DNA from: an uncultured bacterium
GTDB lineage: Bacteria > Chloroflexota > UBA5177 > JANWHV01
Direction of reading: 5' to 3'
Assembly (NCBI GenBank): GCA_963827235.1
Contig: CAWHAE010000016.1
Coordinates: 256,001 to 320,000, forward strand
DNA: 64,000 nucleotides
The notes beneath the pieces are model-generated. The model saw nothing but the letters and a program-made list of their open reading frames with translations, did no database searches and was not told the DNA's origin. Numbering within the stretch: position 1 is the stretch's first letter; each line of letters opens with the position of its first letter. A program made the position numbers and the translations under genes. Of the stretch, positions 1-64,000 are shown piece by piece.

Positions 1-189
1 ACAGACGCCCTTGCCGCATCCGCGTCGATGCCAATGTCTGAGATCAGCCACTCGGGGAAGATCATCATCCTGGCGAAGAAGACTGCCTTCAACTACCCCC
101 AGACAACGGACTGCTCGAACAAGCCTCTGGGGATCACCTGCGCCCACAGCCAGACCTGGAGCGGGACAATTACCATGACTCGCGGCTAA
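1..189 (+). CDS. 3' end of a hypothetical, probably extracellular protein (partial)
   Basis: Frame 1 is open from base 1 to TAA at 187-189 (...PQTTDCSNKPLGITCAHSQTWSGTITMTRG*), with a Cys pair and Thr/Ser-rich beta-like composition. Confidence 0.6.
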   Translation, partial: TDALAASASMPMSEISHSGKIIILAKKTAFNYPQTTDCSNKPLGITCAHSQTWSGTITMTRG

Positions 190-389
190 CTGCCGGCATA
201 CACTCCGGCACCGCGCTCTGCCCACGCATCGAACTATCAGGCGTGCCGCTCGCGATCGCGCCGTGTTGCTTCCGTATCATACACGGCGAACAGGGCGCTC
301 CGAGGGTCGCGGAGCGCCCTGGTCCATTGCCTGCCGGGGGTCCACGCTGCGCGGAGCCGGTTGCGCCCCATGTAGCCGGTCGCCTCCGG

Positions 390-695
390 TCACCGAACGA
401 TGAAGCCTACGATCGTCAGCACGGCTCCCAGCGGTGCACAGGCGTACAGCGAGCGCGGCAAGATCGTCACCGCTCTCCGCGTCGACCGCAGAAACTCCTC
501 GCCGGACTTGAAGCTGATCACATAGGGCGTACGGATCTCGTGATTCTTGGCCACGGTGAACTCGCCCTGCTCGTCGCTCACGGTACCCAGCACGGACACG
601 GTGCGATCCACGGGGAGCACCTGTTCCCTGTAGTGGTACCCGGTAAGCCTGCGCGTGCCGGAATTCCAGCCTCCCAGGTGCATATGAGCTCCCAT
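390..695 (-). pseudogene. C-terminal half of a GIDE (E3-ligase-associated)-domain membrane protein, probably truncated
   Basis: GYHYREQVLPVDRTVSVLG...PYVISFKSGEE followed by a terminal TM helix resembles the GIDE C-terminus. Only 101 aa; starts 3 nt after the upstream stop codon. Confidence 0.5.
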
Positions 696-698
696 GCC

Positions 699-3600
699 TC
701 ACTCGGGCTCGACAACGCGCGCCATAGCCAGCGCGGTAGCCTGATCCACAGTCAGCGCGCGCCCCTCGGCCCTGGCGGCGGCAAAGGCCTCCTCTCCCAG
801 CGCCGCACGCATGGCCTGCACCGCCCGCTCGTGATCGACCCGACCCTCGACCGGCGGCGGCACGGCCAGCGTTTTCCACAATGCCTCCGCGGCACTGCTC
901 AACCGGGCGGCGCGGCGCGGCTGGCCCTGCCGCACTGCAGCCCAGGCCAGCCGCTCCAGGATATCGGCCACCTCGTCCACGGCGTCTATGTCTCGCCCAA
1001 GCACGAGGCCTTCTTGAAGAAGCGTGGTCGATCGTCGATGGTCACCCAGCCGCTCCGCTGCCGCAGCCAGGCCGACGAGTGACACCACACAGCCGTGCCG
1101 GTCCCCCAATTCGCGCGCGAGCGACAGGCTCTCCTCGTGCAGAGATGTTGCCCGCTCGTAGTTGCCCTGCCGGAAAGCAACCGACCCGAGGTTGTCGAAC
1201 GCGCCGGCCATGCCTTTCTTATCGCCGGTCGCTTCGAAGAGCGCCAGGGCCTGCTGGTAGAGCGCCACGGCCCTCTCGTCATCACCCCGGCGATCCCAGA
1301 CGGCCGCCAAGTTGCCCAGAGTCCTTGCGATCTGCAGCGTGTCTCCGCGCTGCCGTGCTACCGACACGGCCTCTTCGAAGAGCATGGCCGCGGTAGCATA
1401 GTCACCCCGTCGATCCGCCACGATTCCCAGGTTGGTGAGCGAGCCGGCAGCGCCCTGTTGATCTCCGGCGGCGCGGAACAACGCCAGCGCTTCCTCGTAG
1501 TGCGCCGCCGCCTCGGTATACTGGCCCTGGCTGAGCGCGAGGTTGCCCGCGCCTTTGAGCGCGGCGGCGCGCAGGCCGGCAGGCGTTGCGCCGCCGGCAG
1601 CCAGTGCCCACTCCAGCCAGCTTCGCCCCTCACGCAAATGGCCCGTCGTGAACCAATAGCGGCTGAGAGCCGTCGCCAGGCGCAGCCCACTCTCGCCGTC
1701 TCGCTGCTCACGCGCCCAACTCAACGCAGCCCGAAGGTTGTCGTGCTCTGCCTGCAGGCGCGCCGACCAGGCGCTCTGATCCGGCCCGCTCAGTCCCGGC
1801 GCCGCCGTTTCGGCGAGGTCCACTGCCCAGGCCAGGTGCCGGTCTCGCATCGCGACGGCCTCGCCAGCCACCGCCAGGTGCTCGGCGGCGAATTGCCGTA
1901 CCGACTCCAGCAGGCTGCACCGAGCGGCTATGGAGCTTTCGTCCAGGCCGACCAGGGACTTCTCGATCAGTGTATCGAGGAGCTGGGGCGCCGTCCGTTC
2001 CGCGATGCCCAGTCCGGCACACACCCGCGCGACGGCATCCATGGAGCAACCGCCCGCGAATACCGACAAACGCTGGAGCAGCAACTGCTCAGGCTCTGCC
2101 AGCAGCCCCCAGCTCCAATCCAGCGTCGCCCGCAGCGTTTGCTGGCGCGGCAGCGCGTCGCGAGGCCCGCCGGTGAGCACGGCAAGGCTGTCCGCCAGGC
2201 GGGAGGCGGTCACCTCCAGAGGCAGGCTGCCTACCTGCGCCGCCGCGAGCTCGATGGCCAGCGGCATGCCATCGAGTCGCCGGCAGATCTGGACCACCAC
2301 GGCAGCGTTCTCGTCGCGCAGGGCGAAGTCGGAACGCCTCGCGCGCGCCCGCTCCACGAATAGCCGCACGGCATCGTATTCCTGCAGCACCGCCGGCGAG
2401 TTCGCCGCGCCGGGTGCGGGCAAGCCAAGCGAAGGTACTCGATAGGTGCTCTCGCCGCCGATGGCCAACCTCTCCCTGCTGGTAGCCAGCAACTGGACAC
2501 CTGGGCAACGCCGTAGCACTGCCGAGGCCAGCTCCGCGCAGGCCGGGAGCAGGTGCTCGCAGTTGTCCAGCACAAGCAGCAGTCGTGCGGCACCAAGGTG
2601 CTCTAGGATGGTGGCCGGAAGCGGACGGTCCGGCCATTCCCGCAGTCCCAATGCGCCGGCCACGGCCTGCGGCACCAGGTCAGGATCGCGCAGCGCCTCG
2701 AGCTCTACCAGCCACGCACCCTCCGGGTGGTCCTCGAGCAAATCCGCCGCTACCGCCAGCGCCAATCGCGTCTTCCCGCACCCGCCGGCGCCCACAAGGG
2801 TGACCAGCGACGTCTGTCCCAGTAACGTTTCCACCGCCCCCTGATCGCGCTCGCGACCGACGAAGCTTGCCGGGTGCACCGGCAGGTTGGTGGGAGGCAT
2901 CTGCGGCAGGCGGAGAGATGGAAAGGTGCCGGAGAGAGATGCCGGAATCACCTGGTCGAGCGCTTGCGGGCGCTCCACAGGACTCAGGCTGTGACGGCCC
3001 AGGGCCTGCAGCCGCGCTCCATCCGGCAAGCCGGCCCGGACCGCCTCGCGGCTGGAAGCCGTGAGCAGGAGCTGGCCGCCATGTCCAAGCCGGGCCAGGC
3101 GCACTGTTCGTCGCAGCGTGGGTCCGGCGTAATGGCCACCGGCGCCCGGCTCGGACCAGCCGGTGTGGACGGCGAGGCACACCGGCACCGCTCCCGTAGC
3201 CGGGTCGACTATCGCGGGCACCCGTGCTCCCGACCCATCCCATAGTGCTTGCTGCAGCGCGCATGCCACCGTCACCGCTCCGACTGCATCCAGAAAGATA
3301 CACACCGCGCCGTCAGAATTCTCCGGCGGGTCCATCAAGCGTCCTGCGTGCCGCGACACCGACTGGTCGAGAAGCCCGGTCAACCACACCGAGATCTGCT
3401 GCCACGCATGTGCTTGCTGGGCCTCGGGCAGTGCCGCGAGTAGCGGGCGGCAGGCCAGAAATGTCACGACGCCGCTGGGGAGGGGTGGAGAGGATGAGAT
3501 CGCAGATGGCTCTGGGGCGGTCAACGGTGCCGCCCGCGGCGAGCGATCGTGGCTGACCGCCGCTCGGAAAGCCGATCGCAGCTCGGCACGCGCGACCGTG

Positions 3601-3803
3601 TCGAGTGCGAGCGCCGCAGCCAGGGCGCCGACCAGCAGGTCGAGCGTGCTTTGCCTGGGCACGTATCCGCGTCCAGCCTCAAGATTGCTGATCGTGTTGG
3701 CGCTTATTCCAGCCCGCTCTGCCAGGGCCTCCTGCGTCAACTCCGCGCTCTTTCGGGTCCGCACGAGCAGCGCGCCCAAGGCGGATTCGTGTTCAGTCTC
3801 CAC
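699..3803 (-). CDS. STAND-type regulator: XRE HTH + degenerate adenylate/guanylate cyclase-like domain + P-loop ATPase + wHTH + TPR repeats
   Basis: LTQEALAERAGISANTISNLEAG (XRE HTH); NLPVHPASFVGR; Walker A GAGGCGKT; Walker B LLVLDNCEH; LDGMPLAIELAA; C-terminal TPRs. GTG start at 3803 after AGGGGA. Confidence 0.9.
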   Translation of the reverse strand: METEHESALGALLVRTRKSAELTQEALAERAGISANTISNLEAGRGYVPRQSTLDLLVGALAAALALDTVARAELRSAFRAAVSHDRSPRAAPLTAPEPSAISSSPPLPSGVVTFLACRPLLAALPEAQQAHAWQQISVWLTGLLDQSVSRHAGRLMDPPENSDGAVCIFLDAVGAVTVACALQQALWDGSGARVPAIVDPATGAVPVCLAVHTGWSEPGAGGHYAGPTLRRTVRLARLGHGGQLLLTASSREAVRAGLPDGARLQALGRHSLSPVERPQALDQVIPASLSGTFPSLRLPQMPPTNLPVHPASFVGRERDQGAVETLLGQTSLVTLVGAGGCGKTRLALAVAADLLEDHPEGAWLVELEALRDPDLVPQAVAGALGLREWPDRPLPATILEHLGAARLLLVLDNCEHLLPACAELASAVLRRCPGVQLLATSRERLAIGGESTYRVPSLGLPAPGAANSPAVLQEYDAVRLFVERARARRSDFALRDENAAVVVQICRRLDGMPLAIELAAAQVGSLPLEVTASRLADSLAVLTGGPRDALPRQQTLRATLDWSWGLLAEPEQLLLQRLSVFAGGCSMDAVARVCAGLGIAERTAPQLLDTLIEKSLVGLDESSIAARCSLLESVRQFAAEHLAVAGEAVAMRDRHLAWAVDLAETAAPGLSGPDQSAWSARLQAEHDNLRAALSWAREQRDGESGLRLATALSRYWFTTGHLREGRSWLEWALAAGGATPAGLRAAALKGAGNLALSQGQYTEAAAHYEEALALFRAAGDQQGAAGSLTNLGIVADRRGDYATAAMLFEEAVSVARQRGDTLQIARTLGNLAAVWDRRGDDERAVALYQQALALFEATGDKKGMAGAFDNLGSVAFRQGNYERATSLHEESLSLARELGDRHGCVVSLVGLAAAAERLGDHRRSTTLLQEGLVLGRDIDAVDEVADILERLAWAAVRQGQPRRAARLSSAAEALWKTLAVPPPVEGRVDHERAVQAMRAALGEEAFAAARAEGRALTVDQATALAMARVVEPE

Positions 3804-4023
3804 GCTTTGTCCCCTGACCTCCGTCGGCGTGGCGCCGGCGGGCAGGATAGCAACGGCGGTACGCGATAACCAACGTAACCGCTCCAAGCTTCCGAGTCGA
3901 GATTGGGAATCAATTGTGAGTTTTGGGTGGCGCCCGAGTCCACCTCGGGCCAGACTACGGAGGAGAGGATAGGCGGACGAAGCGAGGGACCGCCTGGAGT
4001 GGCTACAGGAGGTAGATACGACG

Positions 4024-5445
4024 ATGAGCAAGCTCATGAGCGTCCGAAAGCTGGCAGTCTGGGGCACACTGCCCCTGCTCGTGCTGGCCATGATCCGGCC
4101 TGTCTATGCCGGCAACCCACCGTATGTCGGCGGCACTTCGGCGGTGGCCCGCGCGTCGTCGGCCGTACCGGCACCGGCTCACCTGACGAACACCGGCGGC
4201 ACCCACGCCGGAAGGGAAGTGCCCGCGCCCGCCGCGGCACCGCGCGGATCGCTCATCAAGCCGATCCTCACCCCACCGGCCATTATAGGTGTACAGTTGC
4301 CGCACGTGGACGCTCCCGGCCTCTACGACTTGCAGGCAACTGCCTCGACGGTGACCGTGAGATGGTACGACCGCTCCGACAACGAGCTGGGCTTCAAGGT
4401 GCTCCGCCGCGATCTGTCGGGCAACTGGCAGGTGGTCTACCAAATCGCCACCAGCGACATGACCGGCAGCAGCGGCAACTACTCGTGGGTCGATACCAGC
4501 ACCAACATCAGCGGTCAATGCTACATGATCGCCGCGTACAACGACTCCGCCACCGGCTACACCTCCGAGGAGTGCACGGTGCGCCCGGATCCCAGCCGGT
4601 TTCCGCAGGCAGTGGGCAGCTACGCGCCGCAGTGGAGCGGACTCAGCAGCACCAACGACGGCACGGGCGATCTGGTGAACGTCGACAACGAGGAGAATCT
4701 GCTCTACGGCGAGCGGACGTGGGGTGTCAACTTGACCTGGGGAGACAGCTCGCTGTGGCGAGTGGAGGCGCAAGGAGGGCCGCATCTGATGAAGGGTGAA
4801 GCCGTGGCGCTGAGGGTGTGGGGAGGCGGCTGGCTGAAGTACGGCACACAGACCTTCGGCGTGGATCTGCAGCTCTCGTCCACTCCGGTCTACGAGTGGT
4901 ATGCCATCGGCCTGCGCGGTGATGCCAGCGAAAGCACGTGGGCTGGACTCGACCTTCGGGACGGCGGCACGTTCGCGCTGTGGAACAGCTCCGCGCAGGC
5001 ATACCTCGTGCAGGGCCATCAGACCTGGGGCATCGGCCTCGAGTGGTACAGGGTGGGGAGCGGCACGTCGCCGACGCCGATTCCTACCCCGGTTCAGCAG
5101 GGAGTGAAGACCGAACAGGTGCTCAACTGTTCCGAAGACCAGCAGCCGGTTGAAGTGTGGATCGCCGATCAGACCACGGGTGCCGCGTTCACCTACGAGG
5201 GCACGGTCGACGAGCAGTATGGCTCGGCCGGCTGCCCAGCCGCCGGCAGCACGCCACTCACCTTCAAGCCGGCATCGGGACATCACTACTTGCTGGTCGC
5301 CACCGACGACACGCTCCCCGGCTGCGATACCGGTAACGACCCGCAGAACGGAGCCTGCCAGAAGATGTACGCGAGTTTCATCGGCGACGCCAACGGATAC
5401 ACGCGTACCGATATCGTCGGCATAGGCACACAGATCACGCCCTGA
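4024..5445 (+). CDS. Secreted multidomain protein: FN3-like domain, three-repeat beta-trefoil-like domain, PT linker, Cys-rich C-terminal domain
   Basis: AGGAGG RBS; signal peptide ending VYA; TVTVRWYDRSDNELGFKVLR...CYMIAAYN (FN3-like); three G-x-x-T-W/F-G-V/I-x-L repeats; TSPTPIPTP linker. Confidence 0.8.
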   Translation: MSKLMSVRKLAVWGTLPLLVLAMIRPVYAGNPPYVGGTSAVARASSAVPAPAHLTNTGGTHAGREVPAPAAAPRGSLIKPILTPPAIIGVQLPHVDAPGLYDLQATASTVTVRWYDRSDNELGFKVLRRDLSGNWQVVYQIATSDMTGSSGNYSWVDTSTNISGQCYMIAAYNDSATGYTSEECTVRPDPSRFPQAVGSYAPQWSGLSSTNDGTGDLVNVDNEENLLYGERTWGVNLTWGDSSLWRVEAQGGPHLMKGEAVALRVWGGGWLKYGTQTFGVDLQLSSTPVYEWYAIGLRGDASESTWAGLDLRDGGTFALWNSSAQAYLVQGHQTWGIGLEWYRVGSGTSPTPIPTPVQQGVKTEQVLNCSEDQQPVEVWIADQTTGAAFTYEGTVDEQYGSAGCPAAGSTPLTFKPASGHHYLLVATDDTLPGCDTGNDPQNGACQKMYASFIGDANGYTRTDIVGIGTQITP

Positions 5446-5470
5446 GCTGAAACGACCGTCAACACTCCTT

Positions 5471-5502
5471 CGCCAGGGCGTGCCGCACGGCACGCCCTGG
5501 CG
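5471..5502 (+). terminator. Perfect hairpin downstream of the secreted protein gene
   Basis: CGCCAGGGCGTGCC-GCAC-GGCACGCCCTGGCG, 14-bp stem; no U-tract. Confidence 0.6.
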
Positions 5503-5589
5503 ATACGCACGTTCCGCAGCGCGTGTCGCGACTATCAAGGCGACCTGAGCCGAAGACGGTGCCGGGATCGCGATACAATAGGCAGTGCC

Positions 5590-6138
5590 ATGCAGCCGGA
5601 ACATGAGGCGCCCGCCGAGCCATGCTACGAAATCATCGAGCTCCCGATCGAGGGGCTCGACCGGTTGGAGCCGCTCTGGCGGCAGCTCAACGCGTTGCAC
5701 TGGAGAGAGTCGCCGTATTTCCGGCGGCATCACGAATCGATCACGTTCGCCGACCGTAAGGCCGCCTGGATCAGGTACGGCGCCGACAGGCTGATCGTGG
5801 CTGCCGTGCGCGAATCTGCTAGCGGAGCACTTCTCGGGTATTGCGTCTCAGGCCACCTGGCCGACGGTCGGGGTGAGATCGAGTCGTTGTATGTCGACGA
5901 CAGCCTTCGCGGCCGAGGATTCGGCTCGCTGTTGGTCAGGCGACACGTGGCGGCGCTGCGAGAGCGCGGCTGCGGGATGATCCGGGTCGCGGTCTCCTAC
6001 GGGCACGAGAGCGTATTCGGATTCTACGAGAAGCTCGGGTTCTACCCTCGCCTCACCTACCTCGAAATGCGAGACCCCCAGATGGAGCCGCCCGCACATG
6101 CGGCGGTACCGACGGAGGATGGAGTATGGCCTTTCTAG
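5590..6138 (+). CDS. GNAT family N-acetyltransferase
   Basis: IESLYVDDSLRGRGFGSLL acetyl-CoA motif A; FYEKLGF. Confidence 0.9.
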   Translation: MQPEHEAPAEPCYEIIELPIEGLDRLEPLWRQLNALHWRESPYFRRHHESITFADRKAAWIRYGADRLIVAAVRESASGALLGYCVSGHLADGRGEIESLYVDDSLRGRGFGSLLVRRHVAALRERGCGMIRVAVSYGHESVFGFYEKLGFYPRLTYLEMRDPQMEPPAHAAVPTEDGVWPF

Positions 6139-7112
6139 TACTCACTCACGAAGACGTGGAGCGGCTCTTAACCTTGGAGGCCTGTATCGAGATCATGGCG
6201 GAAGCGCTCGCTGCTCTGGCTCGAGGCGAGCTGAGCCAGCCACTGCGTTCCATCTATGCCCCGCCTACCGCGAGCGGAGTCATGGCATGGATGCCGACGC
6301 ACCGGTCGGGCGAGGACGCCGTCTATGGCATGAAGCTCCTCTGTGTCATTCCGGACAACCCGAGCCGCGGGCTGGATGGACATCAAGGAGCCGTGGTGCT
6401 CATGGACGGTGTGACCGGAGAACTGCGCGCGCTGATGAACGCATCGGCTATCACGGCCATCCGCACGGCGGCGGTCTCTGCCGTCGCCACACGGCAACTG
6501 GCTCGAGGTGATGCGCGTGAGCTGGCGCTGATCGGGACCGGCGTGCAGGCCCGCTGGCACCTCGAAGCAATGTGCCGCGTACGGCCTATCGAGAAGGTGC
6601 GTGTGGCCGGCCGCACGCCCGGGAGCGCAGTGCAATTCGTGGAGCGGATGCGTCCGAAGGTGCACTGCGCGCTGGAGGCCGTGGAAAGCGCCGAGGCAGC
6701 GGTGCGCGGCGCCGGCATCGTGGTCACGGCGACGACCGCGCGGGAGCCGGTGCTCGAGCGTGCCTGGATCGCGCCCGGCACGCACGTGAACGCCGTCGGC
6801 GCCAGCAGGCCGCCCGACAGAGAAATAGACACGGCAACCTGGTCGGCAGCGTCAGCGTTCGTCGATCGACGAGAGTCGGTGGAACGCGAGGCTGCCGACT
6901 ACCGGCGCGCGATCGACGAAGGTGCGATCCGTCCTGACCATGTCAGAGCAGAGATCGGTGATGTGCTGCTCGGGAGGGCACCGGGAAGGACCACTCGGAA
7001 CGAGATCACGCTCTTCCGTTCACTGGGCCTGGCCGTGGAGGATGTGGCCGCGGCACAGTACCTCCTTCGGTGCGCACCAGGGCGAGGCGCCGGGACCATG
7101 GTGGATTACTAG
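6126..7112 (+). CDS. Ornithine cyclodeaminase / mu-crystallin family protein
   Basis: ITAIRTAAVSAVAT, IGTGVQA, HVNAVGA, ITLFRSLGLAVEDVAAA. Confidence 0.92.
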   Translation: MAFLVLTHEDVERLLTLEACIEIMAEALAALARGELSQPLRSIYAPPTASGVMAWMPTHRSGEDAVYGMKLLCVIPDNPSRGLDGHQGAVVLMDGVTGELRALMNASAITAIRTAAVSAVATRQLARGDARELALIGTGVQARWHLEAMCRVRPIEKVRVAGRTPGSAVQFVERMRPKVHCALEAVESAEAAVRGAGIVVTATTAREPVLERAWIAPGTHVNAVGASRPPDREIDTATWSAASAFVDRRESVEREAADYRRAIDEGAIRPDHVRAEIGDVLLGRAPGRTTRNEITLFRSLGLAVEDVAAAQYLLRCAPGRGAGTMVDY

Positions 7113-7151
7113 GAGACGGTGCGTCGGCGCGACCGGGGTGCTCGAGCGTGG

Positions 7152-7409
7152 CTACACCGGCATCTCGTCGACGTAGCACCAACGCCAGTTCTCGCCGGGT
7201 TCGATCGAACGCATGATAGGGTGCCGGGTAGCGTGAAAGTGCTTGGTAGCATGTGTGTTCTTCGATGAGTCGCAGCAACCCACATGCCCGCAGGTCAGGC
7301 ACTCCCGAAGATGGACCCAGCTATCGCCGGTCTTCAGACACTCCTCACACCCGTCGGCACTGCGCATCACCGATCGTATCTGGTCGAGATGGGCGCAAAT
7401 CGTCGCCAT
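7152..7409 (-). CDS. Stand-alone UBP-type zinc finger protein
   Basis: CAHL...GCEECL...WVHLRECLTCGHVGCCDSS...HATKHF...EPGENWRWCYVDE; GGAGGA RBS. Confidence 0.92.
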   Translation of the reverse strand: MATICAHLDQIRSVMRSADGCEECLKTGDSWVHLRECLTCGHVGCCDSSKNTHATKHFHATRHPIMRSIEPGENWRWCYVDEMPV

Positions 7410-7825
7410 GAATTCCTCCGTGGTCCAGGCACTACGTATGCAGAAAGGGTAGGTCCTTCGGCGATAGCAGTAAAGCGGGCTCTGCTCCGGCCCCGACGCC
7501 AGTTCCCGAACGCTCCCTCCGGCTTCGTCCAGCTCAAGCGGCTCGCCGCCGCCGGCAGCATCCAGTCGAGCCGCGATGCGCGCGATCGGACATGTGCCGC
7601 GCACGGGCGCACGGGACCGATCACAGACGACCCGCTCCCAGGGCGAGGACCTCATGGTCGACGCTTCGCGGATCGCCGGTTCCGGATTCGTCAGCTCGGC
7701 GGGAGAAGTGGCCTTGTGACCGCGGGAACTGGTAGTCTAGGGCCAGGCTATATCGTGAGGTTGTGGATGGGCTGGGCGTCCGTGAAACCCTGAAACGTCC
7801 AACCGAGTAGAACGTATGGTAGGCA

Positions 7826-9595
7826 ATGAGCGGCGGCAGTACGGTGCCGGCTGAGAGACCGGGCGCTATCGCTACGGCAGCACCGCGCCGCTACCGGTGG
7901 CTCGCGGTCGCCTGCACTCTGTTGATCGCGTATGCGTCATTGCCGCCGGCTGGTGTCGCCCCCGCTGTCGCGAGCGCCGGCGCCGATGACGGCACGCGAG
8001 AGTACCCGCGGATAGCCAATCTCTACGGCTACTGGTCGAGTACACAGGCCCGGGCTTTCTCTCGTTACAGCCTCGTCGTATCCGCCCCGCTGGCAGGCAG
8101 CAACGGCGCTCTGCAGAGCTTGAAGGAGGGGAACGCCGCCACAACTATACTGGCATACTTCGAGAGCGCCGAGGCGGACGTGCCGGGGTTCGACGGACTG
8201 AGCATCTATCCCGGGTGGTGGCTGACTCTGGCCGGCACCACTCTGGCAGCTCCTCTCGACGATACGAGTACCACGGTATCGGTGACCGACGGTAGCATCA
8301 TGGCGCAATTCCTGTGGAGCAATCCGGACGTGCTGGTGGATGGAGAGAGTATGCACGTCACGGCGGTGAACGGCAACACACTCACGGTGCAGCGCGGCTA
8401 CAATTCCACGGCGACTTCACATTCGCCGGGTGCGCGCATCGCCGCGCATGCCACCGCGTGGCCTGGCGCGTGGATGCTCAACGCGACCACGTATTGCCCG
8501 ACCAATCCCGCTACGGGCCAAACCTGGGTCATGTACCTGACGGCGACGGCAGCCGCTACCCTGGCGAAGGCGCCGTGGGACGGCATCTTCCTCGACAGCA
8601 TCAATCCGGAGGGCTGGGCGGGTCTGAACGACGGTGCGCTGGACGCGAATAACGACAACGTGGCCGACGGCGGGGAAGGACCGTCGGGAACGGGCTGGGG
8701 GGACGGCGTGGCGACCCTGGTCAGCGGCATCCATGCGCTGGCGCCCAGTGCCGTGCTCGTGACCAACGGCGGCTTCCTGAGCGGCAGCACCGGCGAGGAG
8801 CTGGAGCATTTCAACGGCGCGGCATGGTCGGATCAGTACGCGGTTTACGCTTCGCTGGCAGGGCCCACGGGCACCGGTCCCGACACCATCGTCAATGCCG
8901 ACACCAACAATACCGGCACGCAGAGCCTGCAGGCCATGCGCTTCTACCTGGCAACGGCGCTGATGGGCAACGGCTACTATGCCTACGACTCCGGGTCCGA
9001 TGCTCATGGACAGACCTGGTGGTACGACGAGTACGACGACGGCGCCGGCAGCAGCCTGCCGTCGGCAATCAGCGCCTCGCAGACCTCGCTATCGGTGGCG
9101 ACGGGCACAGGCGGCAGATTCGCGGCCGGCAACGTCGTGCTCGTTCCGGACGGCGGCCTCAGCTACACCGACGAGCAGATGTTGATAACCGCTATCAGCG
9201 GGGACCAACTCACCGTCCGGCGCGGCTTCAACAACAGCACGGCGGTAGCCCATCCGGCCCTGAGCAAGGTGATGACTACCGACCAGCTGGGGAGCGGTCT
9301 GCGGTGGCTGGGCCGGCCGGTTGGACCGGCGAGATATCTGGCCGGCAACTTGCTGCGTCGCGACTTCGCCAATGGAGTGGTCCTGCTCAACGCCACGAGC
9401 AGCGCTCAGACCGTGACCGTCGGCTCCGGGTTTCGCCATATCGCGGGCACGCAGGACCCGGCTTTGAACAATGGGGCAGACGTCAGCGCGGTGCTTATGA
9501 TTCCTGCCCAGGATGCCGTATTCCTGGTGCGAGCGAACAGCGGGAGCCGGTTCCCGTTTGGCCGATGGCAACCCGTGGTCAGGCGGATCACGTGA
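7826..9595 (+). CDS. Secreted or membrane-anchored putative glycoside hydrolase (GHL15-like) with two inserted repeated beta modules
   Basis: N-terminal hydrophobic segment; WDGIFLD, RFYLATALMGNGYYAYD, WWYDEYD, RRDFANGVVLLN. Confidence 0.7.
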   Translation: MSGGSTVPAERPGAIATAAPRRYRWLAVACTLLIAYASLPPAGVAPAVASAGADDGTREYPRIANLYGYWSSTQARAFSRYSLVVSAPLAGSNGALQSLKEGNAATTILAYFESAEADVPGFDGLSIYPGWWLTLAGTTLAAPLDDTSTTVSVTDGSIMAQFLWSNPDVLVDGESMHVTAVNGNTLTVQRGYNSTATSHSPGARIAAHATAWPGAWMLNATTYCPTNPATGQTWVMYLTATAAATLAKAPWDGIFLDSINPEGWAGLNDGALDANNDNVADGGEGPSGTGWGDGVATLVSGIHALAPSAVLVTNGGFLSGSTGEELEHFNGAAWSDQYAVYASLAGPTGTGPDTIVNADTNNTGTQSLQAMRFYLATALMGNGYYAYDSGSDAHGQTWWYDEYDDGAGSSLPSAISASQTSLSVATGTGGRFAAGNVVLVPDGGLSYTDEQMLITAISGDQLTVRRGFNNSTAVAHPALSKVMTTDQLGSGLRWLGRPVGPARYLAGNLLRRDFANGVVLLNATSSAQTVTVGSGFRHIAGTQDPALNNGADVSAVLMIPAQDAVFLVRANSGSRFPFGRWQPVVRRIT

Positions 9596-10467
9596 GCGCT
9601 TTGCATGGCACGATGGGTGCGATCGTGCTCTGCGCGTTGCTGTTTGCCGAGGAGACCGGCGTTCCACTGCCGTTGGCGCCCGGCGACCTCATCCTGCTGG
9701 CCGCCGGACTGCTGATAGCCGCGGGCAACCTCTCCCCGTGGCTGTTCGTGCCACTCGCCATCGGCGCGGCAAGCGCCGGTGCTCTCGTCGGCTACACCTG
9801 GACACGGGCGCTAGGCGCACCAGGACTGCAGGCAGTCGCTCGCCGGCTCGGCGTAGAGCGCCATGTCGATCGCCTGAGCGCGCGGCTGCAAACGACGAGA
9901 CCGGCCGGGATCCTGGTCTATCGCCTGATCCCCGGACTACGAGTCACCACCACGCTGGTGGCCGGCGCCGTAGGCGTGCAGAGAAGAACCTTTCTACTCG
10001 GCGTTGTGCCGGCAATCGTGATCTGGGTACTGATCTTTACGGTCCTGGGACTGCTGGCGGGAGTGCCGGTGACGCACTTCCTTAGCTCGCTTGATCAGTA
10101 TGTCCTGCAGGGAGCCGTGCTGCTGTTGGTGGGCGCTGCCGGCTATCTGGCTGCCCGGCACGTGCCGGCTCTACGCGGCACTGACGACAGCCTGCTGGCG
10201 ACGCCGGGGCCGTGGCGCATAGCGCTGGCAGCAGCCCTCGACCTGGGCACCGTATCTTGTATCGTCACCGGTCTGGACCTCCTTGCCCGCGTCTGGCTGA
10301 ACATCGGAGGGATCGACGACTGGGACGATGCCGTGACCACCGGTGTTCTCACCGCCCTGGCGTATCTGGTACTCCTACGCGGAGGCGTCGGGCTCACAGC
10401 CGGCGAGGCGCTTTTCCGAGCCACCTATCGCTCCCGCCGCTGGTGGCGTGGTGGTATCAGCGCCTGA
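9592..10467 (+). CDS. DedA (VTT) family membrane protein with RDD-like C-terminal extension
   Basis: LFAEETGVPLPLAPGDLILLAAG, RLIPGLR, LVAG motifs; GTGA overlap with the upstream stop. Confidence 0.85.
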   Translation: MSALHGTMGAIVLCALLFAEETGVPLPLAPGDLILLAAGLLIAAGNLSPWLFVPLAIGAASAGALVGYTWTRALGAPGLQAVARRLGVERHVDRLSARLQTTRPAGILVYRLIPGLRVTTTLVAGAVGVQRRTFLLGVVPAIVIWVLIFTVLGLLAGVPVTHFLSSLDQYVLQGAVLLLVGAAGYLAARHVPALRGTDDSLLATPGPWRIALAAALDLGTVSCIVTGLDLLARVWLNIGGIDDWDDAVTTGVLTALAYLVLLRGGVGLTAGEALFRATYRSRRWWRGGISA

Positions 10468-10535
10468 ACCTCGAAGGAGTGATAGGCCAAGAGGTCGTCG
10501 GGCGCGGAGCGAGACCGCCCGTCGACATCGCCTCT

Positions 10536-10560
10536 ATACCCTACACGGGTATGGTAAACT
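10536..10560 (+). promoter_or_regulatory. CsoR/CstR-family-like operator overlapping an extended -10 promoter
   Basis: Palindrome ATACCC-tacac-GGGTAT (10536-10552) abutting TGgTAAACT (10552-10560), upstream of the rhodanese. Confidence 0.65.
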
Positions 10561-10641
10561 GTGTGCAGCCGCCGGGTTTCCGGACGAGCACGCCGGCCGG
10601 CGCACGTACGAGTCACAGCGTTTTCGCTTCAGGAGATGTGC

Positions 10642-10989
10642 ATGAGCCCATTTGACCAGTCTCGAAGAACAAATCTCGCGAAAGCCGGGGTCACGATCAC
10701 CGTGCAGGAGGCCCACAGCCTGCAGCAGGAAGGTGCGCAGCTCATCGACGTACGCGAGCCGTACGAGTTCGCCCAAGGACATGCCAGCGGCGCGCGCAAC
10801 ATCCCACTCGACCGGCTTGCCGAGCGACTGACGGAGATCGCTACCGACCGCGTCGTGCTGCTGATCTGCGAGAGTGGTGTGCGGAGCCAGTCGGCACAGG
10901 CCGGCCTGGTCAAGCGCAACATCACTAACACGCGCAACGTGCAGGGAGGCACCGGCGCCTGGCGGCGCGCCGGTCTGCCCATGGAGTAG
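10642..10989 (+). CDS. Single-domain rhodanese (sulfurtransferase)
   Basis: LIDVREPYEFAQGH, active-site loop CESGVRS, GGTGAWRRAGLP; AGGAG RBS. Confidence 0.92.
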   Translation: MSPFDQSRRTNLAKAGVTITVQEAHSLQQEGAQLIDVREPYEFAQGHASGARNIPLDRLAERLTEIATDRVVLLICESGVRSQSAQAGLVKRNITNTRNVQGGTGAWRRAGLPME

Positions 10990-11228
10990 ACCGTTCACCG
11001 CATCAGTGACCTCAGATACTGCCGCGTGCTCGCTACGGTGGAACCGCAGCCACCGGTGCCAGCGCGAAGGCAAAGACGTTTGCCGCGGTACGTTTCGCAA
11101 GAGGGCAACGCTTGTCTGATTGCGGCTCCCATCACAGGCGAATGCAGAGCTCGGTCATGGAAAGGGTACGGGTCTCTTTTCGCCGCGGTCTGGTACTGAC
11201 TGGCGGCAACAGGCCGTGTGAAAAGCGG

Positions 11229-11282
11229 CCGGCCATCGACGGTACCGACTGGGAATACCCGGCCGGTACCGTCGATGGCCGG
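11229..11282. terminator. Long hairpin between the convergent rhodanese and sulfocyanin genes
   Basis: CCGGCCATCGACGGTACCG...CGGTACCGTCGATGGCCGG: 19 perfect bp plus an imperfect extension to a 4-nt loop. Confidence 0.65.
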
Positions 11283-11374
11283 AGCCACACAAGTTGCTCC
11301 CCGCAGCCCGTGGCATGGCGAACGACTCTCCGACGCCTCCACGGAGCAGTCCGACGGCTCGGACCGACTCGGCT

Positions 11375-11890
11375 CTACTCGGTTACCGTTGCCGACTTCG
11401 CCGTCTTGGACACCACGAACGAGTCCCACATGCCCGCCAGCGCATGCCCGGGCACGGCGCAGATCACCATGAATGTGCCGGCCTTGCTGGCTTTGAAGGA
11501 GAACTTCTGAGTCTTGCCCGACGTCACGCCGGAGGTAGGATCGGGCGAATTGGCGCCGGCGAACACGTCGGGCACGGCTGCTGCCGGTGGCGTCTTGGCG
11601 GCCGCGATGAACTGCGCGCTATGAGGCAGGCTAGAGCTGTTGCTGAACACGACGTTCACCGTATCGCCGAGCGGCACGGTGATGGTCAGCTTTCCCTTGG
11701 CGTAGCCGTCGAAGTTGAAGCCGCCGGCGGCGTTCTTGTAGCCGGCGATCAGCGTCAGCGTGACGACCTTGCCCTTCGTCGCCACCCACGTCGGCGCCTT
11801 GGCCAAGGCTGCCGACGACCCCTGCGCTCCAGCGAGCATCGCGGCGACGAGTACTGGGGCGGCAAGGGCATGCATGTATCGCGTCTTCAA
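11375..11890 (-). CDS. Sulfocyanin (SoxE)-like secreted blue copper protein
   Basis: Signal peptide; FNFDGYAKGKLTITVP; type-1 copper ligands PHS and CAVPGHALAGM; TTG start after GGAGGAA. Confidence 0.88.
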   Translation of the reverse strand: MKTRYMHALAAPVLVAAMLAGAQGSSAALAKAPTWVATKGKVVTLTLIAGYKNAAGGFNFDGYAKGKLTITVPLGDTVNVVFSNSSSLPHSAQFIAAAKTPPAAAVPDVFAGANSPDPTSGVTSGKTQKFSFKASKAGTFMVICAVPGHALAGMWDSFVVSKTAKSATVTE

Positions 11891-12163
11891 CGTGTTCCTC
11901 CACTGTAGATTGTGTGACCGGCAAACGCGCGGTCGCATATACTGCTCAGCAGCCTCAGGCACACAGGCGTAGCGCCTGCTCCGGCACACCGCGACGCCGA
12001 GCTGAGCGAGGGGACGGCGCTTCGCGGGGCATACGAAACGCACTAAGCCCGGCAGGCCAGGAGGGTGCTTCCACTTCCACTTTACCTGGAAGGTGATTTG
12101 TGGTCCACGACAAGCGGGCGGCCGCGGCCGCCCGCCGTCGCCGCGATTCAGCTCCGGTTCCGG

Positions 12164-13258
12164 CTAGCAGTCATCCGGCCCACGGCTGTTGGTTGGATCC
12201 AGGACGTTCTCCGGCCGGCCGCTTCGCGAGCTGCGATAGGCGGCCGCCAGGATCTCAACGCTGCGTGCGCCGAGCTCCAGAGGCGAACAATTCTCAACCG
12301 GACGACCCAGGGCCCGATCTACCAGCGCGTCGATCGGGCCTTCGCAGGTGTAGAGCCCCGCATTCGGCTCGAGGTCCAGCTTGAGCTGCCCATACTCGCT
12401 ATTGAAGAGCCACACGGCCTCGCGCCCGAGATCGACTAGCATCTGGCCACCGGCACCCACCACGCGAACCTCCATATGATGCTTGTTGCCTTCCGCTCCC
12501 CAGTGGCCGGACGCGCCGGAGAGAGTGCCAATGGCGCCGTTGTCGTAGCGCACCACGATAGCGTCGTGCAGCTCTACGCCGCTGCCGTACGGCGAGGACA
12601 TGGCGGCATATACCTCGGCGCCCCGCAGGCCGGTAAGCCAGAGTGCGAGTCCCAGCGCGTGAGATAGCTGCGCCTGTCCAAAGCCGCCTCCCGAAAGCTC
12701 GGGATCGGCCCAGGTCGCCGCCCCCGGCGCTGCATCTCCTCCCGCGTAGGTGAACGTCCCGGAGTTGGAGAGCAGGTCGCGCATGGCGAAGGACATGCTG
12801 ATCATCAGCTGTTCCACGCTGCCGATGCCCTTGCCGGATTGCAAGAGCTGCTTCGCCTGGCGAACCGGAAGCTGGTAGTTCCAGCCGTAGGCAACCACCA
12901 CGTCACGGTGGAGGCGGTTGGCAAGAGCCTCCAGGTCCCAAGCCTGCCCGGGATCGATGGTGACCGGCTTCTCGAGAAGCACGGCTGCTCCCGACTGCAG
13001 AGCCGCCCTGGCGTGCTCGTAGTGCAGGGCGGCAGGGCTTGCCACGACGCAGATGTCGACGCCCGCCGCCAGTACGTCGCGGTAGTCCTCGCTGGCGATG
13101 GCGAAGCCATACTGCTCGCGAATCCGCTCCAGCTCGGGCCTCGAGTGGCGGCACACCGCCACGAATTCGACATCGTCGGCCCGGCGGGCCAGGTTGGGCA
13201 GATGCGAGGCGACGGTCCACGCGCCGGCGCCGATGATGCCCAAGCGCAGCTTTGCCAT
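12164..13258 (-). CDS. Gfo/Idh/MocA family oxidoreductase
   Basis: LGIIGAGAW Rossmann motif, VLLEKP, SGGG. Confidence 0.92.
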   Translation of the reverse strand: MAKLRLGIIGAGAWTVASHLPNLARRADDVEFVAVCRHSRPELERIREQYGFAIASEDYRDVLAAGVDICVVASPAALHYEHARAALQSGAAVLLEKPVTIDPGQAWDLEALANRLHRDVVVAYGWNYQLPVRQAKQLLQSGKGIGSVEQLMISMSFAMRDLLSNSGTFTYAGGDAAPGAATWADPELSGGGFGQAQLSHALGLALWLTGLRGAEVYAAMSSPYGSGVELHDAIVVRYDNGAIGTLSGASGHWGAEGNKHHMEVRVVGAGGQMLVDLGREAVWLFNSEYGQLKLDLEPNAGLYTCEGPIDALVDRALGRPVENCSPLELGARSVEILAAAYRSSRSGRPENVLDPTNSRGPDDC

Positions 13259-13314
13259 CTCAGCTCCCTATCGCCGGCCACTGCCGGCAAGGGCTACTCC
13301 GGCCATCCCGCGGG

Positions 13315-14265
13315 TCAGATGTCCTCGGTCTCACCGCCGATCGCCCGCAGCTCGTCCCATAGCTCGGTAGGAATGGGGAGCCGGGCCAGTTCCAGCGTTT
13401 GCGACAACCGCTCCGGCCGGCTGATGCCGACTATCGTCGACGCGAAGCTCCGTTCGCGCAACGAGAACTGCAGCGCCGCCGCCGCGAGCGGTACGCCTTC
13501 CCTCGCGCAGGCGGCCTCCATCGCAGCGGCGCGAGCAAGCAGATCGGGCGATGCCGCGGCGTAGGCGTAGCGTGGTACCGCTGCCGGGCCCTTGCTCAGC
13601 ATACCGCCGCCGAACGGCGCCGCGTTCACGGCCGCCACGCCGCGACCGGAGGCCAGTGTGAGCAGCCTGCGCGCCGCCACGTTGAGCAGGGTGAAGCGAT
13701 TGTGAGAAAGAACGACCTCGAAGTTGCCCGTCTCCACGTAGCGAGCCATCAAATTGATCGGTCCGCCCGCCACCCCAGCATGACCAATCAAGCCCTCGTC
13801 CTTGCAACGCAGCAGCGCATCCATGGGCCCGCCAGGCGAAGTGCCTTGCTCGAACGAGATACTCTCCACGTCATGCAGATACACGAGTTGCAACCTATCG
13901 AGGCTCAGCAACCGCAGGCTACGCTCCAGGCTGCGACGCACCTGGTCGCCGCTGTAGTCGCGGGTGACCGCATCCGGATCCACTTTCGTGGCCAGGACGA
14001 AGCCCGGCGGCAACCCGCCTATCTCGCGCAGCGCGAGGCCGATTCGACGCTCGCTCTCGCCGTCGCTATAGCCGCCTGCCGTGTCCATGAAGTTGACAGG
14101 TCCCTGGAAGACAGCGCGCAGCGTGGCGAGTGCACGCTCCTCGCCGACAGGGTAAAACAGCTCCGGCATGTTTCCCAGCACTGCGGTGCCGATGCAGAGT
14201 GGCGTGACGCGCAACCCTGTAGTTCCCAGATCGCGAAGCGGCAACGGGTCCGCCATCTCATTCAT
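13315..14265 (-). CDS. Aldo/keto reductase (aldose dehydrogenase-like subfamily)
   Basis: DTAGGYSDGESERRIG, LATKV, LVYLHD, LAAAALQFSL. Confidence 0.9.
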   Translation of the reverse strand: MNEMADPLPLRDLGTTGLRVTPLCIGTAVLGNMPELFYPVGEERALATLRAVFQGPVNFMDTAGGYSDGESERRIGLALREIGGLPPGFVLATKVDPDAVTRDYSGDQVRRSLERSLRLLSLDRLQLVYLHDVESISFEQGTSPGGPMDALLRCKDEGLIGHAGVAGGPINLMARYVETGNFEVVLSHNRFTLLNVAARRLLTLASGRGVAAVNAAPFGGGMLSKGPAAVPRYAYAAASPDLLARAAAMEAACAREGVPLAAAALQFSLRERSFASTIVGISRPERLSQTLELARLPIPTELWDELRAIGGETEDI

Positions 14266-14371
14266 ACTGAAACCGTCCCTTTCCCGTCGATAACCGGGAT
14301 TGCCGGCCCGCACGGCACGTCCGGCCAACACTGCGCGCTCCTGCCGATGTCGTGCCGGATCTCGGCCGGGT

Positions 14372-15712
14372 TCACTCGACCAACGCGTTGGCGCGGGTGA
14401 CCCTGCCGAACCAGCGCCCGCTGTCCTTGACGATCCGCCGCTGCGTCGGATAGTCGGTGTAGCTGAGGCCGAACCTCCGGCTGGTGCCGTACGCCCACTC
14501 GAAATTGTCCAGCAGCGTCCAGCAGAAGTAACCCTGCACAGGAACGCCCTCTTCGATAGCGCGCAGAACCACCTGTAGGTGCTCCTTCAGGTAGCGTTGC
14601 CGCTCCGGATCGTGGACGGCACCGTCCTCGCCGAGCCGATCGTCGAAGGCTGCGCCGTTCTCGGTGATCAGCAGGCGGGCAATACCGCAGTCGTTCTTGA
14701 GCCAGGTCAGCAGGTCGTAGAGACCCTGGGGATAGATCTCCCAGTCGGCGGCCGTGACGTTCGCGTTGTCACGAATGTTGATGACAGGAAAGCCCGCGTT
14801 TGGGGCGTCGGCCCGGCAGACGGTTCTCGTGTAGTAGTTGATGCCCAGGAAGTCGAGAGGAGCAGCGATCGCTTCCAGGTCGCCTTCCACGATCGCCGGA
14901 ACGTCGGCGCCATATGCGTCCCACGCCTCACGCGGATACCCGCGCCCCAGGACGGGATCCAAGAACCAGCGATTCTGCCGTTCATGTAGCAGCCGCGCGG
15001 ACGCCTGGTCGGCCGGCGATTCGGTGGCCGGGTAAGTCGGGCTGAAATTCAACACGATGCCCACGCTTGCCTTCGGGCTGCGTGCGCGAATCACCGGCAC
15101 CGCACGCCCGTGAGACAGCAGCACGTGGTGGGCAACCTGCAGCGCCAGCGCTCGATCCCTGAGCCCTGGGGCGTGCTCGCCTGACTCGTGTCCCAGATAG
15201 GCGGTGCACAGTGGCTCGTTGTGGGTCATCCAGTGCGTCACCCGGTCTCCCAATCGGCCGACGGTGATATCGACGTAGCGCTCAAACGCGTCGACAGTTG
15301 CGCGATCGGCCCAGCCGCCGTGGTCCTGTAATGCCTGCGGCAGGTCCCAGTGGTAGAGCGTCACGTAGGGCTGGACTCCCGCGTCCAGGAGCTCATCGAC
15401 CAGGCGGTCGTAGAAGTCCAGCCCGGGCGTATTGATCTCGCCGGAGCCGTCGGGGACGATGCGCGGCCAGGCCGTGGAAAACCGGTAGGCATTCAGCCCG
15501 AGCTCGCCCATGATCAGGGTATCCTCGGCGTGCCTGTGATAGGAGTCGCAGGCCGGCTCGCCGGTTTCCCCGGTTACGATCTTGCCGGGCGTTGCCGCAA
15601 AGCGATCCCAGATCGACTCACCGCGGCCATCCTCCTTGGTCGCTCCTTCAATCTGGAATGACGCCGTAGCCGCCCCCCATAGAAAGCCCGGGGGGAAAGT
15701 CCGAGTTGCCAT
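14372..15712 (-). CDS. GH1 beta-glucosidase
   Basis: FLWGAATASFQIEGA, TLYHWDLPQ, acid/base HNEP, nucleophile ITENG, DNFEW. Confidence 0.97.
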   Translation of the reverse strand: MATRTFPPGFLWGAATASFQIEGATKEDGRGESIWDRFAATPGKIVTGETGEPACDSYHRHAEDTLIMGELGLNAYRFSTAWPRIVPDGSGEINTPGLDFYDRLVDELLDAGVQPYVTLYHWDLPQALQDHGGWADRATVDAFERYVDITVGRLGDRVTHWMTHNEPLCTAYLGHESGEHAPGLRDRALALQVAHHVLLSHGRAVPVIRARSPKASVGIVLNFSPTYPATESPADQASARLLHERQNRWFLDPVLGRGYPREAWDAYGADVPAIVEGDLEAIAAPLDFLGINYYTRTVCRADAPNAGFPVINIRDNANVTAADWEIYPQGLYDLLTWLKNDCGIARLLITENGAAFDDRLGEDGAVHDPERQRYLKEHLQVVLRAIEEGVPVQGYFCWTLLDNFEWAYGTSRRFGLSYTDYPTQRRIVKDSGRWFGRVTRANALVE

Positions 15713-15783
15713 GCCGCCGTCCACCTCTCAGTTGTCGTAGTGGGGCGCGAACGCCGAATACAGCCCGTGCGGGCAGATCAAGC

Positions 15784-16236
15784 TCACACGTCCTCGAGTA
15801 ACTCCAATATAAGGCCCAGCCGCGCCACACTGTCGCAATAGGCGTAGCTGCCGCCCGTGTAGTCACCGCGCTGGATAAGTGGCATGCCGCCGGACGCCAG
15901 GTAGGCCAGCCTATCCGGCATGTTCTCTACTCTGAAGGCGACATGATGGAGGCTGTCACCGTGTTGCTCCAATTGGTCCCGCCATGTGCTGGGCCCGCCT
16001 ATCGGCTCGATGAGCTCAACCTGCACCGGACCCATCTGGAAGAACGCCTGCCGTACCCGCGCCGGCGTCGGTTCCCCGCGGTATTCCGTGTGCGCCTTCT
16101 CGACCGGGTCGGAAGTGATAATCTCGGGCTCGGGCAGGCCAAATGTCGTGGCCCAGGCTCGAATGGTAGCTTCGAGGTCCCGCACGATGAGACCGATTTG
16201 TACGATAGACGTCGTGCCGAGGTTGCTCTGTTCCAT
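15784..16236 (-). CDS. VOC family protein (methylmalonyl-CoA epimerase-like)
   Basis: QIGLIVRDL, VELIEP, LHHVAF, ILELLE metal-ligand pattern. Confidence 0.88.
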   Translation of the reverse strand: MEQSNLGTTSIVQIGLIVRDLEATIRAWATTFGLPEPEIITSDPVEKAHTEYRGEPTPARVRQAFFQMGPVQVELIEPIGGPSTWRDQLEQHGDSLHHVAFRVENMPDRLAYLASGGMPLIQRGDYTGGSYAYCDSVARLGLILELLEDV

Positions 16237-16337
16237 GTTCGACTCTCCTGTTTGTTCCGCTGAGCACTTCACGCCACGTCGGTTCCGTGGGCGTCGAGTC
16301 CGCGAAAGTGGGGCGGCCCCGGGCAGTCACCTGCCTA

Positions 16338-17171
16338 CTACAAAGCTACGTGCACCTCCTGCGCCACGGCACGAATGTGCCGAGCGGCTTCAGCGTACTT
16401 ATCGGCAGTCGGCAAGTGTTCCAACATCAGTGGAGTGTCGGGATCGAGCCGGCCGAGCTCTCGCAGATAGGTGCCGTAGTCCAGCGCGCCGAGGCCGGGC
16501 CGCACCTCGTCAAGGTGCACGAGCGACTGAGGCCGCAGTGCTACGTCCTTGGCGTGACAGCTCTTGATATAAGGACCCAGGACGGCAAAGCAGGCCTTGA
16601 TCAGGCCGGCGTTGTCGAAATAGCGCTGGGGACTGCAGATGAGGTTGACCGGATCCAGGTGCACGGCAAACGCCGAGCGATCGACGGCCTTGATGATAGA
16701 AAGATAGGACTCGGGCGAGTCCGGATAGATCCACTGCATCATCTCGAGAGTGTAGAAGGTTCGCCGGGGCTTGACAGCGTCGATGATCGCACGCACCGTG
16801 TCGATGATCAACTCGAGCGTGTCCTGGGTGAGATTGGCCGAATGCGGCCCGTCCCAGACCTCTCCGCGTGATCCGGCGATATTGACGCAACAGCGCGCCC
16901 CAATGGCGTCGGCGAGCGCAAGCCGCTCCTGACACATTGCCACGGCCGCCGTACAGGCCGCAGGATCGGGACCGATCGGGTTACACCAAGCGCCGACCTC
17001 GGCTATGACCACGCCGGCCTGGCGCGCAGCCTGTTCGTAGGACGAGATCGCCGCTCCATCGCGAGGGCTGTCCAGCGGGCAGAGCGCGGCGCGGTACCCG
17101 TGGCGCCGTACGAGGTCGGTCCATTCTGTCGCATTACTCCAGTCACCGAACAGGGGCCCACCAAGTCGCAT
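16338..17171 (-). CDS. Sugar phosphate isomerase/epimerase (xylose isomerase-like TIM barrel)
   Basis: TLEMM, HLDPVN, CHAKD, MLEH metal-binding motifs. Confidence 0.88.
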   Translation of the reverse strand: MRLGGPLFGDWSNATEWTDLVRRHGYRAALCPLDSPRDGAAISSYEQAARQAGVVIAEVGAWCNPIGPDPAACTAAVAMCQERLALADAIGARCCVNIAGSRGEVWDGPHSANLTQDTLELIIDTVRAIIDAVKPRRTFYTLEMMQWIYPDSPESYLSIIKAVDRSAFAVHLDPVNLICSPQRYFDNAGLIKACFAVLGPYIKSCHAKDVALRPQSLVHLDEVRPGLGALDYGTYLRELGRLDPDTPLMLEHLPTADKYAEAARHIRAVAQEVHVAL

Positions 17172-17295
17172 CTTCTACTCCTTGTCACAGAGGGAGAGAC
17201 TCACGTGCCGAGCAGCGTGCTCCGCCTTCCGCTGGCCCGCCGATGCCGGCATCGTCGTCGTCCGCGCACATATGCCATCCGGGGACGTACCCACC

Positions 17296-18222
17296 TCAGG
17301 TGAGCCGCAGCCGAGGCAGCACATCGGCGGTGAACTGCTGCAGTCCAGCCGTGGCGGGAAAATCGGCGAAGCGAAGCATGAAGTGCCGCACGCCGAGCTC
17401 GACGAAGGTCTGCAGCTCGTCGGCGACCTGCGTGCTACCCCCCACGAGGAAATGGACATCCGGCCGCTGCGGCTCACCCCCGGTGCCGGTGAGATCCACG
17501 ACACTGAAATATGTGAGCTCGAGCTCACGCGCGTCGCGCCCCAGCTGCGCGCAGTGCCGTGCCAGCGCCGACTTCTTCTCGGCAAAGCTGTCGACGGTCA
17601 GAAAGGATCCGTTCCACATGTCCGCCTGTGCCGCGGTCACCCTGAGCGTACGGTCTCCGTTTCCTCCGACCATGATGGGAAACGGCATGCTGGGGCGCGG
17701 CTCGCAGTAGGCATCGCGAATCGAGTAGTGGGCTCCGGTGAAGCTGGCCGGACTCTGCGAGAACATCGCCTTGATCAGCCTGATCGCCTCGTCGAGCTGA
17801 TCGATTCGCACGCCCGATCTGGGAAAGTCCAGCCCGTATGCCTCGTGTTCGTCGCGCTTCCAGCCGGCACCAAGGCCCAATATGAATCGTCCCCCGGATA
17901 GCAGCTGCAGATTGGCCGCCATCTTGGCTGTGAGGGCCGGGCTGCGATAGCGCTGCCCGAGCACCAGCGTGCCGATACGAAAGCGCGGACACAACGCCGC
18001 GAAGAAGGACGCCGTGGTAAGCGCCTCGAAGGTTGGGTCTGAGCCCCACTGAAAATGGTCCTCGAACCACAACGTGGTGAAGGCCTGCGGCAGCGCCTCC
18101 ACGTACGCGCGGTTCGCGTCGCGGAGCGCGGTTGCGTCGGCAAGCTTCTCAGCCGGGGTTGTTCCCTTTGCCGTCCGCGTGGGCGTGATCGCCCAACCAA
18201 ATGTCACCGGCTGCGCATTCAT
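17296..18222 (-). CDS. LLM class flavin/F420-dependent oxidoreductase
   Basis: LWFEDHF, IGTLVL...YRSPALTAKMAA, SGGRFILGLGAGW, PIMVGGNG. Confidence 0.9.
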   Translation of the reverse strand: MNAQPVTFGWAITPTRTAKGTTPAEKLADATALRDANRAYVEALPQAFTTLWFEDHFQWGSDPTFEALTTASFFAALCPRFRIGTLVLGQRYRSPALTAKMAANLQLLSGGRFILGLGAGWKRDEHEAYGLDFPRSGVRIDQLDEAIRLIKAMFSQSPASFTGAHYSIRDAYCEPRPSMPFPIMVGGNGDRTLRVTAAQADMWNGSFLTVDSFAEKKSALARHCAQLGRDARELELTYFSVVDLTGTGGEPQRPDVHFLVGGSTQVADELQTFVELGVRHFMLRFADFPATAGLQQFTADVLPRLRLT

Positions 18223-18432
18223 GCGTCGACCTTTCTGCTCACAGGCGCTCGAATACACGCGCCGTCGATACTGAGTGCTGCGTCCATTGCCAACGGTACC
18301 GCCGCTCGATCTGCCCACACGGCAATCTTCGGGCCGGATTGGGTCGCCAGCCTCTGGGCGGGAGCCGCACTCCGCTCCAACCGCGGTCACGAGACCATGC
18401 GTTGAGGCGGTACGGGACGCTCCCTTGAACCG

Positions 18433-19341
18433 CTAGAGCTTCAAACCGGAGGACACCAACCCTTCCACGTAGAACCGTCCCAGAAACAGGAACAGTATAG
18501 CCAGCGGTATAGATCCGATGACGTAGCTGGCAAATACAGGGCCCCAGATGCCGTAGGTGCCGCTGGTCGACGTCAGAGCGCTCTGCGTCAGTGAGTAGAG
18601 CCCGACGCTGATCACTTGGATGTTGTCGTTGCTGATCGTGACAAGCGGCCATAAAAATGAGTTCCACTGGTACACGACGTGGAGCACCGCCAGCACCGCC
18701 ATCATGGGCAGCACGAGGGGCAGGGTGATCCTGAATACCAGCGTCGCCCAGCCGGCACCGTCTATCTCGGCCGCTTCGTACAGCTCGTTTGGCAGACTCT
18801 CGATGTAGGTGCGCAGCAGAAAAATGCCGAAGACCGGACCACTGGCCGCGCTCGGAATGATCAGCGCCAGGTACGTGTCCAACAGGCCGAGGGACTTGTA
18901 CTCCAGGAACTGGGGCACGAAGGAGACGATCCAGGGCACCATCAGCAGCGAGATCACCATATAGTAGAGCTGCTCCCGGAAGGGAAAGCGCATACGCGCA
19001 AACACGTGGCCGCCGACCAGCGAGAAGAGCAGCACGACCACGCCGCTCGCCACGGTCACCAGCAACGTGTTGAATATGTAGCCGTCGACGGTCTGCCAGG
19101 CGGTGACGTAATTGTCCAGCCTCATGGGCAAGGACAGAGTCCAGCGATGATATTCGTACTGCAGCGGCGTCTTGACGGAGTCCAGCGCGATCAGCACGAT
19201 GGGATAGAAAGCCAGCACGAACACGGCGACGAGCACCACGTGAATCATCGCCTGCGGCGTCCGCCGCCGTAGCCTGGCGTTGCCGCTCCGGCCTTGACCC
19301 GCTCGCCGGGCGAGAATCATCGCATAACTCCCCTTGGACAC
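18433..19341 (-). CDS. Carbohydrate ABC transporter permease (MalG-like)
   Basis: EAA loop ELYEAAEIDGA; WNSFLWPL; multiple TM helices. Exact start uncertain. Confidence 0.92.
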   Translation of the reverse strand: MSKGSYAMILARRAGQGRSGNARLRRRTPQAMIHVVLVAVFVLAFYPIVLIALDSVKTPLQYEYHRWTLSLPMRLDNYVTAWQTVDGYIFNTLLVTVASGVVVLLFSLVGGHVFARMRFPFREQLYYMVISLLMVPWIVSFVPQFLEYKSLGLLDTYLALIIPSAASGPVFGIFLLRTYIESLPNELYEAAEIDGAGWATLVFRITLPLVLPMMAVLAVLHVVYQWNSFLWPLVTISNDNIQVISVGLYSLTQSALTSTSGTYGIWGPVFASYVIGSIPLAILFLFLGRFYVEGLVSSGLKL

Positions 19342-19383
19342 TCGGCTCGAATGGTATGCGTGTGAAGCCGAAAGGCGGCTGAG

Positions 19384-20376
19384 CTAGGCATACATGGTAT
19401 CGGCCCTCTGCCAGGGACGATTGACAAAGATGGTGAGCACGAAGCAGACGATGAACAACAGGAGACCGACGGACGAGGCATAGCCCATGGCGTTGGCTGT
19501 GAACGCTTCCCGATACATGCGCATGGCAGGCACCATCGTCGCGCTACCAGGACCGCCGTTCGTGAGAACCAGTATGGTCTCGAAACCTTGAACGCCGGCA
19601 ATCACCGCCAGCGTCAGCAAGAGCTTGATCTGGCCGGCGAGCAGCGGTACCTCGATATGGCGCACGCGACGAAAGCCCGCGCAATCGTCCAGCTCACTTG
19701 CCTCCAGTACTTCGGGAGGGATGTTGCCCAGGCCGGCGAGATAGATCAGGATATTCGTGCCGTTGAGCCAGGGAAAGCCGATGAACATCAAGGCGTAGAG
19801 CGCCGTATGGTAGTCGCCGAGCCAATCGTGCGCTAGGGCGCCCAAGCCTACGAAATCCAGAAAGGCATTGATCAAGCCGAGGTTGGGATCGTACAGGTAG
19901 CGCCAAAGCAGAATGGTCACTATTCCAGGCACCAGGACGGGAAGTATGACGAGAAAGCGATAGAGCGCCTTAGCGGTAGTGTTGCGCACGTGGAAGATGA
20001 GCAGTGCGATGCCGAGCGGCACGACGGCAGCGGTAACGGCGCCGGCAACCACCAGGCGAAGCATATTGGAGCTCTCCTGCCAGAATGCCGGGTCGCTGAA
20101 AGACTGCTGGAAGTTATCGAAGCCTACGAACGTACCGGCGCTCGTGCCGTCCCATGAGAAGAACGCGTGGTAGAATCCCGAAAGCGGCGGGAAATACATG
20201 AAGACGGCGAGCAGGGCAAAGATCGGCGCCAGCAGCATATAGGCGACGCGAGCGCGGGCGATCTCCCCCCAGAGCGAGCGCGGCGGACGCTCGAGGGCCA
20301 CAGTGCCGCCTGCCGGTTGTGGGGTTGTCGTGCCGGTACGCTCGTAAGCCATGCGCCGTCTACTTCTTTCGATCAA
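19384..20376 (-). CDS. Carbohydrate ABC transporter permease (MalF-like)
   Basis: FVGFDNF, YLAGLGNIPPEVLEASELD, TNGGPG. Start may be ATG at 20352. Confidence 0.92.
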   Translation of the reverse strand: MIERSRRRMAYERTGTTTPQPAGGTVALERPPRSLWGEIARARVAYMLLAPIFALLAVFMYFPPLSGFYHAFFSWDGTSAGTFVGFDNFQQSFSDPAFWQESSNMLRLVVAGAVTAAVVPLGIALLIFHVRNTTAKALYRFLVILPVLVPGIVTILLWRYLYDPNLGLINAFLDFVGLGALAHDWLGDYHTALYALMFIGFPWLNGTNILIYLAGLGNIPPEVLEASELDDCAGFRRVRHIEVPLLAGQIKLLLTLAVIAGVQGFETILVLTNGGPGSATMVPAMRMYREAFTANAMGYASSVGLLLFIVCFVLTIFVNRPWQRADTMYA

Positions 20377-20843
20377 CTCTGTTTCGGATGCAGTAGGTGG
20401 ACACGTACCGTCGTCGACTTGTCCACTTCGATGATCCGCCCCAGAGACGTGTCCGTGAACTGAATCCGGGCGTCCGTAGCCGTGTCGTACGGCGAAGCCG
20501 GCAGGCTGGTGTAGGTGAACGTCGCCTCGCCCATGCGGTTCGTGAGGGCCAATAGCGGTACCAGATAGCCGCTATCGAGCGACACGGCCTCCACGTAGTC
20601 GCTCGACCTCGGCTTGCCGCCTTCCGTGACCCGCACCACGATGTGCGATTTAGAGGTCCCGTCGGCAGGAATGGCCGGAGGCTTCACGGTGACGCCGAGG
20701 TCGACGCTCGATAGCGAGTGCATGGTGGCGAACCAATCGCCCACACAGAGCAGCAGAACCGCCAGGCAGACCGCGAGAGCTGCGTTTCGCCACGGCGCTA
20801 GTGGGTTGATCGGGGCAGATGGCGCATGTTCCATCGACAGCAT
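20373..20843 (-). CDS. Single-TM protein with a bacterial Ig-like (Big_1/invasin-like) domain
   Basis: TM segment AALAVCLAVLLLCVG; PPAIPADGTSKSHIVVRV...TNRMGEATFTYTS; GAGGAG RBS. Confidence 0.7.
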   Translation of the reverse strand: MLSMEHAPSAPINPLAPWRNAALAVCLAVLLLCVGDWFATMHSLSSVDLGVTVKPPAIPADGTSKSHIVVRVTEGGKPRSSDYVEAVSLDSGYLVPLLALTNRMGEATFTYTSLPASPYDTATDARIQFTDTSLGRIIEVDKSTTVRVHLLHPKQS

Positions 20844-20857
20844 GTGGCTCGCTCCTC

Positions 20858-20895
20858 GCCGCCGTATCGGGACGTGGCGGTCCCGATACGGCGGC
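20858..20895 (-). repeat. Perfect 16-bp inverted repeat just after the solute-binding protein gene (mRNA stabiliser or attenuator)
   Basis: GCCGCCGTATCGGGAC-gtggcg-GTCCCGATACGGCGGC. Confidence 0.7.
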
Positions 20896-20927
20896 ACGTG
20901 CCTGCGTGCTTTCGGCTCGACTCGGCT

Positions 20928-22415
20928 CTACTTGAGCATAGCCTTTGCCGACGCGATCAATTCCTTCTCGAGCTGATCGAAGAATGTCTGCTCAGAGATC
21001 TGGCCCGTGACCCAGCTTACGAACGAGCGGCGTCCTTCCTGGTCGGTCTCCGGCGTATTGGGGAAGACGACCTGCCAGCCGCTGATCGTGTACTTGTACT
21101 TCGGGAAGCTGTAGTGCGTGAACTGCGCCCAGATCGGGTTCAGCGGCTGGTTCGGCACCGGTGGAATGCCGTCACCGTACTCGTTGACCAGATAGGCGAG
21201 GTTGGTGGGCGTGCCGAGGAACTGCAGGTACTTGAGCGCCGCAGCGAAGTTGTTGTGCGCCGTGGTCGAGCTCTTCATGATGCAGAGGTGCGTGGTGCCC
21301 TGCAGCGGATCCAGCAGGATGCTGCTTGGGTCGACCTTACCGTTCGCCTTGGTCATGCCGACGGGATCGGAGGCTAACGGATCGTCGGCATGCGTGATTG
21401 CCGGTGCCGGAGCGGCGACCCGGTTGAACGACAGGGTAGGATCGTTCATCAGGTTGCGGATCTGCCAGTTGCCCTGGTACTGGATCCCGAGCTTGCCTTC
21501 CCGCCACAGGAGGTCCAGATCCGTCGACGCCCAGCCCGACGTCCACAGCTTGGCCAGCTTGTATTCTTCCTCCCATAGAGCCTTTAGCTGCGGCGTCTTG
21601 ACGCTGATCTTGCCCGACACCACCGCATTCGAAGCGTCGGTGACGTTGAGGTTGCCGGTGTGCGTCGTGTCGAGCTGCGGTATGATCGTCTGGAAGAAGG
21701 CTTCGCCGAGCTGGAAGTAGATCGGCCAGACGTTCCCTTCCTTGGCTTCGCTAGGCCAGGGCGAGATGCCGCCATAGCCCATGGACTCAAGCTTCTGACC
21801 GGCGGCAAGCTCCTGGCTCCAGGTCGTGGGCACGCTGAGACCGGCCTTCTTGAGCGCGTCCTTATTGACGGCGAGCTCGACCGTCACACCGGGGAAGTTG
21901 GTGTTGACCGGGAGATACCAGTTCTTGCCGCCGGCGTAGGTCATCGACGTCTGGATGTTGGGGTAGAAGACGTCGATCCAATGCTTGTTCCCAGGAATGT
22001 ACGGGTTAGGCTGATGGAAATACTGCGTGAGATCGGCGCACCAGCCATTGTCTTGCGCAGCGGCACCGTTCACCGTGTCGGCCTCAACTTCCGGGACGGT
22101 TGCCGCCGCGTTGCGTGCAGCCAGCCACGGCGCGAAGCCCTGGCTCGCCTGTTCGCTCGGCACGCTCTCAACCGGCACGAGGTTAACCTTGATGCCCGGA
22201 TTGGCGGCTTCAAATCGTTGCGTCAAGAGAATGAGAGCTCGGTGAAGAAATGGATGCTGCGCGTCCACCTGCGTCACCTTGCTCGGAGCAAAGATCGATC
22301 CGGCAAAGACGTTGATTGTGACGGTGCTTTGAGCGTGGCTTACACCCGGCCCCCCTGCCATGGCGGGTAGAATGAACAGGCCTGAGATGAGCAGTCGGCT
22401 CATAACCCGGGACAT
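20928..22415 (-). CDS. Sugar ABC transporter solute-binding protein
   Basis: Signal peptide; RFEAANPGIKVNL, NKDALKKAGLSVPTTW, AALKYLQFL; first gene upstream of two permeases. Confidence 0.9.
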   Translation of the reverse strand: MSRVMSRLLISGLFILPAMAGGPGVSHAQSTVTINVFAGSIFAPSKVTQVDAQHPFLHRALILLTQRFEAANPGIKVNLVPVESVPSEQASQGFAPWLAARNAAATVPEVEADTVNGAAAQDNGWCADLTQYFHQPNPYIPGNKHWIDVFYPNIQTSMTYAGGKNWYLPVNTNFPGVTVELAVNKDALKKAGLSVPTTWSQELAAGQKLESMGYGGISPWPSEAKEGNVWPIYFQLGEAFFQTIIPQLDTTHTGNLNVTDASNAVVSGKISVKTPQLKALWEEEYKLAKLWTSGWASTDLDLLWREGKLGIQYQGNWQIRNLMNDPTLSFNRVAAPAPAITHADDPLASDPVGMTKANGKVDPSSILLDPLQGTTHLCIMKSSTTAHNNFAAALKYLQFLGTPTNLAYLVNEYGDGIPPVPNQPLNPIWAQFTHYSFPKYKYTISGWQVVFPNTPETDQEGRRSFVSWVTGQISEQTFFDQLEKELIASAKAMLK

Positions 22416-22635
22416 GTCTGTTCCTCCTCGTTGAGTCGTGCATTGTTGATAGGGCGAGTACCAATGGTAGTCGTCGTCCCCGGTCCCCTCCGCGTCAGCC
22501 TCCGCGAGCTATCGGCAGTTCCTCCTTTCGAGCACGTGTCGAGCGATACCAGGGTAGAAGTCTGTGCGCAAGCCCAATTCGGTCGGCGCGCGGCGTGAAG
22601 GACGGGGCAGTCCTACTCCATCGCTACGAGCCCAG

Positions 22636-22659
22636 CAGGATCGTTCCTAGGACCGTTCC
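22636..22659. promoter_or_regulatory. LacI-type operator (tandem), left copy
   Basis: C-AGGATCGTTCCT-AGGACCGTTCC: two CG-centred near-palindromes; 17 nt are identical to 22849-22865. Confidence 0.75.
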
Positions 22660-22679
22660 GATCCGCGTCGACGGGTCCC

Positions 22680-22708
22680 ATCATAGCCGCCGCGAGCGGG
22701 TTTGTCAA
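22680..22708 (-). promoter_or_regulatory. Sigma70-type promoter for the ABC/catabolic operon
   Basis: Minus-strand TTGACA (22708-22703), 17-nt spacer, TATGAT (22685-22680). Confidence 0.85.
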
Positions 22709-22800
22709 TGAACGTCCGCAAGCTTCTTACCGGCGGTTTCGACGGCATATCTGCTCACCTCGATCCACAGTCAGCCGTGCGCAGCGAGCTGCGGGCGCCG

Positions 22801-22829
22801 TTGACAGCGCGACACGACACGGCTATGAT
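22801..22829 (+). promoter_or_regulatory. Sigma70-type promoter for the lacI-led operon
   Basis: TTGACA (22801-22806), 17-nt spacer, TATGAT (22824-22829). Confidence 0.85.
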
Positions 22830-22848
22830 GGTCAGCGTGACCGGGCGT

Positions 22849-22869
22849 CAGGATCGTTCCTAGGAACGA
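22849..22869. promoter_or_regulatory. LacI-type operator, right copy
   Basis: C-AGGATCGTTCCT-AGGAACGA, about 20 nt downstream of the -10 box. Confidence 0.75.
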
Positions 22870-22902
22870 AACGCGCCCCTCGGACGCTTGTGGGCAGGTA
22901 AG

Positions 22903-23994
22903 ATGGCTGTCAAGACGAGGCGAATCACGAGCAGGGACGTGGCGCGCGTGGCGGGCGTCTCGCCAAATACGGTATCCCTTGTGATGCAGAACAGCCCGCT
23001 GGTCACTCCGGCCATGAAAGCGCGCGTTCAGGCGGTGGTCGAGCAGCTGGGCTATCGACCGCATGCGGCTGCAGCCGCGCTTCGCTCATCGCGCTCCTAC
23101 ACGCTGGGATACCTGGTCCAGCGCGGATACGAGGAACAGACAAGGGCCGCCACTGCCAGGGAGACCTACGCCGCGATCGACGTCTCCCACAATCAGCTCG
23201 TGAGCGCCATCGGTGCGCAGGCTCAAGCCGCCGGATACTACCTGCTGGTCGACATGTTCGTCGACGTGCCGCGCTGCCTCGCACTGCTTAGCGGCGCGCG
23301 CATCGACGGGGCGCTCGTCGACTGGCTCATCCCCGATGCAGTGTTGCAGGACCTGATTGGGCATCACGTCCCAATCGTACTCGTCGGGCGTTCCGCGGGC
23401 GACCTGCCGGTCAACTGGGTCAAGGCCGATGAAGAGGGCGGCGCCTTCCTGGCCACCCGCCACCTTGCAGAGCTTGGCCATCGCCACCTGGGCATGCTGT
23501 CCGCGGCCGGACCCCAGAAGCAGGCCAACGCGCAGACATGGGAGCGCGAGGCGGGCTTCCGGCGGGCCATCGCCCAGATGGGCCTGATGATCGATCCTCG
23601 GTCCCAGCTATATGGCGACTGGACCTTCAAGTCCGGGTACGAGCAGGGTCTGGCCATGCTCCGGCTGCAGCCGCGCCCAACCGCCGTTTACGTGCTCGGC
23701 GAGTACATGGCGGCCGGCCTTCTTGAAGCCGCAGCGGACCTTGGACTGAAAGTCCCTGACGATCTGGCAGTCGTGACCAGCCAGGGTACGCTGCTCGCGG
23801 ACGTCGTGCGGCCGAGGCTCACCACGATCCACGTGCCGATCTACGAGGTCGGCCTTCGAGCCACCGAGATGCTGCTGAACATGCTGGCCGGTGCAGCATC
23901 CGATCCGCCGCAGCAAATCGTCCTGCCCACCAGCCTCATGGTGGGCGAATCTACCGTACCCCCGTCTGCCGCAGCGGCGCGAGCCGCCAAGTAG
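22903..23994 (+). CDS. LacI family transcriptional regulator
   Basis: TSRDVARVAGVSPNTVS HTH, LGYRPHAAAAAL hinge, VPDDLAVV, PRLTTI. Confidence 0.95.
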   Translation: MAVKTRRITSRDVARVAGVSPNTVSLVMQNSPLVTPAMKARVQAVVEQLGYRPHAAAAALRSSRSYTLGYLVQRGYEEQTRAATARETYAAIDVSHNQLVSAIGAQAQAAGYYLLVDMFVDVPRCLALLSGARIDGALVDWLIPDAVLQDLIGHHVPIVLVGRSAGDLPVNWVKADEEGGAFLATRHLAELGHRHLGMLSAAGPQKQANAQTWEREAGFRRAIAQMGLMIDPRSQLYGDWTFKSGYEQGLAMLRLQPRPTAVYVLGEYMAAGLLEAAADLGLKVPDDLAVVTSQGTLLADVVRPRLTTIHVPIYEVGLRATEMLLNMLAGAASDPPQQIVLPTSLMVGESTVPPSAAAARAAK

Positions 23995-24010
23995 AGCCGC
24001 GGAGCTCACT

Positions 24011-24980
24011 ATGCGCATCGTGGTCGTCGGCGGTACCGGGCACATAGGGACGTATCTGTGCCCTCGTCTGGTGGAGGCTGGCCACCAGGTCATCTCGATC
24101 AGCCGCGGCATGCAGGCACCATTCCAGCACCGCGTCGCCTGGACGTCAATTCAGCGGTTGGCGGCGGACCGGGATGCCGAAGACGCGGCCGGCGTGTTCG
24201 GCTCTCGAATCCTCGACCTGCACCCTGACGCGGTGATTGACCTGATTCTGCTTCGAGCCCCACAGCGCGCGACTGCTTGTCGACGCGCTGCGCGGTTCGG
24301 TGCGCCATTTACTGCACTGTGGCACGCTCTGGGTGCATGGCGTCAATATCGAAGTGCCGGCTCGTGAGAGTAATCCACGCCATCCCATCGACGACTACGG
24401 CAGAAAGAAAGCCGAAATCGAAGCATACCTGCTTGACGAGGCGCAGCGTTCCGGCTTCCCCGCAACCGTCATTCATCCCGGTCACATCGTGGGACGAGGA
24501 TGGAGCCCGATCAATCCAGTCGGCAACTGGAACCCGCGGGTATTCAGCTGCCTGGCACATGGACGCGAGCTTGTACTACCCAACAACGGGCAGGAGACCA
24601 TGCACCACGTGCACGCCGACGACGTCGCCCAACTCTTCGAGCTATCGCTGAATCACCACAGTCTGTCGGTCGGCGAGAGTTTCCACGCGCTCTCCCCCGC
24701 CGCGCTCACCATGCGCGGCTACGCTACCGCGGCGGCAGCCTGGTTCGGCCAGGAGGCACATCTGCGCTTCCTGCCCTGGGAGAAATGGCGGGAGACGGTA
24801 AGCGAATCCGATGCCGAGCTGACCTGGGGCCACATCGCGCATAGCACGAACGGCAGTATCGCCAAGGCGCAGCATGTGCTTGGTTACCAGCCGCGCTACA
24901 CGTCGCTGCAAGCCATTCGCGAGTCTGTGGTCTGGCTGGTCGATCACGGCGTGGTCGACGCGCCGCCGCTGGACGTTTGA
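24011..24980 (+). pseudogene. NAD-dependent epimerase/dehydratase with a +1 frameshift at about 24246 (probably a sequencing error)
   Basis: VVGGTGHIG in one frame and YGRKK/HPGHIVG in another; removing one base gives continuous IDLICFEPHSARLLVDALRGSVRH. Confidence 0.85.
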
Positions 24981-25206
24981 TTCGCCGCGAGGTAACCCGA
25001 TGCTGCCGGCAGCCGGGTGCTGCTTTCCCTGTTGGCGAACAGGAACTGCCGGCAGGTCGCCGGCGGCAATGTCGGCTATCGTATGCCCCAAAGCCGTACC
25101 ATGCAGGGCAGGGTCTGGCGAGCCGAGATCCTTGCAGGCAATGCAGCCCGACCGCTGGTGGAGCCGGCGGGCGCCGAAGTCGACAAGCCAGGGAGTCGAT
25201 AGCGCT

Positions 25207-26490
25207 ATGAAGGTCCAGCTGGCATATGGTCGAGAGGGACTGTGGGTCGACCTTCCCGATCGGAATGTGGACGTCATCGAGCCGTGGGAGGTGCCGTGCC
25301 TGCCGGACGAGATCGAGGCCATCCGTACGGCGCTCCGCACTCCTCTCGGCGCTAGACCGCTTGGCGAGCTCACGCAGGCGGAGGACGACGTGGTGATCGT
25401 GGTGAGCGACGGCACGCGCCCCACCCCCAGCGCGCGTATCTTGCCCGCGATTCTGGCTGAGTTGCAGCATGTGCGGCGCGACAGGATAACGATCCTGGTC
25501 GCAACGGGAACCCATCGAGCAAATACGCCCGGAGAGCTGGACGAGATGCTCGGCATCGAGGTGGCGCGAGGCTACAGGGTGGTCAATCACGACGCCCGGA
25601 ACCGGGATACGCTGCGCTACGTCGGCGAGAGCGCGCGCGGCCACCCAGTCTGGCTGAACTCTCGCTACCTCGCGGCGACCGTGAGGATTCTCACCGGCTT
25701 TGTCGAGCCTCACTTCTTCGCCGGTTTCTCGGGCGGGCCGAAGGCCGTGATGCCCGGCCTAGCCGGCATGGACACGGTGTTGTGGAATCATTGCCCGGGC
25801 ATGATCTCGCACCCGCTTGCCACGTTCGGCGTGCTCGAAGGCAATCCGATACATGAGGAACAACGAGAGATCGCGCGGTCGACGTTGCCGACCTTCAGCG
25901 TCAATGTGACTCTCGACGCAAGGCACCGCCTTACCGGAGTCTGGGCCGGCGAAATGGATGCCGTCCACGCCGAGGCCGTGGCGTTCGTGCGCCGTACGGC
26001 TGTGCGGCCGATCGAACACTGCTACGACGTGGTAGTCACGACAAACAGCGGCTATCCGCTGGACCAGAACTTGTACCAGGCGGTCAAAGGAATGAGCGCC
26101 GCCGCCCGCGCCGTGCGAACCGGAGGCGCCATCGTACTGGCGGCCGAGTGCAGTGACGGAATTCCCTCTCACGGCACCTACGCCGATCTGCTGCGAGGGG
26201 CGGCGTCACTCGATGAGCTCCTCGCCGCCATTGAGACCTCACCCTCTCCGCTGGCCGACGGCTGGCAGGCACAGATTCAGGCCCAGGTGCAACGGAGCAG
26301 CGCCGTGTATCTATATTCCTCGCTGCCCGACGCGCTGGTCCGCGACGCCCACTTGTCGCCGACCCATGACGTCGGAGCTACGGTGCGGGCCCTGCAGGCA
26401 GACCTTGGGCCGGAGACGTCGGTGCTGGCACTCCCACAGGGTCCCCGCACCATCGTGAGCCGGGAACCGCTGGCCGCCGAGGCACGATGA
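25207..26490 (+). CDS. larA: Nickel-pincer-dependent lactate racemase (LarA) family epimerase
   Basis: SDGTRPTP, ATGTHR, NHD, EPHFFAGFSGGPKAVMPG, GYPLDQNLYQAVKG. Confidence 0.9.
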   Translation: MKVQLAYGREGLWVDLPDRNVDVIEPWEVPCLPDEIEAIRTALRTPLGARPLGELTQAEDDVVIVVSDGTRPTPSARILPAILAELQHVRRDRITILVATGTHRANTPGELDEMLGIEVARGYRVVNHDARNRDTLRYVGESARGHPVWLNSRYLAATVRILTGFVEPHFFAGFSGGPKAVMPGLAGMDTVLWNHCPGMISHPLATFGVLEGNPIHEEQREIARSTLPTFSVNVTLDARHRLTGVWAGEMDAVHAEAVAFVRRTAVRPIEHCYDVVVTTNSGYPLDQNLYQAVKGMSAAARAVRTGGAIVLAAECSDGIPSHGTYADLLRGAASLDELLAAIETSPSPLADGWQAQIQAQVQRSSAVYLYSSLPDALVRDAHLSPTHDVGATVRALQADLGPETSVLALPQGPRTIVSREPLAAEAR

Positions 26491-26551
26491 CGACCGTACC
26501 GGTGTACGTGCCGGCGCCGTTCACAGGTCCGCTACGATGCAAGGAGTCACC

Positions 26552-27436
26552 ATGGCTGAGCCGCGAGATGGCTATCTGACGGCGCCCACCACGGGCCTGG
26601 AGATTCACTATCGTGAATGGGAGGGGCGGGAAAGTTCCCGGACCGGCCATGCGCCCGTGGTGTTGCTGCACGGGCTGGCGTCGACCTGCCGCATCTACGA
26701 TTTGTGTGCACCCATGCTAGCTCAGACGCGGCGGGTGGTGGCCTACGACCAGCGGGGCCACGGAGATACCGCAAAGCCCGAGACCGGCTACGCCACGGAG
26801 ACCTTCGTGTTGGACGGAGCAGGCGTGGCGCGGGCGCTTGGGCTCGCGGAGCCCTACGTCGTGGTCGGCCACTCCTGGGGCGCCAGCATCGCCCTCGCAT
26901 GGGCGGCCCGCCGCCCACAGGCGGTACGCGCCGTCGTCCTGATCGACGGCGCGATCTTCCCGTACCGCGAGGCACCCGGCGCCACCTGGGAATCAGTCAG
27001 CACCCGTCTTGCCCCGCCCGACCTGAGTGCGCTGACCCTCGACGATCTGCTCGGCCGAGCCGGTGGCGCACTGAGCTTCGTGGACCAGGAGTTCCGCCGC
27101 GCCTACCTGGAAGCGCTGTTCCTGGTCGCGGAGGACGGCACAATCCGACCCAGGCTGTCGCGGGAGAACCACATGCGCATCTTGCGCACCATGTGGGACG
27201 AGGACGTCGACGCTGCATTCGGCGCACTCGAGTGCCCCGCCCTGGCTCTCCTGGCTGAGCGGGCGCCGGCCGGCGGCGAAGAAGGCGAGCTCGACCTGCT
27301 GCGGCGCCGCATGGCCCAGCGGCTCGTGCGGGCGCAGCCTCTGCTCAGCGTCCGCTGGCTTCGCGACACGGTTCACGACGTGCCCCTACAGCGGCCAGAC
27401 GTCGTGGCAGAGGCGATCCTGACCATGGATAGATAG
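26552..27436 (+). CDS. Alpha/beta fold hydrolase
   Basis: LLHGL, DQRGHG, nucleophile elbow GHSWG, C-terminal His (VHDVP). Confidence 0.92.
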   Translation: MAEPRDGYLTAPTTGLEIHYREWEGRESSRTGHAPVVLLHGLASTCRIYDLCAPMLAQTRRVVAYDQRGHGDTAKPETGYATETFVLDGAGVARALGLAEPYVVVGHSWGASIALAWAARRPQAVRAVVLIDGAIFPYREAPGATWESVSTRLAPPDLSALTLDDLLGRAGGALSFVDQEFRRAYLEALFLVAEDGTIRPRLSRENHMRILRTMWDEDVDAAFGALECPALALLAERAPAGGEEGELDLLRRRMAQRLVRAQPLLSVRWLRDTVHDVPLQRPDVVAEAILTMDR

Positions 27437-27556
27437 TCGCCCAGCGATCGGGTTCCGGGGGTGGCCCTCGCACGTGGCGCAGTGGTCGCCCATCATCCGT
27501 CGGCTCGGGCCGCGTTGATCATAAGTGCCGGAAAGCGCGAACTGGGAGCAGAGCCT

Positions 27557-28243
27557 GTGACGACGTCGAGTGCCGCCGGCCAACCGGAGCGGGTCTACCT
27601 GGAGATTGGGCAGAAGCGCGTGTTCGCCTGCGCGACCGACTGGCCCGGCTGGTGCCGCTCGGCGAAGAGCGAAGATCTGGCCCTGGAGGCGCTCACCGGT
27701 TACGCCCGCCGCTACGCCCTCGTCGCCCGGGAGGCCGGGCTGCCGTTCGCTCTCGAGGCGGATCGCCCGTTCCGAGTCGTCGAGCGAGTCAGCGGCTCGG
27801 CCGGCTACACCGACTACGGTGTGCCCGGCACCGTGGCCGGCGCCGACCGGCAGCCGTGGCGGCCCGAGGATGCGGAGCGCCACGTCGCCCTGCTCGAGGC
27901 TGCCTGGAAGGTATTCGACCTGGTAGCCGCGACCGCACCGCCTGAGCTGCGCAGGGGTCCACGTGGCGGAGGCCGGGACCGGGACCGCCTCGTGGATCAC
28001 GTGCTTGGGGCCGAGGCATCCTATGCGCGCAAGCTCGGCGTGACCCACCGCCAGCCGGCACGCGGCGACCGGGGTGCCGTGGCCGCCCTGCGTGGCGCCA
28101 TCGCGGCTGCACTGCGGGCAACCAAAGGGAGCATCCCGACCGGCAAGACCGGCTGGCCGCCTCGCTCTGCCGTCCGCCGCATTACCTGGCATGTGCTGGA
28201 CCATGCGTGGGAGATAGAGGACCGCAGCCGGCCCGCGGACTGA
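27557..28243 (+). CDS. Conserved hypothetical protein (DinB-like C-terminal region)
   Basis: DWPGWCRS, LRRGPRGGGRDRD, RRITWHVLDHAWEIEDRS; strong codon bias. Start uncertain. Confidence 0.75.
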   Translation: MTTSSAAGQPERVYLEIGQKRVFACATDWPGWCRSAKSEDLALEALTGYARRYALVAREAGLPFALEADRPFRVVERVSGSAGYTDYGVPGTVAGADRQPWRPEDAERHVALLEAAWKVFDLVAATAPPELRRGPRGGGRDRDRLVDHVLGAEASYARKLGVTHRQPARGDRGAVAALRGAIAAALRATKGSIPTGKTGWPPRSAVRRITWHVLDHAWEIEDRSRPAD

Positions 28244-28660
28244 ACGGTGTGCCGCCGGCCTTCGGAGAGAGACGCGCTTTGCCGTTTCCCCTTTGGCGCG
28301 AAACAGCCGGGGACGCGGATGGGTTCGCAGGGCCGATCGCCTGCCTGTAAGCCAGCAGTCGATGTCGACGGCGGTATGAAGGTGTAGCCGGCCCGCGGAA
28401 ACCACGGCAAGCAGCACACGCCAAGCCATCCCCCAAATTTCCTACAGAAAGGCATCAATCTGCTTCCGATAATTAAGGCTGCGGCGCGTCCTGGGCGCGT
28501 GCCACGTACCTCTGCGCAGGCCCTGTGCCGGGTTTCTCCCGGGCCGACCTGCAGATTGAGCCAGCTTCCCTCGATGGAGGCGAGTCTGAGAACTTCGGCG
28601 ACCCGTGTCAATGCTTGCGACGTTGGCAACTGAAAGGCTAGTAGCAGGGAGAACGCGTGG

Positions 28661-30478
28661 ATGAACCATCTCGACTTCACCTTTTCCGATACGATTGCCG
28701 GCTACGTCACCTCGTTCGATCAGGACTCGCGCACTTTTGGCATGAAGACCTCGGACGGCCGGCAATTCAACGTGAAGCTGAGCGACAACGCATACGCCGA
28801 GTTGATGCGCAACGCCGAGGAGCCATACGCGGACGCCACCGGCGCGATCACTCGCATGCTGGTACCCGGACGCTTCCTCTTTGCCTACGGCAGCTTCTAC
28901 CCGGAAGGGGAACTCTCCTACGAAGCCAAGCGCCTGATCTTCGTCGGCCGCGGGCCATCTGAGTACCTCTTCGAGAAGCCGGACTGGTGGATCAAACAGA
29001 TAGCCTCCGTCGGCGACTGCTACCTGAGGTGGCAGTTCGGCGAGCAGCCGATTGACTATCGCAACTACCGGACCATGATCAGCCTGACCGGTGGCAAGAA
29101 GAGGGACGACTTCCGGCAAGAGACCGACACCATCTCGCGCATGATCTACGGATTCGCATCGTGCTATTTGCTCACCGGGGAGGACCGGTTCCTGGAGGGC
29201 GCCGAGAAGGGCACGGAGTACCTGCGCGATCACATGCGCTTCGTCGACCGCGATGAAAACATTGTGTATTGGTACCACGGCATCGACGTGCACGGGAGCC
29301 GCGAGGACAAGGTGTTCGCCTCCGAGTTCGGCGATGACTACGACGCCATTCCGGCCTACGAGCAGATATACGCGCTGGCTGGTCCGATCCAGACATACCG
29401 GGTTACCGGGGATCCGCGCATCCTGTCCGACGCCGTGGCCACCATCGACCTGTTTGACAAGTTCTTCATCGACGACAAGGGCAAGGGGTACTTCTCGCAT
29501 ATCGACCCCATCACACTCGATCCGCGCGGTGAGAGCCTCGGTCGCAATCGCGCCAAGAAGAACTGGAACTCGGTCGGCGACCATGCGCCAGCCTATCTGG
29601 TAAATCTGTGGCTCGCCACGGGCGACGAGCGGTACGCGAAGATGCTCGACTACTGTGCGGACTGCATCGAGCAGTACTTCCCGGATGACGAGCACAGCCC
29701 CTTCGTGCAGGAGCGATTCTACGAAGACTGGAGCCACGACAAGACCTGGGGCTTCCAGCAGGATCGCGCGGTGGTTGGACACAACCTGAAGATCGCCTGG
29801 AACCTCACGCGCATCTACAACATGAATCCACAGGAGCGCTATGCCAAGCTGGCAAAGAAGATCGGCCACGTCATGCCTTCCGTGGGCTGCGACACGCAGC
29901 GTGGCGGCTGGTACGACATGGTCGAGCGCACGCTCAAACCGGGCGAGAAGTATCACCGCTTCTCATGGCACGACCGGAAGGCGTGGTGGCAGCAGGAACA
30001 GGCAATTCTCTGCTACCTGATTCTCGCCGGAACGTTCGGCGGCGACGAGAATCTCAAGCAGGCGCGCGAGGCTGCCGCGTTCTACAATGCCTACCACCTC
30101 GACCACGACGACGGCGGCGTGTACTTCAACGTGCTGGCCAGCGGCATTCCATACCTGGTGGGCACTGAGCGGTACAAAGGCAGCCACTCGATGAGCTTCT
30201 ACCACGCGTCGGAGCTCTGCTATTTGTCGGCAGTCTACATTAACCTGATGCTGACGAAGACGCCCATGGACTTCTACTTCAAGCCGTTGCCCGGCGCATT
30301 CCCAGGCAACGTGCTGCGCGTCTCGCCGGACATCCTGCCCCCCGGCAGCGTAAAGCTGACCTCCGTCTGGGTGGACGACGAGCCATACTCGGCCTTCGAT
30401 GCCGACGCCCTGACCGTGCAGCTACCCGACACTCGCGAGCAGGTGCGTGTGAAGGTGCAAATCACGCCGGTAGTCTAG
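28661..30478 (+). CDS. AGE (N-acylglucosamine 2-epimerase) family protein, long form with extra N- and C-terminal domains
   Basis: (alpha/alpha)6-barrel motifs SRMIYGFA, VGHNLKIAW, GGWYD, KAWWQQEQ, KGSHSMSFYH. Confidence 0.85.
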   Translation: MNHLDFTFSDTIAGYVTSFDQDSRTFGMKTSDGRQFNVKLSDNAYAELMRNAEEPYADATGAITRMLVPGRFLFAYGSFYPEGELSYEAKRLIFVGRGPSEYLFEKPDWWIKQIASVGDCYLRWQFGEQPIDYRNYRTMISLTGGKKRDDFRQETDTISRMIYGFASCYLLTGEDRFLEGAEKGTEYLRDHMRFVDRDENIVYWYHGIDVHGSREDKVFASEFGDDYDAIPAYEQIYALAGPIQTYRVTGDPRILSDAVATIDLFDKFFIDDKGKGYFSHIDPITLDPRGESLGRNRAKKNWNSVGDHAPAYLVNLWLATGDERYAKMLDYCADCIEQYFPDDEHSPFVQERFYEDWSHDKTWGFQQDRAVVGHNLKIAWNLTRIYNMNPQERYAKLAKKIGHVMPSVGCDTQRGGWYDMVERTLKPGEKYHRFSWHDRKAWWQQEQAILCYLILAGTFGGDENLKQAREAAAFYNAYHLDHDDGGVYFNVLASGIPYLVGTERYKGSHSMSFYHASELCYLSAVYINLMLTKTPMDFYFKPLPGAFPGNVLRVSPDILPPGSVKLTSVWVDDEPYSAFDADALTVQLPDTREQVRVKVQITPVV

Positions 30479-30543
30479 CCGGCGCGTACGATGCAACAGG
30501 TATTTGCGCATCACTGTTCGCGATTGCGCCGAGTGGGAGGGCG

Positions 30544-30885
30544 ATGATGGAGGTTCAGGTCAGCAACGCAGGTGGCGCCACCGTGGTAGTACTCTCCGGA
30601 GACATCGACGGCAGCACGGCGCCGATCGCTCAGGCGAAGATCCTCGAGCAGCTCGTGGCGGGCGAGGGGCTCATTCTGGACATGACTGCCGTGGCATACA
30701 TGTCAAGCGCCGGTTTGCGCATGATGCTATCGGCCCACAGGTCGGCGGCCGCCACGGGCGGCTCGGTTCGCCTTGTCGGCCTGTCCGAGGATTTGCAGGA
30801 CACCATGGCCGCTACAGGCTTCCTCGAGTTCTTCAATACGTATCCCACGGTCGCGGCGGCAGTCTCATCGCTGGGAAAGGGATAG
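30544..30885 (+). CDS. STAS-domain anti-sigma-factor antagonist (RsbV/SpoIIAA-like) 1
   Basis: LSGDIDGSTAP, LDMTAVAYMSSAGLR, TGF. Confidence 0.93.
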   Translation: MMEVQVSNAGGATVVVLSGDIDGSTAPIAQAKILEQLVAGEGLILDMTAVAYMSSAGLRMMLSAHRSAAATGGSVRLVGLSEDLQDTMAATGFLEFFNTYPTVAAAVSSLGKG

Positions 30886-30891
30886 CCGGCC

Positions 30892-33030
<2,139 letters not shown>

Positions 33031-33150
33031 TGCCGGCTGCTGGGCCGGCACGGTATCACGCCGCCCATGGCCGATTGATCGGCGGGCGTCAGTGTAACAG
33101 TTGAGCGTCATCGGCGGATGATCGGTGGCGCGGGGAATGGGAGGAAGACC

Positions 33151-33465
33151 ATGGCTTTTGAGGCAAAGCTCGAGATCGTCGGCGCCGAGGCACGGATCAC
33201 GCTCGCGGGCGAGCTCGACGCGAGTGCCGCTCCAGCGTTCCGAGAGAAGGTCGAGCAGGCGGCGGCCGGCCAGGTGAGCAAGCTGGTGATCATCATGTCC
33301 GATCTCTCATACATGGCCAGCGCCGGCTTGCGCGGCCTGATCTTCGCCAAGCAGAAGATGGGCGGCACGGTGGAGATCATCCTGGTAGGCATTCAGGAAG
33401 GCGTGAAAGAGACTCTGGAAATGACGGGCTTCCAGCACAGTGTGACAATGGTGGACGCCTACTAG
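33151..33465 (+). CDS. STAS-domain anti-sigma-factor antagonist 2
   Basis: LAGELDASAAP, LSYMASAGLR, MTGF; GGAGG RBS. Confidence 0.93.
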   Translation: MAFEAKLEIVGAEARITLAGELDASAAPAFREKVEQAAAGQVSKLVIIMSDLSYMASAGLRGLIFAKQKMGGTVEIILVGIQEGVKETLEMTGFQHSVTMVDAY

Positions 33466-33505
33466 GCGCGGCCCGACGGGACGCACAGGCGCAGGAGGCC
33501 ACAGC

Positions 33506-34417
33506 ATGATTGAAGCGAGTGCCGCGCAGCCGGCCATCGACCCGGCTAAGCGCGAGGAGGCGCTGCTCAAGATCGAGCGGGACATTCAGATCGGTCGCGA
33601 TATCCAGGCGAGCTTCTTGCCCAAGACCCTCCCCGAGGTGCCGGGCTGGGAACTGGCAGCGCAATTCGAGCCTGCACGGGAGGTCGCGGGCGATTTCTAC
33701 GACGCCTTTCCCCTCAACCAGGGGAGGCGCCTTGGCATCGTCATTGCCGACGTGTGCGATAAAGGAGTGGGCGCGGCGCTTTTCATGGCGCTGTTCCGCA
33801 GCCTGATACGCGCTTTCGCTCAGCAACACTACTCGCTTCGCTGGATGGGCGACGAGGAAACGGACTTTCTGAGCAGCCCGGTAGCGGACCGCCGTCGAGG
33901 AATACCATCCACCGGCACTACTGCGCTCAAGAATGCTATGTCCCTAACGAACAACTACATCATCACGAACCACGGCGATACCAGCATGTTTGCCACGATG
34001 TTCTTCGGCGTGCTGGACCCCGCGTCGGGCGTGCTCACGTACATCAACGGTGGTCACTGCCCGCCCTGGCTCTTCAACGAGGCCGGTGTGAAGCGCCGGC
34101 TTACTCCCACCGGCCCTGCCGTGGGCATGGTGCCGGACGTGGATTTCGCCATCCAGCAGGTGACCTTTGCGCCAGGGGACATGCTTCTGGCCTTTACCGA
34201 TGGCGTGCCGGAGGCACGCGACCCGGACGGTGCCTTCTTCACCGAAGCGCGGTTGCGCACACTGATCAACAACCCGATGGCGGCCACGGCGAAGGAGCTG
34301 GTGACGCGAGTACTCGCACAGCTGACCACGCACATTGGCACCGCAGTGCAGTTCGACGACATCACCATGCTCGCGGTACGTCGGGCTGCCGAAACGACTG
34401 CGTCGGACGCTCCCTGA
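33506..34417 (+). CDS. PP2C/SpoIIE-type Ser/Thr phosphatase without a sensor domain
   Basis: AGDFYD, IADVCDKG, FTDGVPEA, DDITML; only a short N-terminal coiled segment. Confidence 0.95.
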   Translation: MIEASAAQPAIDPAKREEALLKIERDIQIGRDIQASFLPKTLPEVPGWELAAQFEPAREVAGDFYDAFPLNQGRRLGIVIADVCDKGVGAALFMALFRSLIRAFAQQHYSLRWMGDEETDFLSSPVADRRRGIPSTGTTALKNAMSLTNNYIITNHGDTSMFATMFFGVLDPASGVLTYINGGHCPPWLFNEAGVKRRLTPTGPAVGMVPDVDFAIQQVTFAPGDMLLAFTDGVPEARDPDGAFFTEARLRTLINNPMAATAKELVTRVLAQLTTHIGTAVQFDDITMLAVRRAAETTASDAP

Positions 34418-34479
34418 GAATGTATGCTGGCGCCGACATTGCCGGAGGCCCGAGACTTGAAGTCTCAAAGGAGACCATC

Positions 34480-34908
34480 GTGGACCGACTGACGCTACCT
34501 GGCACGCTGGATTCACTGGAAGCCATCGGTCAGCTCGTCCTGAGCGCGGCTAGCGAGGCCGGCCTCGACCGCAAAGCATCGTACCGCCTGCGGCTGGCGG
34601 TAGACGAGATCGCCACCAACATAGTCGTCCACGGCTATGACGAAGCGGGCCGGCAAGGCCCGATAGACATCTGGGTTGAGCTGGACGATGCGGAGCTACG
34701 CGTGTGCATGGAGGACGCGGCCCTCCCGTTCGATCCGCACGAGGCGCGCAAGCCTGCCGGCATGGATAGGCCCCTGGAGGAACGCCAAATCGGCGGTCTT
34801 GGCGTCTTCCTTGCCCTGCGTGGAGTCGACGATCTGCGCTACGAGCGGGCAGGAGAGCGAAACCGCAACGTCATCGTCGTGCATCGACCGCAGGCGCCGG
34901 CGCAGTAG
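34480..34908 (+). CDS. RsbW/SpoIIAB-like anti-sigma factor Ser kinase (HATPase_c_2)
   Basis: LAVDEIATNIVVHG, PFDP, IGGLGVFL; GTG start after AAGGAG. Confidence 0.93.
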   Translation: MDRLTLPGTLDSLEAIGQLVLSAASEAGLDRKASYRLRLAVDEIATNIVVHGYDEAGRQGPIDIWVELDDAELRVCMEDAALPFDPHEARKPAGMDRPLEERQIGGLGVFLALRGVDDLRYERAGERNRNVIVVHRPQAPAQ

Positions 34909-34938
34909 CCGGGTCCGCGCTCAGGAGAGGGAAAGCCA

Positions 34939-35694
34939 ATGCCTCGCATTATCTCGGTCCACAGCTACCGCGGAGGTACGGGAAAGTCGAACACCTCGGC
35001 GAATATGGCCGCGTTGCTGGCCGTGCGCGGGCAGCGCGTGGGCATCGTCGACACGGACATACTGTCGCCCGGCGTCCACGTGCTATTCGGTATGTCGCAG
35101 GACCCAACCGGCCCGGTGCTCAACGACTACCTCTGGGGCAAGTGCGAAATCAAGGACGCCGCCTACGATGTGACTGCCACGCTGTCCGCCGATGTGCGCG
35201 GCAAGGTGTTCCTGGTGCCGGCGAGCGTGCAGGCCAACAACATCGCACGCATCCTGCGTGAAGGATACGACGTCGGTCTGCTGAACGACGGGTTCAACGC
35301 TCTGGTCCGCGACCTCAAGCTGGATGCGCTGATCATCGATACTCACCCGGGGCTCAACGAGGAGACTCTGCTGTCCATCGCCATCTCCGACGTGCTCCTG
35401 ATCGTGCTACGGCCGGACTTGCAGGACTACCAGGGCACCGGCGTCACGGTGCAGGTGGCCCGCAAGCTGAGCGTTCCTCTCCTGCTACTGGTGGTGAACA
35501 AGTGCCCATCCAGCCTGGACCCGGACGCGGTACGAAAGCGCGTGCAGCAGGCCTACAACTGCGAGGTTGCTGCCGTGTTCCCCCACTCAGACGAGATCAT
35601 GACGCTTGCCAGCGGCGGCGTGTTTGTCCTCAAGTACCCTGACTTGCCCGTCACGGCCAGCTTCAAACACATGGTAGATCGCGTCCTTGAATAA
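34939..35694 (+). CDS. MinD/ParA family ATPase (non-division type)
   Basis: HSYRGGTGKS deviant Walker A, VDTD, IIDTHPG, VVNK. Confidence 0.92.
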   Translation: MPRIISVHSYRGGTGKSNTSANMAALLAVRGQRVGIVDTDILSPGVHVLFGMSQDPTGPVLNDYLWGKCEIKDAAYDVTATLSADVRGKVFLVPASVQANNIARILREGYDVGLLNDGFNALVRDLKLDALIIDTHPGLNEETLLSIAISDVLLIVLRPDLQDYQGTGVTVQVARKLSVPLLLLVVNKCPSSLDPDAVRKRVQQAYNCEVAAVFPHSDEIMTLASGGVFVLKYPDLPVTASFKHMVDRVLE

Positions 35695-35749
35695 CGGCTG
35701 CCGGCGAGCGCGCGCCCAGGCGCGTGGCTCTAGTGGGAGGGCTTCCGGC

Positions 35750-36100
35750 ATGCGTGCTGCCGAGATCCAGGATTGGTTCGAACGTACCTTGGACCAGCAA
35801 CGGGCAGGAGGCGTGACCGCAATCGACCTGCTTGACCTGCCGCCCGTACTGAACCAGATTCTGCGCGTGCTTCTCGCGCATGGGCCCATGACGGCTGCGC
35901 AGATGCGGGCGGCGCTTGCCGCCCTGCCCGACACGCTGTGGCTCGACAACAGCGATCTGTCATTGGCCCTCGACGGTCTCATTGAACGGCATTGGCTGCT
36001 CTGCGACTCCGGCGCGGCGGATCCGGTGTACCGGGTGAACCTTCGCGCGAAGGCCAGGATTAGCGCTGTGACAAAGGGAAGGGAGGCGCTCGATTTCTAG
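35750..36100 (+). CDS. Small hypothetical protein, probable winged-helix fold, with basic ...LDF tail
   Basis: GGGAGG RBS; ILRVLLAHGPMT...ALDGLIERHWL helix pattern; lies inside the operon. Confidence 0.7.
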   Translation: MRAAEIQDWFERTLDQQRAGGVTAIDLLDLPPVLNQILRVLLAHGPMTAAQMRAALAALPDTLWLDNSDLSLALDGLIERHWLLCDSGAADPVYRVNLRAKARISAVTKGREALDF

Positions 36101-36125
36101 CCTCCGGCTCAAAACCTTCGGGCAG

Positions 36126-37478
36126 ATGCTCAACGTCAGGCGCGGCGAATGGCCGGTACTTGGCAGGTTCTTGTTGCTGTTCGGCATCTTGAACCTGCTC
36201 ACCGATAGTGTGGACGTGCTGGCGACCAGCGATTATGTGCTCAACGTCGGCACCGACGCCATCCCGGTCATATGGTCCGCGGTCACCATTATGCTCGTTG
36301 TGGTCTCGGCCGCCTACACACTGATCGCCGATCGCTTCGCTCGCCGTGTCGTGCTTCGCATTCTGCTTGCTGCTTTTGGCCTCGCCTTCGTCGTGCTCTG
36401 GGCTCTGCTGGCCGACTCGCTCCTGCCCAAGCCGTTGCTCTACAACGCGCTCTATCTGCTGGATAACGTGCAGCTGATCGTGTTGCCGCTGGCTTTTTGG
36501 CCGGTGGCGAGCGATCACTACAACGTGGCAAACAGCACCAGGCTGTTTCCGGCCATCGCGCTGGCAGGACTCGTGGGCAAGATCCTGGGCAACTGGCTTG
36601 GCGGCGTCTCCGTGGCCTGGTTCAGCTCTCGCGGCTTGAACGGGAACGATGCCCTCCTGATCGCCAGCGGCGTGCTGCTGCTGGCCGCGGCGTTGATCCC
36701 GGCTCTCGTGCCGGCGCCACGAGCTTCGGAGAACGGATCACCGACGGCAAAGCTCGACATTATGGAGACTCTTCGCGAGGGCATGGACTTCGTGCGCGAA
36801 GTGCCCCTCTTTCGTTACCTGGCAATCGTGTTCTTCCTCAACCAACTGGTGATCACGGTGCTCGACTACCAGTACCTGGTGGTCGGCCACCAGCTGTTCC
36901 CCAGGGGCGCGGACTTCAGTGAGTTCTTCGGCAATTTGCGAGCCCTCTGGAACGTCACTGCCCTGGCCATGCAGATCATGATCGTCAGTCGCCTCAGCGA
37001 GCGACTGGGACCGAAGAACATCTTCTTCCTGGTGCCGGGCGTGTTGGTGGCCGGAATGGCCTTATCAGCTGCCGTATACGGGTTTATGAGCCTTGTTGTG
37101 GCTCGGGCCAGCGTGATCGCCAGTCGTTTCGCCTCCAACGTGCTGGCCACGACTTTCGAGAGGCCAGCGCGGAAGGCGGTGCAGGGCCTGGTGCCGGAGG
37201 GCAAGCGTGGGCGGGTAACGACATTCATCGACAGCTTCCTCTTCGCGATCGCTCAGATCATTGGCTGTGCCGTCCTGGGCGCGGGTGTTCTGCTGCGCCG
37301 CTCAGGCGCGCTGAGCCCAACTGCGGTGGCGATTGGCTACATGCTGATCGGAGCGGTGTGTGCCGTGCTCGCCGTCTACTTCGTGACCCGCCTGCGGGCC
37401 ACCTACGACGCCAGCCTGGTGAATTGGCGCCTGGCCAGGCGCAAACGCGGATCGGCGGTCGCCGGTCTCGATTTCTAG
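36126..37478 (+). CDS. Npt1/Npt2 (TLC, ATP/ADP translocase)-like MFS transporter
   Basis: About 12 TM helices; FWPVASDHYN...RLFPAI, DYQY, ERPARKAVQGLVPEGKRGRVTTFID. Confidence 0.75.
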   Translation: MLNVRRGEWPVLGRFLLLFGILNLLTDSVDVLATSDYVLNVGTDAIPVIWSAVTIMLVVVSAAYTLIADRFARRVVLRILLAAFGLAFVVLWALLADSLLPKPLLYNALYLLDNVQLIVLPLAFWPVASDHYNVANSTRLFPAIALAGLVGKILGNWLGGVSVAWFSSRGLNGNDALLIASGVLLLAAALIPALVPAPRASENGSPTAKLDIMETLREGMDFVREVPLFRYLAIVFFLNQLVITVLDYQYLVVGHQLFPRGADFSEFFGNLRALWNVTALAMQIMIVSRLSERLGPKNIFFLVPGVLVAGMALSAAVYGFMSLVVARASVIASRFASNVLATTFERPARKAVQGLVPEGKRGRVTTFIDSFLFAIAQIIGCAVLGAGVLLRRSGALSPTAVAIGYMLIGAVCAVLAVYFVTRLRATYDASLVNWRLARRKRGSAVAGLDF

Positions 37479-37543
37479 GGCACGGGTACCGGCGATTGTG
37501 GGACGGGCCTGACACGCTATATCGAACTTGAGGAGTAGGGAAG

Positions 37544-38599
37544 ATGCAAGGCATCGCGGGGAGCATCCTGAAACGAGCCGCCTGGCTGCCGGCGGCGATC
37601 ACCTGGAGCGTTCGACCGATCATGGCACGGGTCAGCCTGCGGATCCAGCTCCTGGCGGTTTTCATGCTCCTGTTTGCCGTCGCCTTCGGCGGCACAGCCT
37701 ACTTCTTCTACAACACCTCCAGCGACCAGGCCATGAAGGTGCTGCGCAACGACCTGAACGGCAGCGCCACCGAGCTGGCGTCGCAGCTGAACGCGGTGAC
37801 TTTGACCAAGATCCTGACTACCAAGCAGATGACCACCGATTACAAGGCGGAGCAGGATCAGCTGCTCTACCTCAAGGCATCCGATCCCAAGATCTACGGC
37901 GCCTATATCTTCACCCGCAATCCGCAGGATCCCAAGACCATGCTCTGGATCGTCAGCTCAAATCTGCATCCTTCAAAGCGATGCCGGCCCGTCCCGGGCT
38001 GCGTGTATGACCCCAAGAGCCACCTGGCTGAGATGGCAGCCGGATTCGCGCAGCCCACCACGAGCCCCAGCATCTACAGCGACGTATATGGATCCTGGCT
38101 GTCCGGGTATGCGCCTGTTCGCGACACCAAAGGGAGCACGGTAGCGATTGCCGAAGTGGACATGACGGCTCAATCGGTGATCAACGTGCAGAACAACATC
38201 AAGGACGCCAGCGTGCGCGTGTTCATCATTGTGCTGATCTGTCTACTGGCGATCATCCCCCTGATGGCAGCCGTAATCACCAACCCGCTCAAGATCGTCA
38301 CCCTGGCTGCGCGCGCTCTCGAGCTCGGCACTTCTCCGGATCGCACCAGACTGCAGCGTGCCACGAAAGGCCATGACGAGGTCAGCCAGCTCGCGGGCGT
38401 GTTCAGCCGAATGGCCGACGAGGTGGAGGCCCGTGAACAGAAGTTGAAGCGGCAGGTAGAGGAGCTCAAGATCGAGATCGACCTGAGCAAGCAGCAAAAA
38501 GAGGTGGCGGAGATCACGGAGACCGACTTCTTCCGCGAGCTCCAGCAGAAGGCACAGCGATATCGCGCCCGCGCCGGGGATCCGGCGCCCGCAATCTAG
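37544..38599 (+). CDS. Two-TM sensor (Cache-like extracellular domain + HAMP) with no catalytic output domain
   Basis: YSDVYGSWLSGYAPVRD; HAMP motif DEVSQLAGVFSRMA; ends in coiled coil LKIEID...EITETDFFRELQQKA. Confidence 0.88.
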   Translation: MQGIAGSILKRAAWLPAAITWSVRPIMARVSLRIQLLAVFMLLFAVAFGGTAYFFYNTSSDQAMKVLRNDLNGSATELASQLNAVTLTKILTTKQMTTDYKAEQDQLLYLKASDPKIYGAYIFTRNPQDPKTMLWIVSSNLHPSKRCRPVPGCVYDPKSHLAEMAAGFAQPTTSPSIYSDVYGSWLSGYAPVRDTKGSTVAIAEVDMTAQSVINVQNNIKDASVRVFIIVLICLLAIIPLMAAVITNPLKIVTLAARALELGTSPDRTRLQRATKGHDEVSQLAGVFSRMADEVEAREQKLKRQVEELKIEIDLSKQQKEVAEITETDFFRELQQKAQRYRARAGDPAPAI

Positions 38600-38675
38600 G
38601 CCGGCCAGCCAAGAGCCGACCGTTCGGCCGCCCGCGAAAGCGGCGTTGACGTACTAGCGAGGACCAGAGGTTTGC

Positions 38676-39206
38676 ATGACCACCCTAGTTGAACTGGACC
38701 CGGCAGTGGCCGAAGCGCAGCACATCGCCTCGCGCCAAACGCTGCGACTGCGCGAGGCTACAGCGGACGATCGGGAGCGGCTCTGGGAGTTTATTTCCGG
38801 TTCGGGCCTGCAGGCCGCGGGCACACTCGAGCCTGGTAGCCGCTTCTGGTTGATGGAGAACGGCGAGGGCAGGATAGTAGCGAGCACCGGCATCGAATAC
38901 GGCTCGGGAGCAGTGCTCCTACGCAGCACGGCCGTGGATCGCAGCCTCCGGCACCGCGGTCTGGCCCTTGCCTTCTACGAGTTCCGCTTTGCCGTAGCCA
39001 TGGCCGAGGGGTATAGAGTGGCCTACGGCTTTTGCGACACGCCGTCGTTCATGCTGCGCACGGGCTGGCGCGCCGTGTCCGTTCAGGAAGTGGTGGACGC
39101 GCTCCCGGATAGTCACCAGGTCCGGCACTTCGACCGCATCGGCTGGTTGCCGAACGAACATGCCTTCCGCCGCGACTTGGTCACCAGATGGGACGAAAGG
39201 CCGTAG
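38676..39206 (+). CDS. GNAT family N-acetyltransferase (ArgA/ArsN-like)
   Basis: LLRSTAVDRSLRHRGLA motif A. Confidence 0.82.
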   Translation: MTTLVELDPAVAEAQHIASRQTLRLREATADDRERLWEFISGSGLQAAGTLEPGSRFWLMENGEGRIVASTGIEYGSGAVLLRSTAVDRSLRHRGLALAFYEFRFAVAMAEGYRVAYGFCDTPSFMLRTGWRAVSVQEVVDALPDSHQVRHFDRIGWLPNEHAFRRDLVTRWDERP

Positions 39207-39321
39207 ATAGCGCGGCCGAGGGCTGGGTCGAGATGCCATTCAATGGGGTAGAGCGGTCACACATGATTCAACGGTCTCGCAGAGTGCGGGGTTCGAAGGT
39301 CGAGTGAAGAGAGGTTCTAGG

Positions 39322-40143
39322 GTGAAACGCATCTTGGTGGTACTTTCGGAGTTCGGATTCTGGGGCGAAGAGCTGGTTGGGCCAATCGAGGTGCTGGACA
39401 AAGCAGGCTACGAGACGGTCTTCATGACGCCCAAGGGCCAGCGCGCGCACGCACTTCCGCCCAGCATGGAAGCCGGCTACCTCGATCCGCCGCTGGGTAA
39501 GGTCGTGACGGATGAGCATTTCGCCGCCGCGACGCGTGCTATCGACGCCTCGTCCCGCCTCGACAATCCGATCAATCTCGCGGCATGGTTCCCGGAGCGT
39601 CCCTATTTCAACGCACCGGACTTCGGGCATGCACTGGAAGCCTACTACGCGCGAAGGGATGCCTGCTGGAAGGAGCTTCAGCAGTATGATGCATTGCTTC
39701 TTGTGGGCGGCAGCGGGCCAATCGTGGACATGGTCAACAACCAGCGCTTGCACGACGCGATCCTGGGATTTGTCGCCGCGGACAAGCTGATCGCCGCCGA
39801 ATGCTACGGCGTGGCCTGCCTTGCCTTCGCCCGCGACTGGACGGACCGCAAGAGCATCATCTGGGGCAAACACGTAACCGGCCATGCCCTGGAATACGAC
39901 TACAAGGACGGCACGGGATTCCTGAACGCCGATATCAACATGGGTCCGCCGCCGTACCCGCTCGAGCTCATCTTGCGCGATGCCACCGGGCCTGACGGCC
40001 GATACCACGGCGGCGTGGGGCACACCCTGTCGACCATTCTCGACTTCCCCTTCCTGACCGGCCGATCCACGCAGGATTCGCATCTGGTGGGTGAACTGAT
40101 CGTGCATGTGCTGGAAAAGGGAGTGAAGCGTTTCGGCTGGTAG
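39322..40143 (+). CDS. DJ-1/PfpI (class I glutamine-amidotransferase-like; Hsp31-like) protein
   Basis: GFWGEEL, LLVGGSGP, nucleophile elbow AAECYG. Confidence 0.85.
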   Translation: MKRILVVLSEFGFWGEELVGPIEVLDKAGYETVFMTPKGQRAHALPPSMEAGYLDPPLGKVVTDEHFAAATRAIDASSRLDNPINLAAWFPERPYFNAPDFGHALEAYYARRDACWKELQQYDALLLVGGSGPIVDMVNNQRLHDAILGFVAADKLIAAECYGVACLAFARDWTDRKSIIWGKHVTGHALEYDYKDGTGFLNADINMGPPPYPLELILRDATGPDGRYHGGVGHTLSTILDFPFLTGRSTQDSHLVGELIVHVLEKGVKRFGW

Positions 40144-40240
40144 CAGGCCATGGTGCTGCGAGGACGACCTCGGTCGCCATCGCTTAGCAGAACCCATCCG
40201 TTGGACGGCGCGGCCAGGCGCGTGTGGGAGGTGAGGCGTC

Positions 40241-41944
40241 ATGCAGGAAAACGGCCATAAGGCGATCCTGAGGCAATTCGTGGCCGATGGAATGCGCTAC
40301 ATGTTCGGCAATCCCGGCACGGTGGAACAGGGCTTCTTGGATGCCCTGAGCGACATCCCGGAGATGCGCTATATACTCACGCTGCAGGAAAGCGTGGCGG
40401 TGATGGCGGCCGATGGCTACGCCAGAGCGACGCGCCGCCCCACGCTCGTGCAAATCCACAGCTCGCCCGGCCTGGGAAACGCTATCGGCGCCATCTATCA
40501 GGCGTATCGCGGCCACTCGCCCCTCGTGGTGATAGGCGGCGACGCCGGTATCAGGTACCAGCCTATGGACTCTCAGATGGCAGCGGACCTGGTCGGAATG
40601 GCAAAGCCGGTAACCAAATGGTCGGCCACCGTGCAGGACCCGCGATCGCTGCTCAGGCTCGTGCGCCGGGCAATCAAGATTGCAGCGACACCGCCAATGG
40701 GGCCGGTCTATCTGTGTCTGCCCCAGGATGTGCTCGACGTACCGGCCACCGAACCGGTGTTCCCCACCGGAATCCCCTCAGCGAGCGTCGCGCCTCCACC
40801 GGGCCAGCTCAAACAACCGGCGACCCTCCTGGCCCGAGCCGTGCGTCCCATGATCTACGTGGGTGATGGAATAGCCTACGCCGGTGCCCAGGACGAGCTG
40901 ACAAGGCTTGCCGAGCTGCTGGGTGCCGAGGTCTACGAGGCCGACGCTGGCGAAGTCAACATGAGCTACAGCCATCCACTCTATCAGGGCGCGACAGGCC
41001 ACATGTTCGGTTCCCAGAGCCTGCCGATCACTCGGAAAGGCGACGTCAATCTGATATGCGGCACGTACGTGCTGCCGGAGGTGTTCCCGGAGCTCGGCGA
41101 CATTTTCGCCCCGGGCTCTTCGACCATCCACATCGACCTCAATGCCTACGAGATCGCCAAGAACCATCGCGTCGATTTCGGTTTCGTCGCCGATCCCAAG
41201 CTCACGCTTGCCCTGCTGGCCGACGCGGTCGAGGAGGTCATGACTCCCAAAATGAGAGCCGCGGCCATCGAGCGCACGGAACGGCTTGCGGCAGAGAAAG
41301 CCGAGCGTCTCAGGAAGGCGTCAGCTGTTGATGCGGCTCGCCGCGACGACGTGCCGATGCAGATGGCTCGCTTCGTCGAGGAGCTCAGGCCCGCTCTGCC
41401 GGACGGCACAGTGCTCTTCGACGAGGCGCTGACCAATAGTCCGCCGATCAGCCGCTACTTTCAGCCGCTGCGAAGCGGGCAGTACTTCATCACGCGAGGA
41501 GGCTCGTTGGGTGTGGGATTCCCGGGAGCGATCGGCGTCAAGCTGGCCAATCCGCGGCAGACAGTCATTGGCTTCAGTGGCGACGGCGGCGCCATGTACA
41601 CCATCCAGGCGATCTGGACCGCGGCGCGCCACGACGTTGATGTCAAGTTCGTGGTGTGCAACAACCGTTCCTATCGCCTGCTCCAACTCAACGTCCAGGC
41701 GTATTGGAAAGAGCTCGGCAGCGAGCTGCATGCCTTCCCGTTGAGCTTCGATCTCTCGAAGCCCGACCTCCGTTTCGACGAGATGGCGCGGGCCATGGGC
41801 GCACGAGGCGTGCGAGTGGAAAAGCCAGGGGAGATCGCGCCGGCCATCAAGCAGATGCTGGCATCGCCGGGACCGTTCCTGATTGACCTGGTGCTGGAGG
41901 GTGACACGCATCCCGAGCTGATCGGAGTGACGTGCGGGCAATGA
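40241..41944 (+). CDS. Thiamine-diphosphate enzyme, benzoylformate decarboxylase-like
   Basis: FGNPGTVE, QESVAVMAADGYA, ThDP motif GDGGAMY...CNNRSY. Confidence 0.92.
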   Translation: MQENGHKAILRQFVADGMRYMFGNPGTVEQGFLDALSDIPEMRYILTLQESVAVMAADGYARATRRPTLVQIHSSPGLGNAIGAIYQAYRGHSPLVVIGGDAGIRYQPMDSQMAADLVGMAKPVTKWSATVQDPRSLLRLVRRAIKIAATPPMGPVYLCLPQDVLDVPATEPVFPTGIPSASVAPPPGQLKQPATLLARAVRPMIYVGDGIAYAGAQDELTRLAELLGAEVYEADAGEVNMSYSHPLYQGATGHMFGSQSLPITRKGDVNLICGTYVLPEVFPELGDIFAPGSSTIHIDLNAYEIAKNHRVDFGFVADPKLTLALLADAVEEVMTPKMRAAAIERTERLAAEKAERLRKASAVDAARRDDVPMQMARFVEELRPALPDGTVLFDEALTNSPPISRYFQPLRSGQYFITRGGSLGVGFPGAIGVKLANPRQTVIGFSGDGGAMYTIQAIWTAARHDVDVKFVVCNNRSYRLLQLNVQAYWKELGSELHAFPLSFDLSKPDLRFDEMARAMGARGVRVEKPGEIAPAIKQMLASPGPFLIDLVLEGDTHPELIGVTCGQ

Positions 41945-41993
41945 CTCCGGAGAGGCGCTTCGCACGGGGCTCGGGTACCCGGCATGGAGTGAG

Positions 41994-42587
41994 ATGAGCC
42001 ATGAGAAGAGGAAGCCTATGAATCTGGCAGGCGCGAAAGTCGGCGTGCTCATGGAGGGTGACTTCTACGAGAACGAGATCTTCTATTACCAGCATCGCTT
42101 TCCCGAGGAAGGGATGGACCTGCACTTCCTGACACGGCTGTGGGGCCAGCCGTCGCTGACCTTCCACGGGCACGAGTACAGAGTGCCGTTCGAGTGCGGC
42201 GAGAGCTTCGAGGACCTGGACGACCAAGCCCTGCGCAGCTTCGCGGCAATCATCGTGCCGGCAGGCATCGTCGCCGACCGCCTTCGCTATACCGAGGACA
42301 TCCACAAGCTGCCCCCGGCCGTTGAGTTCCTCAAGCGGGCCTTTGCCGAGCCAAGCGTCGTCAAGGGAATCATCTGTCACGGCATGTGGCTGGTGGCTCC
42401 CGTCCCCGAGCTGGTGCGCGGCCGGCGCGTCGTGGTGCACAACAACCTGATCGGGGACGCCCGCAACATGGGCGCCGTGTTTACCGACGAAGACGTCGTG
42501 GTCGACGGCGATCTGGTGACGGCGAGGACCGGTGGGCACTGCCACCAGTTCGCGCGCACGATTATCGACCTGCTGGCCGCCAGATAA
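41994..42587 (+). CDS. DJ-1/PfpI family protein
   Basis: DFYENE, GIICHG, VVVDGDLVTAR. Start may be ATG at 42018. Confidence 0.9.
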   Translation: MSHEKRKPMNLAGAKVGVLMEGDFYENEIFYYQHRFPEEGMDLHFLTRLWGQPSLTFHGHEYRVPFECGESFEDLDDQALRSFAAIIVPAGIVADRLRYTEDIHKLPPAVEFLKRAFAEPSVVKGIICHGMWLVAPVPELVRGRRVVVHNNLIGDARNMGAVFTDEDVVVDGDLVTARTGGHCHQFARTIIDLLAAR

Positions 42588-42610
42588 GAACAGTGTAGAA
42601 AGAGAGCGAC

Positions 42611-43057
42611 ATGGCTGAGCCCATCACCACGGATCAGATCAAGAAGTTCGTCGCCGCGTGGTTCCTGGCACTCGATCAGCACGACCCAATCGATCACTGC
42701 TATCCGCTGCTTGCCGACGAGGACCTCAACATGCAGTTCCCCGACGGTGACATCCGCGACCACCCCAGCTTCAAGGTCTGGTACGACCGGGTTACCAACC
42801 TCTTCTTCGACGAACAGCACATCGTGCAGACCGTGGACGCAGAGATCAAGGGCGAGGCGGCCAATCTGCGAGTGGTCGTCGGCTGGCAGGCCAGCTGGTG
42901 GGAGGCTCCGGCGGCAAAGAGCAAGCGCGTGTCGATGGACGCGACACAGGTCTGGACCGTGCGCCGCTCCGCCAAGAATCAGTACGGACTGGAGATCGTC
43001 GCCTACAACGCGACGGCCGAGCCGTTCAAGTACGCACCTGGGTTCGCGCGCCTGTAG
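42611..43057 (+). CDS. NTF2/SnoaL-like protein
   Basis: N-terminal helix FVAAWFLALD, LLADEDLNMQFP, then a beta-meander. Confidence 0.75.
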   Translation: MAEPITTDQIKKFVAAWFLALDQHDPIDHCYPLLADEDLNMQFPDGDIRDHPSFKVWYDRVTNLFFDEQHIVQTVDAEIKGEAANLRVVVGWQASWWEAPAAKSKRVSMDATQVWTVRRSAKNQYGLEIVAYNATAEPFKYAPGFARL

Positions 43058-43097
43058 GCACACGCACTCTCGATAGAAAGGAGAGGCTTGGTAATCG

Positions 43098-43490
43098 ATG
43101 AAGAACGTGCCTGACACGGCTCTGGGCCGGATGTACCGCGAGCACATCCAGCACATTCTGGACAAGAACATCGATGCCCTGCTCGACCAGTACACGGACG
43201 ATGCCGTGCTGATAAGCAGCTTCGTTCGCAAACCGCTGATCTACAAGGGCCGCGCGGAGATACGAGAGCACATGCAGGGCATCCTCGGCATTCAGGGCCT
43301 GGACTCCGACATCGCCTTCTGGGCGGAAACCGAAGACCCACAGACTCTGATGATCGTCGAGGCGATCACTATGCAGACGGCCGACGGCGAAGCCCAGATG
43401 CGCTTCGCCGACAGTTGGGTTCTGCGCGAGGGACGAATCGCAGTTCACTTTGCCGGCATGACCCAGTATCCGGACGGCTCGGTGGCATAG
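43098..43490 (+). CDS. NTF2/SnoaL-like protein
   Basis: IDALLDQYTDDAVL, KGRAEIRE, DSWVLREGRI. Confidence 0.82.
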   Translation: MKNVPDTALGRMYREHIQHILDKNIDALLDQYTDDAVLISSFVRKPLIYKGRAEIREHMQGILGIQGLDSDIAFWAETEDPQTLMIVEAITMQTADGEAQMRFADSWVLREGRIAVHFAGMTQYPDGSVA

Positions 43491-43574
43491 ATCTGCCGGC
43501 CAGGGCATTTCCGCCCCAAGTGGCCGGCCCGCTCGCAAGGAAGTCTGCGAGAGTGCGCATATAAGGAGTGGATC

Positions 43575-45062
43575 GTGGCACCTGTCTCCCGGACCGTTCG
43601 TCCATGGGCTGCGTTCGCGCTTGCCGCCGTGGCGCAGCTCATGATCGTGCTCGACATCACGATCATCAATGTGGCGCTGCCATCTATCCAACGCGGCCTC
43701 AACTTCGCGCCGCAGGATCTGGCATGGGTGATCAACATCTACGTGTTAATGTTCGGCGGATTCCTGCTACTGGGTGGGCGGGCCGGAGATCTGTTCGGGC
43801 GCAGGCGCCTATTCATTGGGGGCATGGCGCTGTTCTCACTGGCCTCCCTGTTCGGGGGACTGTCGCAGAACGCAGGATGGCTAGTGGCCGGCCGTGCCGC
43901 ACAAGGCCTGGGCGGCGCCATGATCACGCCGGTCGCGCTGGCCATCGTGAGCAGCGTGTTTCCCGAGGGAGCGCAGCGCAACCAGGCCCTGGGTATCTTC
44001 GGCGCGCTCGGCGGGCTGGGTGGAGCACTGGGTGTGCTGCTCGGCGGCATCCTCACCACCTACGCCTGGCAGCTCGTGTTGTTCGTAAACGTGCCGATCG
44101 GCGCCGCCGTGATCTTGCTCAGCCCCGTCTATATCCCGGCAGACAAGGGCAGCGGCGCCACTGGCGGCTTCGACCTGCAAGGTGCGGTGTCGGCCACCGC
44201 TGGGCTATGCCTGTTGGTATTCGGCGTTGTCAAGTCGACCGATTTCGGCTGGGCTTCATGGCAGACCATTGGCTGCTTGGGTGGTGCCGCGGTGCTTCTG
44301 GTCGCCTTCGTGGCCATCGAGCAACGCGCACCGGCGCCCTTGCTCCGCCTGGGCATATTCCGCAACCAGTCGCTGGCGGTCGCCAACGTGTTGAGTCTCC
44401 TTACCGGGCTGGTGATATTCGCGATGTTCTACTTCCTGTCGCTGTACCAGCAGTGGATCATCGGCTACTCACCGCTCAAAACGGGATTCGCCTATATCCC
44501 GTTGGCCATGGGAATCATCGTGGCGGCGGGTATCTCCTCGGGCATGGTGACGCGCTTCGGATTCAAGTACATGATCGCCGTCGGCATGGCGCTGTCCACC
44601 GTCGGGCTAATCCTTTTCGTGAAGCTACCAGTGAACGGATCGTACGCCGCGAACCTGCTGCCAGGCATGCTGATCGTGGCCGTAGGGCTGGGCTTCATCT
44701 TCGTGCCGCTGCCAATCGCGGGCGTTGCCCACGTGGACAAAGAGGAGCTCGGCATGGCGTCCGGACTGATCAATGCGACGCAGCAGATCGGCGGCGCGAT
44801 CGGCTTGGCAGTGCTGATGACAATCTGCACGAACCGTTACAACGACTTGATGTCACCCTATCTGAATTCAGCCAAGGGTCTCAGTACAGCGCAGTTTGAC
44901 ATGAAGTACGGAGCACAGGTCTCGTCGGCGTACGTGAGCGGCTTCCATTACGCGTTCGCCGTGTCGGCCGTGGTGATGGTCGTAGGCGTAGCGCTGACCT
45001 TCGTGCTGTTGCCCGCCCACCGGCGAGCAGCGAGCGAGGTCGCGAGCGTGGCCACAGCGTAG
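43575..45062 (+). CDS. DHA2 (14-TM) MFS efflux transporter
   Basis: LDITIINVALPSI, GGRAGDLFGRRR, LFVNVPIG. Confidence 0.95.
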   Translation: MAPVSRTVRPWAAFALAAVAQLMIVLDITIINVALPSIQRGLNFAPQDLAWVINIYVLMFGGFLLLGGRAGDLFGRRRLFIGGMALFSLASLFGGLSQNAGWLVAGRAAQGLGGAMITPVALAIVSSVFPEGAQRNQALGIFGALGGLGGALGVLLGGILTTYAWQLVLFVNVPIGAAVILLSPVYIPADKGSGATGGFDLQGAVSATAGLCLLVFGVVKSTDFGWASWQTIGCLGGAAVLLVAFVAIEQRAPAPLLRLGIFRNQSLAVANVLSLLTGLVIFAMFYFLSLYQQWIIGYSPLKTGFAYIPLAMGIIVAAGISSGMVTRFGFKYMIAVGMALSTVGLILFVKLPVNGSYAANLLPGMLIVAVGLGFIFVPLPIAGVAHVDKEELGMASGLINATQQIGGAIGLAVLMTICTNRYNDLMSPYLNSAKGLSTAQFDMKYGAQVSSAYVSGFHYAFAVSAVVMVVGVALTFVLLPAHRRAASEVASVATA

Positions 45063-45145
45063 CGGGCGATTGCACCGCGCAGCTTAACCCTGGCAGGCGG
45101 CGCGGGGCCGCTTGCCGGTCAGTCGAGGAGGAACGAAAGAGACAG

Positions 45146-46006
45146 ATGTCCGCCATACACAACAAATACCTGGCCATGCGTTACTTCCAGGAGATTATGA
45201 CCGACGCCAATCTGGCCACGGTCTATGAAATACTGTCGCCTGAGTTTGTCTTTACGCTGCCGACGCATCCGCACCCCTACGTTGGCCCGGACGGCTTCAC
45301 CGAGCTGGTGACCATGCTGCACAGCTGCTTCCCCGACTTCCACATCGATGCCAAAGACATGATTGCATCCGGCGACACGGTGGTGACGCGCTGGCGCGGC
45401 GGCGGCACCCACCTGGGCGCCGCCATCAAGACCGTGGCGGGCGACGTCCCGGCCACCGGGCGTTCGTTCGAGATCGACGGCATGACCTGGCATCGCATGG
45501 AAGCAGGCAAAATCGTCGAGGCGATCGGGCACGAGGACACGGTTGGCATGTTCGCGCAGCTCGGCATCATTCCGAGCGGCATGAATGCCACCACTCCGGA
45601 GCAGAACCTCGCCATGTCCCACCGCTACTTCGAGGAAGTGATGAACCAGGGAAAGCTGAACGTCATAGAGGAGATCATGACGCACGACTTCCAGTTCATC
45701 ATTCCCACCCAGCCGGCCCCGATCACCGGCTTCGCGAACATGAGCGGATTCGTAACCTACCTCCGCGGCGCCTTCCCCGATATCACGTTCACAGTTGAGC
45801 GCGAGATCGCGGTCGATAACAAGGTTGCTTCTCGCTGGTCAATAACCGGTACTCACCTCGGCGAGTTTTTGGGCAAGGAGCCGTCTGGGAATTCGATCAA
45901 GGACTACGGCATCGACATCTTCACCTTTGAAAACGGCCGCATCAAGACCGTGCACGTCAATGAGAACGACTTCGGACTGTTCCAGCAGCTTGAGCCCAAG
46001 GCATGA
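45146..46006 (+). CDS. Tandem SnoaL-like ester cyclase domain protein
   Basis: Two copies of FPD...GTHLG...P(A/S)TG-like motif. Confidence 0.9.
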   Translation: MSAIHNKYLAMRYFQEIMTDANLATVYEILSPEFVFTLPTHPHPYVGPDGFTELVTMLHSCFPDFHIDAKDMIASGDTVVTRWRGGGTHLGAAIKTVAGDVPATGRSFEIDGMTWHRMEAGKIVEAIGHEDTVGMFAQLGIIPSGMNATTPEQNLAMSHRYFEEVMNQGKLNVIEEIMTHDFQFIIPTQPAPITGFANMSGFVTYLRGAFPDITFTVEREIAVDNKVASRWSITGTHLGEFLGKEPSGNSIKDYGIDIFTFENGRIKTVHVNENDFGLFQQLEPKA

Positions 46007-46064
46007 CCCAGGATGTCCTAGGCCTCCGGTCGATCCCGGACGGCACGAGTAGGGAGGAAGCAAC

Positions 46065-46985
46065 ATGTCGCTAGCAGAGAACCGGGCAATCACGTTGCGC
46101 ATGTTTGAGCTGGTCAACGCAGGCCAGTTCGAGGCGCTGGGCGAAGTGGTCGACACCAATTTCCTGGATCATGGCCCCGGCCAGGGCGGCGGCCTGGCCG
46201 GGCTGCAGCGCGGGCTGCACATGATGCATGCCGCCTTGCCCAACTTGCACTTCGGCGTCGACCAGGTGATCGCTGAAGGCGATGTGGTAGCCATACGTGG
46301 CAATCTGACGGCCACCTTCACCGGCGGGCCGTTCTGGGGTGTGCCGGCCACTGGAAAGAGCGCCAAGTGGCTGAGCTTCATGGTCATGAAGCTCAGCGGC
46401 GGCAAGATCGTCGAGCGATGGGTCAACGCGGACACCTGGGGCATGCTGCAGCAGGTGGGCGTGCTACCTCAGACGCCGATGGACGTGAAGCCGCTGCTGC
46501 AGGACGGCCCCGTCGCGCTGAACATCGTGACCGATGCCGGCGGCGAGCTGGTGGAGAGCAACAAACGCCTCACGCAGGAGCTGATCGATCGCGTGTGGAA
46601 TAAGCGCGACGTCGGCGCCGTGGACGAGCTCTTCGCGCCCAAGGGAGGATGCGCCAACGGGGACTTCGTCCTGCGTCCGGATGTGATCAAGATGTTCGGC
46701 GGTATGGTATTCGCCGCGTTCCCAGATTTCAGCGCCACAGTTGAGTTCATGCGGGGCGAGGGCAACACGGTGATTGCCCGTGTCGACGAAGGAGGGATGC
46801 ACACCGGGGAATTCATGGGAGTGCCGGCCACTCAAAAGACCGTGCGCTGGTCGGAAACGTTCTGTCTTGTCTTCGAAGACGGCAAGATCACTCGCGCCTG
46901 GCTACAACCCGACACGATGGGCATGATGCAGAAAATGAGCGCCTTCCATCCGTTGGTGCCCGCCGACGCCGCTAAGAACGGCTAA
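46065..46985 (+). CDS. Tandem SnoaL-like ester cyclase domain protein
   Basis: IAEGDVV...GVPATGK and FPDF...HTGEFMGVPATQK. Confidence 0.9.
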   Translation: MSLAENRAITLRMFELVNAGQFEALGEVVDTNFLDHGPGQGGGLAGLQRGLHMMHAALPNLHFGVDQVIAEGDVVAIRGNLTATFTGGPFWGVPATGKSAKWLSFMVMKLSGGKIVERWVNADTWGMLQQVGVLPQTPMDVKPLLQDGPVALNIVTDAGGELVESNKRLTQELIDRVWNKRDVGAVDELFAPKGGCANGDFVLRPDVIKMFGGMVFAAFPDFSATVEFMRGEGNTVIARVDEGGMHTGEFMGVPATQKTVRWSETFCLVFEDGKITRAWLQPDTMGMMQKMSAFHPLVPADAAKNG

Positions 46986-47000
46986 TTCTGTACGGAGAAG

Positions 47001-47438
47001 ATGAGGATGTCTACCGAAGCTGAGAATCTCGCGTTGTTCCGCCGATTCATCGACGAGTTCTTCAATAAGCGCAAATTCGAGCTGGCAGAGGAGCTCTTCC
47101 ACCCCGAGCATTACAGCCCAAGCCTGCCCTTGCTCCCGCCTGGGCCGGAAGGCATGAAGATCATCGCCGGCGTCGTGTGCGGCATCTTCACTGGATTCCA
47201 CCGCGAGCTGGAAGAGGTATTTGCCTCGGGCGATATGATCGCCGCTCGCTGGACCAACAGTGGCACGCACGACGGCGTCTACATGGGCGTGCCCCCCACG
47301 GGCAAGTTCGTCAAGTGGTGGGAGCTGGCCATGGTGCAGTTCAAGGAAGGCAAGATCGCGGTAGGGTGGTACCGACCCGATGAGGTCGGCCTGTTGAAGG
47401 AGCTGGCTCCTGAACGGCTCGAGTGGCTTCACATGTGA
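47001..47438 (+). CDS. SnoaL-like ester cyclase
   Basis: SGTHDGVYMGVPPTGK, FKEGKI. Confidence 0.9.
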   Translation: MRMSTEAENLALFRRFIDEFFNKRKFELAEELFHPEHYSPSLPLLPPGPEGMKIIAGVVCGIFTGFHRELEEVFASGDMIAARWTNSGTHDGVYMGVPPTGKFVKWWELAMVQFKEGKIAVGWYRPDEVGLLKELAPERLEWLHM

Positions 47439-47454
47439 TCGGAGGTCAACGAAC

Positions 47455-47772
47455 ATGAAGATTCTGGCGATCATCGACCTGGCGCCCGGCACGACGCCCG
47501 ACCAGATAGCTCCATTTCTCAAGGCGGAAGCGGCGCGCGCCTGGGAGCTGCACAAGGCCGGCATATTCCGCGACATGAACTTCTGCACCGATAGGCCGCG
47601 CGTGGTCAACACCCTCGAGTGCACCTGCCTGGAAGAGGCGGCGGAAGCCGTGAACTCGCTGCCGCTGACCAAAGCCGGCTACTTCACCTACCAGCTGATG
47701 CCGCTCGGCTACCCATCGTTCCTGGAGAATCTCTGGGTCGCGCATGAGTCGGGGGGTCGAGCAGGTGAGTAG
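47455..47772 (+). CDS. Muconolactone isomerase-like dimeric alpha+beta barrel protein
   Basis: [16 protein letters not shown]...SLPLTKAGY...LMPL; GGAGG RBS. Confidence 0.7.
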
Positions 47773-49292
47773 CGAACAACGTGCCGACTTCATCGTCGTA
47801 GGTGCAGGCGCGGCGGGCTGCGTGCTCGCCAACCGCCTGAGCGCGGACCCGGGAACGCGAGTGCTGCTCCTGGAAGCCGGACCGCCGGACAGCGAGCCGC
47901 GCATCCACAATCTGGACGGCTTCGTGCAGCTGTGGGGAACTGAGGTCGACTGGGCCTTCGCCACCGAGCCGCAACCCGGCTTGAACGGGCGGCAGAATCC
48001 TGCTCAATCAGGGCAAGGTCTACGGCGGCGGCAGCTCCATTCACGCCATGATGTACGTCCGCGGGAACCGCATCAATTTCGACCAGTGGAACGCCCAGGG
48101 AGCCGACGGCTGGTCCTACGACGACGTCTTGCCGTACTTCAAGAAGTCCGAGAACTACTCTGGTGGTGCGTCGGAATACCGGGGCGTCGGGGGCCCTCTC
48201 GACGTGAAGCCTTGCCCGGATCCCGTTGCCCGCTCCTTGACATTCCAGCAGGCCGCGGTACAACTGGGCTTCAGCGGTCCCGAGTGGGACTACAACGGGC
48301 CCCGCCAGGAGGACGGAGCCGGATACATTCAGTTCAACGTCGACGCCGAAGGCCGCCGCGCCAGCGCGGCCACGGCCTTCCTGCAGCCGGTACTGGCCCG
48401 GCCGAACCTGACGGTTGTGTCCGGTGCCCTCGCGACTAAGGTGATCTTCGACGGCACTCGCGCCGTCGGTGTGGAATACCTGAAAGGCGGCCAGACGTGC
48501 AAGGCAATGGCCTCCGCTGAGGTGATTCTCAGCGCCAGTGCCTTCCTGAGCCCCGCGCTCCTGATGCGCTCTGGCATCGGACCGGCGCAGCACCTGCGAG
48601 AGAAGGGCATCCCCGTGCTGGCAAATCTGCCCGGCGTAGGTCAGAACCTGCACGACCACCTGCAGATCTCCGTGATCTATAAATCGCGCGTGGCCCTGGG
48701 CGATCCCACGTTGCTGACCGGGAACGCGCTCTTCACGAAGACGCGCAAGGGCATGAAAGCGGCGCCACCCGACCTGCAGATTATCTACAGTCCGGGAGTT
48801 CCCAAGGCGCTCTCGGCTGCTATCCCAGTGCCGCGCCCGGCCAGCATCTTCGTGCCCATTCTGGTGCAGCCGTATAGCCGTGGAGAAGTCCGGCTGCACT
48901 CTGCCAATCCGGCTGAGGCGCCGCTGATCGATCCGCACTATCTGGAATGCCGGAGCGACCTCGACACGCTGGTGCAATCGGTCAAGCTCGTGCGCCAAAT
49001 TGCCGCCGCGCCGGCGTTTGCCGACCTCAACGACGGCGAGCTGGCGCCGGGCGCGGATGCCGACCTCGAGGATTACATCCGCGGCAGCGCTACGACAATC
49101 TGGCATCCCGTGGGCACATGCAAGATTGGCCGCGATGCCATGGCGGTCGTGGACCCCGATCTTCGCGTGTACGGAGTGACTGGTCTGCGCGTGGCCGACG
49201 CTTCGGTGATGCCGACGGTGCCCAGCGGTAACACGTTCGCCGGCTGCGTCATGATCGGCGAGAAGCTCGCCGATATGCTGATCGGGCAGTAA
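47765..49292 (+). pseudogene. GMC (choline dehydrogenase-like) FAD oxidoreductase with a +1 frameshift at about 47996 (probably a sequencing error)
   Basis: VGAGAAGC...LLEAG in one frame; [32 protein letters not shown] in the next. Deleting one A gives [14 protein letters not shown]. Confidence 0.9.
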
Positions 49293-49516
49293 GCCCAAAC
49301 TTCAACGGCTCTACATCGGTTCAGCCACGGACTCGGGCACCCGAGGCGCCGGTCTCGGGCGTCGAGAGTGCTGGCTCATTGAGGCCGGGACGCCCGCCGG
49401 GCGGAGCAGGCGAGAGCGTGCACCGCGAGGCGGGCGGCGCCGTCCAGGGATCGGCACGCTGCCCGTGGTTTCTCACAGGCAGCGTTCACGGGTAGATAGA
49501 GAGGTCGTGGAGACTG

Positions 49517-49930
49517 ATGACTGCATTCGCCCACGTTGGGTTGACATGCGACGACCCCGTCGCCATCGAGCGATTCTACACCAAGCACTTCGGCTTCCAG
49601 CGTGCGCGCGTAATCCCGCTGGGCGCCGAGCAGATCGTGTTCATCAAGTCCGGCAGTGTCTACCTTGAGCTCTTCCAGGCAAAGGAGCGGGCGCCCATCG
49701 GGCCGCCGGCCCAGGACGGCTATGGCTGGCCCGGCCTGCGGCATCTAGCCTTCTCCGTGGACGACGTGGATGCAAAGCTGGCCGAGCTCGGCGATGAGGT
49801 CAAGGTCACCCTCGGTCCGCTGGATTTTGGCGACTTCATTCCCGGCTGGCGGGGAGCATGGGTTGCCGATCCGGAAGGGAATATTATCGAGATCAGCCAG
49901 GGCTATCAGGACGACAGCACTCTGGCTTAG
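49517..49930 (+). CDS. VOC/glyoxalase family protein
   Basis: HVGL, FYTKHFGF, LELF, RHLAF, DPEGNIIE. Confidence 0.92.
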   Translation: MTAFAHVGLTCDDPVAIERFYTKHFGFQRARVIPLGAEQIVFIKSGSVYLELFQAKERAPIGPPAQDGYGWPGLRHLAFSVDDVDAKLAELGDEVKVTLGPLDFGDFIPGWRGAWVADPEGNIIEISQGYQDDSTLA

Positions 49931-49961
49931 GGCTGCGCGCCAGCGTTGAGGAAGGCCTACT

Positions 49962-51029
49962 ATGGCGGTGGCTCACGCCCTTGCCTGCATGGCCGGGGTG
50001 GCGCTCGTGATCCTGACGCTCCGATCGTCCGTCCGTACGTTCGTGCTTCCCAGGAGTGTCAACGATTCGCTGACGCGCGCGGTGTTCCGTGTCGTGCACC
50101 GGCTGTTCCTCGTGCTCGCGCCACCCTCACGCCCGTACGAGTACCGGGATCGCATCATGGCCGGATTCGCGCCCGTAGCCCTCCTGAGTCTGCCCGTAGT
50201 GTGGACCGCACTCGTCACAACGGGCTACGCGTGCATGTTCTGGGCGGCCGGGGCCGGTGACGTCCGGGCTTCGCTGACGATCAGTGCCTCGTCCATGGTC
50301 ACGCTGGGCTTTGCCGCGCCACGGGACCTGCTTCAGACCTTCCTTGCCTTCAGTCAGGCGTCGGTGGGCATGGTCTTGATTGCGCTGCTCATCTCCTACT
50401 TGCCGACCATCTACGGCGCCTTCTCGCGTCGCGAGCTGGCCGTGAACATGCTCGAGGTACGGGCAGGGTCGCCGCCCTCCGCTGTGACGCTGCTCACTCG
50501 GTTCCGGCGACTCGAGAAGCTCGACCGCATGGAGCAATTCTGGCAAACCTGGGAGATCTGGTTTGCCGAGTTGGAGGAGACGCACACGTCGCTCGGCTCG
50601 CTGGCCCTGTTCCGGTCACCCCATCCGGGACACTCGTGGATAACGGCTGCCGGCACCGTGCTGGACGCGGCAGCGTTGCGCTGCTCGTTGGTAGCGTTGC
50701 CACGTGAGCCGGAGGCAGAGCTGACACTGAGAGCAGGTTATTTGACCCTTCGTCACATCGCAGCGTTCTACAAGCTGCCGTTCGTCACGGAGGTCGACTG
50801 GCAGACACCGATCGGCGTCACCCGAGCGCAATTTACCGAGGCTTGCTCTCTGCTGGCGGAGGCAGGCATCCCTCTCAACGACGATCGTGACAGAGCATGG
50901 AGGGACTTTGCCGGCTGGAGAGCCTGCTACGACGGTGCCATGCGCGGCCTGGCTGCCCTGATCATCGTGCCGGATTCGCCCTGGATGCCGGTGCGGGAGA
51001 CTTCGGAACCCGCGGCGCCGGCGTCATGA
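49962..51029 (+). CDS. Membrane protein with a potassium-channel-like pore domain (TLGF)
   Basis: TM, SASSMVTLGF, TM, then ISYLPTIYGAFSRRE. Confidence 0.7.
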   Translation: MAVAHALACMAGVALVILTLRSSVRTFVLPRSVNDSLTRAVFRVVHRLFLVLAPPSRPYEYRDRIMAGFAPVALLSLPVVWTALVTTGYACMFWAAGAGDVRASLTISASSMVTLGFAAPRDLLQTFLAFSQASVGMVLIALLISYLPTIYGAFSRRELAVNMLEVRAGSPPSAVTLLTRFRRLEKLDRMEQFWQTWEIWFAELEETHTSLGSLALFRSPHPGHSWITAAGTVLDAAALRCSLVALPREPEAELTLRAGYLTLRHIAAFYKLPFVTEVDWQTPIGVTRAQFTEACSLLAEAGIPLNDDRDRAWRDFAGWRACYDGAMRGLAALIIVPDSPWMPVRETSEPAAPAS

Positions 51030-51237
51030 CAACCGCGGCGGAGTAGTCGCGGGGGCAGAATGCGCGTGATACGCGCCTGCCCGCCGTCTATGGGTGCCGG
51101 CGGCGAGCCCGCAGTTCAAGCCCTTCCCGTATGAATACAGTCCGGCCGCAAGCACCGCCGGCGGCCAGTCTGGCCATGAGTGCGTCGAAGGCGCTCGCAC
51201 TGCCTGCGCGTCGCGACCGGAGAGAATCCGACAGCAG

Positions 51238-51507
51238 CTATCCGCGGACCCGCTGCTCGCTGCGAGCGCGGGCTTTGGCGGCCTCCACCTCGCGGTTCCT
51301 GACAGGTGCCGGTGTCTGGAGCGCGGAAAGAAGCTCGGCGGCCACTCGGGAGATGTCTTCCACCGCGCGCGAGAACGCCACCGCGTTCCCGCGGGATGGG
51401 TGGTTGAAGCCGCTGATCTTGCGCACGAACTGCAGCGCCGCCGCGCGGACCTCATCCTCCGTGGCCGGCGGCTCAAAGTTGAACAGTGGCCGTATGTTCC
51501 TGCACAT
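51238..51507 (-). CDS. DUF2277 family protein
   Basis: MCRNIRPLFNFEPPATEDEVRAAALQFVRKISG. Confidence 0.92.
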   Translation of the reverse strand: MCRNIRPLFNFEPPATEDEVRAAALQFVRKISGFNHPSRGNAVAFSRAVEDISRVAAELLSALQTPAPVRNREVEAAKARARSEQRVRG

Positions 51508-51855
51508 CGCACCATGCCTCCAGCCAATCGTTTGTCTGCTGCGGTGCCGGCGCGGACTTGGCCGGACCGCCTCCACGGTCATGGCCTGCACCGGCCACAC
51601 GGTGATGATAAGATCTTGAGCACGCGAAACAACCCAGGTCCGGGCGATGCCGGCTATCACCGCACGGGGAGGTCGTGTGAGGAGTTCGCCCGGTCTCGCC
51701 GGGGCGCCATGACCGCGTTGAATGCCGCGAGGGCAACGGCAGCGCTACCAGAGAAACCCCTTGATCGTGTTTGTGCCGTAGCCCAAACTGCTGCCGCGCC
51801 GTTCGATGCCGGCGCTACGTTAGCAGCAGACGGCTGGTAGGGAGCTTCCGCCATC

Positions 51856-53079
51856 ATGGACCAGGACAAAGAGTGGCTGTTCACCAGGGATGCGGCAGTT
51901 GGGGGACGGATGTTCGCGCTCGGCAATCTCGTGGCGGCCAACCTGGACGATCGCGCCGGACGGCCGGGTAGCGCCCAGGCGAAAGGCGCCGGCATCGCGG
52001 CGTTCGACGCGTCTACGGGCGACATGGTCTGGAGCGTCCACGGCGTGCCCTCTCTCGCGGCAGTCAGCGAAGATACCGTCTACGCCTTCTCGCGCTCCGG
52101 TCTTGTCGTGGCTCTGAACAAGGATGGCAGCGAGCGCTGGCGTACGGCGGTACCCGACGATCGGACACAGTCTGCCGCGTCCATTGGGGAGCGCGATGGA
52201 CCATACACGGCCGACGTGCTGCCCGCCGGCCCGATCGTGACGATCGCGGCCGGCGGCGCGTTGCTGGCACTGGCCACGAATACCGGTCAGATCCTGGGCC
52301 GCACGGTGGTGTGCGTAGGCGAGAACGGCGTGGTGTCTCGCATAGCGCCGCTGCCTTACGGCGCCGTGGCAGTGATCTGCACGCAAAGGCCCGCATGGGA
52401 AGATGAGCTTGCGCATGCCGCTCGCACTCGATGGCAACCCGCGATCGCGGCGGAGCCGCAGCGCCCATTTCCATGCACAATTGCCGTGTTCGACGTCGAT
52501 TACCGGCTGCGATGGCGGTTAGGCACGGCCGAGCTCGGCAAGGTGTACAGCGCTCTTCGTCCGGCTGTGCTGGGCGGAAGCCGCATCGTACTGGCAGCCG
52601 CATCCCTGAGAGGCACGGGGGAGCTTGGCAAGACCGGCAACCTGGAGGACCAGATTATGGCGATTGACGGAGCGTCAGGGCACGTGCTGTGGCGGCGCGG
52701 CATGCCCGGCGGTCGCGGTCAGGTCGATCCTGTATCTGCCGGCGACGGTGTGATCGCGGGCTTCGAGCTCGTGCGCTATGCCAGTGTTGACGGTGCGGTA
52801 AGCTGGCACGCCTCGCCCGACGCGATCAAGCCGGTCGGGGCCGCGCCGTTGTTGGATGGTCGTCGGCTTCTCGTGGCAAGCAGGGGTACGATCCAGGCCG
52901 TCTCGATCGGCGATGGGGCAGTAATCAGCCTGGGCAGATTCGGGCGGGCCGCCCCCACCGCAGTGGCAACGACCAATCTCGTGCGCATCGGCTCGCACCT
53001 CTACCTCGGCGTTGACGAGCCCGGCTGGCACACGCAGTTGCGCGCCATAGCGCTAGAACCCGATACAAAGAGCGGTTGA
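51856..53079 (+). CDS. PQQ-like beta-propeller repeat protein
   Basis: Repeated A-x-D-x-x-(T/S)G-x-x-x-W motifs (AFDASTGDMVW, ALNKDGSERW, AIDGASGHVLW). Confidence 0.75.
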   Translation: MDQDKEWLFTRDAAVGGRMFALGNLVAANLDDRAGRPGSAQAKGAGIAAFDASTGDMVWSVHGVPSLAAVSEDTVYAFSRSGLVVALNKDGSERWRTAVPDDRTQSAASIGERDGPYTADVLPAGPIVTIAAGGALLALATNTGQILGRTVVCVGENGVVSRIAPLPYGAVAVICTQRPAWEDELAHAARTRWQPAIAAEPQRPFPCTIAVFDVDYRLRWRLGTAELGKVYSALRPAVLGGSRIVLAAASLRGTGELGKTGNLEDQIMAIDGASGHVLWRRGMPGGRGQVDPVSAGDGVIAGFELVRYASVDGAVSWHASPDAIKPVGAAPLLDGRRLLVASRGTIQAVSIGDGAVISLGRFGRAAPTAVATTNLVRIGSHLYLGVDEPGWHTQLRAIALEPDTKSG

Positions 53080-53244
53080 CATGAATCCGGCGTTTGTCCT
53101 TGGCGGTGTGAAAGCTCGGCCAGCCGCTGTATAGTAGTGCATACAAACGCTTGTCGGGCTGCGGTCGTCCGTTCGCACCCGTGAACTTGTGCCCCGGGGC
53201 GACTAGCCGGCAGCCGCACTGATCTTGTGAGAGAGGGGGGTCTC

Positions 53245-54036
53245 ATGCGACGCGTGTCAGGCAGCTTCTTGGCGGCAGCGGCAGTCCTGTACCTTTTCGG
53301 TGTCCCGGTTGGTGCGCATGCGCAACGCACGTCGTACCAGATATCCGCCTCGTACATGACGACCGAGGAGGCCTTCAACGCCTACAACGCCAAGAGCACG
53401 GAGCCGCCGCCACAGGTCCAGGCCTACCCGGTGGGCGTCGCCAACGTGGGATTCTACTTTCACTACAGCGGCATGAAAGCCAACAAGGATACGTTCCGGG
53501 TCGGCTTCACTGCCAAAAACGCGGAAGTGCGCCATGGCTCCCTACATACCTTCGACGGCGAAGCTGGCGAAGAGACGCTGGCGATCCCTGCCGCGACCAT
53601 GCAGCGACTGGGTAGCTACAAAGCAACTCTGTATATCGACAACGTGGCGGCGAAGTCGGCCGGCTTCAAAGTGATCGTCACACCGAAGGTATCAAAGGCT
53701 TACATGATCACTGAGCAACAGTGGCAAGCGTTCGGACCGACGAGCAAGAACGATCCACCCGCGGCGGCGAGCTTTGCGGCGGGCGTGAGCCGCGTGGGCG
53801 TGTTCTACTCGTACACCGGAATGGCCAAGACAGACGTACATTACGTGGGAGTCTACAACAACGCCAACGGCAGCCAGTTACACCGCAGCGACGACAACAC
53901 GCCGCAATACGTGCCGAGCGGCGCCCTGGCCATTCTCTTGCCCGCCGATGCCGGTCGCTATCCGAAAGGGGCATACCGGACAGACCTGTACATCGATCAC
54001 GCAATGGTGAAAAGCATCACGTGGGCGGTGAAGTGA
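53245..54036 (+). CDS. Secreted protein with two tandem homologous beta domains
   Basis: Signal peptide ending AHA; duplicated YMxTE...GVxxVGxxxxYxGM...GxYxxxLYID. Confidence 0.8.
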   Translation: MRRVSGSFLAAAAVLYLFGVPVGAHAQRTSYQISASYMTTEEAFNAYNAKSTEPPPQVQAYPVGVANVGFYFHYSGMKANKDTFRVGFTAKNAEVRHGSLHTFDGEAGEETLAIPAATMQRLGSYKATLYIDNVAAKSAGFKVIVTPKVSKAYMITEQQWQAFGPTSKNDPPAAASFAAGVSRVGVFYSYTGMAKTDVHYVGVYNNANGSQLHRSDDNTPQYVPSGALAILLPADAGRYPKGAYRTDLYIDHAMVKSITWAVK

Positions 54037-54085
54037 GGAGAATGGCGGCGCCCAGCCGTAGAGTCTCTCACCTGAAGCCCCCGGA

Positions 54086-55027
54086 TCATTCCAGATCCAG
54101 TTCCCATGTTTCCTCGACGAGATCGTGGCCAAAGCTGTGGTGCGGAGAGCTGGCAACAAGCCGGAAGCCTGCCTTGCGGTAGATGGTGCGTGCTTCAACG
54201 AGCAGGCTCTGCGTCCAGAGTGTGACACGCCTGTAGCCGCGCTTGCGAGCAAAGCGCATGCACTCCTGCACCAAGCGCGTGCCCAGGCCAAGGCCGCGAG
54301 CTCTCGGCTCGACCAGCAGGAGCCGCAGCTTCGCCGTGGAATCGTCGACTCGGACGAGGAAGACTGATCCAACCACGCTTCCGCCCATCTCGGCGATCCA
54401 GCACGCTTCGCGTTGCGCATCGAAGTTCTTCACGAAGTCAGACACGATCTGTGCCACCATGGCCTCGAATTGCCGGTCCCAGCCGTACTCCTGTGCGTAG
54501 AGAGCTCCATGTCGGTGCACGACCCAGCCCATATCGCCCGGCTCCGGGGTCCGCAGGAAAAATGGCTCGGCGAACTTGAATCCGGCCCCCTTGTCCAGCA
54601 CGTCCTCGATTGTGTGCATGGCGGCCAGCAGTCGCTGCTGATCGACTTCACTCAGCTCTGCAAGGAGCTCGTCCACCTCCTGGCGTGAGCGACGGTCTAG
54701 CAGCTCGTACGCCTCGCGACCGCGATCGGTCAAGCTCAGAAGACGCTGCCGACCGTCGTCGCCGGAGCGCGCCCGCGCCAGGACCCCCTGCTCTTCCAGC
54801 CTGCCCAGGAGGCGGCTGAGGTAGCCCGAGTCAAGGCCCAGCGTGCGACCGAGTTTGGTCAGCGTAAGATTCTCCCGCTGCGCGAGCTCGAAGATCGCAC
54901 GCGCCTCCGTCAGTGAGTAAGCGCTGTGCAACAGCGACTCGCGAAGCACGCCCAGGCGGCGAGTGAACATGCGGTTGAACCGCCTGATCGCCGCGATGCG
55001 ATCTTCAGTTCCATTCCTCGATTCCAC
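54086..55027 (-). CDS. Bifunctional MarR-HTH / GNAT acetyltransferase
   Basis: IRRFNR, LDSGYLSRLL, DGRQ; LRLLLVEPRARGLGLG; GTG start after GAGGAA (alternative starts slightly upstream). Confidence 0.93.
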   Translation of the reverse strand: MESRNGTEDRIAAIRRFNRMFTRRLGVLRESLLHSAYSLTEARAIFELAQRENLTLTKLGRTLGLDSGYLSRLLGRLEEQGVLARARSGDDGRQRLLSLTDRGREAYELLDRRSRQEVDELLAELSEVDQQRLLAAMHTIEDVLDKGAGFKFAEPFFLRTPEPGDMGWVVHRHGALYAQEYGWDRQFEAMVAQIVSDFVKNFDAQREACWIAEMGGSVVGSVFLVRVDDSTAKLRLLLVEPRARGLGLGTRLVQECMRFARKRGYRRVTLWTQSLLVEARTIYRKAGFRLVASSPHHSFGHDLVEETWELDLE

Positions 55028-55369
55028 GCGCGCTTCCTCTCTTGCCATTGGCATATAAATCCCTGCCTCAGGCAACTATATCACTTTCCGGGTTTGGTGG
55101 CGGCTCAATGATCGCCTACACATTCACTGTCACCTGATCAGATCATGAACTGGTCAGCCGCGGCGCATGGCGGATCAAACTGCTTACCCGGTCCGCATGT
55201 ACGTGACCTGCAATGGAAGCAACGCCGCTATATGCTCGACGCCGACCTATGCCACCCTATGGGATCCTATCCATAGGATACGAGCCGGAGGGGTGCCTTC
55301 GGGACCGCACCGTCGAATAGAGCCGGATGATCTGGCGCTAACGGGCGTACTCGTCGCCCTGCGCTCCGT

Positions 55370-57567
55370 CTATCGCCTGCGGGCCGGGCGACGGGGCAAC
55401 CACCAGTTCCATTGCCCGAGCACACGGATGGTCGCAGGCACCAGCAAGCAGCGGATCAGCGTGGCGTCGAGCAAGATAGCGATCGCCAGGCCCAGCCCAA
55501 TCGCCTTGATCAGCACGACGTCGGCGAAGGCGAAGCTGCCCGCTACCACGACCAGAATCAAGCCGGCACTGGTTATAATCCTTCCCGTACATTCCAGACC
55601 GCGCGCCACGCTCAGGGCGTTGTCGCCCGTGAGCAGGTACTCCTCGTGTACGCGGCTGAGCAGGAAGACCTCGTAGTCCATCGACAGCCCAAACAAGATG
55701 CAAAACAGGACGATCGGCGTGACGTCGTCGATGTGCCCGGCCGGGGTGAAATCGAACACGCCGCTCAGATGGCCCTGCTGGAATATCCAGACTACCGCAC
55801 CATAGGCTCCCACCAGGCTTAGCGTGTTCATGAACACCGCCTTCAGCGGCAGGATCGCCGAGCGGAGAAAAATAAGCAGCACAACGTAGGTGACTCCCAC
55901 CACAAAGAGAATGCATAGGGGAAACTCGTTGTACGCGCCGGCCAGGTAGTCCATTGTGCTGGCCTGGGCGCCGCCGACGTAATGCACGAGGCCGCCGCCG
56001 ATCTGTCGCCCTCGAATCCGGCGCACCAGGTCGTCGAGGCTGTTCGTGGACTGACCGGGAGCAGGCTGGAAGGCAACCACGGTGGTCCCATGTCCGGTGA
56101 AAGCCTCGATCAGCGGCCCAAGCCGTGGATCCAGCAGATAGCGCCGCACATCCTGGTACTGGGCGCGCGTGGCAAACGGCACCGTGGTCACGAGACTCAG
56201 CGTCCTGCTTGCGTCCACGCCGGGATCGCGGTCCACGGCCTGGACCCAGTCGTAGAGTACGCCTACGAGTGCCGGCGAGAGCAGGTCACGCTGCGCGTGC
56301 ACGACGGCGACGATCGGGCGGTTCTGATCCTGGAGAAACTGCCGGTTCAACGTGTCGAAACCGGCACGCGACTGCGCCGAGCGCGGCAGTATCGTGGCGT
56401 CGGGCACGTCCAGGTGGAGGGTCGCGAACGGTGAGGCGATGGCACCGATCGCGATCAGTACGGAGACGATGACCGGCCACGGGTGGCGTGTCACCCACTC
56501 TGCCAGACCGAACCAGAAGGGGCTCTCACCGCTCCGCCTCCACGGCACGACGGGCAGCGCTTCCAGACGGGTGTCCAGCACGCCGAGCAGGGCAGGCAGC
56601 AAGGTGAGCGCAGCCACCACGGAGACGAGGACGACCAGACTTCCCCCAGTCCAATCGACCGCAGAGCAACAGCCTTGTAGAGGAACAGTCCCGACAAGCC
56701 GATCATGACCGTGACGCCGGAAAACATGATGGCGCGGCCGGCCGTGCCGAGAGCGATCGCGATGGCCTCTTCAACCGATCTGCGGCGACGCTCCTCCCTG
56801 TAGCGGCTGACGATGAACAGCGTATAGTCGATGCTGACCCCGAGCCCGATGATGGTGGTCACGTTGAGGCAGAAGACCGACAGTTCGGCGAAGCTGCCGA
56901 TGGCGAATACCAACGCCATCGTCGGTACGATGGAGCACAGTCCGAGGGCGAGAGGCACTCCGGATGCGGCCAGCGTGCCGAATACCAGGACGATCAGCAC
57001 GAACGCCAGCGGCAAGGCGTAAACCTCGACCTTCTGCAAGTCGTGTCGAGACATGGTCTGCAGATCGCTGGCCACCGCGGCATCGCCTGCCACGATGACC
57101 TGCAGGCTCGCGCTGCGCACCGCCCCACGCACTCTGGTGACCAGCTCGTCGACGTTTTTCACGTGGGCGCCGTACTCGAGGATGGCCAGCGCGGAGTGGC
57201 CGTCGACCGACACGAATCGCTGTCCGAGCTGATGCAAGGTGTGGCGAGTCTGAGTATCGATTCGCACGACGCCCGGCAACACCGCGGCCGGGGCAAGCGC
57301 CGCATCCATCGCTCGGCGAAACGGCGCGTCCGTAGCCCGCAGTTTCGAGCTCGAGAAGATGATCGAGAGACTGGGATTGAACGCCAGGTCGGCCGTAAGC
57401 AGATTATTCGCTCGCTCGGACTCGCTCACTCCGTTGCTGAAGCCGCCACCTTTGAGTACGCTGTCAACCCGCAACGCGAACGGCGTGCTGGTAAGCAGCA
57501 CGGTCACCCATATGACCAGCACGATCGACCGCCTGCGGTACATGGCACGCCCAAGGCGGTAGAACAA
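55370..57567 (-). pseudogene. MMPL (RND) family transporter with a -1 frameshift in a G5 run at 56643-56647 (probably a sequencing error)
   Basis: GLGVSIDYTLFIVSRYREE and FGLSMDYEVFLLSRVHEE halves lie in different frames; one added G gives SIGLGGSLVVLVSVVAA. Confidence 0.9.
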
Positions 57568-57837
57568 CTAACGGACCCTCCTTATCGGGACACTATCGCC
57601 GTCTCCAGATCACCGGCGGACCGGCGAGCCGCACCGGTACGAGGCACGCCCGAACAGGAGGCTGGGTACGGTATTCGCAAGCGGCGCAAGCCGAACGCCG
57701 CTCGACCGGCTGGCCGGGGCAGTCCGGCGGCGGGCTCGGCGGTGACGACGATCGCCTGGTCAATCTCAAGGAACGGCATCACCTGCACCGGCCGTGCTCA
57801 TTGAACTCGCCTGCGCGCAACTGCGAGAGTGAATCGA

Positions 57838-57846
57838 ATTATACCA
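57838..57846 (-). promoter_or_regulatory. Extended -10 promoter upstream of the MMPL gene
   Basis: Minus-strand TGGTATAAT in an otherwise GC-rich spacer. Confidence 0.6.
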
Positions 57847-57953
57847 AGTGACCATCCGGCATCGGGCCTCGATCCGGTTGTGCCCGTCGATCGCGTCCAT
57901 CGAGCGCACCCGACTGTGGAAAGCGGGCGCGATCTGCGCTAGAGTGATCGTGC

Positions 57954-59585
57954 ATGGGTCGCCAACTCGGACTCGCTGTTGTCGACGTATCGATTGGACG
58001 CTGTGTGGTCCCTATCGCCGACCTGCCGTCTGCGCCCTTGGAATTGACTCGCCCGCGCGACATCCTGTTCCTGACCATGGCCCTGGCCGCGTTCGGCTTC
58101 ATAGGCGCACTGGATCAGAACGTGATAGTCACCACGCTGCCGCGCATGCTGGGCGATACGGGTGCGCCGTTTCTGGTGTTCTCTCTGCATGGAACGGCAT
58201 CGCTGCAGCTCGATCGAGCGGGATGGCTGGTGACCGGCTACCTGCTGGGCTACGTGGCGGTCCTACCCCTGATGGGCGCGGTGAGTGACGTGCGCGGCAG
58301 GCGCCAGGTCATGCTGGCAGCCCTGGCGATCTTCCTGGCAGGCAGCGTTGTGGCGGCACAATCAGGCGAGCTGCCCCTGCTGGTCGCAGCCCGCACAATA
58401 CAGGCGATCGGCGCCGGTGCCTTCCTGCCCGTCGCTCTCGCCGCAGCCTCCGATCAGGTCGGGGCGTCCAGGCTGGGTTTGGTGCTCGGCATGATTGCCG
58501 CCGCCGCCGAGCTGGGCGGCGTGTTCGGGCCGTTGTACGGAGCGTTCGTCACCGAGCACAGCGACCTTGGATGGAGAGCGATCTTCTGGCTCAACCTGCC
58601 TATCGTGGCATTGCTGCTGCCTCTGGCGTTGCGCCTGCCGGCCGGGCGGCGGCAGAGCGCGGTAGACTATGGAGGCGCTCTGCTGCTGGGTGGGGCGTGG
58701 GCAGCCCTAGTTATAGGTTGCAGCTCCAGCGGCGCCTTCGCTTCTGACGTCGGTGGCGGCACAAGTAATCGCTGGTACCTGGCCGGGAGCGCCGGCCTGC
58801 TGCTTCTGCTGTGGCGCCTGGAGCGCCAAGTCCCAGTACCGTTGCTGCCTGTAGTTGCGCTGCGCAATCGGACCTTTATCGGCGCTTGCCTGACCAACTT
58901 GTTAGTCGGAGCGGCGCTCGGCGTGGCAATTGTCAGCGTGCCGATCTACGCCACGACGGTCCTGGATATATCTCCGGTTCAGGGCGGGCTGCTCCTCCTT
59001 CGCTATCTCCTGTTGCTGGCCGTGGGTGCCGCGGCAGGCGGGTGGTTGTGCGACCGGCTGGGGCCGCGTCCGGTGGCCGTCACCGGCCTGCTGATTGCCA
59101 CGGGCGGCTATTGGCTGATGCGCGACTGGTTGGTGGCTCCGCCCTATACGCCGTCCCTGCTGCCGCCCGCGGTGGCAGGCTTCGGTGTTGGCCTGGTGGC
59201 GGCTCCGGCAACCAGCAGTGCCCTGGCCGTCACGGGCCGCGATGCCGGAGGTGTCCTGGCGAGCATGATCACGGCTGCGAGAATGATCGGCACGATGGCC
59301 GGGCTGTCGGCACTGACCAGCTGGAGCGGATGGCGCTTCCAGCAGCTTGCCGCCCATGTTCCGGTGCCGCTCGTAGCGGCTCATGCCGGGCTGGCAGCGT
59401 TCAAGCGCGCCATGGACGCCTATGGCGTGACCCTGCAGGAAAAGGAGCTGATCGTGCTGCGCGACAACTTTGCTCTTGCCGCGGCATGCACTGCACTGGC
59501 GGTGCTGCCAGCGCTTCTCCTGCAACTGGGGCGCCGGCTCGCCAACCCGGCGACCGCGAGGGCATCACCGGGGCAGGGCCCCTGA
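57954..59585 (+). CDS. DHA2-type MFS transporter (P55/Rv1410c-like)
   Basis: LDQNVIVTTLP, GAVSDVRGRR, GWRAIFWLNLP. True start probably at 58006-58038. Confidence 0.88.
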   Translation: MGRQLGLAVVDVSIGRCVVPIADLPSAPLELTRPRDILFLTMALAAFGFIGALDQNVIVTTLPRMLGDTGAPFLVFSLHGTASLQLDRAGWLVTGYLLGYVAVLPLMGAVSDVRGRRQVMLAALAIFLAGSVVAAQSGELPLLVAARTIQAIGAGAFLPVALAAASDQVGASRLGLVLGMIAAAAELGGVFGPLYGAFVTEHSDLGWRAIFWLNLPIVALLLPLALRLPAGRRQSAVDYGGALLLGGAWAALVIGCSSSGAFASDVGGGTSNRWYLAGSAGLLLLLWRLERQVPVPLLPVVALRNRTFIGACLTNLLVGAALGVAIVSVPIYATTVLDISPVQGGLLLLRYLLLLAVGAAAGGWLCDRLGPRPVAVTGLLIATGGYWLMRDWLVAPPYTPSLLPPAVAGFGVGLVAAPATSSALAVTGRDAGGVLASMITAARMIGTMAGLSALTSWSGWRFQQLAAHVPVPLVAAHAGLAAFKRAMDAYGVTLQEKELIVLRDNFALAAACTALAVLPALLLQLGRRLANPATARASPGQGP

Positions 59586-59645
59586 CGGTGCACTCTGCCT
59601 CGGATGCAGTACAACCCGCGACAAAGAGTCCAACCGGCAAGCGCG

Positions 59646-59682
59646 CAAAGTGCCAGGCAAGGAACGCATGCCTGGCACTTTG
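59646..59682. terminator. Hairpin between convergent genes
   Basis: CAAAGTGCCAGGCA-N9-TGCCTGGCACTTTG, perfect 14-bp stem. Confidence 0.7.
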
Positions 59683-59728
59683 ACAGGAGCACGCAATGCC
59701 GTCCGTCCGGCAGCCCGTGCCCGCAGCC

Positions 59729-60160
59729 CTACGAGCTGGCCGCCGGAGCTTTCTTTGGCGCCGGCGTGATAGCGCCGGGGTATTCCGTGCCGGCCGAGCC
59801 TTCAGGATAGGGGGCCCAATTGGGTGAGAATACGCGTGTCGGCTTGCCGGCGCGCACCGCTTCGCGAATCGTATACATGGTTCTGGGCGAACCGCCTGAG
59901 CGAAACACGACGACGCGATCCGCGCGGTCTATCATCTCACAGCTACGCGAGTAGTACGCGCGAGTTCCGCTCGTCCAATCCGGGGGCGTGCGTTCTACTG
60001 TGAGACCGCGCCGCTCGGCGGCTCGTCCCGCGATTTGATCGACGCCGCGGGCATCGCACCCGATCACAATGGTGTCTTCCGGCAATTTGGCCACGAAATC
60101 CTCAACATCTTCCATGCTCGGGTATTCGCGGCTGCCGCAAATCAAGACCCGCTCGGCCAT
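59729..60160 (-). CDS. SLOG superfamily (YspA/DUF2493-like) protein
   Basis: VLICGSREY, ARGVD, C-terminal TMYTIREAVRAGKP. Confidence 0.75.
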   Translation of the reverse strand: MAERVLICGSREYPSMEDVEDFVAKLPEDTIVIGCDARGVDQIAGRAAERRGLTVERTPPDWTSGTRAYYSRSCEMIDRADRVVVFRSGGSPRTMYTIREAVRAGKPTRVFSPNWAPYPEGSAGTEYPGAITPAPKKAPAASS

Positions 60161-60337
60161 GCTGTTTAGCTCCCCTACCGTTCCGATTATCTGTTGACTG
60201 TCAACCAATCCCGCGGCCTCGCTGCACCGGAACCGCCGGGCCCCTGCCATATGAGCCCGCATACCTGCCGCTCACGCTGGCGAACCGCCTAGCTCGGTTC
60301 CCTGACATCGGAATGATACCAAGTCCGAGAGGGCCCA

Positions 60338-60973
60338 CTAAAGTCGAGACCCGCGCGATCTAGCACGCCGGCGAAGTGCCGAAGGCGGCGCCGCGCCGGC
60401 AACCGCCGCAGCTGGCGGTTCCAAGTCGATGGACTGATGCTTGGCGAAGACGCGCTCCTCAAATTCCTCGAGCAACTTCTCGCAGCGCTCTATCCAGGAT
60501 GCCGTATCCTCGCGCTTTGAGGCACCGTACCAGTCGCGCTCGACCACGCGATCGAACCACCGGCGGATCTTGTCCAGATCCTGGCGGATCTCCTCCGCCT
60601 CGGCATACGTGTAGTTCTGCCGGAAGTTCTCGAACTCAATCTCCTTGCTGAAATTCACCTCGCAGTTCTCTATGATCTCGTCGTACTGCTGATTGCTCTG
60701 GGCGAGGAAGCCCTCGACAATCTTAGCCTCCTCCTCGGCCGGTAGCGCCCTCAGCGGCAGCAGATGATAGCTGCCCCCCAACGAAGCGACCCGCTGGGTC
60801 ACGCTCTGCAGCGGCGCCTTCAGCCCAGGCAGAGTTGGGAATATACAGACGCTTTGCTGAAGGTAAAGAGCTCCCATTCGCTTGAGCTCGCGCCACACTC
60901 CCACCCGCGCGGCTGAAGGCTGGCTTGGCACCTGGTAGATGAAGAGCTGATATTGACGATGCGTCTGCGCCAA
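60338..60973 (-). CDS. ChrB N-terminal-domain (PaaX-like) protein
   Basis: YQVPSQPSAARVGVWRELKRMGALYLQQSVCIFP, RDWYG; TTG start after GGAG (start uncertain). Confidence 0.8.
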   Translation of the reverse strand: MAQTHRQYQLFIYQVPSQPSAARVGVWRELKRMGALYLQQSVCIFPTLPGLKAPLQSVTQRVASLGGSYHLLPLRALPAEEEAKIVEGFLAQSNQQYDEIIENCEVNFSKEIEFENFRQNYTYAEAEEIRQDLDKIRRWFDRVVERDWYGASKREDTASWIERCEKLLEEFEERVFAKHQSIDLEPPAAAVAGAAPPSALRRRARSRGSRL

Positions 60974-62077
60974 AGCCGTCTCCGGCTGCAAAAAATCTCG
61001 CCGCGCGCCCACTGCAGCACATCGGCCGCCGCGACGGGGCAATCGCCACCCGTTAGCCACGGTGCAAACACGATCCCCGACGGTGCATAAGCACGAATGG
61101 AGTATAGCAACAACACAGTCCGCTACTGATCGACCCACGTAGCGCCGAAAGCACCTGAGATCCGATGCTGTTGGCAAACGGTGCACGACACGCTAGCGCG
61201 CTCATTGCTACTGCAGTGGATCATTGCCAGCTCATCCTAACAGTGTACATGTATATTGACACTGCACCGAACACGACCCAATACATTACCAGACAACCAT
61301 TGCCCCGGCTCGCACTGTGCGTCCCAAGGGCAAGCGGCAGCTCATTCCCTACGCCTGCCTAGAGTCTGGCCAGGGCGGGCCCTCAGGGCCCGACTGAATA
61401 TCGCGCTGGGCAGGCCGTGAGGTTCCCCACGATGATCGGATCGCTCGATCATTGATCACTCGCACGACCACTGCTTGCTCGTCGTGGCCCGCCCGCGCGC
61501 TCAAGAGGACGGCAGCGGCCTACTCCACCATGAAGAACAGCGCCTGCAGCACCAGCAGAGTCTGTCAGCAGAAGGCGCCGGGACCCAGCGACGATTAACG
61601 CCAAATTGCCGGGCGTCATCATCAGACTTTCGGGGGAATGCATGGACCCCAGCAGTCTAGCGACTCCGCAATCATTGACGAACAGTGTGACGCCTCGCGA
61701 CTTCGGGTGCGCGCCGCCAAATACGTCGAATCCCGAGCCCCTGAGGTGAACGCTGCTTCGGCCCTCCACGACTCTCGAACGCGGGCCACCCATGCCTGGC
61801 TGCCTCCTTTGTGACGCGTTGCCGAGCGATTGACGATGTAAGCTTGCCTGCAAGGAGGTGCCTTGCCAACGGCCGCGGCACTGCATACCCAAGCGCGGAA
61901 CGGCCGAGTCCGATGTCAATGATCAGTAGCACGCTCAATGACCGAGGTCGCGCAGTGCCGATTCCAAGCAATGTGATTAGCCGCTGATGGTGCTAGAGCG
62001 CCGGGCAGCCGAAGACGTCCAGGAGGTCCGCTTTCGTGACCGGCTCCGACGTCAGAACTACAATCCGGCCGCCGTGC

Positions 62078-63442
62078 TCAGTCGGCTCCCAATCGACGCT
62101 CGCCTTCATGGACTCGCCACAACATGACAGTACCGATGAGCGTGACCGCCGTCGCGGCGGCGAGGGCGAGGGAATAATGGCGATGGTCGAGCACTGCAAT
62201 CGCAACGAACGGAAACACCGTGCCGCGAACACCTATAAGTATGGAATGTAGGCCCATGTAGAGTGGGACGTCCCCCGGCGTGCGGCGCGCGTAGTGAATG
62301 ACCGCTGCCACCGGGCCGATCTCGAAACCAGCGCTTGCCACGCCCAGCCCAAACACGGCTGGCGCGAGCCAGAATGTGGCCGGGGCGAACAGCATGCTCA
62401 ACGGGTAGAATGACTCGCACAGGCCGACCACGAGCATGGTGAAGATCGGACCGCGCCGATCGATGATTCGCCCCCACACGAACCACGACGACAGATAGCC
62501 GACGGAAGTGACCACGGCAAGGACGCCGAATGGCCCGTATCCGGCGTGCAGCTTGTCCACGATGACGAGCGGGTACAGCGTCGCGGCCATGATGGCGCCC
62601 GAAGCCATGAGCGATACCCATAGCTCATAGCGCGCGAACGCGCGATCGCGCACCAGGATCCCGATCGTGCTGCGCATAGACTGCCGTGGGCGAGGCGGCG
62701 GATAGACCGGCGTCATCTTGAAAAAGGCGATAAGTGAAAGGAGGGACAGGACACCGCCCACGCCAAAGACAGCCTGGTAGCCCACGTATCTCGAGCCAAG
62801 CAGCCACGCGGTAAGCAGCGACGAGAGGGTCATCACGATGCCGCCGCCCACGCGCACCAGGCTCATCAGCTGTCCGCGATACTCACGCGGATACACGTGC
62901 TGCATCACCTCGGCGTAGAACGGCCCCGTCATGCTGCCAATCACGAAGAACATGGAGATCGCGACCATGTAGGGCGTGGGGCCGCTCAAAAACACGATTG
63001 GCAGCAGAGCGCCGCGCCCCACGACGAAGGCAGACATGAGGAACGGCCGGCTAGCCCGGCCGGTGAACAGCAGCGATGCCGGCATCGAGAGCACGCAGCC
63101 AATCGCGCCCATGGAGGCGAGCACGCTGATGCCAAACTGGCTCACACCTATGGTGCGGGCTACGACGTAGATGTAGCCCACGACCGAACCATTGAACACG
63201 CCGTAGAGGAGTGCCCCGACGAGGTCGAGCCGGAAGTCGCGCCTGACCCGGGCGCTGACCGGGAGGTTCAGTGAGAAGAACCCGCGAAGGGCACGCGCCC
63301 CGTAGGCGATGCGAAACGCCGCTCCTGCTCCGATCTCGCTCCCCGCCGGGGACGGACCTGCTACGGCTGCAGTACGCGGCCCACTCGCTGGGCGGCTGCC
63401 GGCATCGACGCCGCAGTTCTCCTCATGGGTTCGACTCACCAC
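62078..63442 (-). CDS. MFS transporter
   Basis: About 12 TM helices; YPREYRGQ, WGRIIDRRG motif A in the C-terminal half. Confidence 0.88.
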   Translation of the reverse strand: MVSRTHEENCGVDAGSRPASGPRTAAVAGPSPAGSEIGAGAAFRIAYGARALRGFFSLNLPVSARVRRDFRLDLVGALLYGVFNGSVVGYIYVVARTIGVSQFGISVLASMGAIGCVLSMPASLLFTGRASRPFLMSAFVVGRGALLPIVFLSGPTPYMVAISMFFVIGSMTGPFYAEVMQHVYPREYRGQLMSLVRVGGGIVMTLSSLLTAWLLGSRYVGYQAVFGVGGVLSLLSLIAFFKMTPVYPPPRPRQSMRSTIGILVRDRAFARYELWVSLMASGAIMAATLYPLVIVDKLHAGYGPFGVLAVVTSVGYLSSWFVWGRIIDRRGPIFTMLVVGLCESFYPLSMLFAPATFWLAPAVFGLGVASAGFEIGPVAAVIHYARRTPGDVPLYMGLHSILIGVRGTVFPFVAIAVLDHRHYSLALAAATAVTLIGTVMLWRVHEGERRLGAD

Positions 63443-63702
63443 TTAACGATAGCACGTTGAATAGGTCGCTGGGCCTGGCAGCGCAGACTGCCGTCAACGC
63501 CCTGTTCCCGGGACTCAGTGCTGTCTCGCCACCGGTTGGGCCACTGGGAGTTGCCAACAACATGGTGATATGGGCTCCTCGAGCACCGATCCGAGATCGG
63601 GCTGCAGCGTTTGAGAACGATTCGCACAGATGTATACACGTTAACTCTGCGCGTATAGTATGGACTGCATGACCGATCAGTTGGTGGAAGGGAATCACGG
63701 CC

Positions 63703-64000
63703 ATGGGAACCAGGAAGCTTGTCGCTCGGATTGAACCACGCCTAGCACGGCTGCTGGCCTCTCGGCCGGCGACTCCCATCATCCTGACCGGCACGCTGGC
63801 GCTCGCCGGCCTTGGGGCCGGCATTCTCACACCGGCCGCGGCGCAGCACAGCCAGGTGCAGGTGGTCCAGATCCCGGCTCTGCAGCTAAGCTCCTGGCAC
63901 ACGTTCTGCGGCCCGGATCCGGACGGTGACGGCCACGTGGTGTGCCACATTCTGGCGAGCCAAGTCGCTGCGGTGCCCAACCTGGGCTGCTCAGGCCCCG
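63703..64000 (+). CDS. 5' part of a probable secreted protein (runs off the window)
   Basis: ATG 63703, open to the end: MGTRKLVARI...IILTGTLALAGLGAGILTPAAAQHSQ...WHTFCGPDPDGDGHVVCH; upstream TATAGT. Confidence 0.6.
   Translation, partial: MGTRKLVARIEPRLARLLASRPATPIILTGTLALAGLGAGILTPAAAQHSQVQVVQIPALQLSSWHTFCGPDPDGDGHVVCHILASQVAAVPNLGCSGP

Follow-up and report, generated by a model that had tools for sequence, protein, structure and literature searches.

A probable icfG-type cluster with linked enzyme modules in an uncultured Chloroflexota bacterium

A block of 23 genes in an uncultured Chloroflexota bacterium is probably an icfG-type cluster equipped with the fullest accessory enzyme modules seen so far. 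It occupies positions 28,661–49,930 of the window, i.e. the 64,000-nucleotide stretch that was analysed (contig CAWHAE010000016.1, positions 256,001 to 320,000, assembly GCA_963827235.1). Sequence orthology places its first six genes (g01–g06) in the core of such clusters, and the tie between this core and two sets of enzyme genes, here termed E1 and E2, is new. Conserved synteny and co-occurrence across genomes take the cluster beyond chance. The cluster is widespread, and its conserved extra enzymes offer concrete routes to its function; in this bacterium, whose phylum rarely has one, it is doubled.

All 23 genes are open reading frames on the + strand, as the preliminary description had them, with spacers of −29 to 97 nt except for 224 nt upstream of the VOC gene. 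Co-direction is insufficient to define the cluster, because the same-strand run overshoots both limits (at least 24,874–54,036). Promoter and terminator scans stayed at chance level, with no detectable operon signals. Gene labels were accepted where a curated cut-off was reached or a fold supported them; most of those proposed previously held, while the Npt/TLC, GNAT, wHTH and MIase labels proved weak. Two samples were used: the neighbourhoods (10 kb around AGE) of the best 80 of 583 AGE relatives, and 301 genomes of the phylum, of which 9 carry AGE and 292 do not.

The core and its cyanobacterial counterpart

The core opens with an AGE-superfamily enzyme of 605 aa (g01, 28661..30478; PF07221, 48 bits), the orthologue of Slr1855, built of an N-terminal beta domain, an (alpha/alpha)6 barrel and a C-terminal beta domain. 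Its AF2 model (pLDDT 93.3) finds glucose and cellobiose 2-epimerases as top PDB folds, and its identity to the AGE of the best 80 of 583 relatives, from many phyla, is 63–69%. H374, H515 and R160 are retained; since Lys377 replaces the Glu that relatives have in the epimerase motif GHxxExxW, g01 may not be an epimerase. A single-domain STAS protein of the anti-sigma antagonist type follows in the Slr1856 position (STAS1, g02, 30544..30885; PF01740, 78 bits), with Ser54/Ser55 invariant in 29 orthologues. The third gene encodes a GlgX2-type isoamylase of GH13 with CBM48 (g03, 30892..33030; TIGR02100, 714 bits, cut-off 641), in which the motifs GFRFD, AEAW and CHD are all present with Asp/Glu/Asp retained, and which shares only 46% identity with the genome's third glgX. 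The remaining three are STAS2 (g04, 33118..33465; PF01740, 63 bits; Slr1859 position), a PP2C/SpoIIE phosphatase (g05, 33506..34417; PF07228, 160 bits; IcfG position) and an RsbW/SpoIIAB-like serine kinase (g06, 34420..34908; PF13581 (HATPase_c_2), 74 bits; Slr1861 position). The phosphatase is a short form of 303 aa that lacks a sensor domain; its orthologues have a median of ~510 aa and varied N-termini. Among the best 80 of 583 loci, STAS1 follows AGE in 73, and STAS2 (76), GlgX orthologues of at least 60% identity (67), the kinase (55) and PP2C (49) recur near it.

These six genes, from AGE to the RsbW-like kinase, correspond to the slr1855–slr1861 genes of the Synechocystis icfG cluster, the slr1852-1862 operon (PMC8670252, PMC12329169). 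A Synechocystis salina locus keeps the same core order, with identities of 65/45/70/54/46/42%. The preliminary description was right about similar cyanobacterial neighbourhoods, but it knew of no characterised match, and this part had already been described as icfG in those sources. Its mention of actinobacterial neighbourhoods found no echo in the titles of the best 80 of 583 loci (0/80), a count that does not exclude them.

The partner switch of Synechocystis is known from biochemical work; its kinase, Slr1861, is the SigC anti-sigma factor (PMC12329169, PMC8670252). SigC is not listed among the icfG cluster genes in the available portions of these sources, so the lack of a sigma gene is nothing out of the ordinary. 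The absence that had been read as an anomaly is itself real (all 27 Sigma70_r2 matches of the genome fall outside both the window and the second copy of the cluster), but on the SigC precedent a sigma factor acting in trans would suffice as output. A domain search of the 23 genes likewise agreed with the earlier statement that glgA/B/C/P, treY/Z, PKS and NRPS are missing. Mobilisation of glycogen, in contrast, has become doubtful. According to a preprint, Synechocystis GlgX2 (Slr1857) showed no in vitro debranching in a GlgP-coupled assay, and a mutant lacking it had no phenotype (bioRxiv 10.1101/2022.11.21.517384), so that the glucan link is unproven.

Enzyme modules linked to AGE

Module E1 comprises DJ-1, NTF2b, GMC and VOC genes. 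The DJ-1/PfpI protein (g14, 41994..42587; PF01965) has an ICHG Cys-His elbow and PfpI, PH1704 and YhbO as nearest solved relatives, and NTF2b is a SnoaL_2/NTF2-like protein (g16, 43098..43490; PF12680). The GMC flavin oxidoreductase (g22, 47744..49292), which has choline, alcohol and HMF oxidases as its nearest solved relatives, matches both GMC_oxred_N and GMC_oxred_C when both frames are read; its earlier label stands, but a one-base frameshift near 47,990, which splits the gene over two frames, had been overlooked. The gene is unbroken in the second copy and in a genome of the same genus (G001). The VOC/glyoxalase-I-like metalloprotein (g23, 49517..49930; PF00903) carries H6, E51, H76 and E125. 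Module E2 consists of a ThiJ-like member of the DJ-1 superfamily with an ECYG elbow (g12, 39304..40143; PF17124, 79 bits), a ThDP enzyme of the benzoylformate-decarboxylase (BFD) type (g13, 40241..41944) and NTF2a (g15, 42611..43057). The ThDP enzyme has all three TPP domains and the GDGG...NN motif, and is nearest to BFD in PDB and NCBIfam by matches under the cut-off. NTF2a had zero Pfam matches; its AF2 model (pLDDT 91.5) matches NTF2-like dehydratase/isomerase folds at TM ~0.75. Retained residues predict catalytic competence for AGE, GlgX, DJ-1 (Cys-His), VOC (H/E/H/E) and the ThDP enzyme (GDGG...NN).

Among the best 80 of 583 loci, 25 have two or more E1/E2 orthologues no farther than 10 kb from AGE, and these are spread over at least six phyla (by title, Chloroflexi-type 9, Cyanobacteria 8, Contendobacter 3, unclassified 2, and Spirochaetia, Trueperaceae and Desantisbacteria 1 each). 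The identities of the orthologues are 35–79%, mostly 55–79% with NTF2a and GMC lower, and their placement around AGE follows at least four arrangements (upstream co-directional, downstream, divergent, split). In the same 80 of 583 loci, orthologues were counted for DJ-1 (24), VOC (24, mostly directly upstream of AGE), GMC (17), NTF2b (14) and, at 55% identity or more, the ThiJ-like protein (10); NTF2a lies near AGE in 12, and some DJ-1-superfamily gene lies within 10 kb in 64.

The phylum sample gives the same association. Six of the 301 genomes have a ThDP orthologue (59% identity or more); all six are AGE-positive, with the gene on the AGE contig and within ~12 kb. The AGE-negative genomes have none (0/292), and the closest match there reaches 39–44%. 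DJ-1 orthologues occur in 8/9 AGE-positive versus 0/292 AGE-negative genomes, at 2.2–2.7 kb from AGE in five. Fusions are a further tie: the 10 long AGE relatives scanned included four AGE–DJ-1 and two AGE–STAS proteins, and in one of the latter (P0121) the fused STAS domain is nearer to STAS2 (E 1e-13) than to STAS1 (3e-6). Many genomes thus keep homologues of AGE, DJ-1 and ThDP together, and more rarely one of MinD as well, which bears out the linkage originally proposed.

The association is not strict. A whole-genome search did not find the ThDP gene in 17/25 AGE-positive genomes, and its orthologue is apart from AGE in two to four, on a different contig (L011, L038) or apparently on the same scaffold at a distance of tens of kb or more (L008, possibly L048). 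Some of the co-occurrence could stem from co-transfer of an island, and genomes that are related do not count independently. E1 and E2 are accessory rather than essential, because they are absent from most cyanobacterial loci, which have genes for CMD, ABM, EthD, VOC and SnoaL proteins and for multi-domain fusions in their place.

A gated sugar side pathway or a stress island

On balance, we read the cluster as a sugar side pathway that is gated by a phospho-switch and runs through carbonyl intermediates; we infer the chemistry, including its dicarbonyl steps, from enzyme family names only. The PP2C phosphatase and the RsbW-like kinase would set the phosphorylation of the two STAS proteins, whose genes are interleaved with those of a putative AGE-type sugar C2-epimerase/isomerase and the GlgX2-type GH13 enzyme. 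As output, the kinase may sequester a sigma factor whose gene lies elsewhere, on the pattern of Slr1861 and SigC, and a STAS domain may also act directly on the AGE enzyme. GlgX2 and AGE would work on an oligosaccharide or hexose that derives from an alpha-glucan, and bulk glycogen need not be involved. AGE would shift the reducing-end carbonyl, its accompanying DJ-1 protein would handle the products as oxo-sugars or alpha-dicarbonyls, and E1 and E2, where carried, would join in. The reactive-carbonyl link suggested earlier is plausible from these families.

The main alternative, which we regard as unlikely, is a general-stress island in which the switch drives a sigma factor encoded elsewhere and protective enzymes are co-regulated with no single pathway or dedicated product, DJ-1, VOC, NTF2, CMD and GMC proteins guarding against glycation, carbonyl stress and peroxides. 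The families are typical of small stress and detoxification proteins, the enzyme set is interchangeable, as the cyanobacterial replacements indicate, and the Synechocystis operon is salt- and CO2-responsive (PMC12329169, PMC8670252) and has a kinase with SigC as target. Generic detoxifiers, however, would not be expected only with AGE, yet ThDP and DJ-1 orthologues are missing from every AGE-negative genome of the phylum sample. Neither a GMC oxidase nor a ThDP enzyme of the BFD type is a usual stress protein, orthologues share 55–79% identity between phyla, and the AGE–DJ-1 fusions point to joint work on one substrate.

Genes particular to the lineage and the second copy

The second, diverged copy lies on the same contig (54–89% amino-acid identity) and retains the core, E1, E2, MinD and HAMP genes in rearranged order; G001 retains the same set across an inversion. 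A third accessory module, found less often, would consist of MinD, a TLC-like MFS protein and the HAMP sensor, with input or localisation as its probable role. The MinD/ParA-type P-loop ATPase (g07, 34939..35694; ParA and AAA_31 matches, Walker A SYRGGTGKS) has archaeal MinD and FleN as nearest solved relatives, and phmmer finds relatives in 11 of the best 80 of 583 loci. The 12-TM MFS-like transporter (g09, 36126..37478) has only an MFS_1 match that misses the cut-off; it is possibly TLC/Npt-like, its orthologue in L086 being just over the TLC cut-off (22.7 vs 21). Its relatives lie downstream of PP2C/MinD in L007, L034, L041, L045 and L086. The membrane sensor (g10, 37544..38599) has two TM segments, HAMP (22.1 bits vs a cut-off of 25) and a coiled coil, with no output domain on sequence inspection; relatives occur in L007, L086, L034 and the second copy, and the MinD–MFS–HAMP order of L007 is identical to the window's.

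Lineage-specific additions would explain the DHA2 pump, g08, g11 and the majority of the SnoaL copies. The small protein g08 (35687..36100; AlkZ-like wHTH, 19.8 bits vs 25.9), whose true start is probably Met22 at ~35750, and the weakly GNAT-like 176-aa g11 (38676..39206; zero Pfam matches, ArsN2 42.5 bits vs 125) are genus-restricted, with homologues confined to the second copy and G001. The DHA2-family efflux pump (g17, 43575..45062; TIGR00711, 238 bits vs 230) is missing from both and has a relative in only 1 of the best 80 of 583 loci. The weakly assigned MIase-like g21 (47455..47772; PF02426, 24.9 bits vs 26.7) likewise has a relative in 1 of these 80. Of the same 80 loci, 20 have SnoaL-family genes close to AGE; among the tandem double SnoaL genes g18 and g19 and the single g20 (45146..47438; PF07366, PF12680), close orthologues are confined to g18 (77% identity in the second copy, 74% in G001, 65% in L046).

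A biosynthetic cluster that would convert stored glycogen into a small, sugar-derived metabolite for export, use SnoaL-type cyclases and the DHA2 pump and be triggered by the phospho-switch is improbable. Such a cluster would account for the pump and five SnoaL domains, and GMC oxidase with NTF2-like dehydratase folds could yield pyrone- or furanone-type products from hexoses. The claimed export, however, rests on a pump specific to the window copy, g19–g21 have no orthologues elsewhere in the best 80 of 583 loci, the oxidase is frameshifted, a core biosynthetic enzyme is absent from the 23 genes, and GlgX2 was no working debrancher in the one species tested. Of the preliminary interpretation, the linkage, the cyanobacterial parallel and carbonyl plausibility stand, whereas novelty of the core, glycogen and export are unsupported or weakened. 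Chance placement of an icfG-type operon beside unrelated same-strand operons is very improbable: the long same-strand run, the lack of operon signals and the genes not conserved beside AGE in the best 80 of 583 loci (g08, g11, g17, g19–g21) would fit it, and for these genes alone it is possible, but for E1, E2 and MinD it is contradicted, E1/E2 genes turning up next to AGE in six or more phyla and in varied arrangements, in the second copy and as fusions.

The icfG-type core

The core of the window cluster is of the icfG type: judged by sequence and gene order, the first six of the 23 plus-strand genes at window 28,661-49,930 are the icfG cluster of Synechocystis (slr1855-slr1861 type). Sampling one genome per species returned at least 583 relatives of the AGE-family protein, of which the best 80 loci were kept with 10-kb flanks. 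The record titles of these 80 loci are cyanobacterial in 56 cases and not in 24 (Anaerolineae/Caldilineaceae/Chloroploca, Contendobacter, Acidobacteriota, Myxococcales, Gemmataceae, Spirochaetia, Trueperaceae, Desantisbacteria and unclassified), and the icfG-type cluster is not specific to cyanobacteria. The window AGE is 63-69% identical to the AGE of all 80 kept loci (the best 80 of at least 583), and 66-70% identical to proteins named in their sources as cyanobacterial AGE-family enzymes. Orthologues of the other core genes were found within the 10-kb flank for STAS1 (73/80 loci), STAS2 (76/80), GlgX (67/80), kinase (55/80) and PP2C (49/80), many of the loci counted as negative being short contigs. 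The order AGE-like, STAS, isoamylase, STAS with adjoining PP2C and RsbW-like kinase is shared by the window, most of the 80 loci and the Synechocystis salina locus L079, which reads DJ-1, AGE, STAS, GlgX, STAS, PP2C, kinase and matches the six window proteins at 65, 45, 70, 54, 46 and 42% identity, respectively (tblastn).

In Synechocystis, the operon slr1852-1862 is described, in passages of PMC8670252, as holding Slr1855 (AGE), Slr1856 (STAS), GlgX and IcfG. According to passages of PMC12329169, Slr1861 is the anti-sigma factor of SigC and phosphorylates Slr1856, Slr1859 and Ssr1600, Slr1856 is dephosphorylated by IcfG, and mutants in icfG fail on glucose when inorganic carbon is low; the cluster has been tied to the glucose/inorganic carbon balance since the 1990s (Beuf 1994, Shi 1999, cited in PMC12329169). 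Such activities are known from Synechocystis only; the conserved Ser54/55 of STAS1 and the kinase and PP2C domains of the window are compatible with a phosphorylation switch of this type. The preliminary description had remarked on the missing sigma factor gene, and the remark is correct: of the 27 Sigma70_r2 matches in the genome, none falls in the window or in a second cluster copy, and the match nearest to the cluster lies at C16:385356. Because the passages on Synechocystis do not name the sigma factor among the cluster genes either, its absence here is no anomaly.

The window and the icfG cluster of Synechocystis sp. PCC 6803 (slr1852-slr1862) thus share the gene order from AGE-like to RsbW-like kinase, and a DJ-1-family gene is a member of both, although the window DJ-1 is of another subtype (30% identical to that of L079) and lies downstream. 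The window PP2C, in contrast, is short and has no sensor domain, and the window has no slr1852-like or CMD genes. It additionally carries a ThiJ-like gene, a ThDP enzyme and an NTF2-like gene (NTF2a), besides GMC, VOC, MinD, MFS transporter, HAMP, DHA2 and many SnoaL genes, and the genome holds two copies. With RsbV-RsbW-RsbU and SpoIIAA-SpoIIAB-SpoIIE of Bacillus, the window shares the close grouping of a STAS protein whose phosphorylatable Ser is conserved, a kinase of the HATPase_c_2 type and a PP2C phosphatase, but it has two STAS genes interleaved with enzyme genes and no sigma factor gene in or near the cluster. In the SiaABCD system of Pseudomonas aeruginosa, a kinase/PP2C pair controls a small switch protein, SiaC, which is not a canonical STAS and whose target is an enzyme and not a sigma factor. 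The likeness is functional and by analogy only, the window having no diguanylate cyclase; the HAMP region of the window sensor gene matches that of SiaA weakly. The nfs partner switch of Anabaena (PMC13712970) was rejected as an equivalent, being a different cluster. Five Nostoc loci (L059, L064, L071, L080 and L081) show a variant order of glgX (about 49% identity), AGE and a single STAS2-like gene; kinase and PP2C genes are missing from the surroundings, and a response-regulator-fused pyridine-nucleotide-disulphide oxidoreductase lies downstream.

Gene content, second copy and MinD-like genes

The assembly (8.0 Mb in 21 contigs, 95.9% complete, 9% contamination) places the 23 genes at spacers of -29 to 97 nt, except for 224 nt before the last gene. 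Pfam and NCBIfam bore out most of the labels given to them in the preliminary description, namely the AGE-family protein, two STAS, GlgX, PP2C/SpoIIE, RsbW-like kinase, MinD/ParA, ThiJ-like, ThDP enzyme, DJ-1, SnoaL_2, DHA2 pump (exceeding the TIGR00711 cut-off), three SnoaL genes (two of them tandem double domains), GMC oxidoreductase and VOC. Only sub-threshold matches stand behind the labels Npt/TLC, HAMP, GNAT, wHTH and MIase. NTF2a has no Pfam match, and its AF2 model (pLDDT 91.5) has an NTF2-like fold. The reported absence of glg/tre synthesis genes, PKS and NRPS from the 23 genes was likewise confirmed with Pfam and NCBIfam, which also found no domain of any other core scaffold-forming enzyme of secondary metabolism (terpene synthase and the like). 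The GMC gene (window 47,744-49,292) is spread over two frames, with a one-base frameshift near 47,990, and is intact in the second copy and in a genome of the same genus (G001); either recent pseudogenisation or an indel in the assembly could account for the frameshift.

Since the same-strand run outreaches the cluster, co-direction alone is not the argument for a cluster. Promoter-like and terminator-like sites in window 27,000-46,900 occur at shuffle level (4 against 3.9 expected and 11 against 10.5 expected, respectively), and the sequencing runs matching this DNA comprise two DNA runs (0.05 share of words) and no RNA run. Just upstream on the same strand (window 24,874-27,436) lie genes for a homologue of LarA-type lactate racemases (with Lar_N and LarA_C) and for an alpha/beta hydrolase, which are not conserved with the cluster. 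Three more co-directional genes follow VOC at window 49,962-53,079: the first two have no Pfam match and the third is of the PQQ_2/BamB type. The first also follows VOC in the same-genus genome, at 76% identity, and a paralogue of it on contig C10 is 60% identical.

The second cluster copy lies about 600 kb from the window copy on the same contig (C16, ~896.7-923.3 kb; loci L095 and L096), with 54-89% protein identity. Its plus strand carries the genes from AGE to MinD, the small protein, the HAMP sensor, the weakly GNAT-like gene, ThiJ-like, ThDP, DJ-1, VOC and NTF2a, and its minus strand, upstream, carries SnoaL genes, the intact GMC and the second NTF2-like gene (NTF2b); both MFS genes and g19-g21 (the last two SnoaL genes and the MIase-like gene) are absent from it. 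In the same-genus genome, the set is kept across an inversion and a gap of ~10 kb, without the DHA2 pump and g19-g21.

MinD-like genes, which with a transporter and a sensor gene make up a third and rarer module beside the two enzyme modules described below, occur in 11 of the 80 loci. In L007, MinD is followed by a TLC-like MFS transporter and a HAMP sensor, in the order of the window; L034 and L086 likewise have both genes, and L041 and L045 have the transporter. Strong relatives of the HAMP sensor gene (g10) are present in five of the 80 loci (L007, L017, L034, L045 and L086), with weak ones in L008 and L013. A reading of g10 as the sensor half split off from a long PP2C was considered and set aside; the N-termini of the long PP2Cs vary, and many have no TM segments. 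The window transporter (g09) matches MFS_1 only, below the cut-off, and has neither an NCBIfam match nor a PF03219 (TLC) match above the cut-off; its relative in L086 scores 22.7 for TLC against a cut-off of 21. The window MinD clearly matches the MinD/ParA family overall, and its Walker A, SYRGGTGKS, has Arg in place of the signature Lys of the deviant Walker A motif of the family (KGGxxGK[ST]). In two Nostoc loci (L008:14591-16883 and L013:14913-17145), a MinD-like gene directly follows GlgX, with kinase, PP2C and STAS2 on the opposite strand; in L008, the next gene encodes a CHAT-domain protein.

Linkage of the accompanying enzymes to AGE

Seven of the genes downstream of the core are linked to AGE both physically and phyletically. 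When all window proteins were searched by tblastn against the best 80 AGE loci, orthologues within 10 kb of AGE were found for DJ-1 (24/80 loci, 62-75% identity), VOC (24/80, 53-71%), GMC (17/80, 40-64%), NTF2b (14/80, 45-79%), NTF2a (12/80, 36-72%), ThDP (11/80, 57-69%) and ThiJ-like (10/80, 58-75%), and at least two of these seven genes occur in 25 loci. They form two modules, E1 (GMC, NTF2b, DJ-1 and VOC), mostly directly upstream of AGE, and E2 (ThiJ-like, ThDP and NTF2a). Most loci carry the modules upstream and in the same direction. The modules run divergently in Chloroploca and are split in a Pseudanabaena locus; in the window, as in the Desantisbacteria locus and those of Contendobacter, they lie downstream of the kinase. 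Counting the Synechocystis-type gene directly upstream of AGE, a DJ-1-superfamily gene lies within 10 kb of AGE in 64/80 loci, and a DJ-1 protein is almost part of the core. Next to the cluster, a membrane protein of the TMEM175 family (PF06736) is found repeatedly, in L041:9219-9899 and seven other loci, mostly between VOC and AGE; in the second copy, the gene follows NTF2a (C16:922,563-923,288), and it is absent from the window copy.

The linkage extends to whole genomes. AGE is present in nine of 301 sampled genomes of the window's phylum, and ThDP orthologues (at least 59% identity) in six, all of them AGE-positive and with ThDP on the AGE contig within ~12 kb. None of the 292 AGE-negative genomes has a ThDP orthologue, the next best matches being 39-44% identical, and DJ-1 orthologues are distributed similarly (8/9 AGE-positive and 0/292 AGE-negative genomes). 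The six ThDP-bearing genomes are spread over three sampled families (f1, f22 and f47), related genomes not being independent; other phyla supply separate cases of the linkage. Among the genomes searched, E1 and E2 occur only with AGE. The converse does not hold for ThDP: whole-genome searches of 25 AGE-positive genomes without ThDP in the flank found an orthologue in eight (about four just past the flank, the rest on another contig or much further off) and none in 17, including Synechocystis, Trichodesmium and Microcystis, and E2 is therefore accessory.

Natural fusions join AGE to both DJ-1 and STAS. Among ten longer AGE-family representatives scanned for domains, two are AGE-STAS fusions (P0121 and P0123) and four are AGE-DJ-1 fusions (P0142, P0147, P0148 and P0156). 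The fused DJ-1 is 35% identical to the window DJ-1 and keeps the Cys-His elbow, and the fused STAS is nearer to STAS2 (E 1e-13) than to STAS1 (3e-6). Together with the Nostoc-type fusion described below, these proteins speak for joint action of the small enzymes with AGE and for an effect of a STAS domain on AGE itself; the AGE-STAS fusions in relatives suggest the enzyme as a direct STAS target. Complex prediction for AGE with STAS1, the STAS that the fused domain resembles less, gave a median score of 0.27 against a mark of 0.32, which speaks neither for nor against binding. In nine loci of the Nostoc type, a fusion protein of ~1,100 aa is encoded upstream of AGE, and the one scanned (L009:3040-6564) contains CMD, EthD, VOC, SRPBCC/AtaL and SnoaL domains.

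Enzymes and a possible sugar pathway

The AF2 model of the window AGE (pLDDT 93.3) has an (alpha/alpha)6 barrel between two beta domains. Sequence matches to the PDB are marginal only (E 0.007), and Foldseek retrieves 8h1k/8h1n and 3wkf at E 1e-18 with target-normalised TM-scores of 0.78-0.82, which places the protein in the barrel fold; among PDB folds, the best matches are to glucose 2-epimerase, cellobiose 2-epimerases, mannose isomerase, AGEs and YihS. Compared with the AGE superfamily (Runsl_4512 glucose 2-epimerase, cellobiose 2-epimerase and YihS), the barrel is the same (target-normalised TM-score 0.74-0.87), whereas the window protein exceeds these enzymes by ~200 aa, carries a beta domain at either end and is only 11-19% identical. 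A profile alignment pairs H374 with the His of GHDIEATW, GHAIEGAW and GHNSEFAW, and Y514-H515 with the YH of 5zig; R160 is invariant and H374 and H515 are at least 90% conserved. H374 and H515 occupy the two catalytic His positions and R160 that of the substrate-binding Arg, and the Glu of GHxxExxW is an active-site residue. This Glu is replaced by Lys377 (GHNLKIAW), which is itself at least 90% conserved in the family.

The catalytic motifs of GlgX, ThDP, DJ-1 and VOC are intact. GlgX scores 714 bits for TIGR02100 (cut-off 641) and has the GH13 catalytic Asp/Glu/Asp motifs (GFRFD352, AE389AW and CHD463). The nearest relatives of the ThDP enzyme are benzoylformate decarboxylases, those of GMC are choline, alcohol and HMF oxidases, and those of VOC are glyoxalase-family proteins; the nearest solved relatives of DJ-1 are PfpI, PH1704 and YhbO. 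As in the carbonyl-detoxifying enzymes of these families (glyoxalase I and the PfpI/YhbO/PH1704 deglycases), the window DJ-1 has the Cys-His nucleophile elbow and the window VOC four metal ligands. Unlike them, all window scores fall below the NCBIfam equivalog cut-offs, and window-type genes are tied, and sometimes fused, to AGE.

The cluster enzymes may share one sugar-derived carbonyl substrate, and one chemically coherent, hypothetical scheme can be drawn for them: at the reducing end, AGE would form a ketose or ene-diol for oxidation to a 2-oxoaldehyde by the GMC enzyme, DJ-1 and VOC would rearrange the 2-oxoaldehyde to an acid, and the ThDP enzyme would cleave or decarboxylate the keto product. 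The switch, for its part, may gate AGE and GlgX2 directly and also work via a sigma factor encoded elsewhere. Taken jointly, it is conceivable, albeit rather doubtful, that the icfG-type cluster is an unrecognised, phosphorylation-gated sugar pathway spread across many phyla. A STAS domain would directly switch an AGE-type enzyme with Lys for the active-site Glu, which would act with a non-classical GlgX2 on a specific alpha-glucan-derived oligosaccharide, and the dedicated DJ-1, VOC, NTF2, GMC and ThDP enzymes would convert the oxo-sugar/alpha-dicarbonyl intermediates, beyond mere detoxification. If true, the cluster would provide a new path that links storage carbon to central metabolism or leads to a signal molecule.

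The cluster core is already known. Four features were not found in the literature outside subscription journals and supplements and are apparently new within that scope: the strict co-occurrence of E1/E2 with AGE, the fusion of AGE to DJ-1, the replacement of Glu by Lys in the active site and the presence of two cluster copies in one genome. The same holds for any link of the DJ-1/VOC genes to AGE. The same literature returned no paper on the function of the AGE, DJ-1 or E1/E2 genes, and slr1855 appears as a list entry only in the relevant parts of PMC8385029 and PMC3276265. Slr1855 and GlgX2 have had no assigned function so far, and our results make the function of Slr1855, GlgX2 and the DJ-1 protein Slr1854 testable; the questions opened for the bench are which sugar AGE acts on, whether DJ-1 takes the AGE product and whether STAS binds to AGE. 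Many carriers are titled cyanobacteria, Contendobacter or Amarolinea. These are glycogen-storing organisms, and the answer therefore bears on how photosynthetic and wastewater bacteria store carbon.

The preliminary description had proposed glycogen mobilisation and the export of a product, and these are its weakest ideas. Export is weakened because the DHA2 pump is specific to the window copy, and glycogen mobilisation because GlgX2 is not a proven debrancher: the Synechocystis orthologue is reported, in the relevant passages of a preprint, to show no debranching in a GlgP-coupled assay and no phenotype upon deletion (bioRxiv 10.1101/2022.11.21.517384), its role being called elusive there in 2025 (bioRxiv 10.1101/2022.11.21.517384). 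A third isoamylase-type glgX of the genome (C16:707,102-709,189; L094), 46% identical to that of the window, adjoins a phosphoketolase gene, away from any glg operon.
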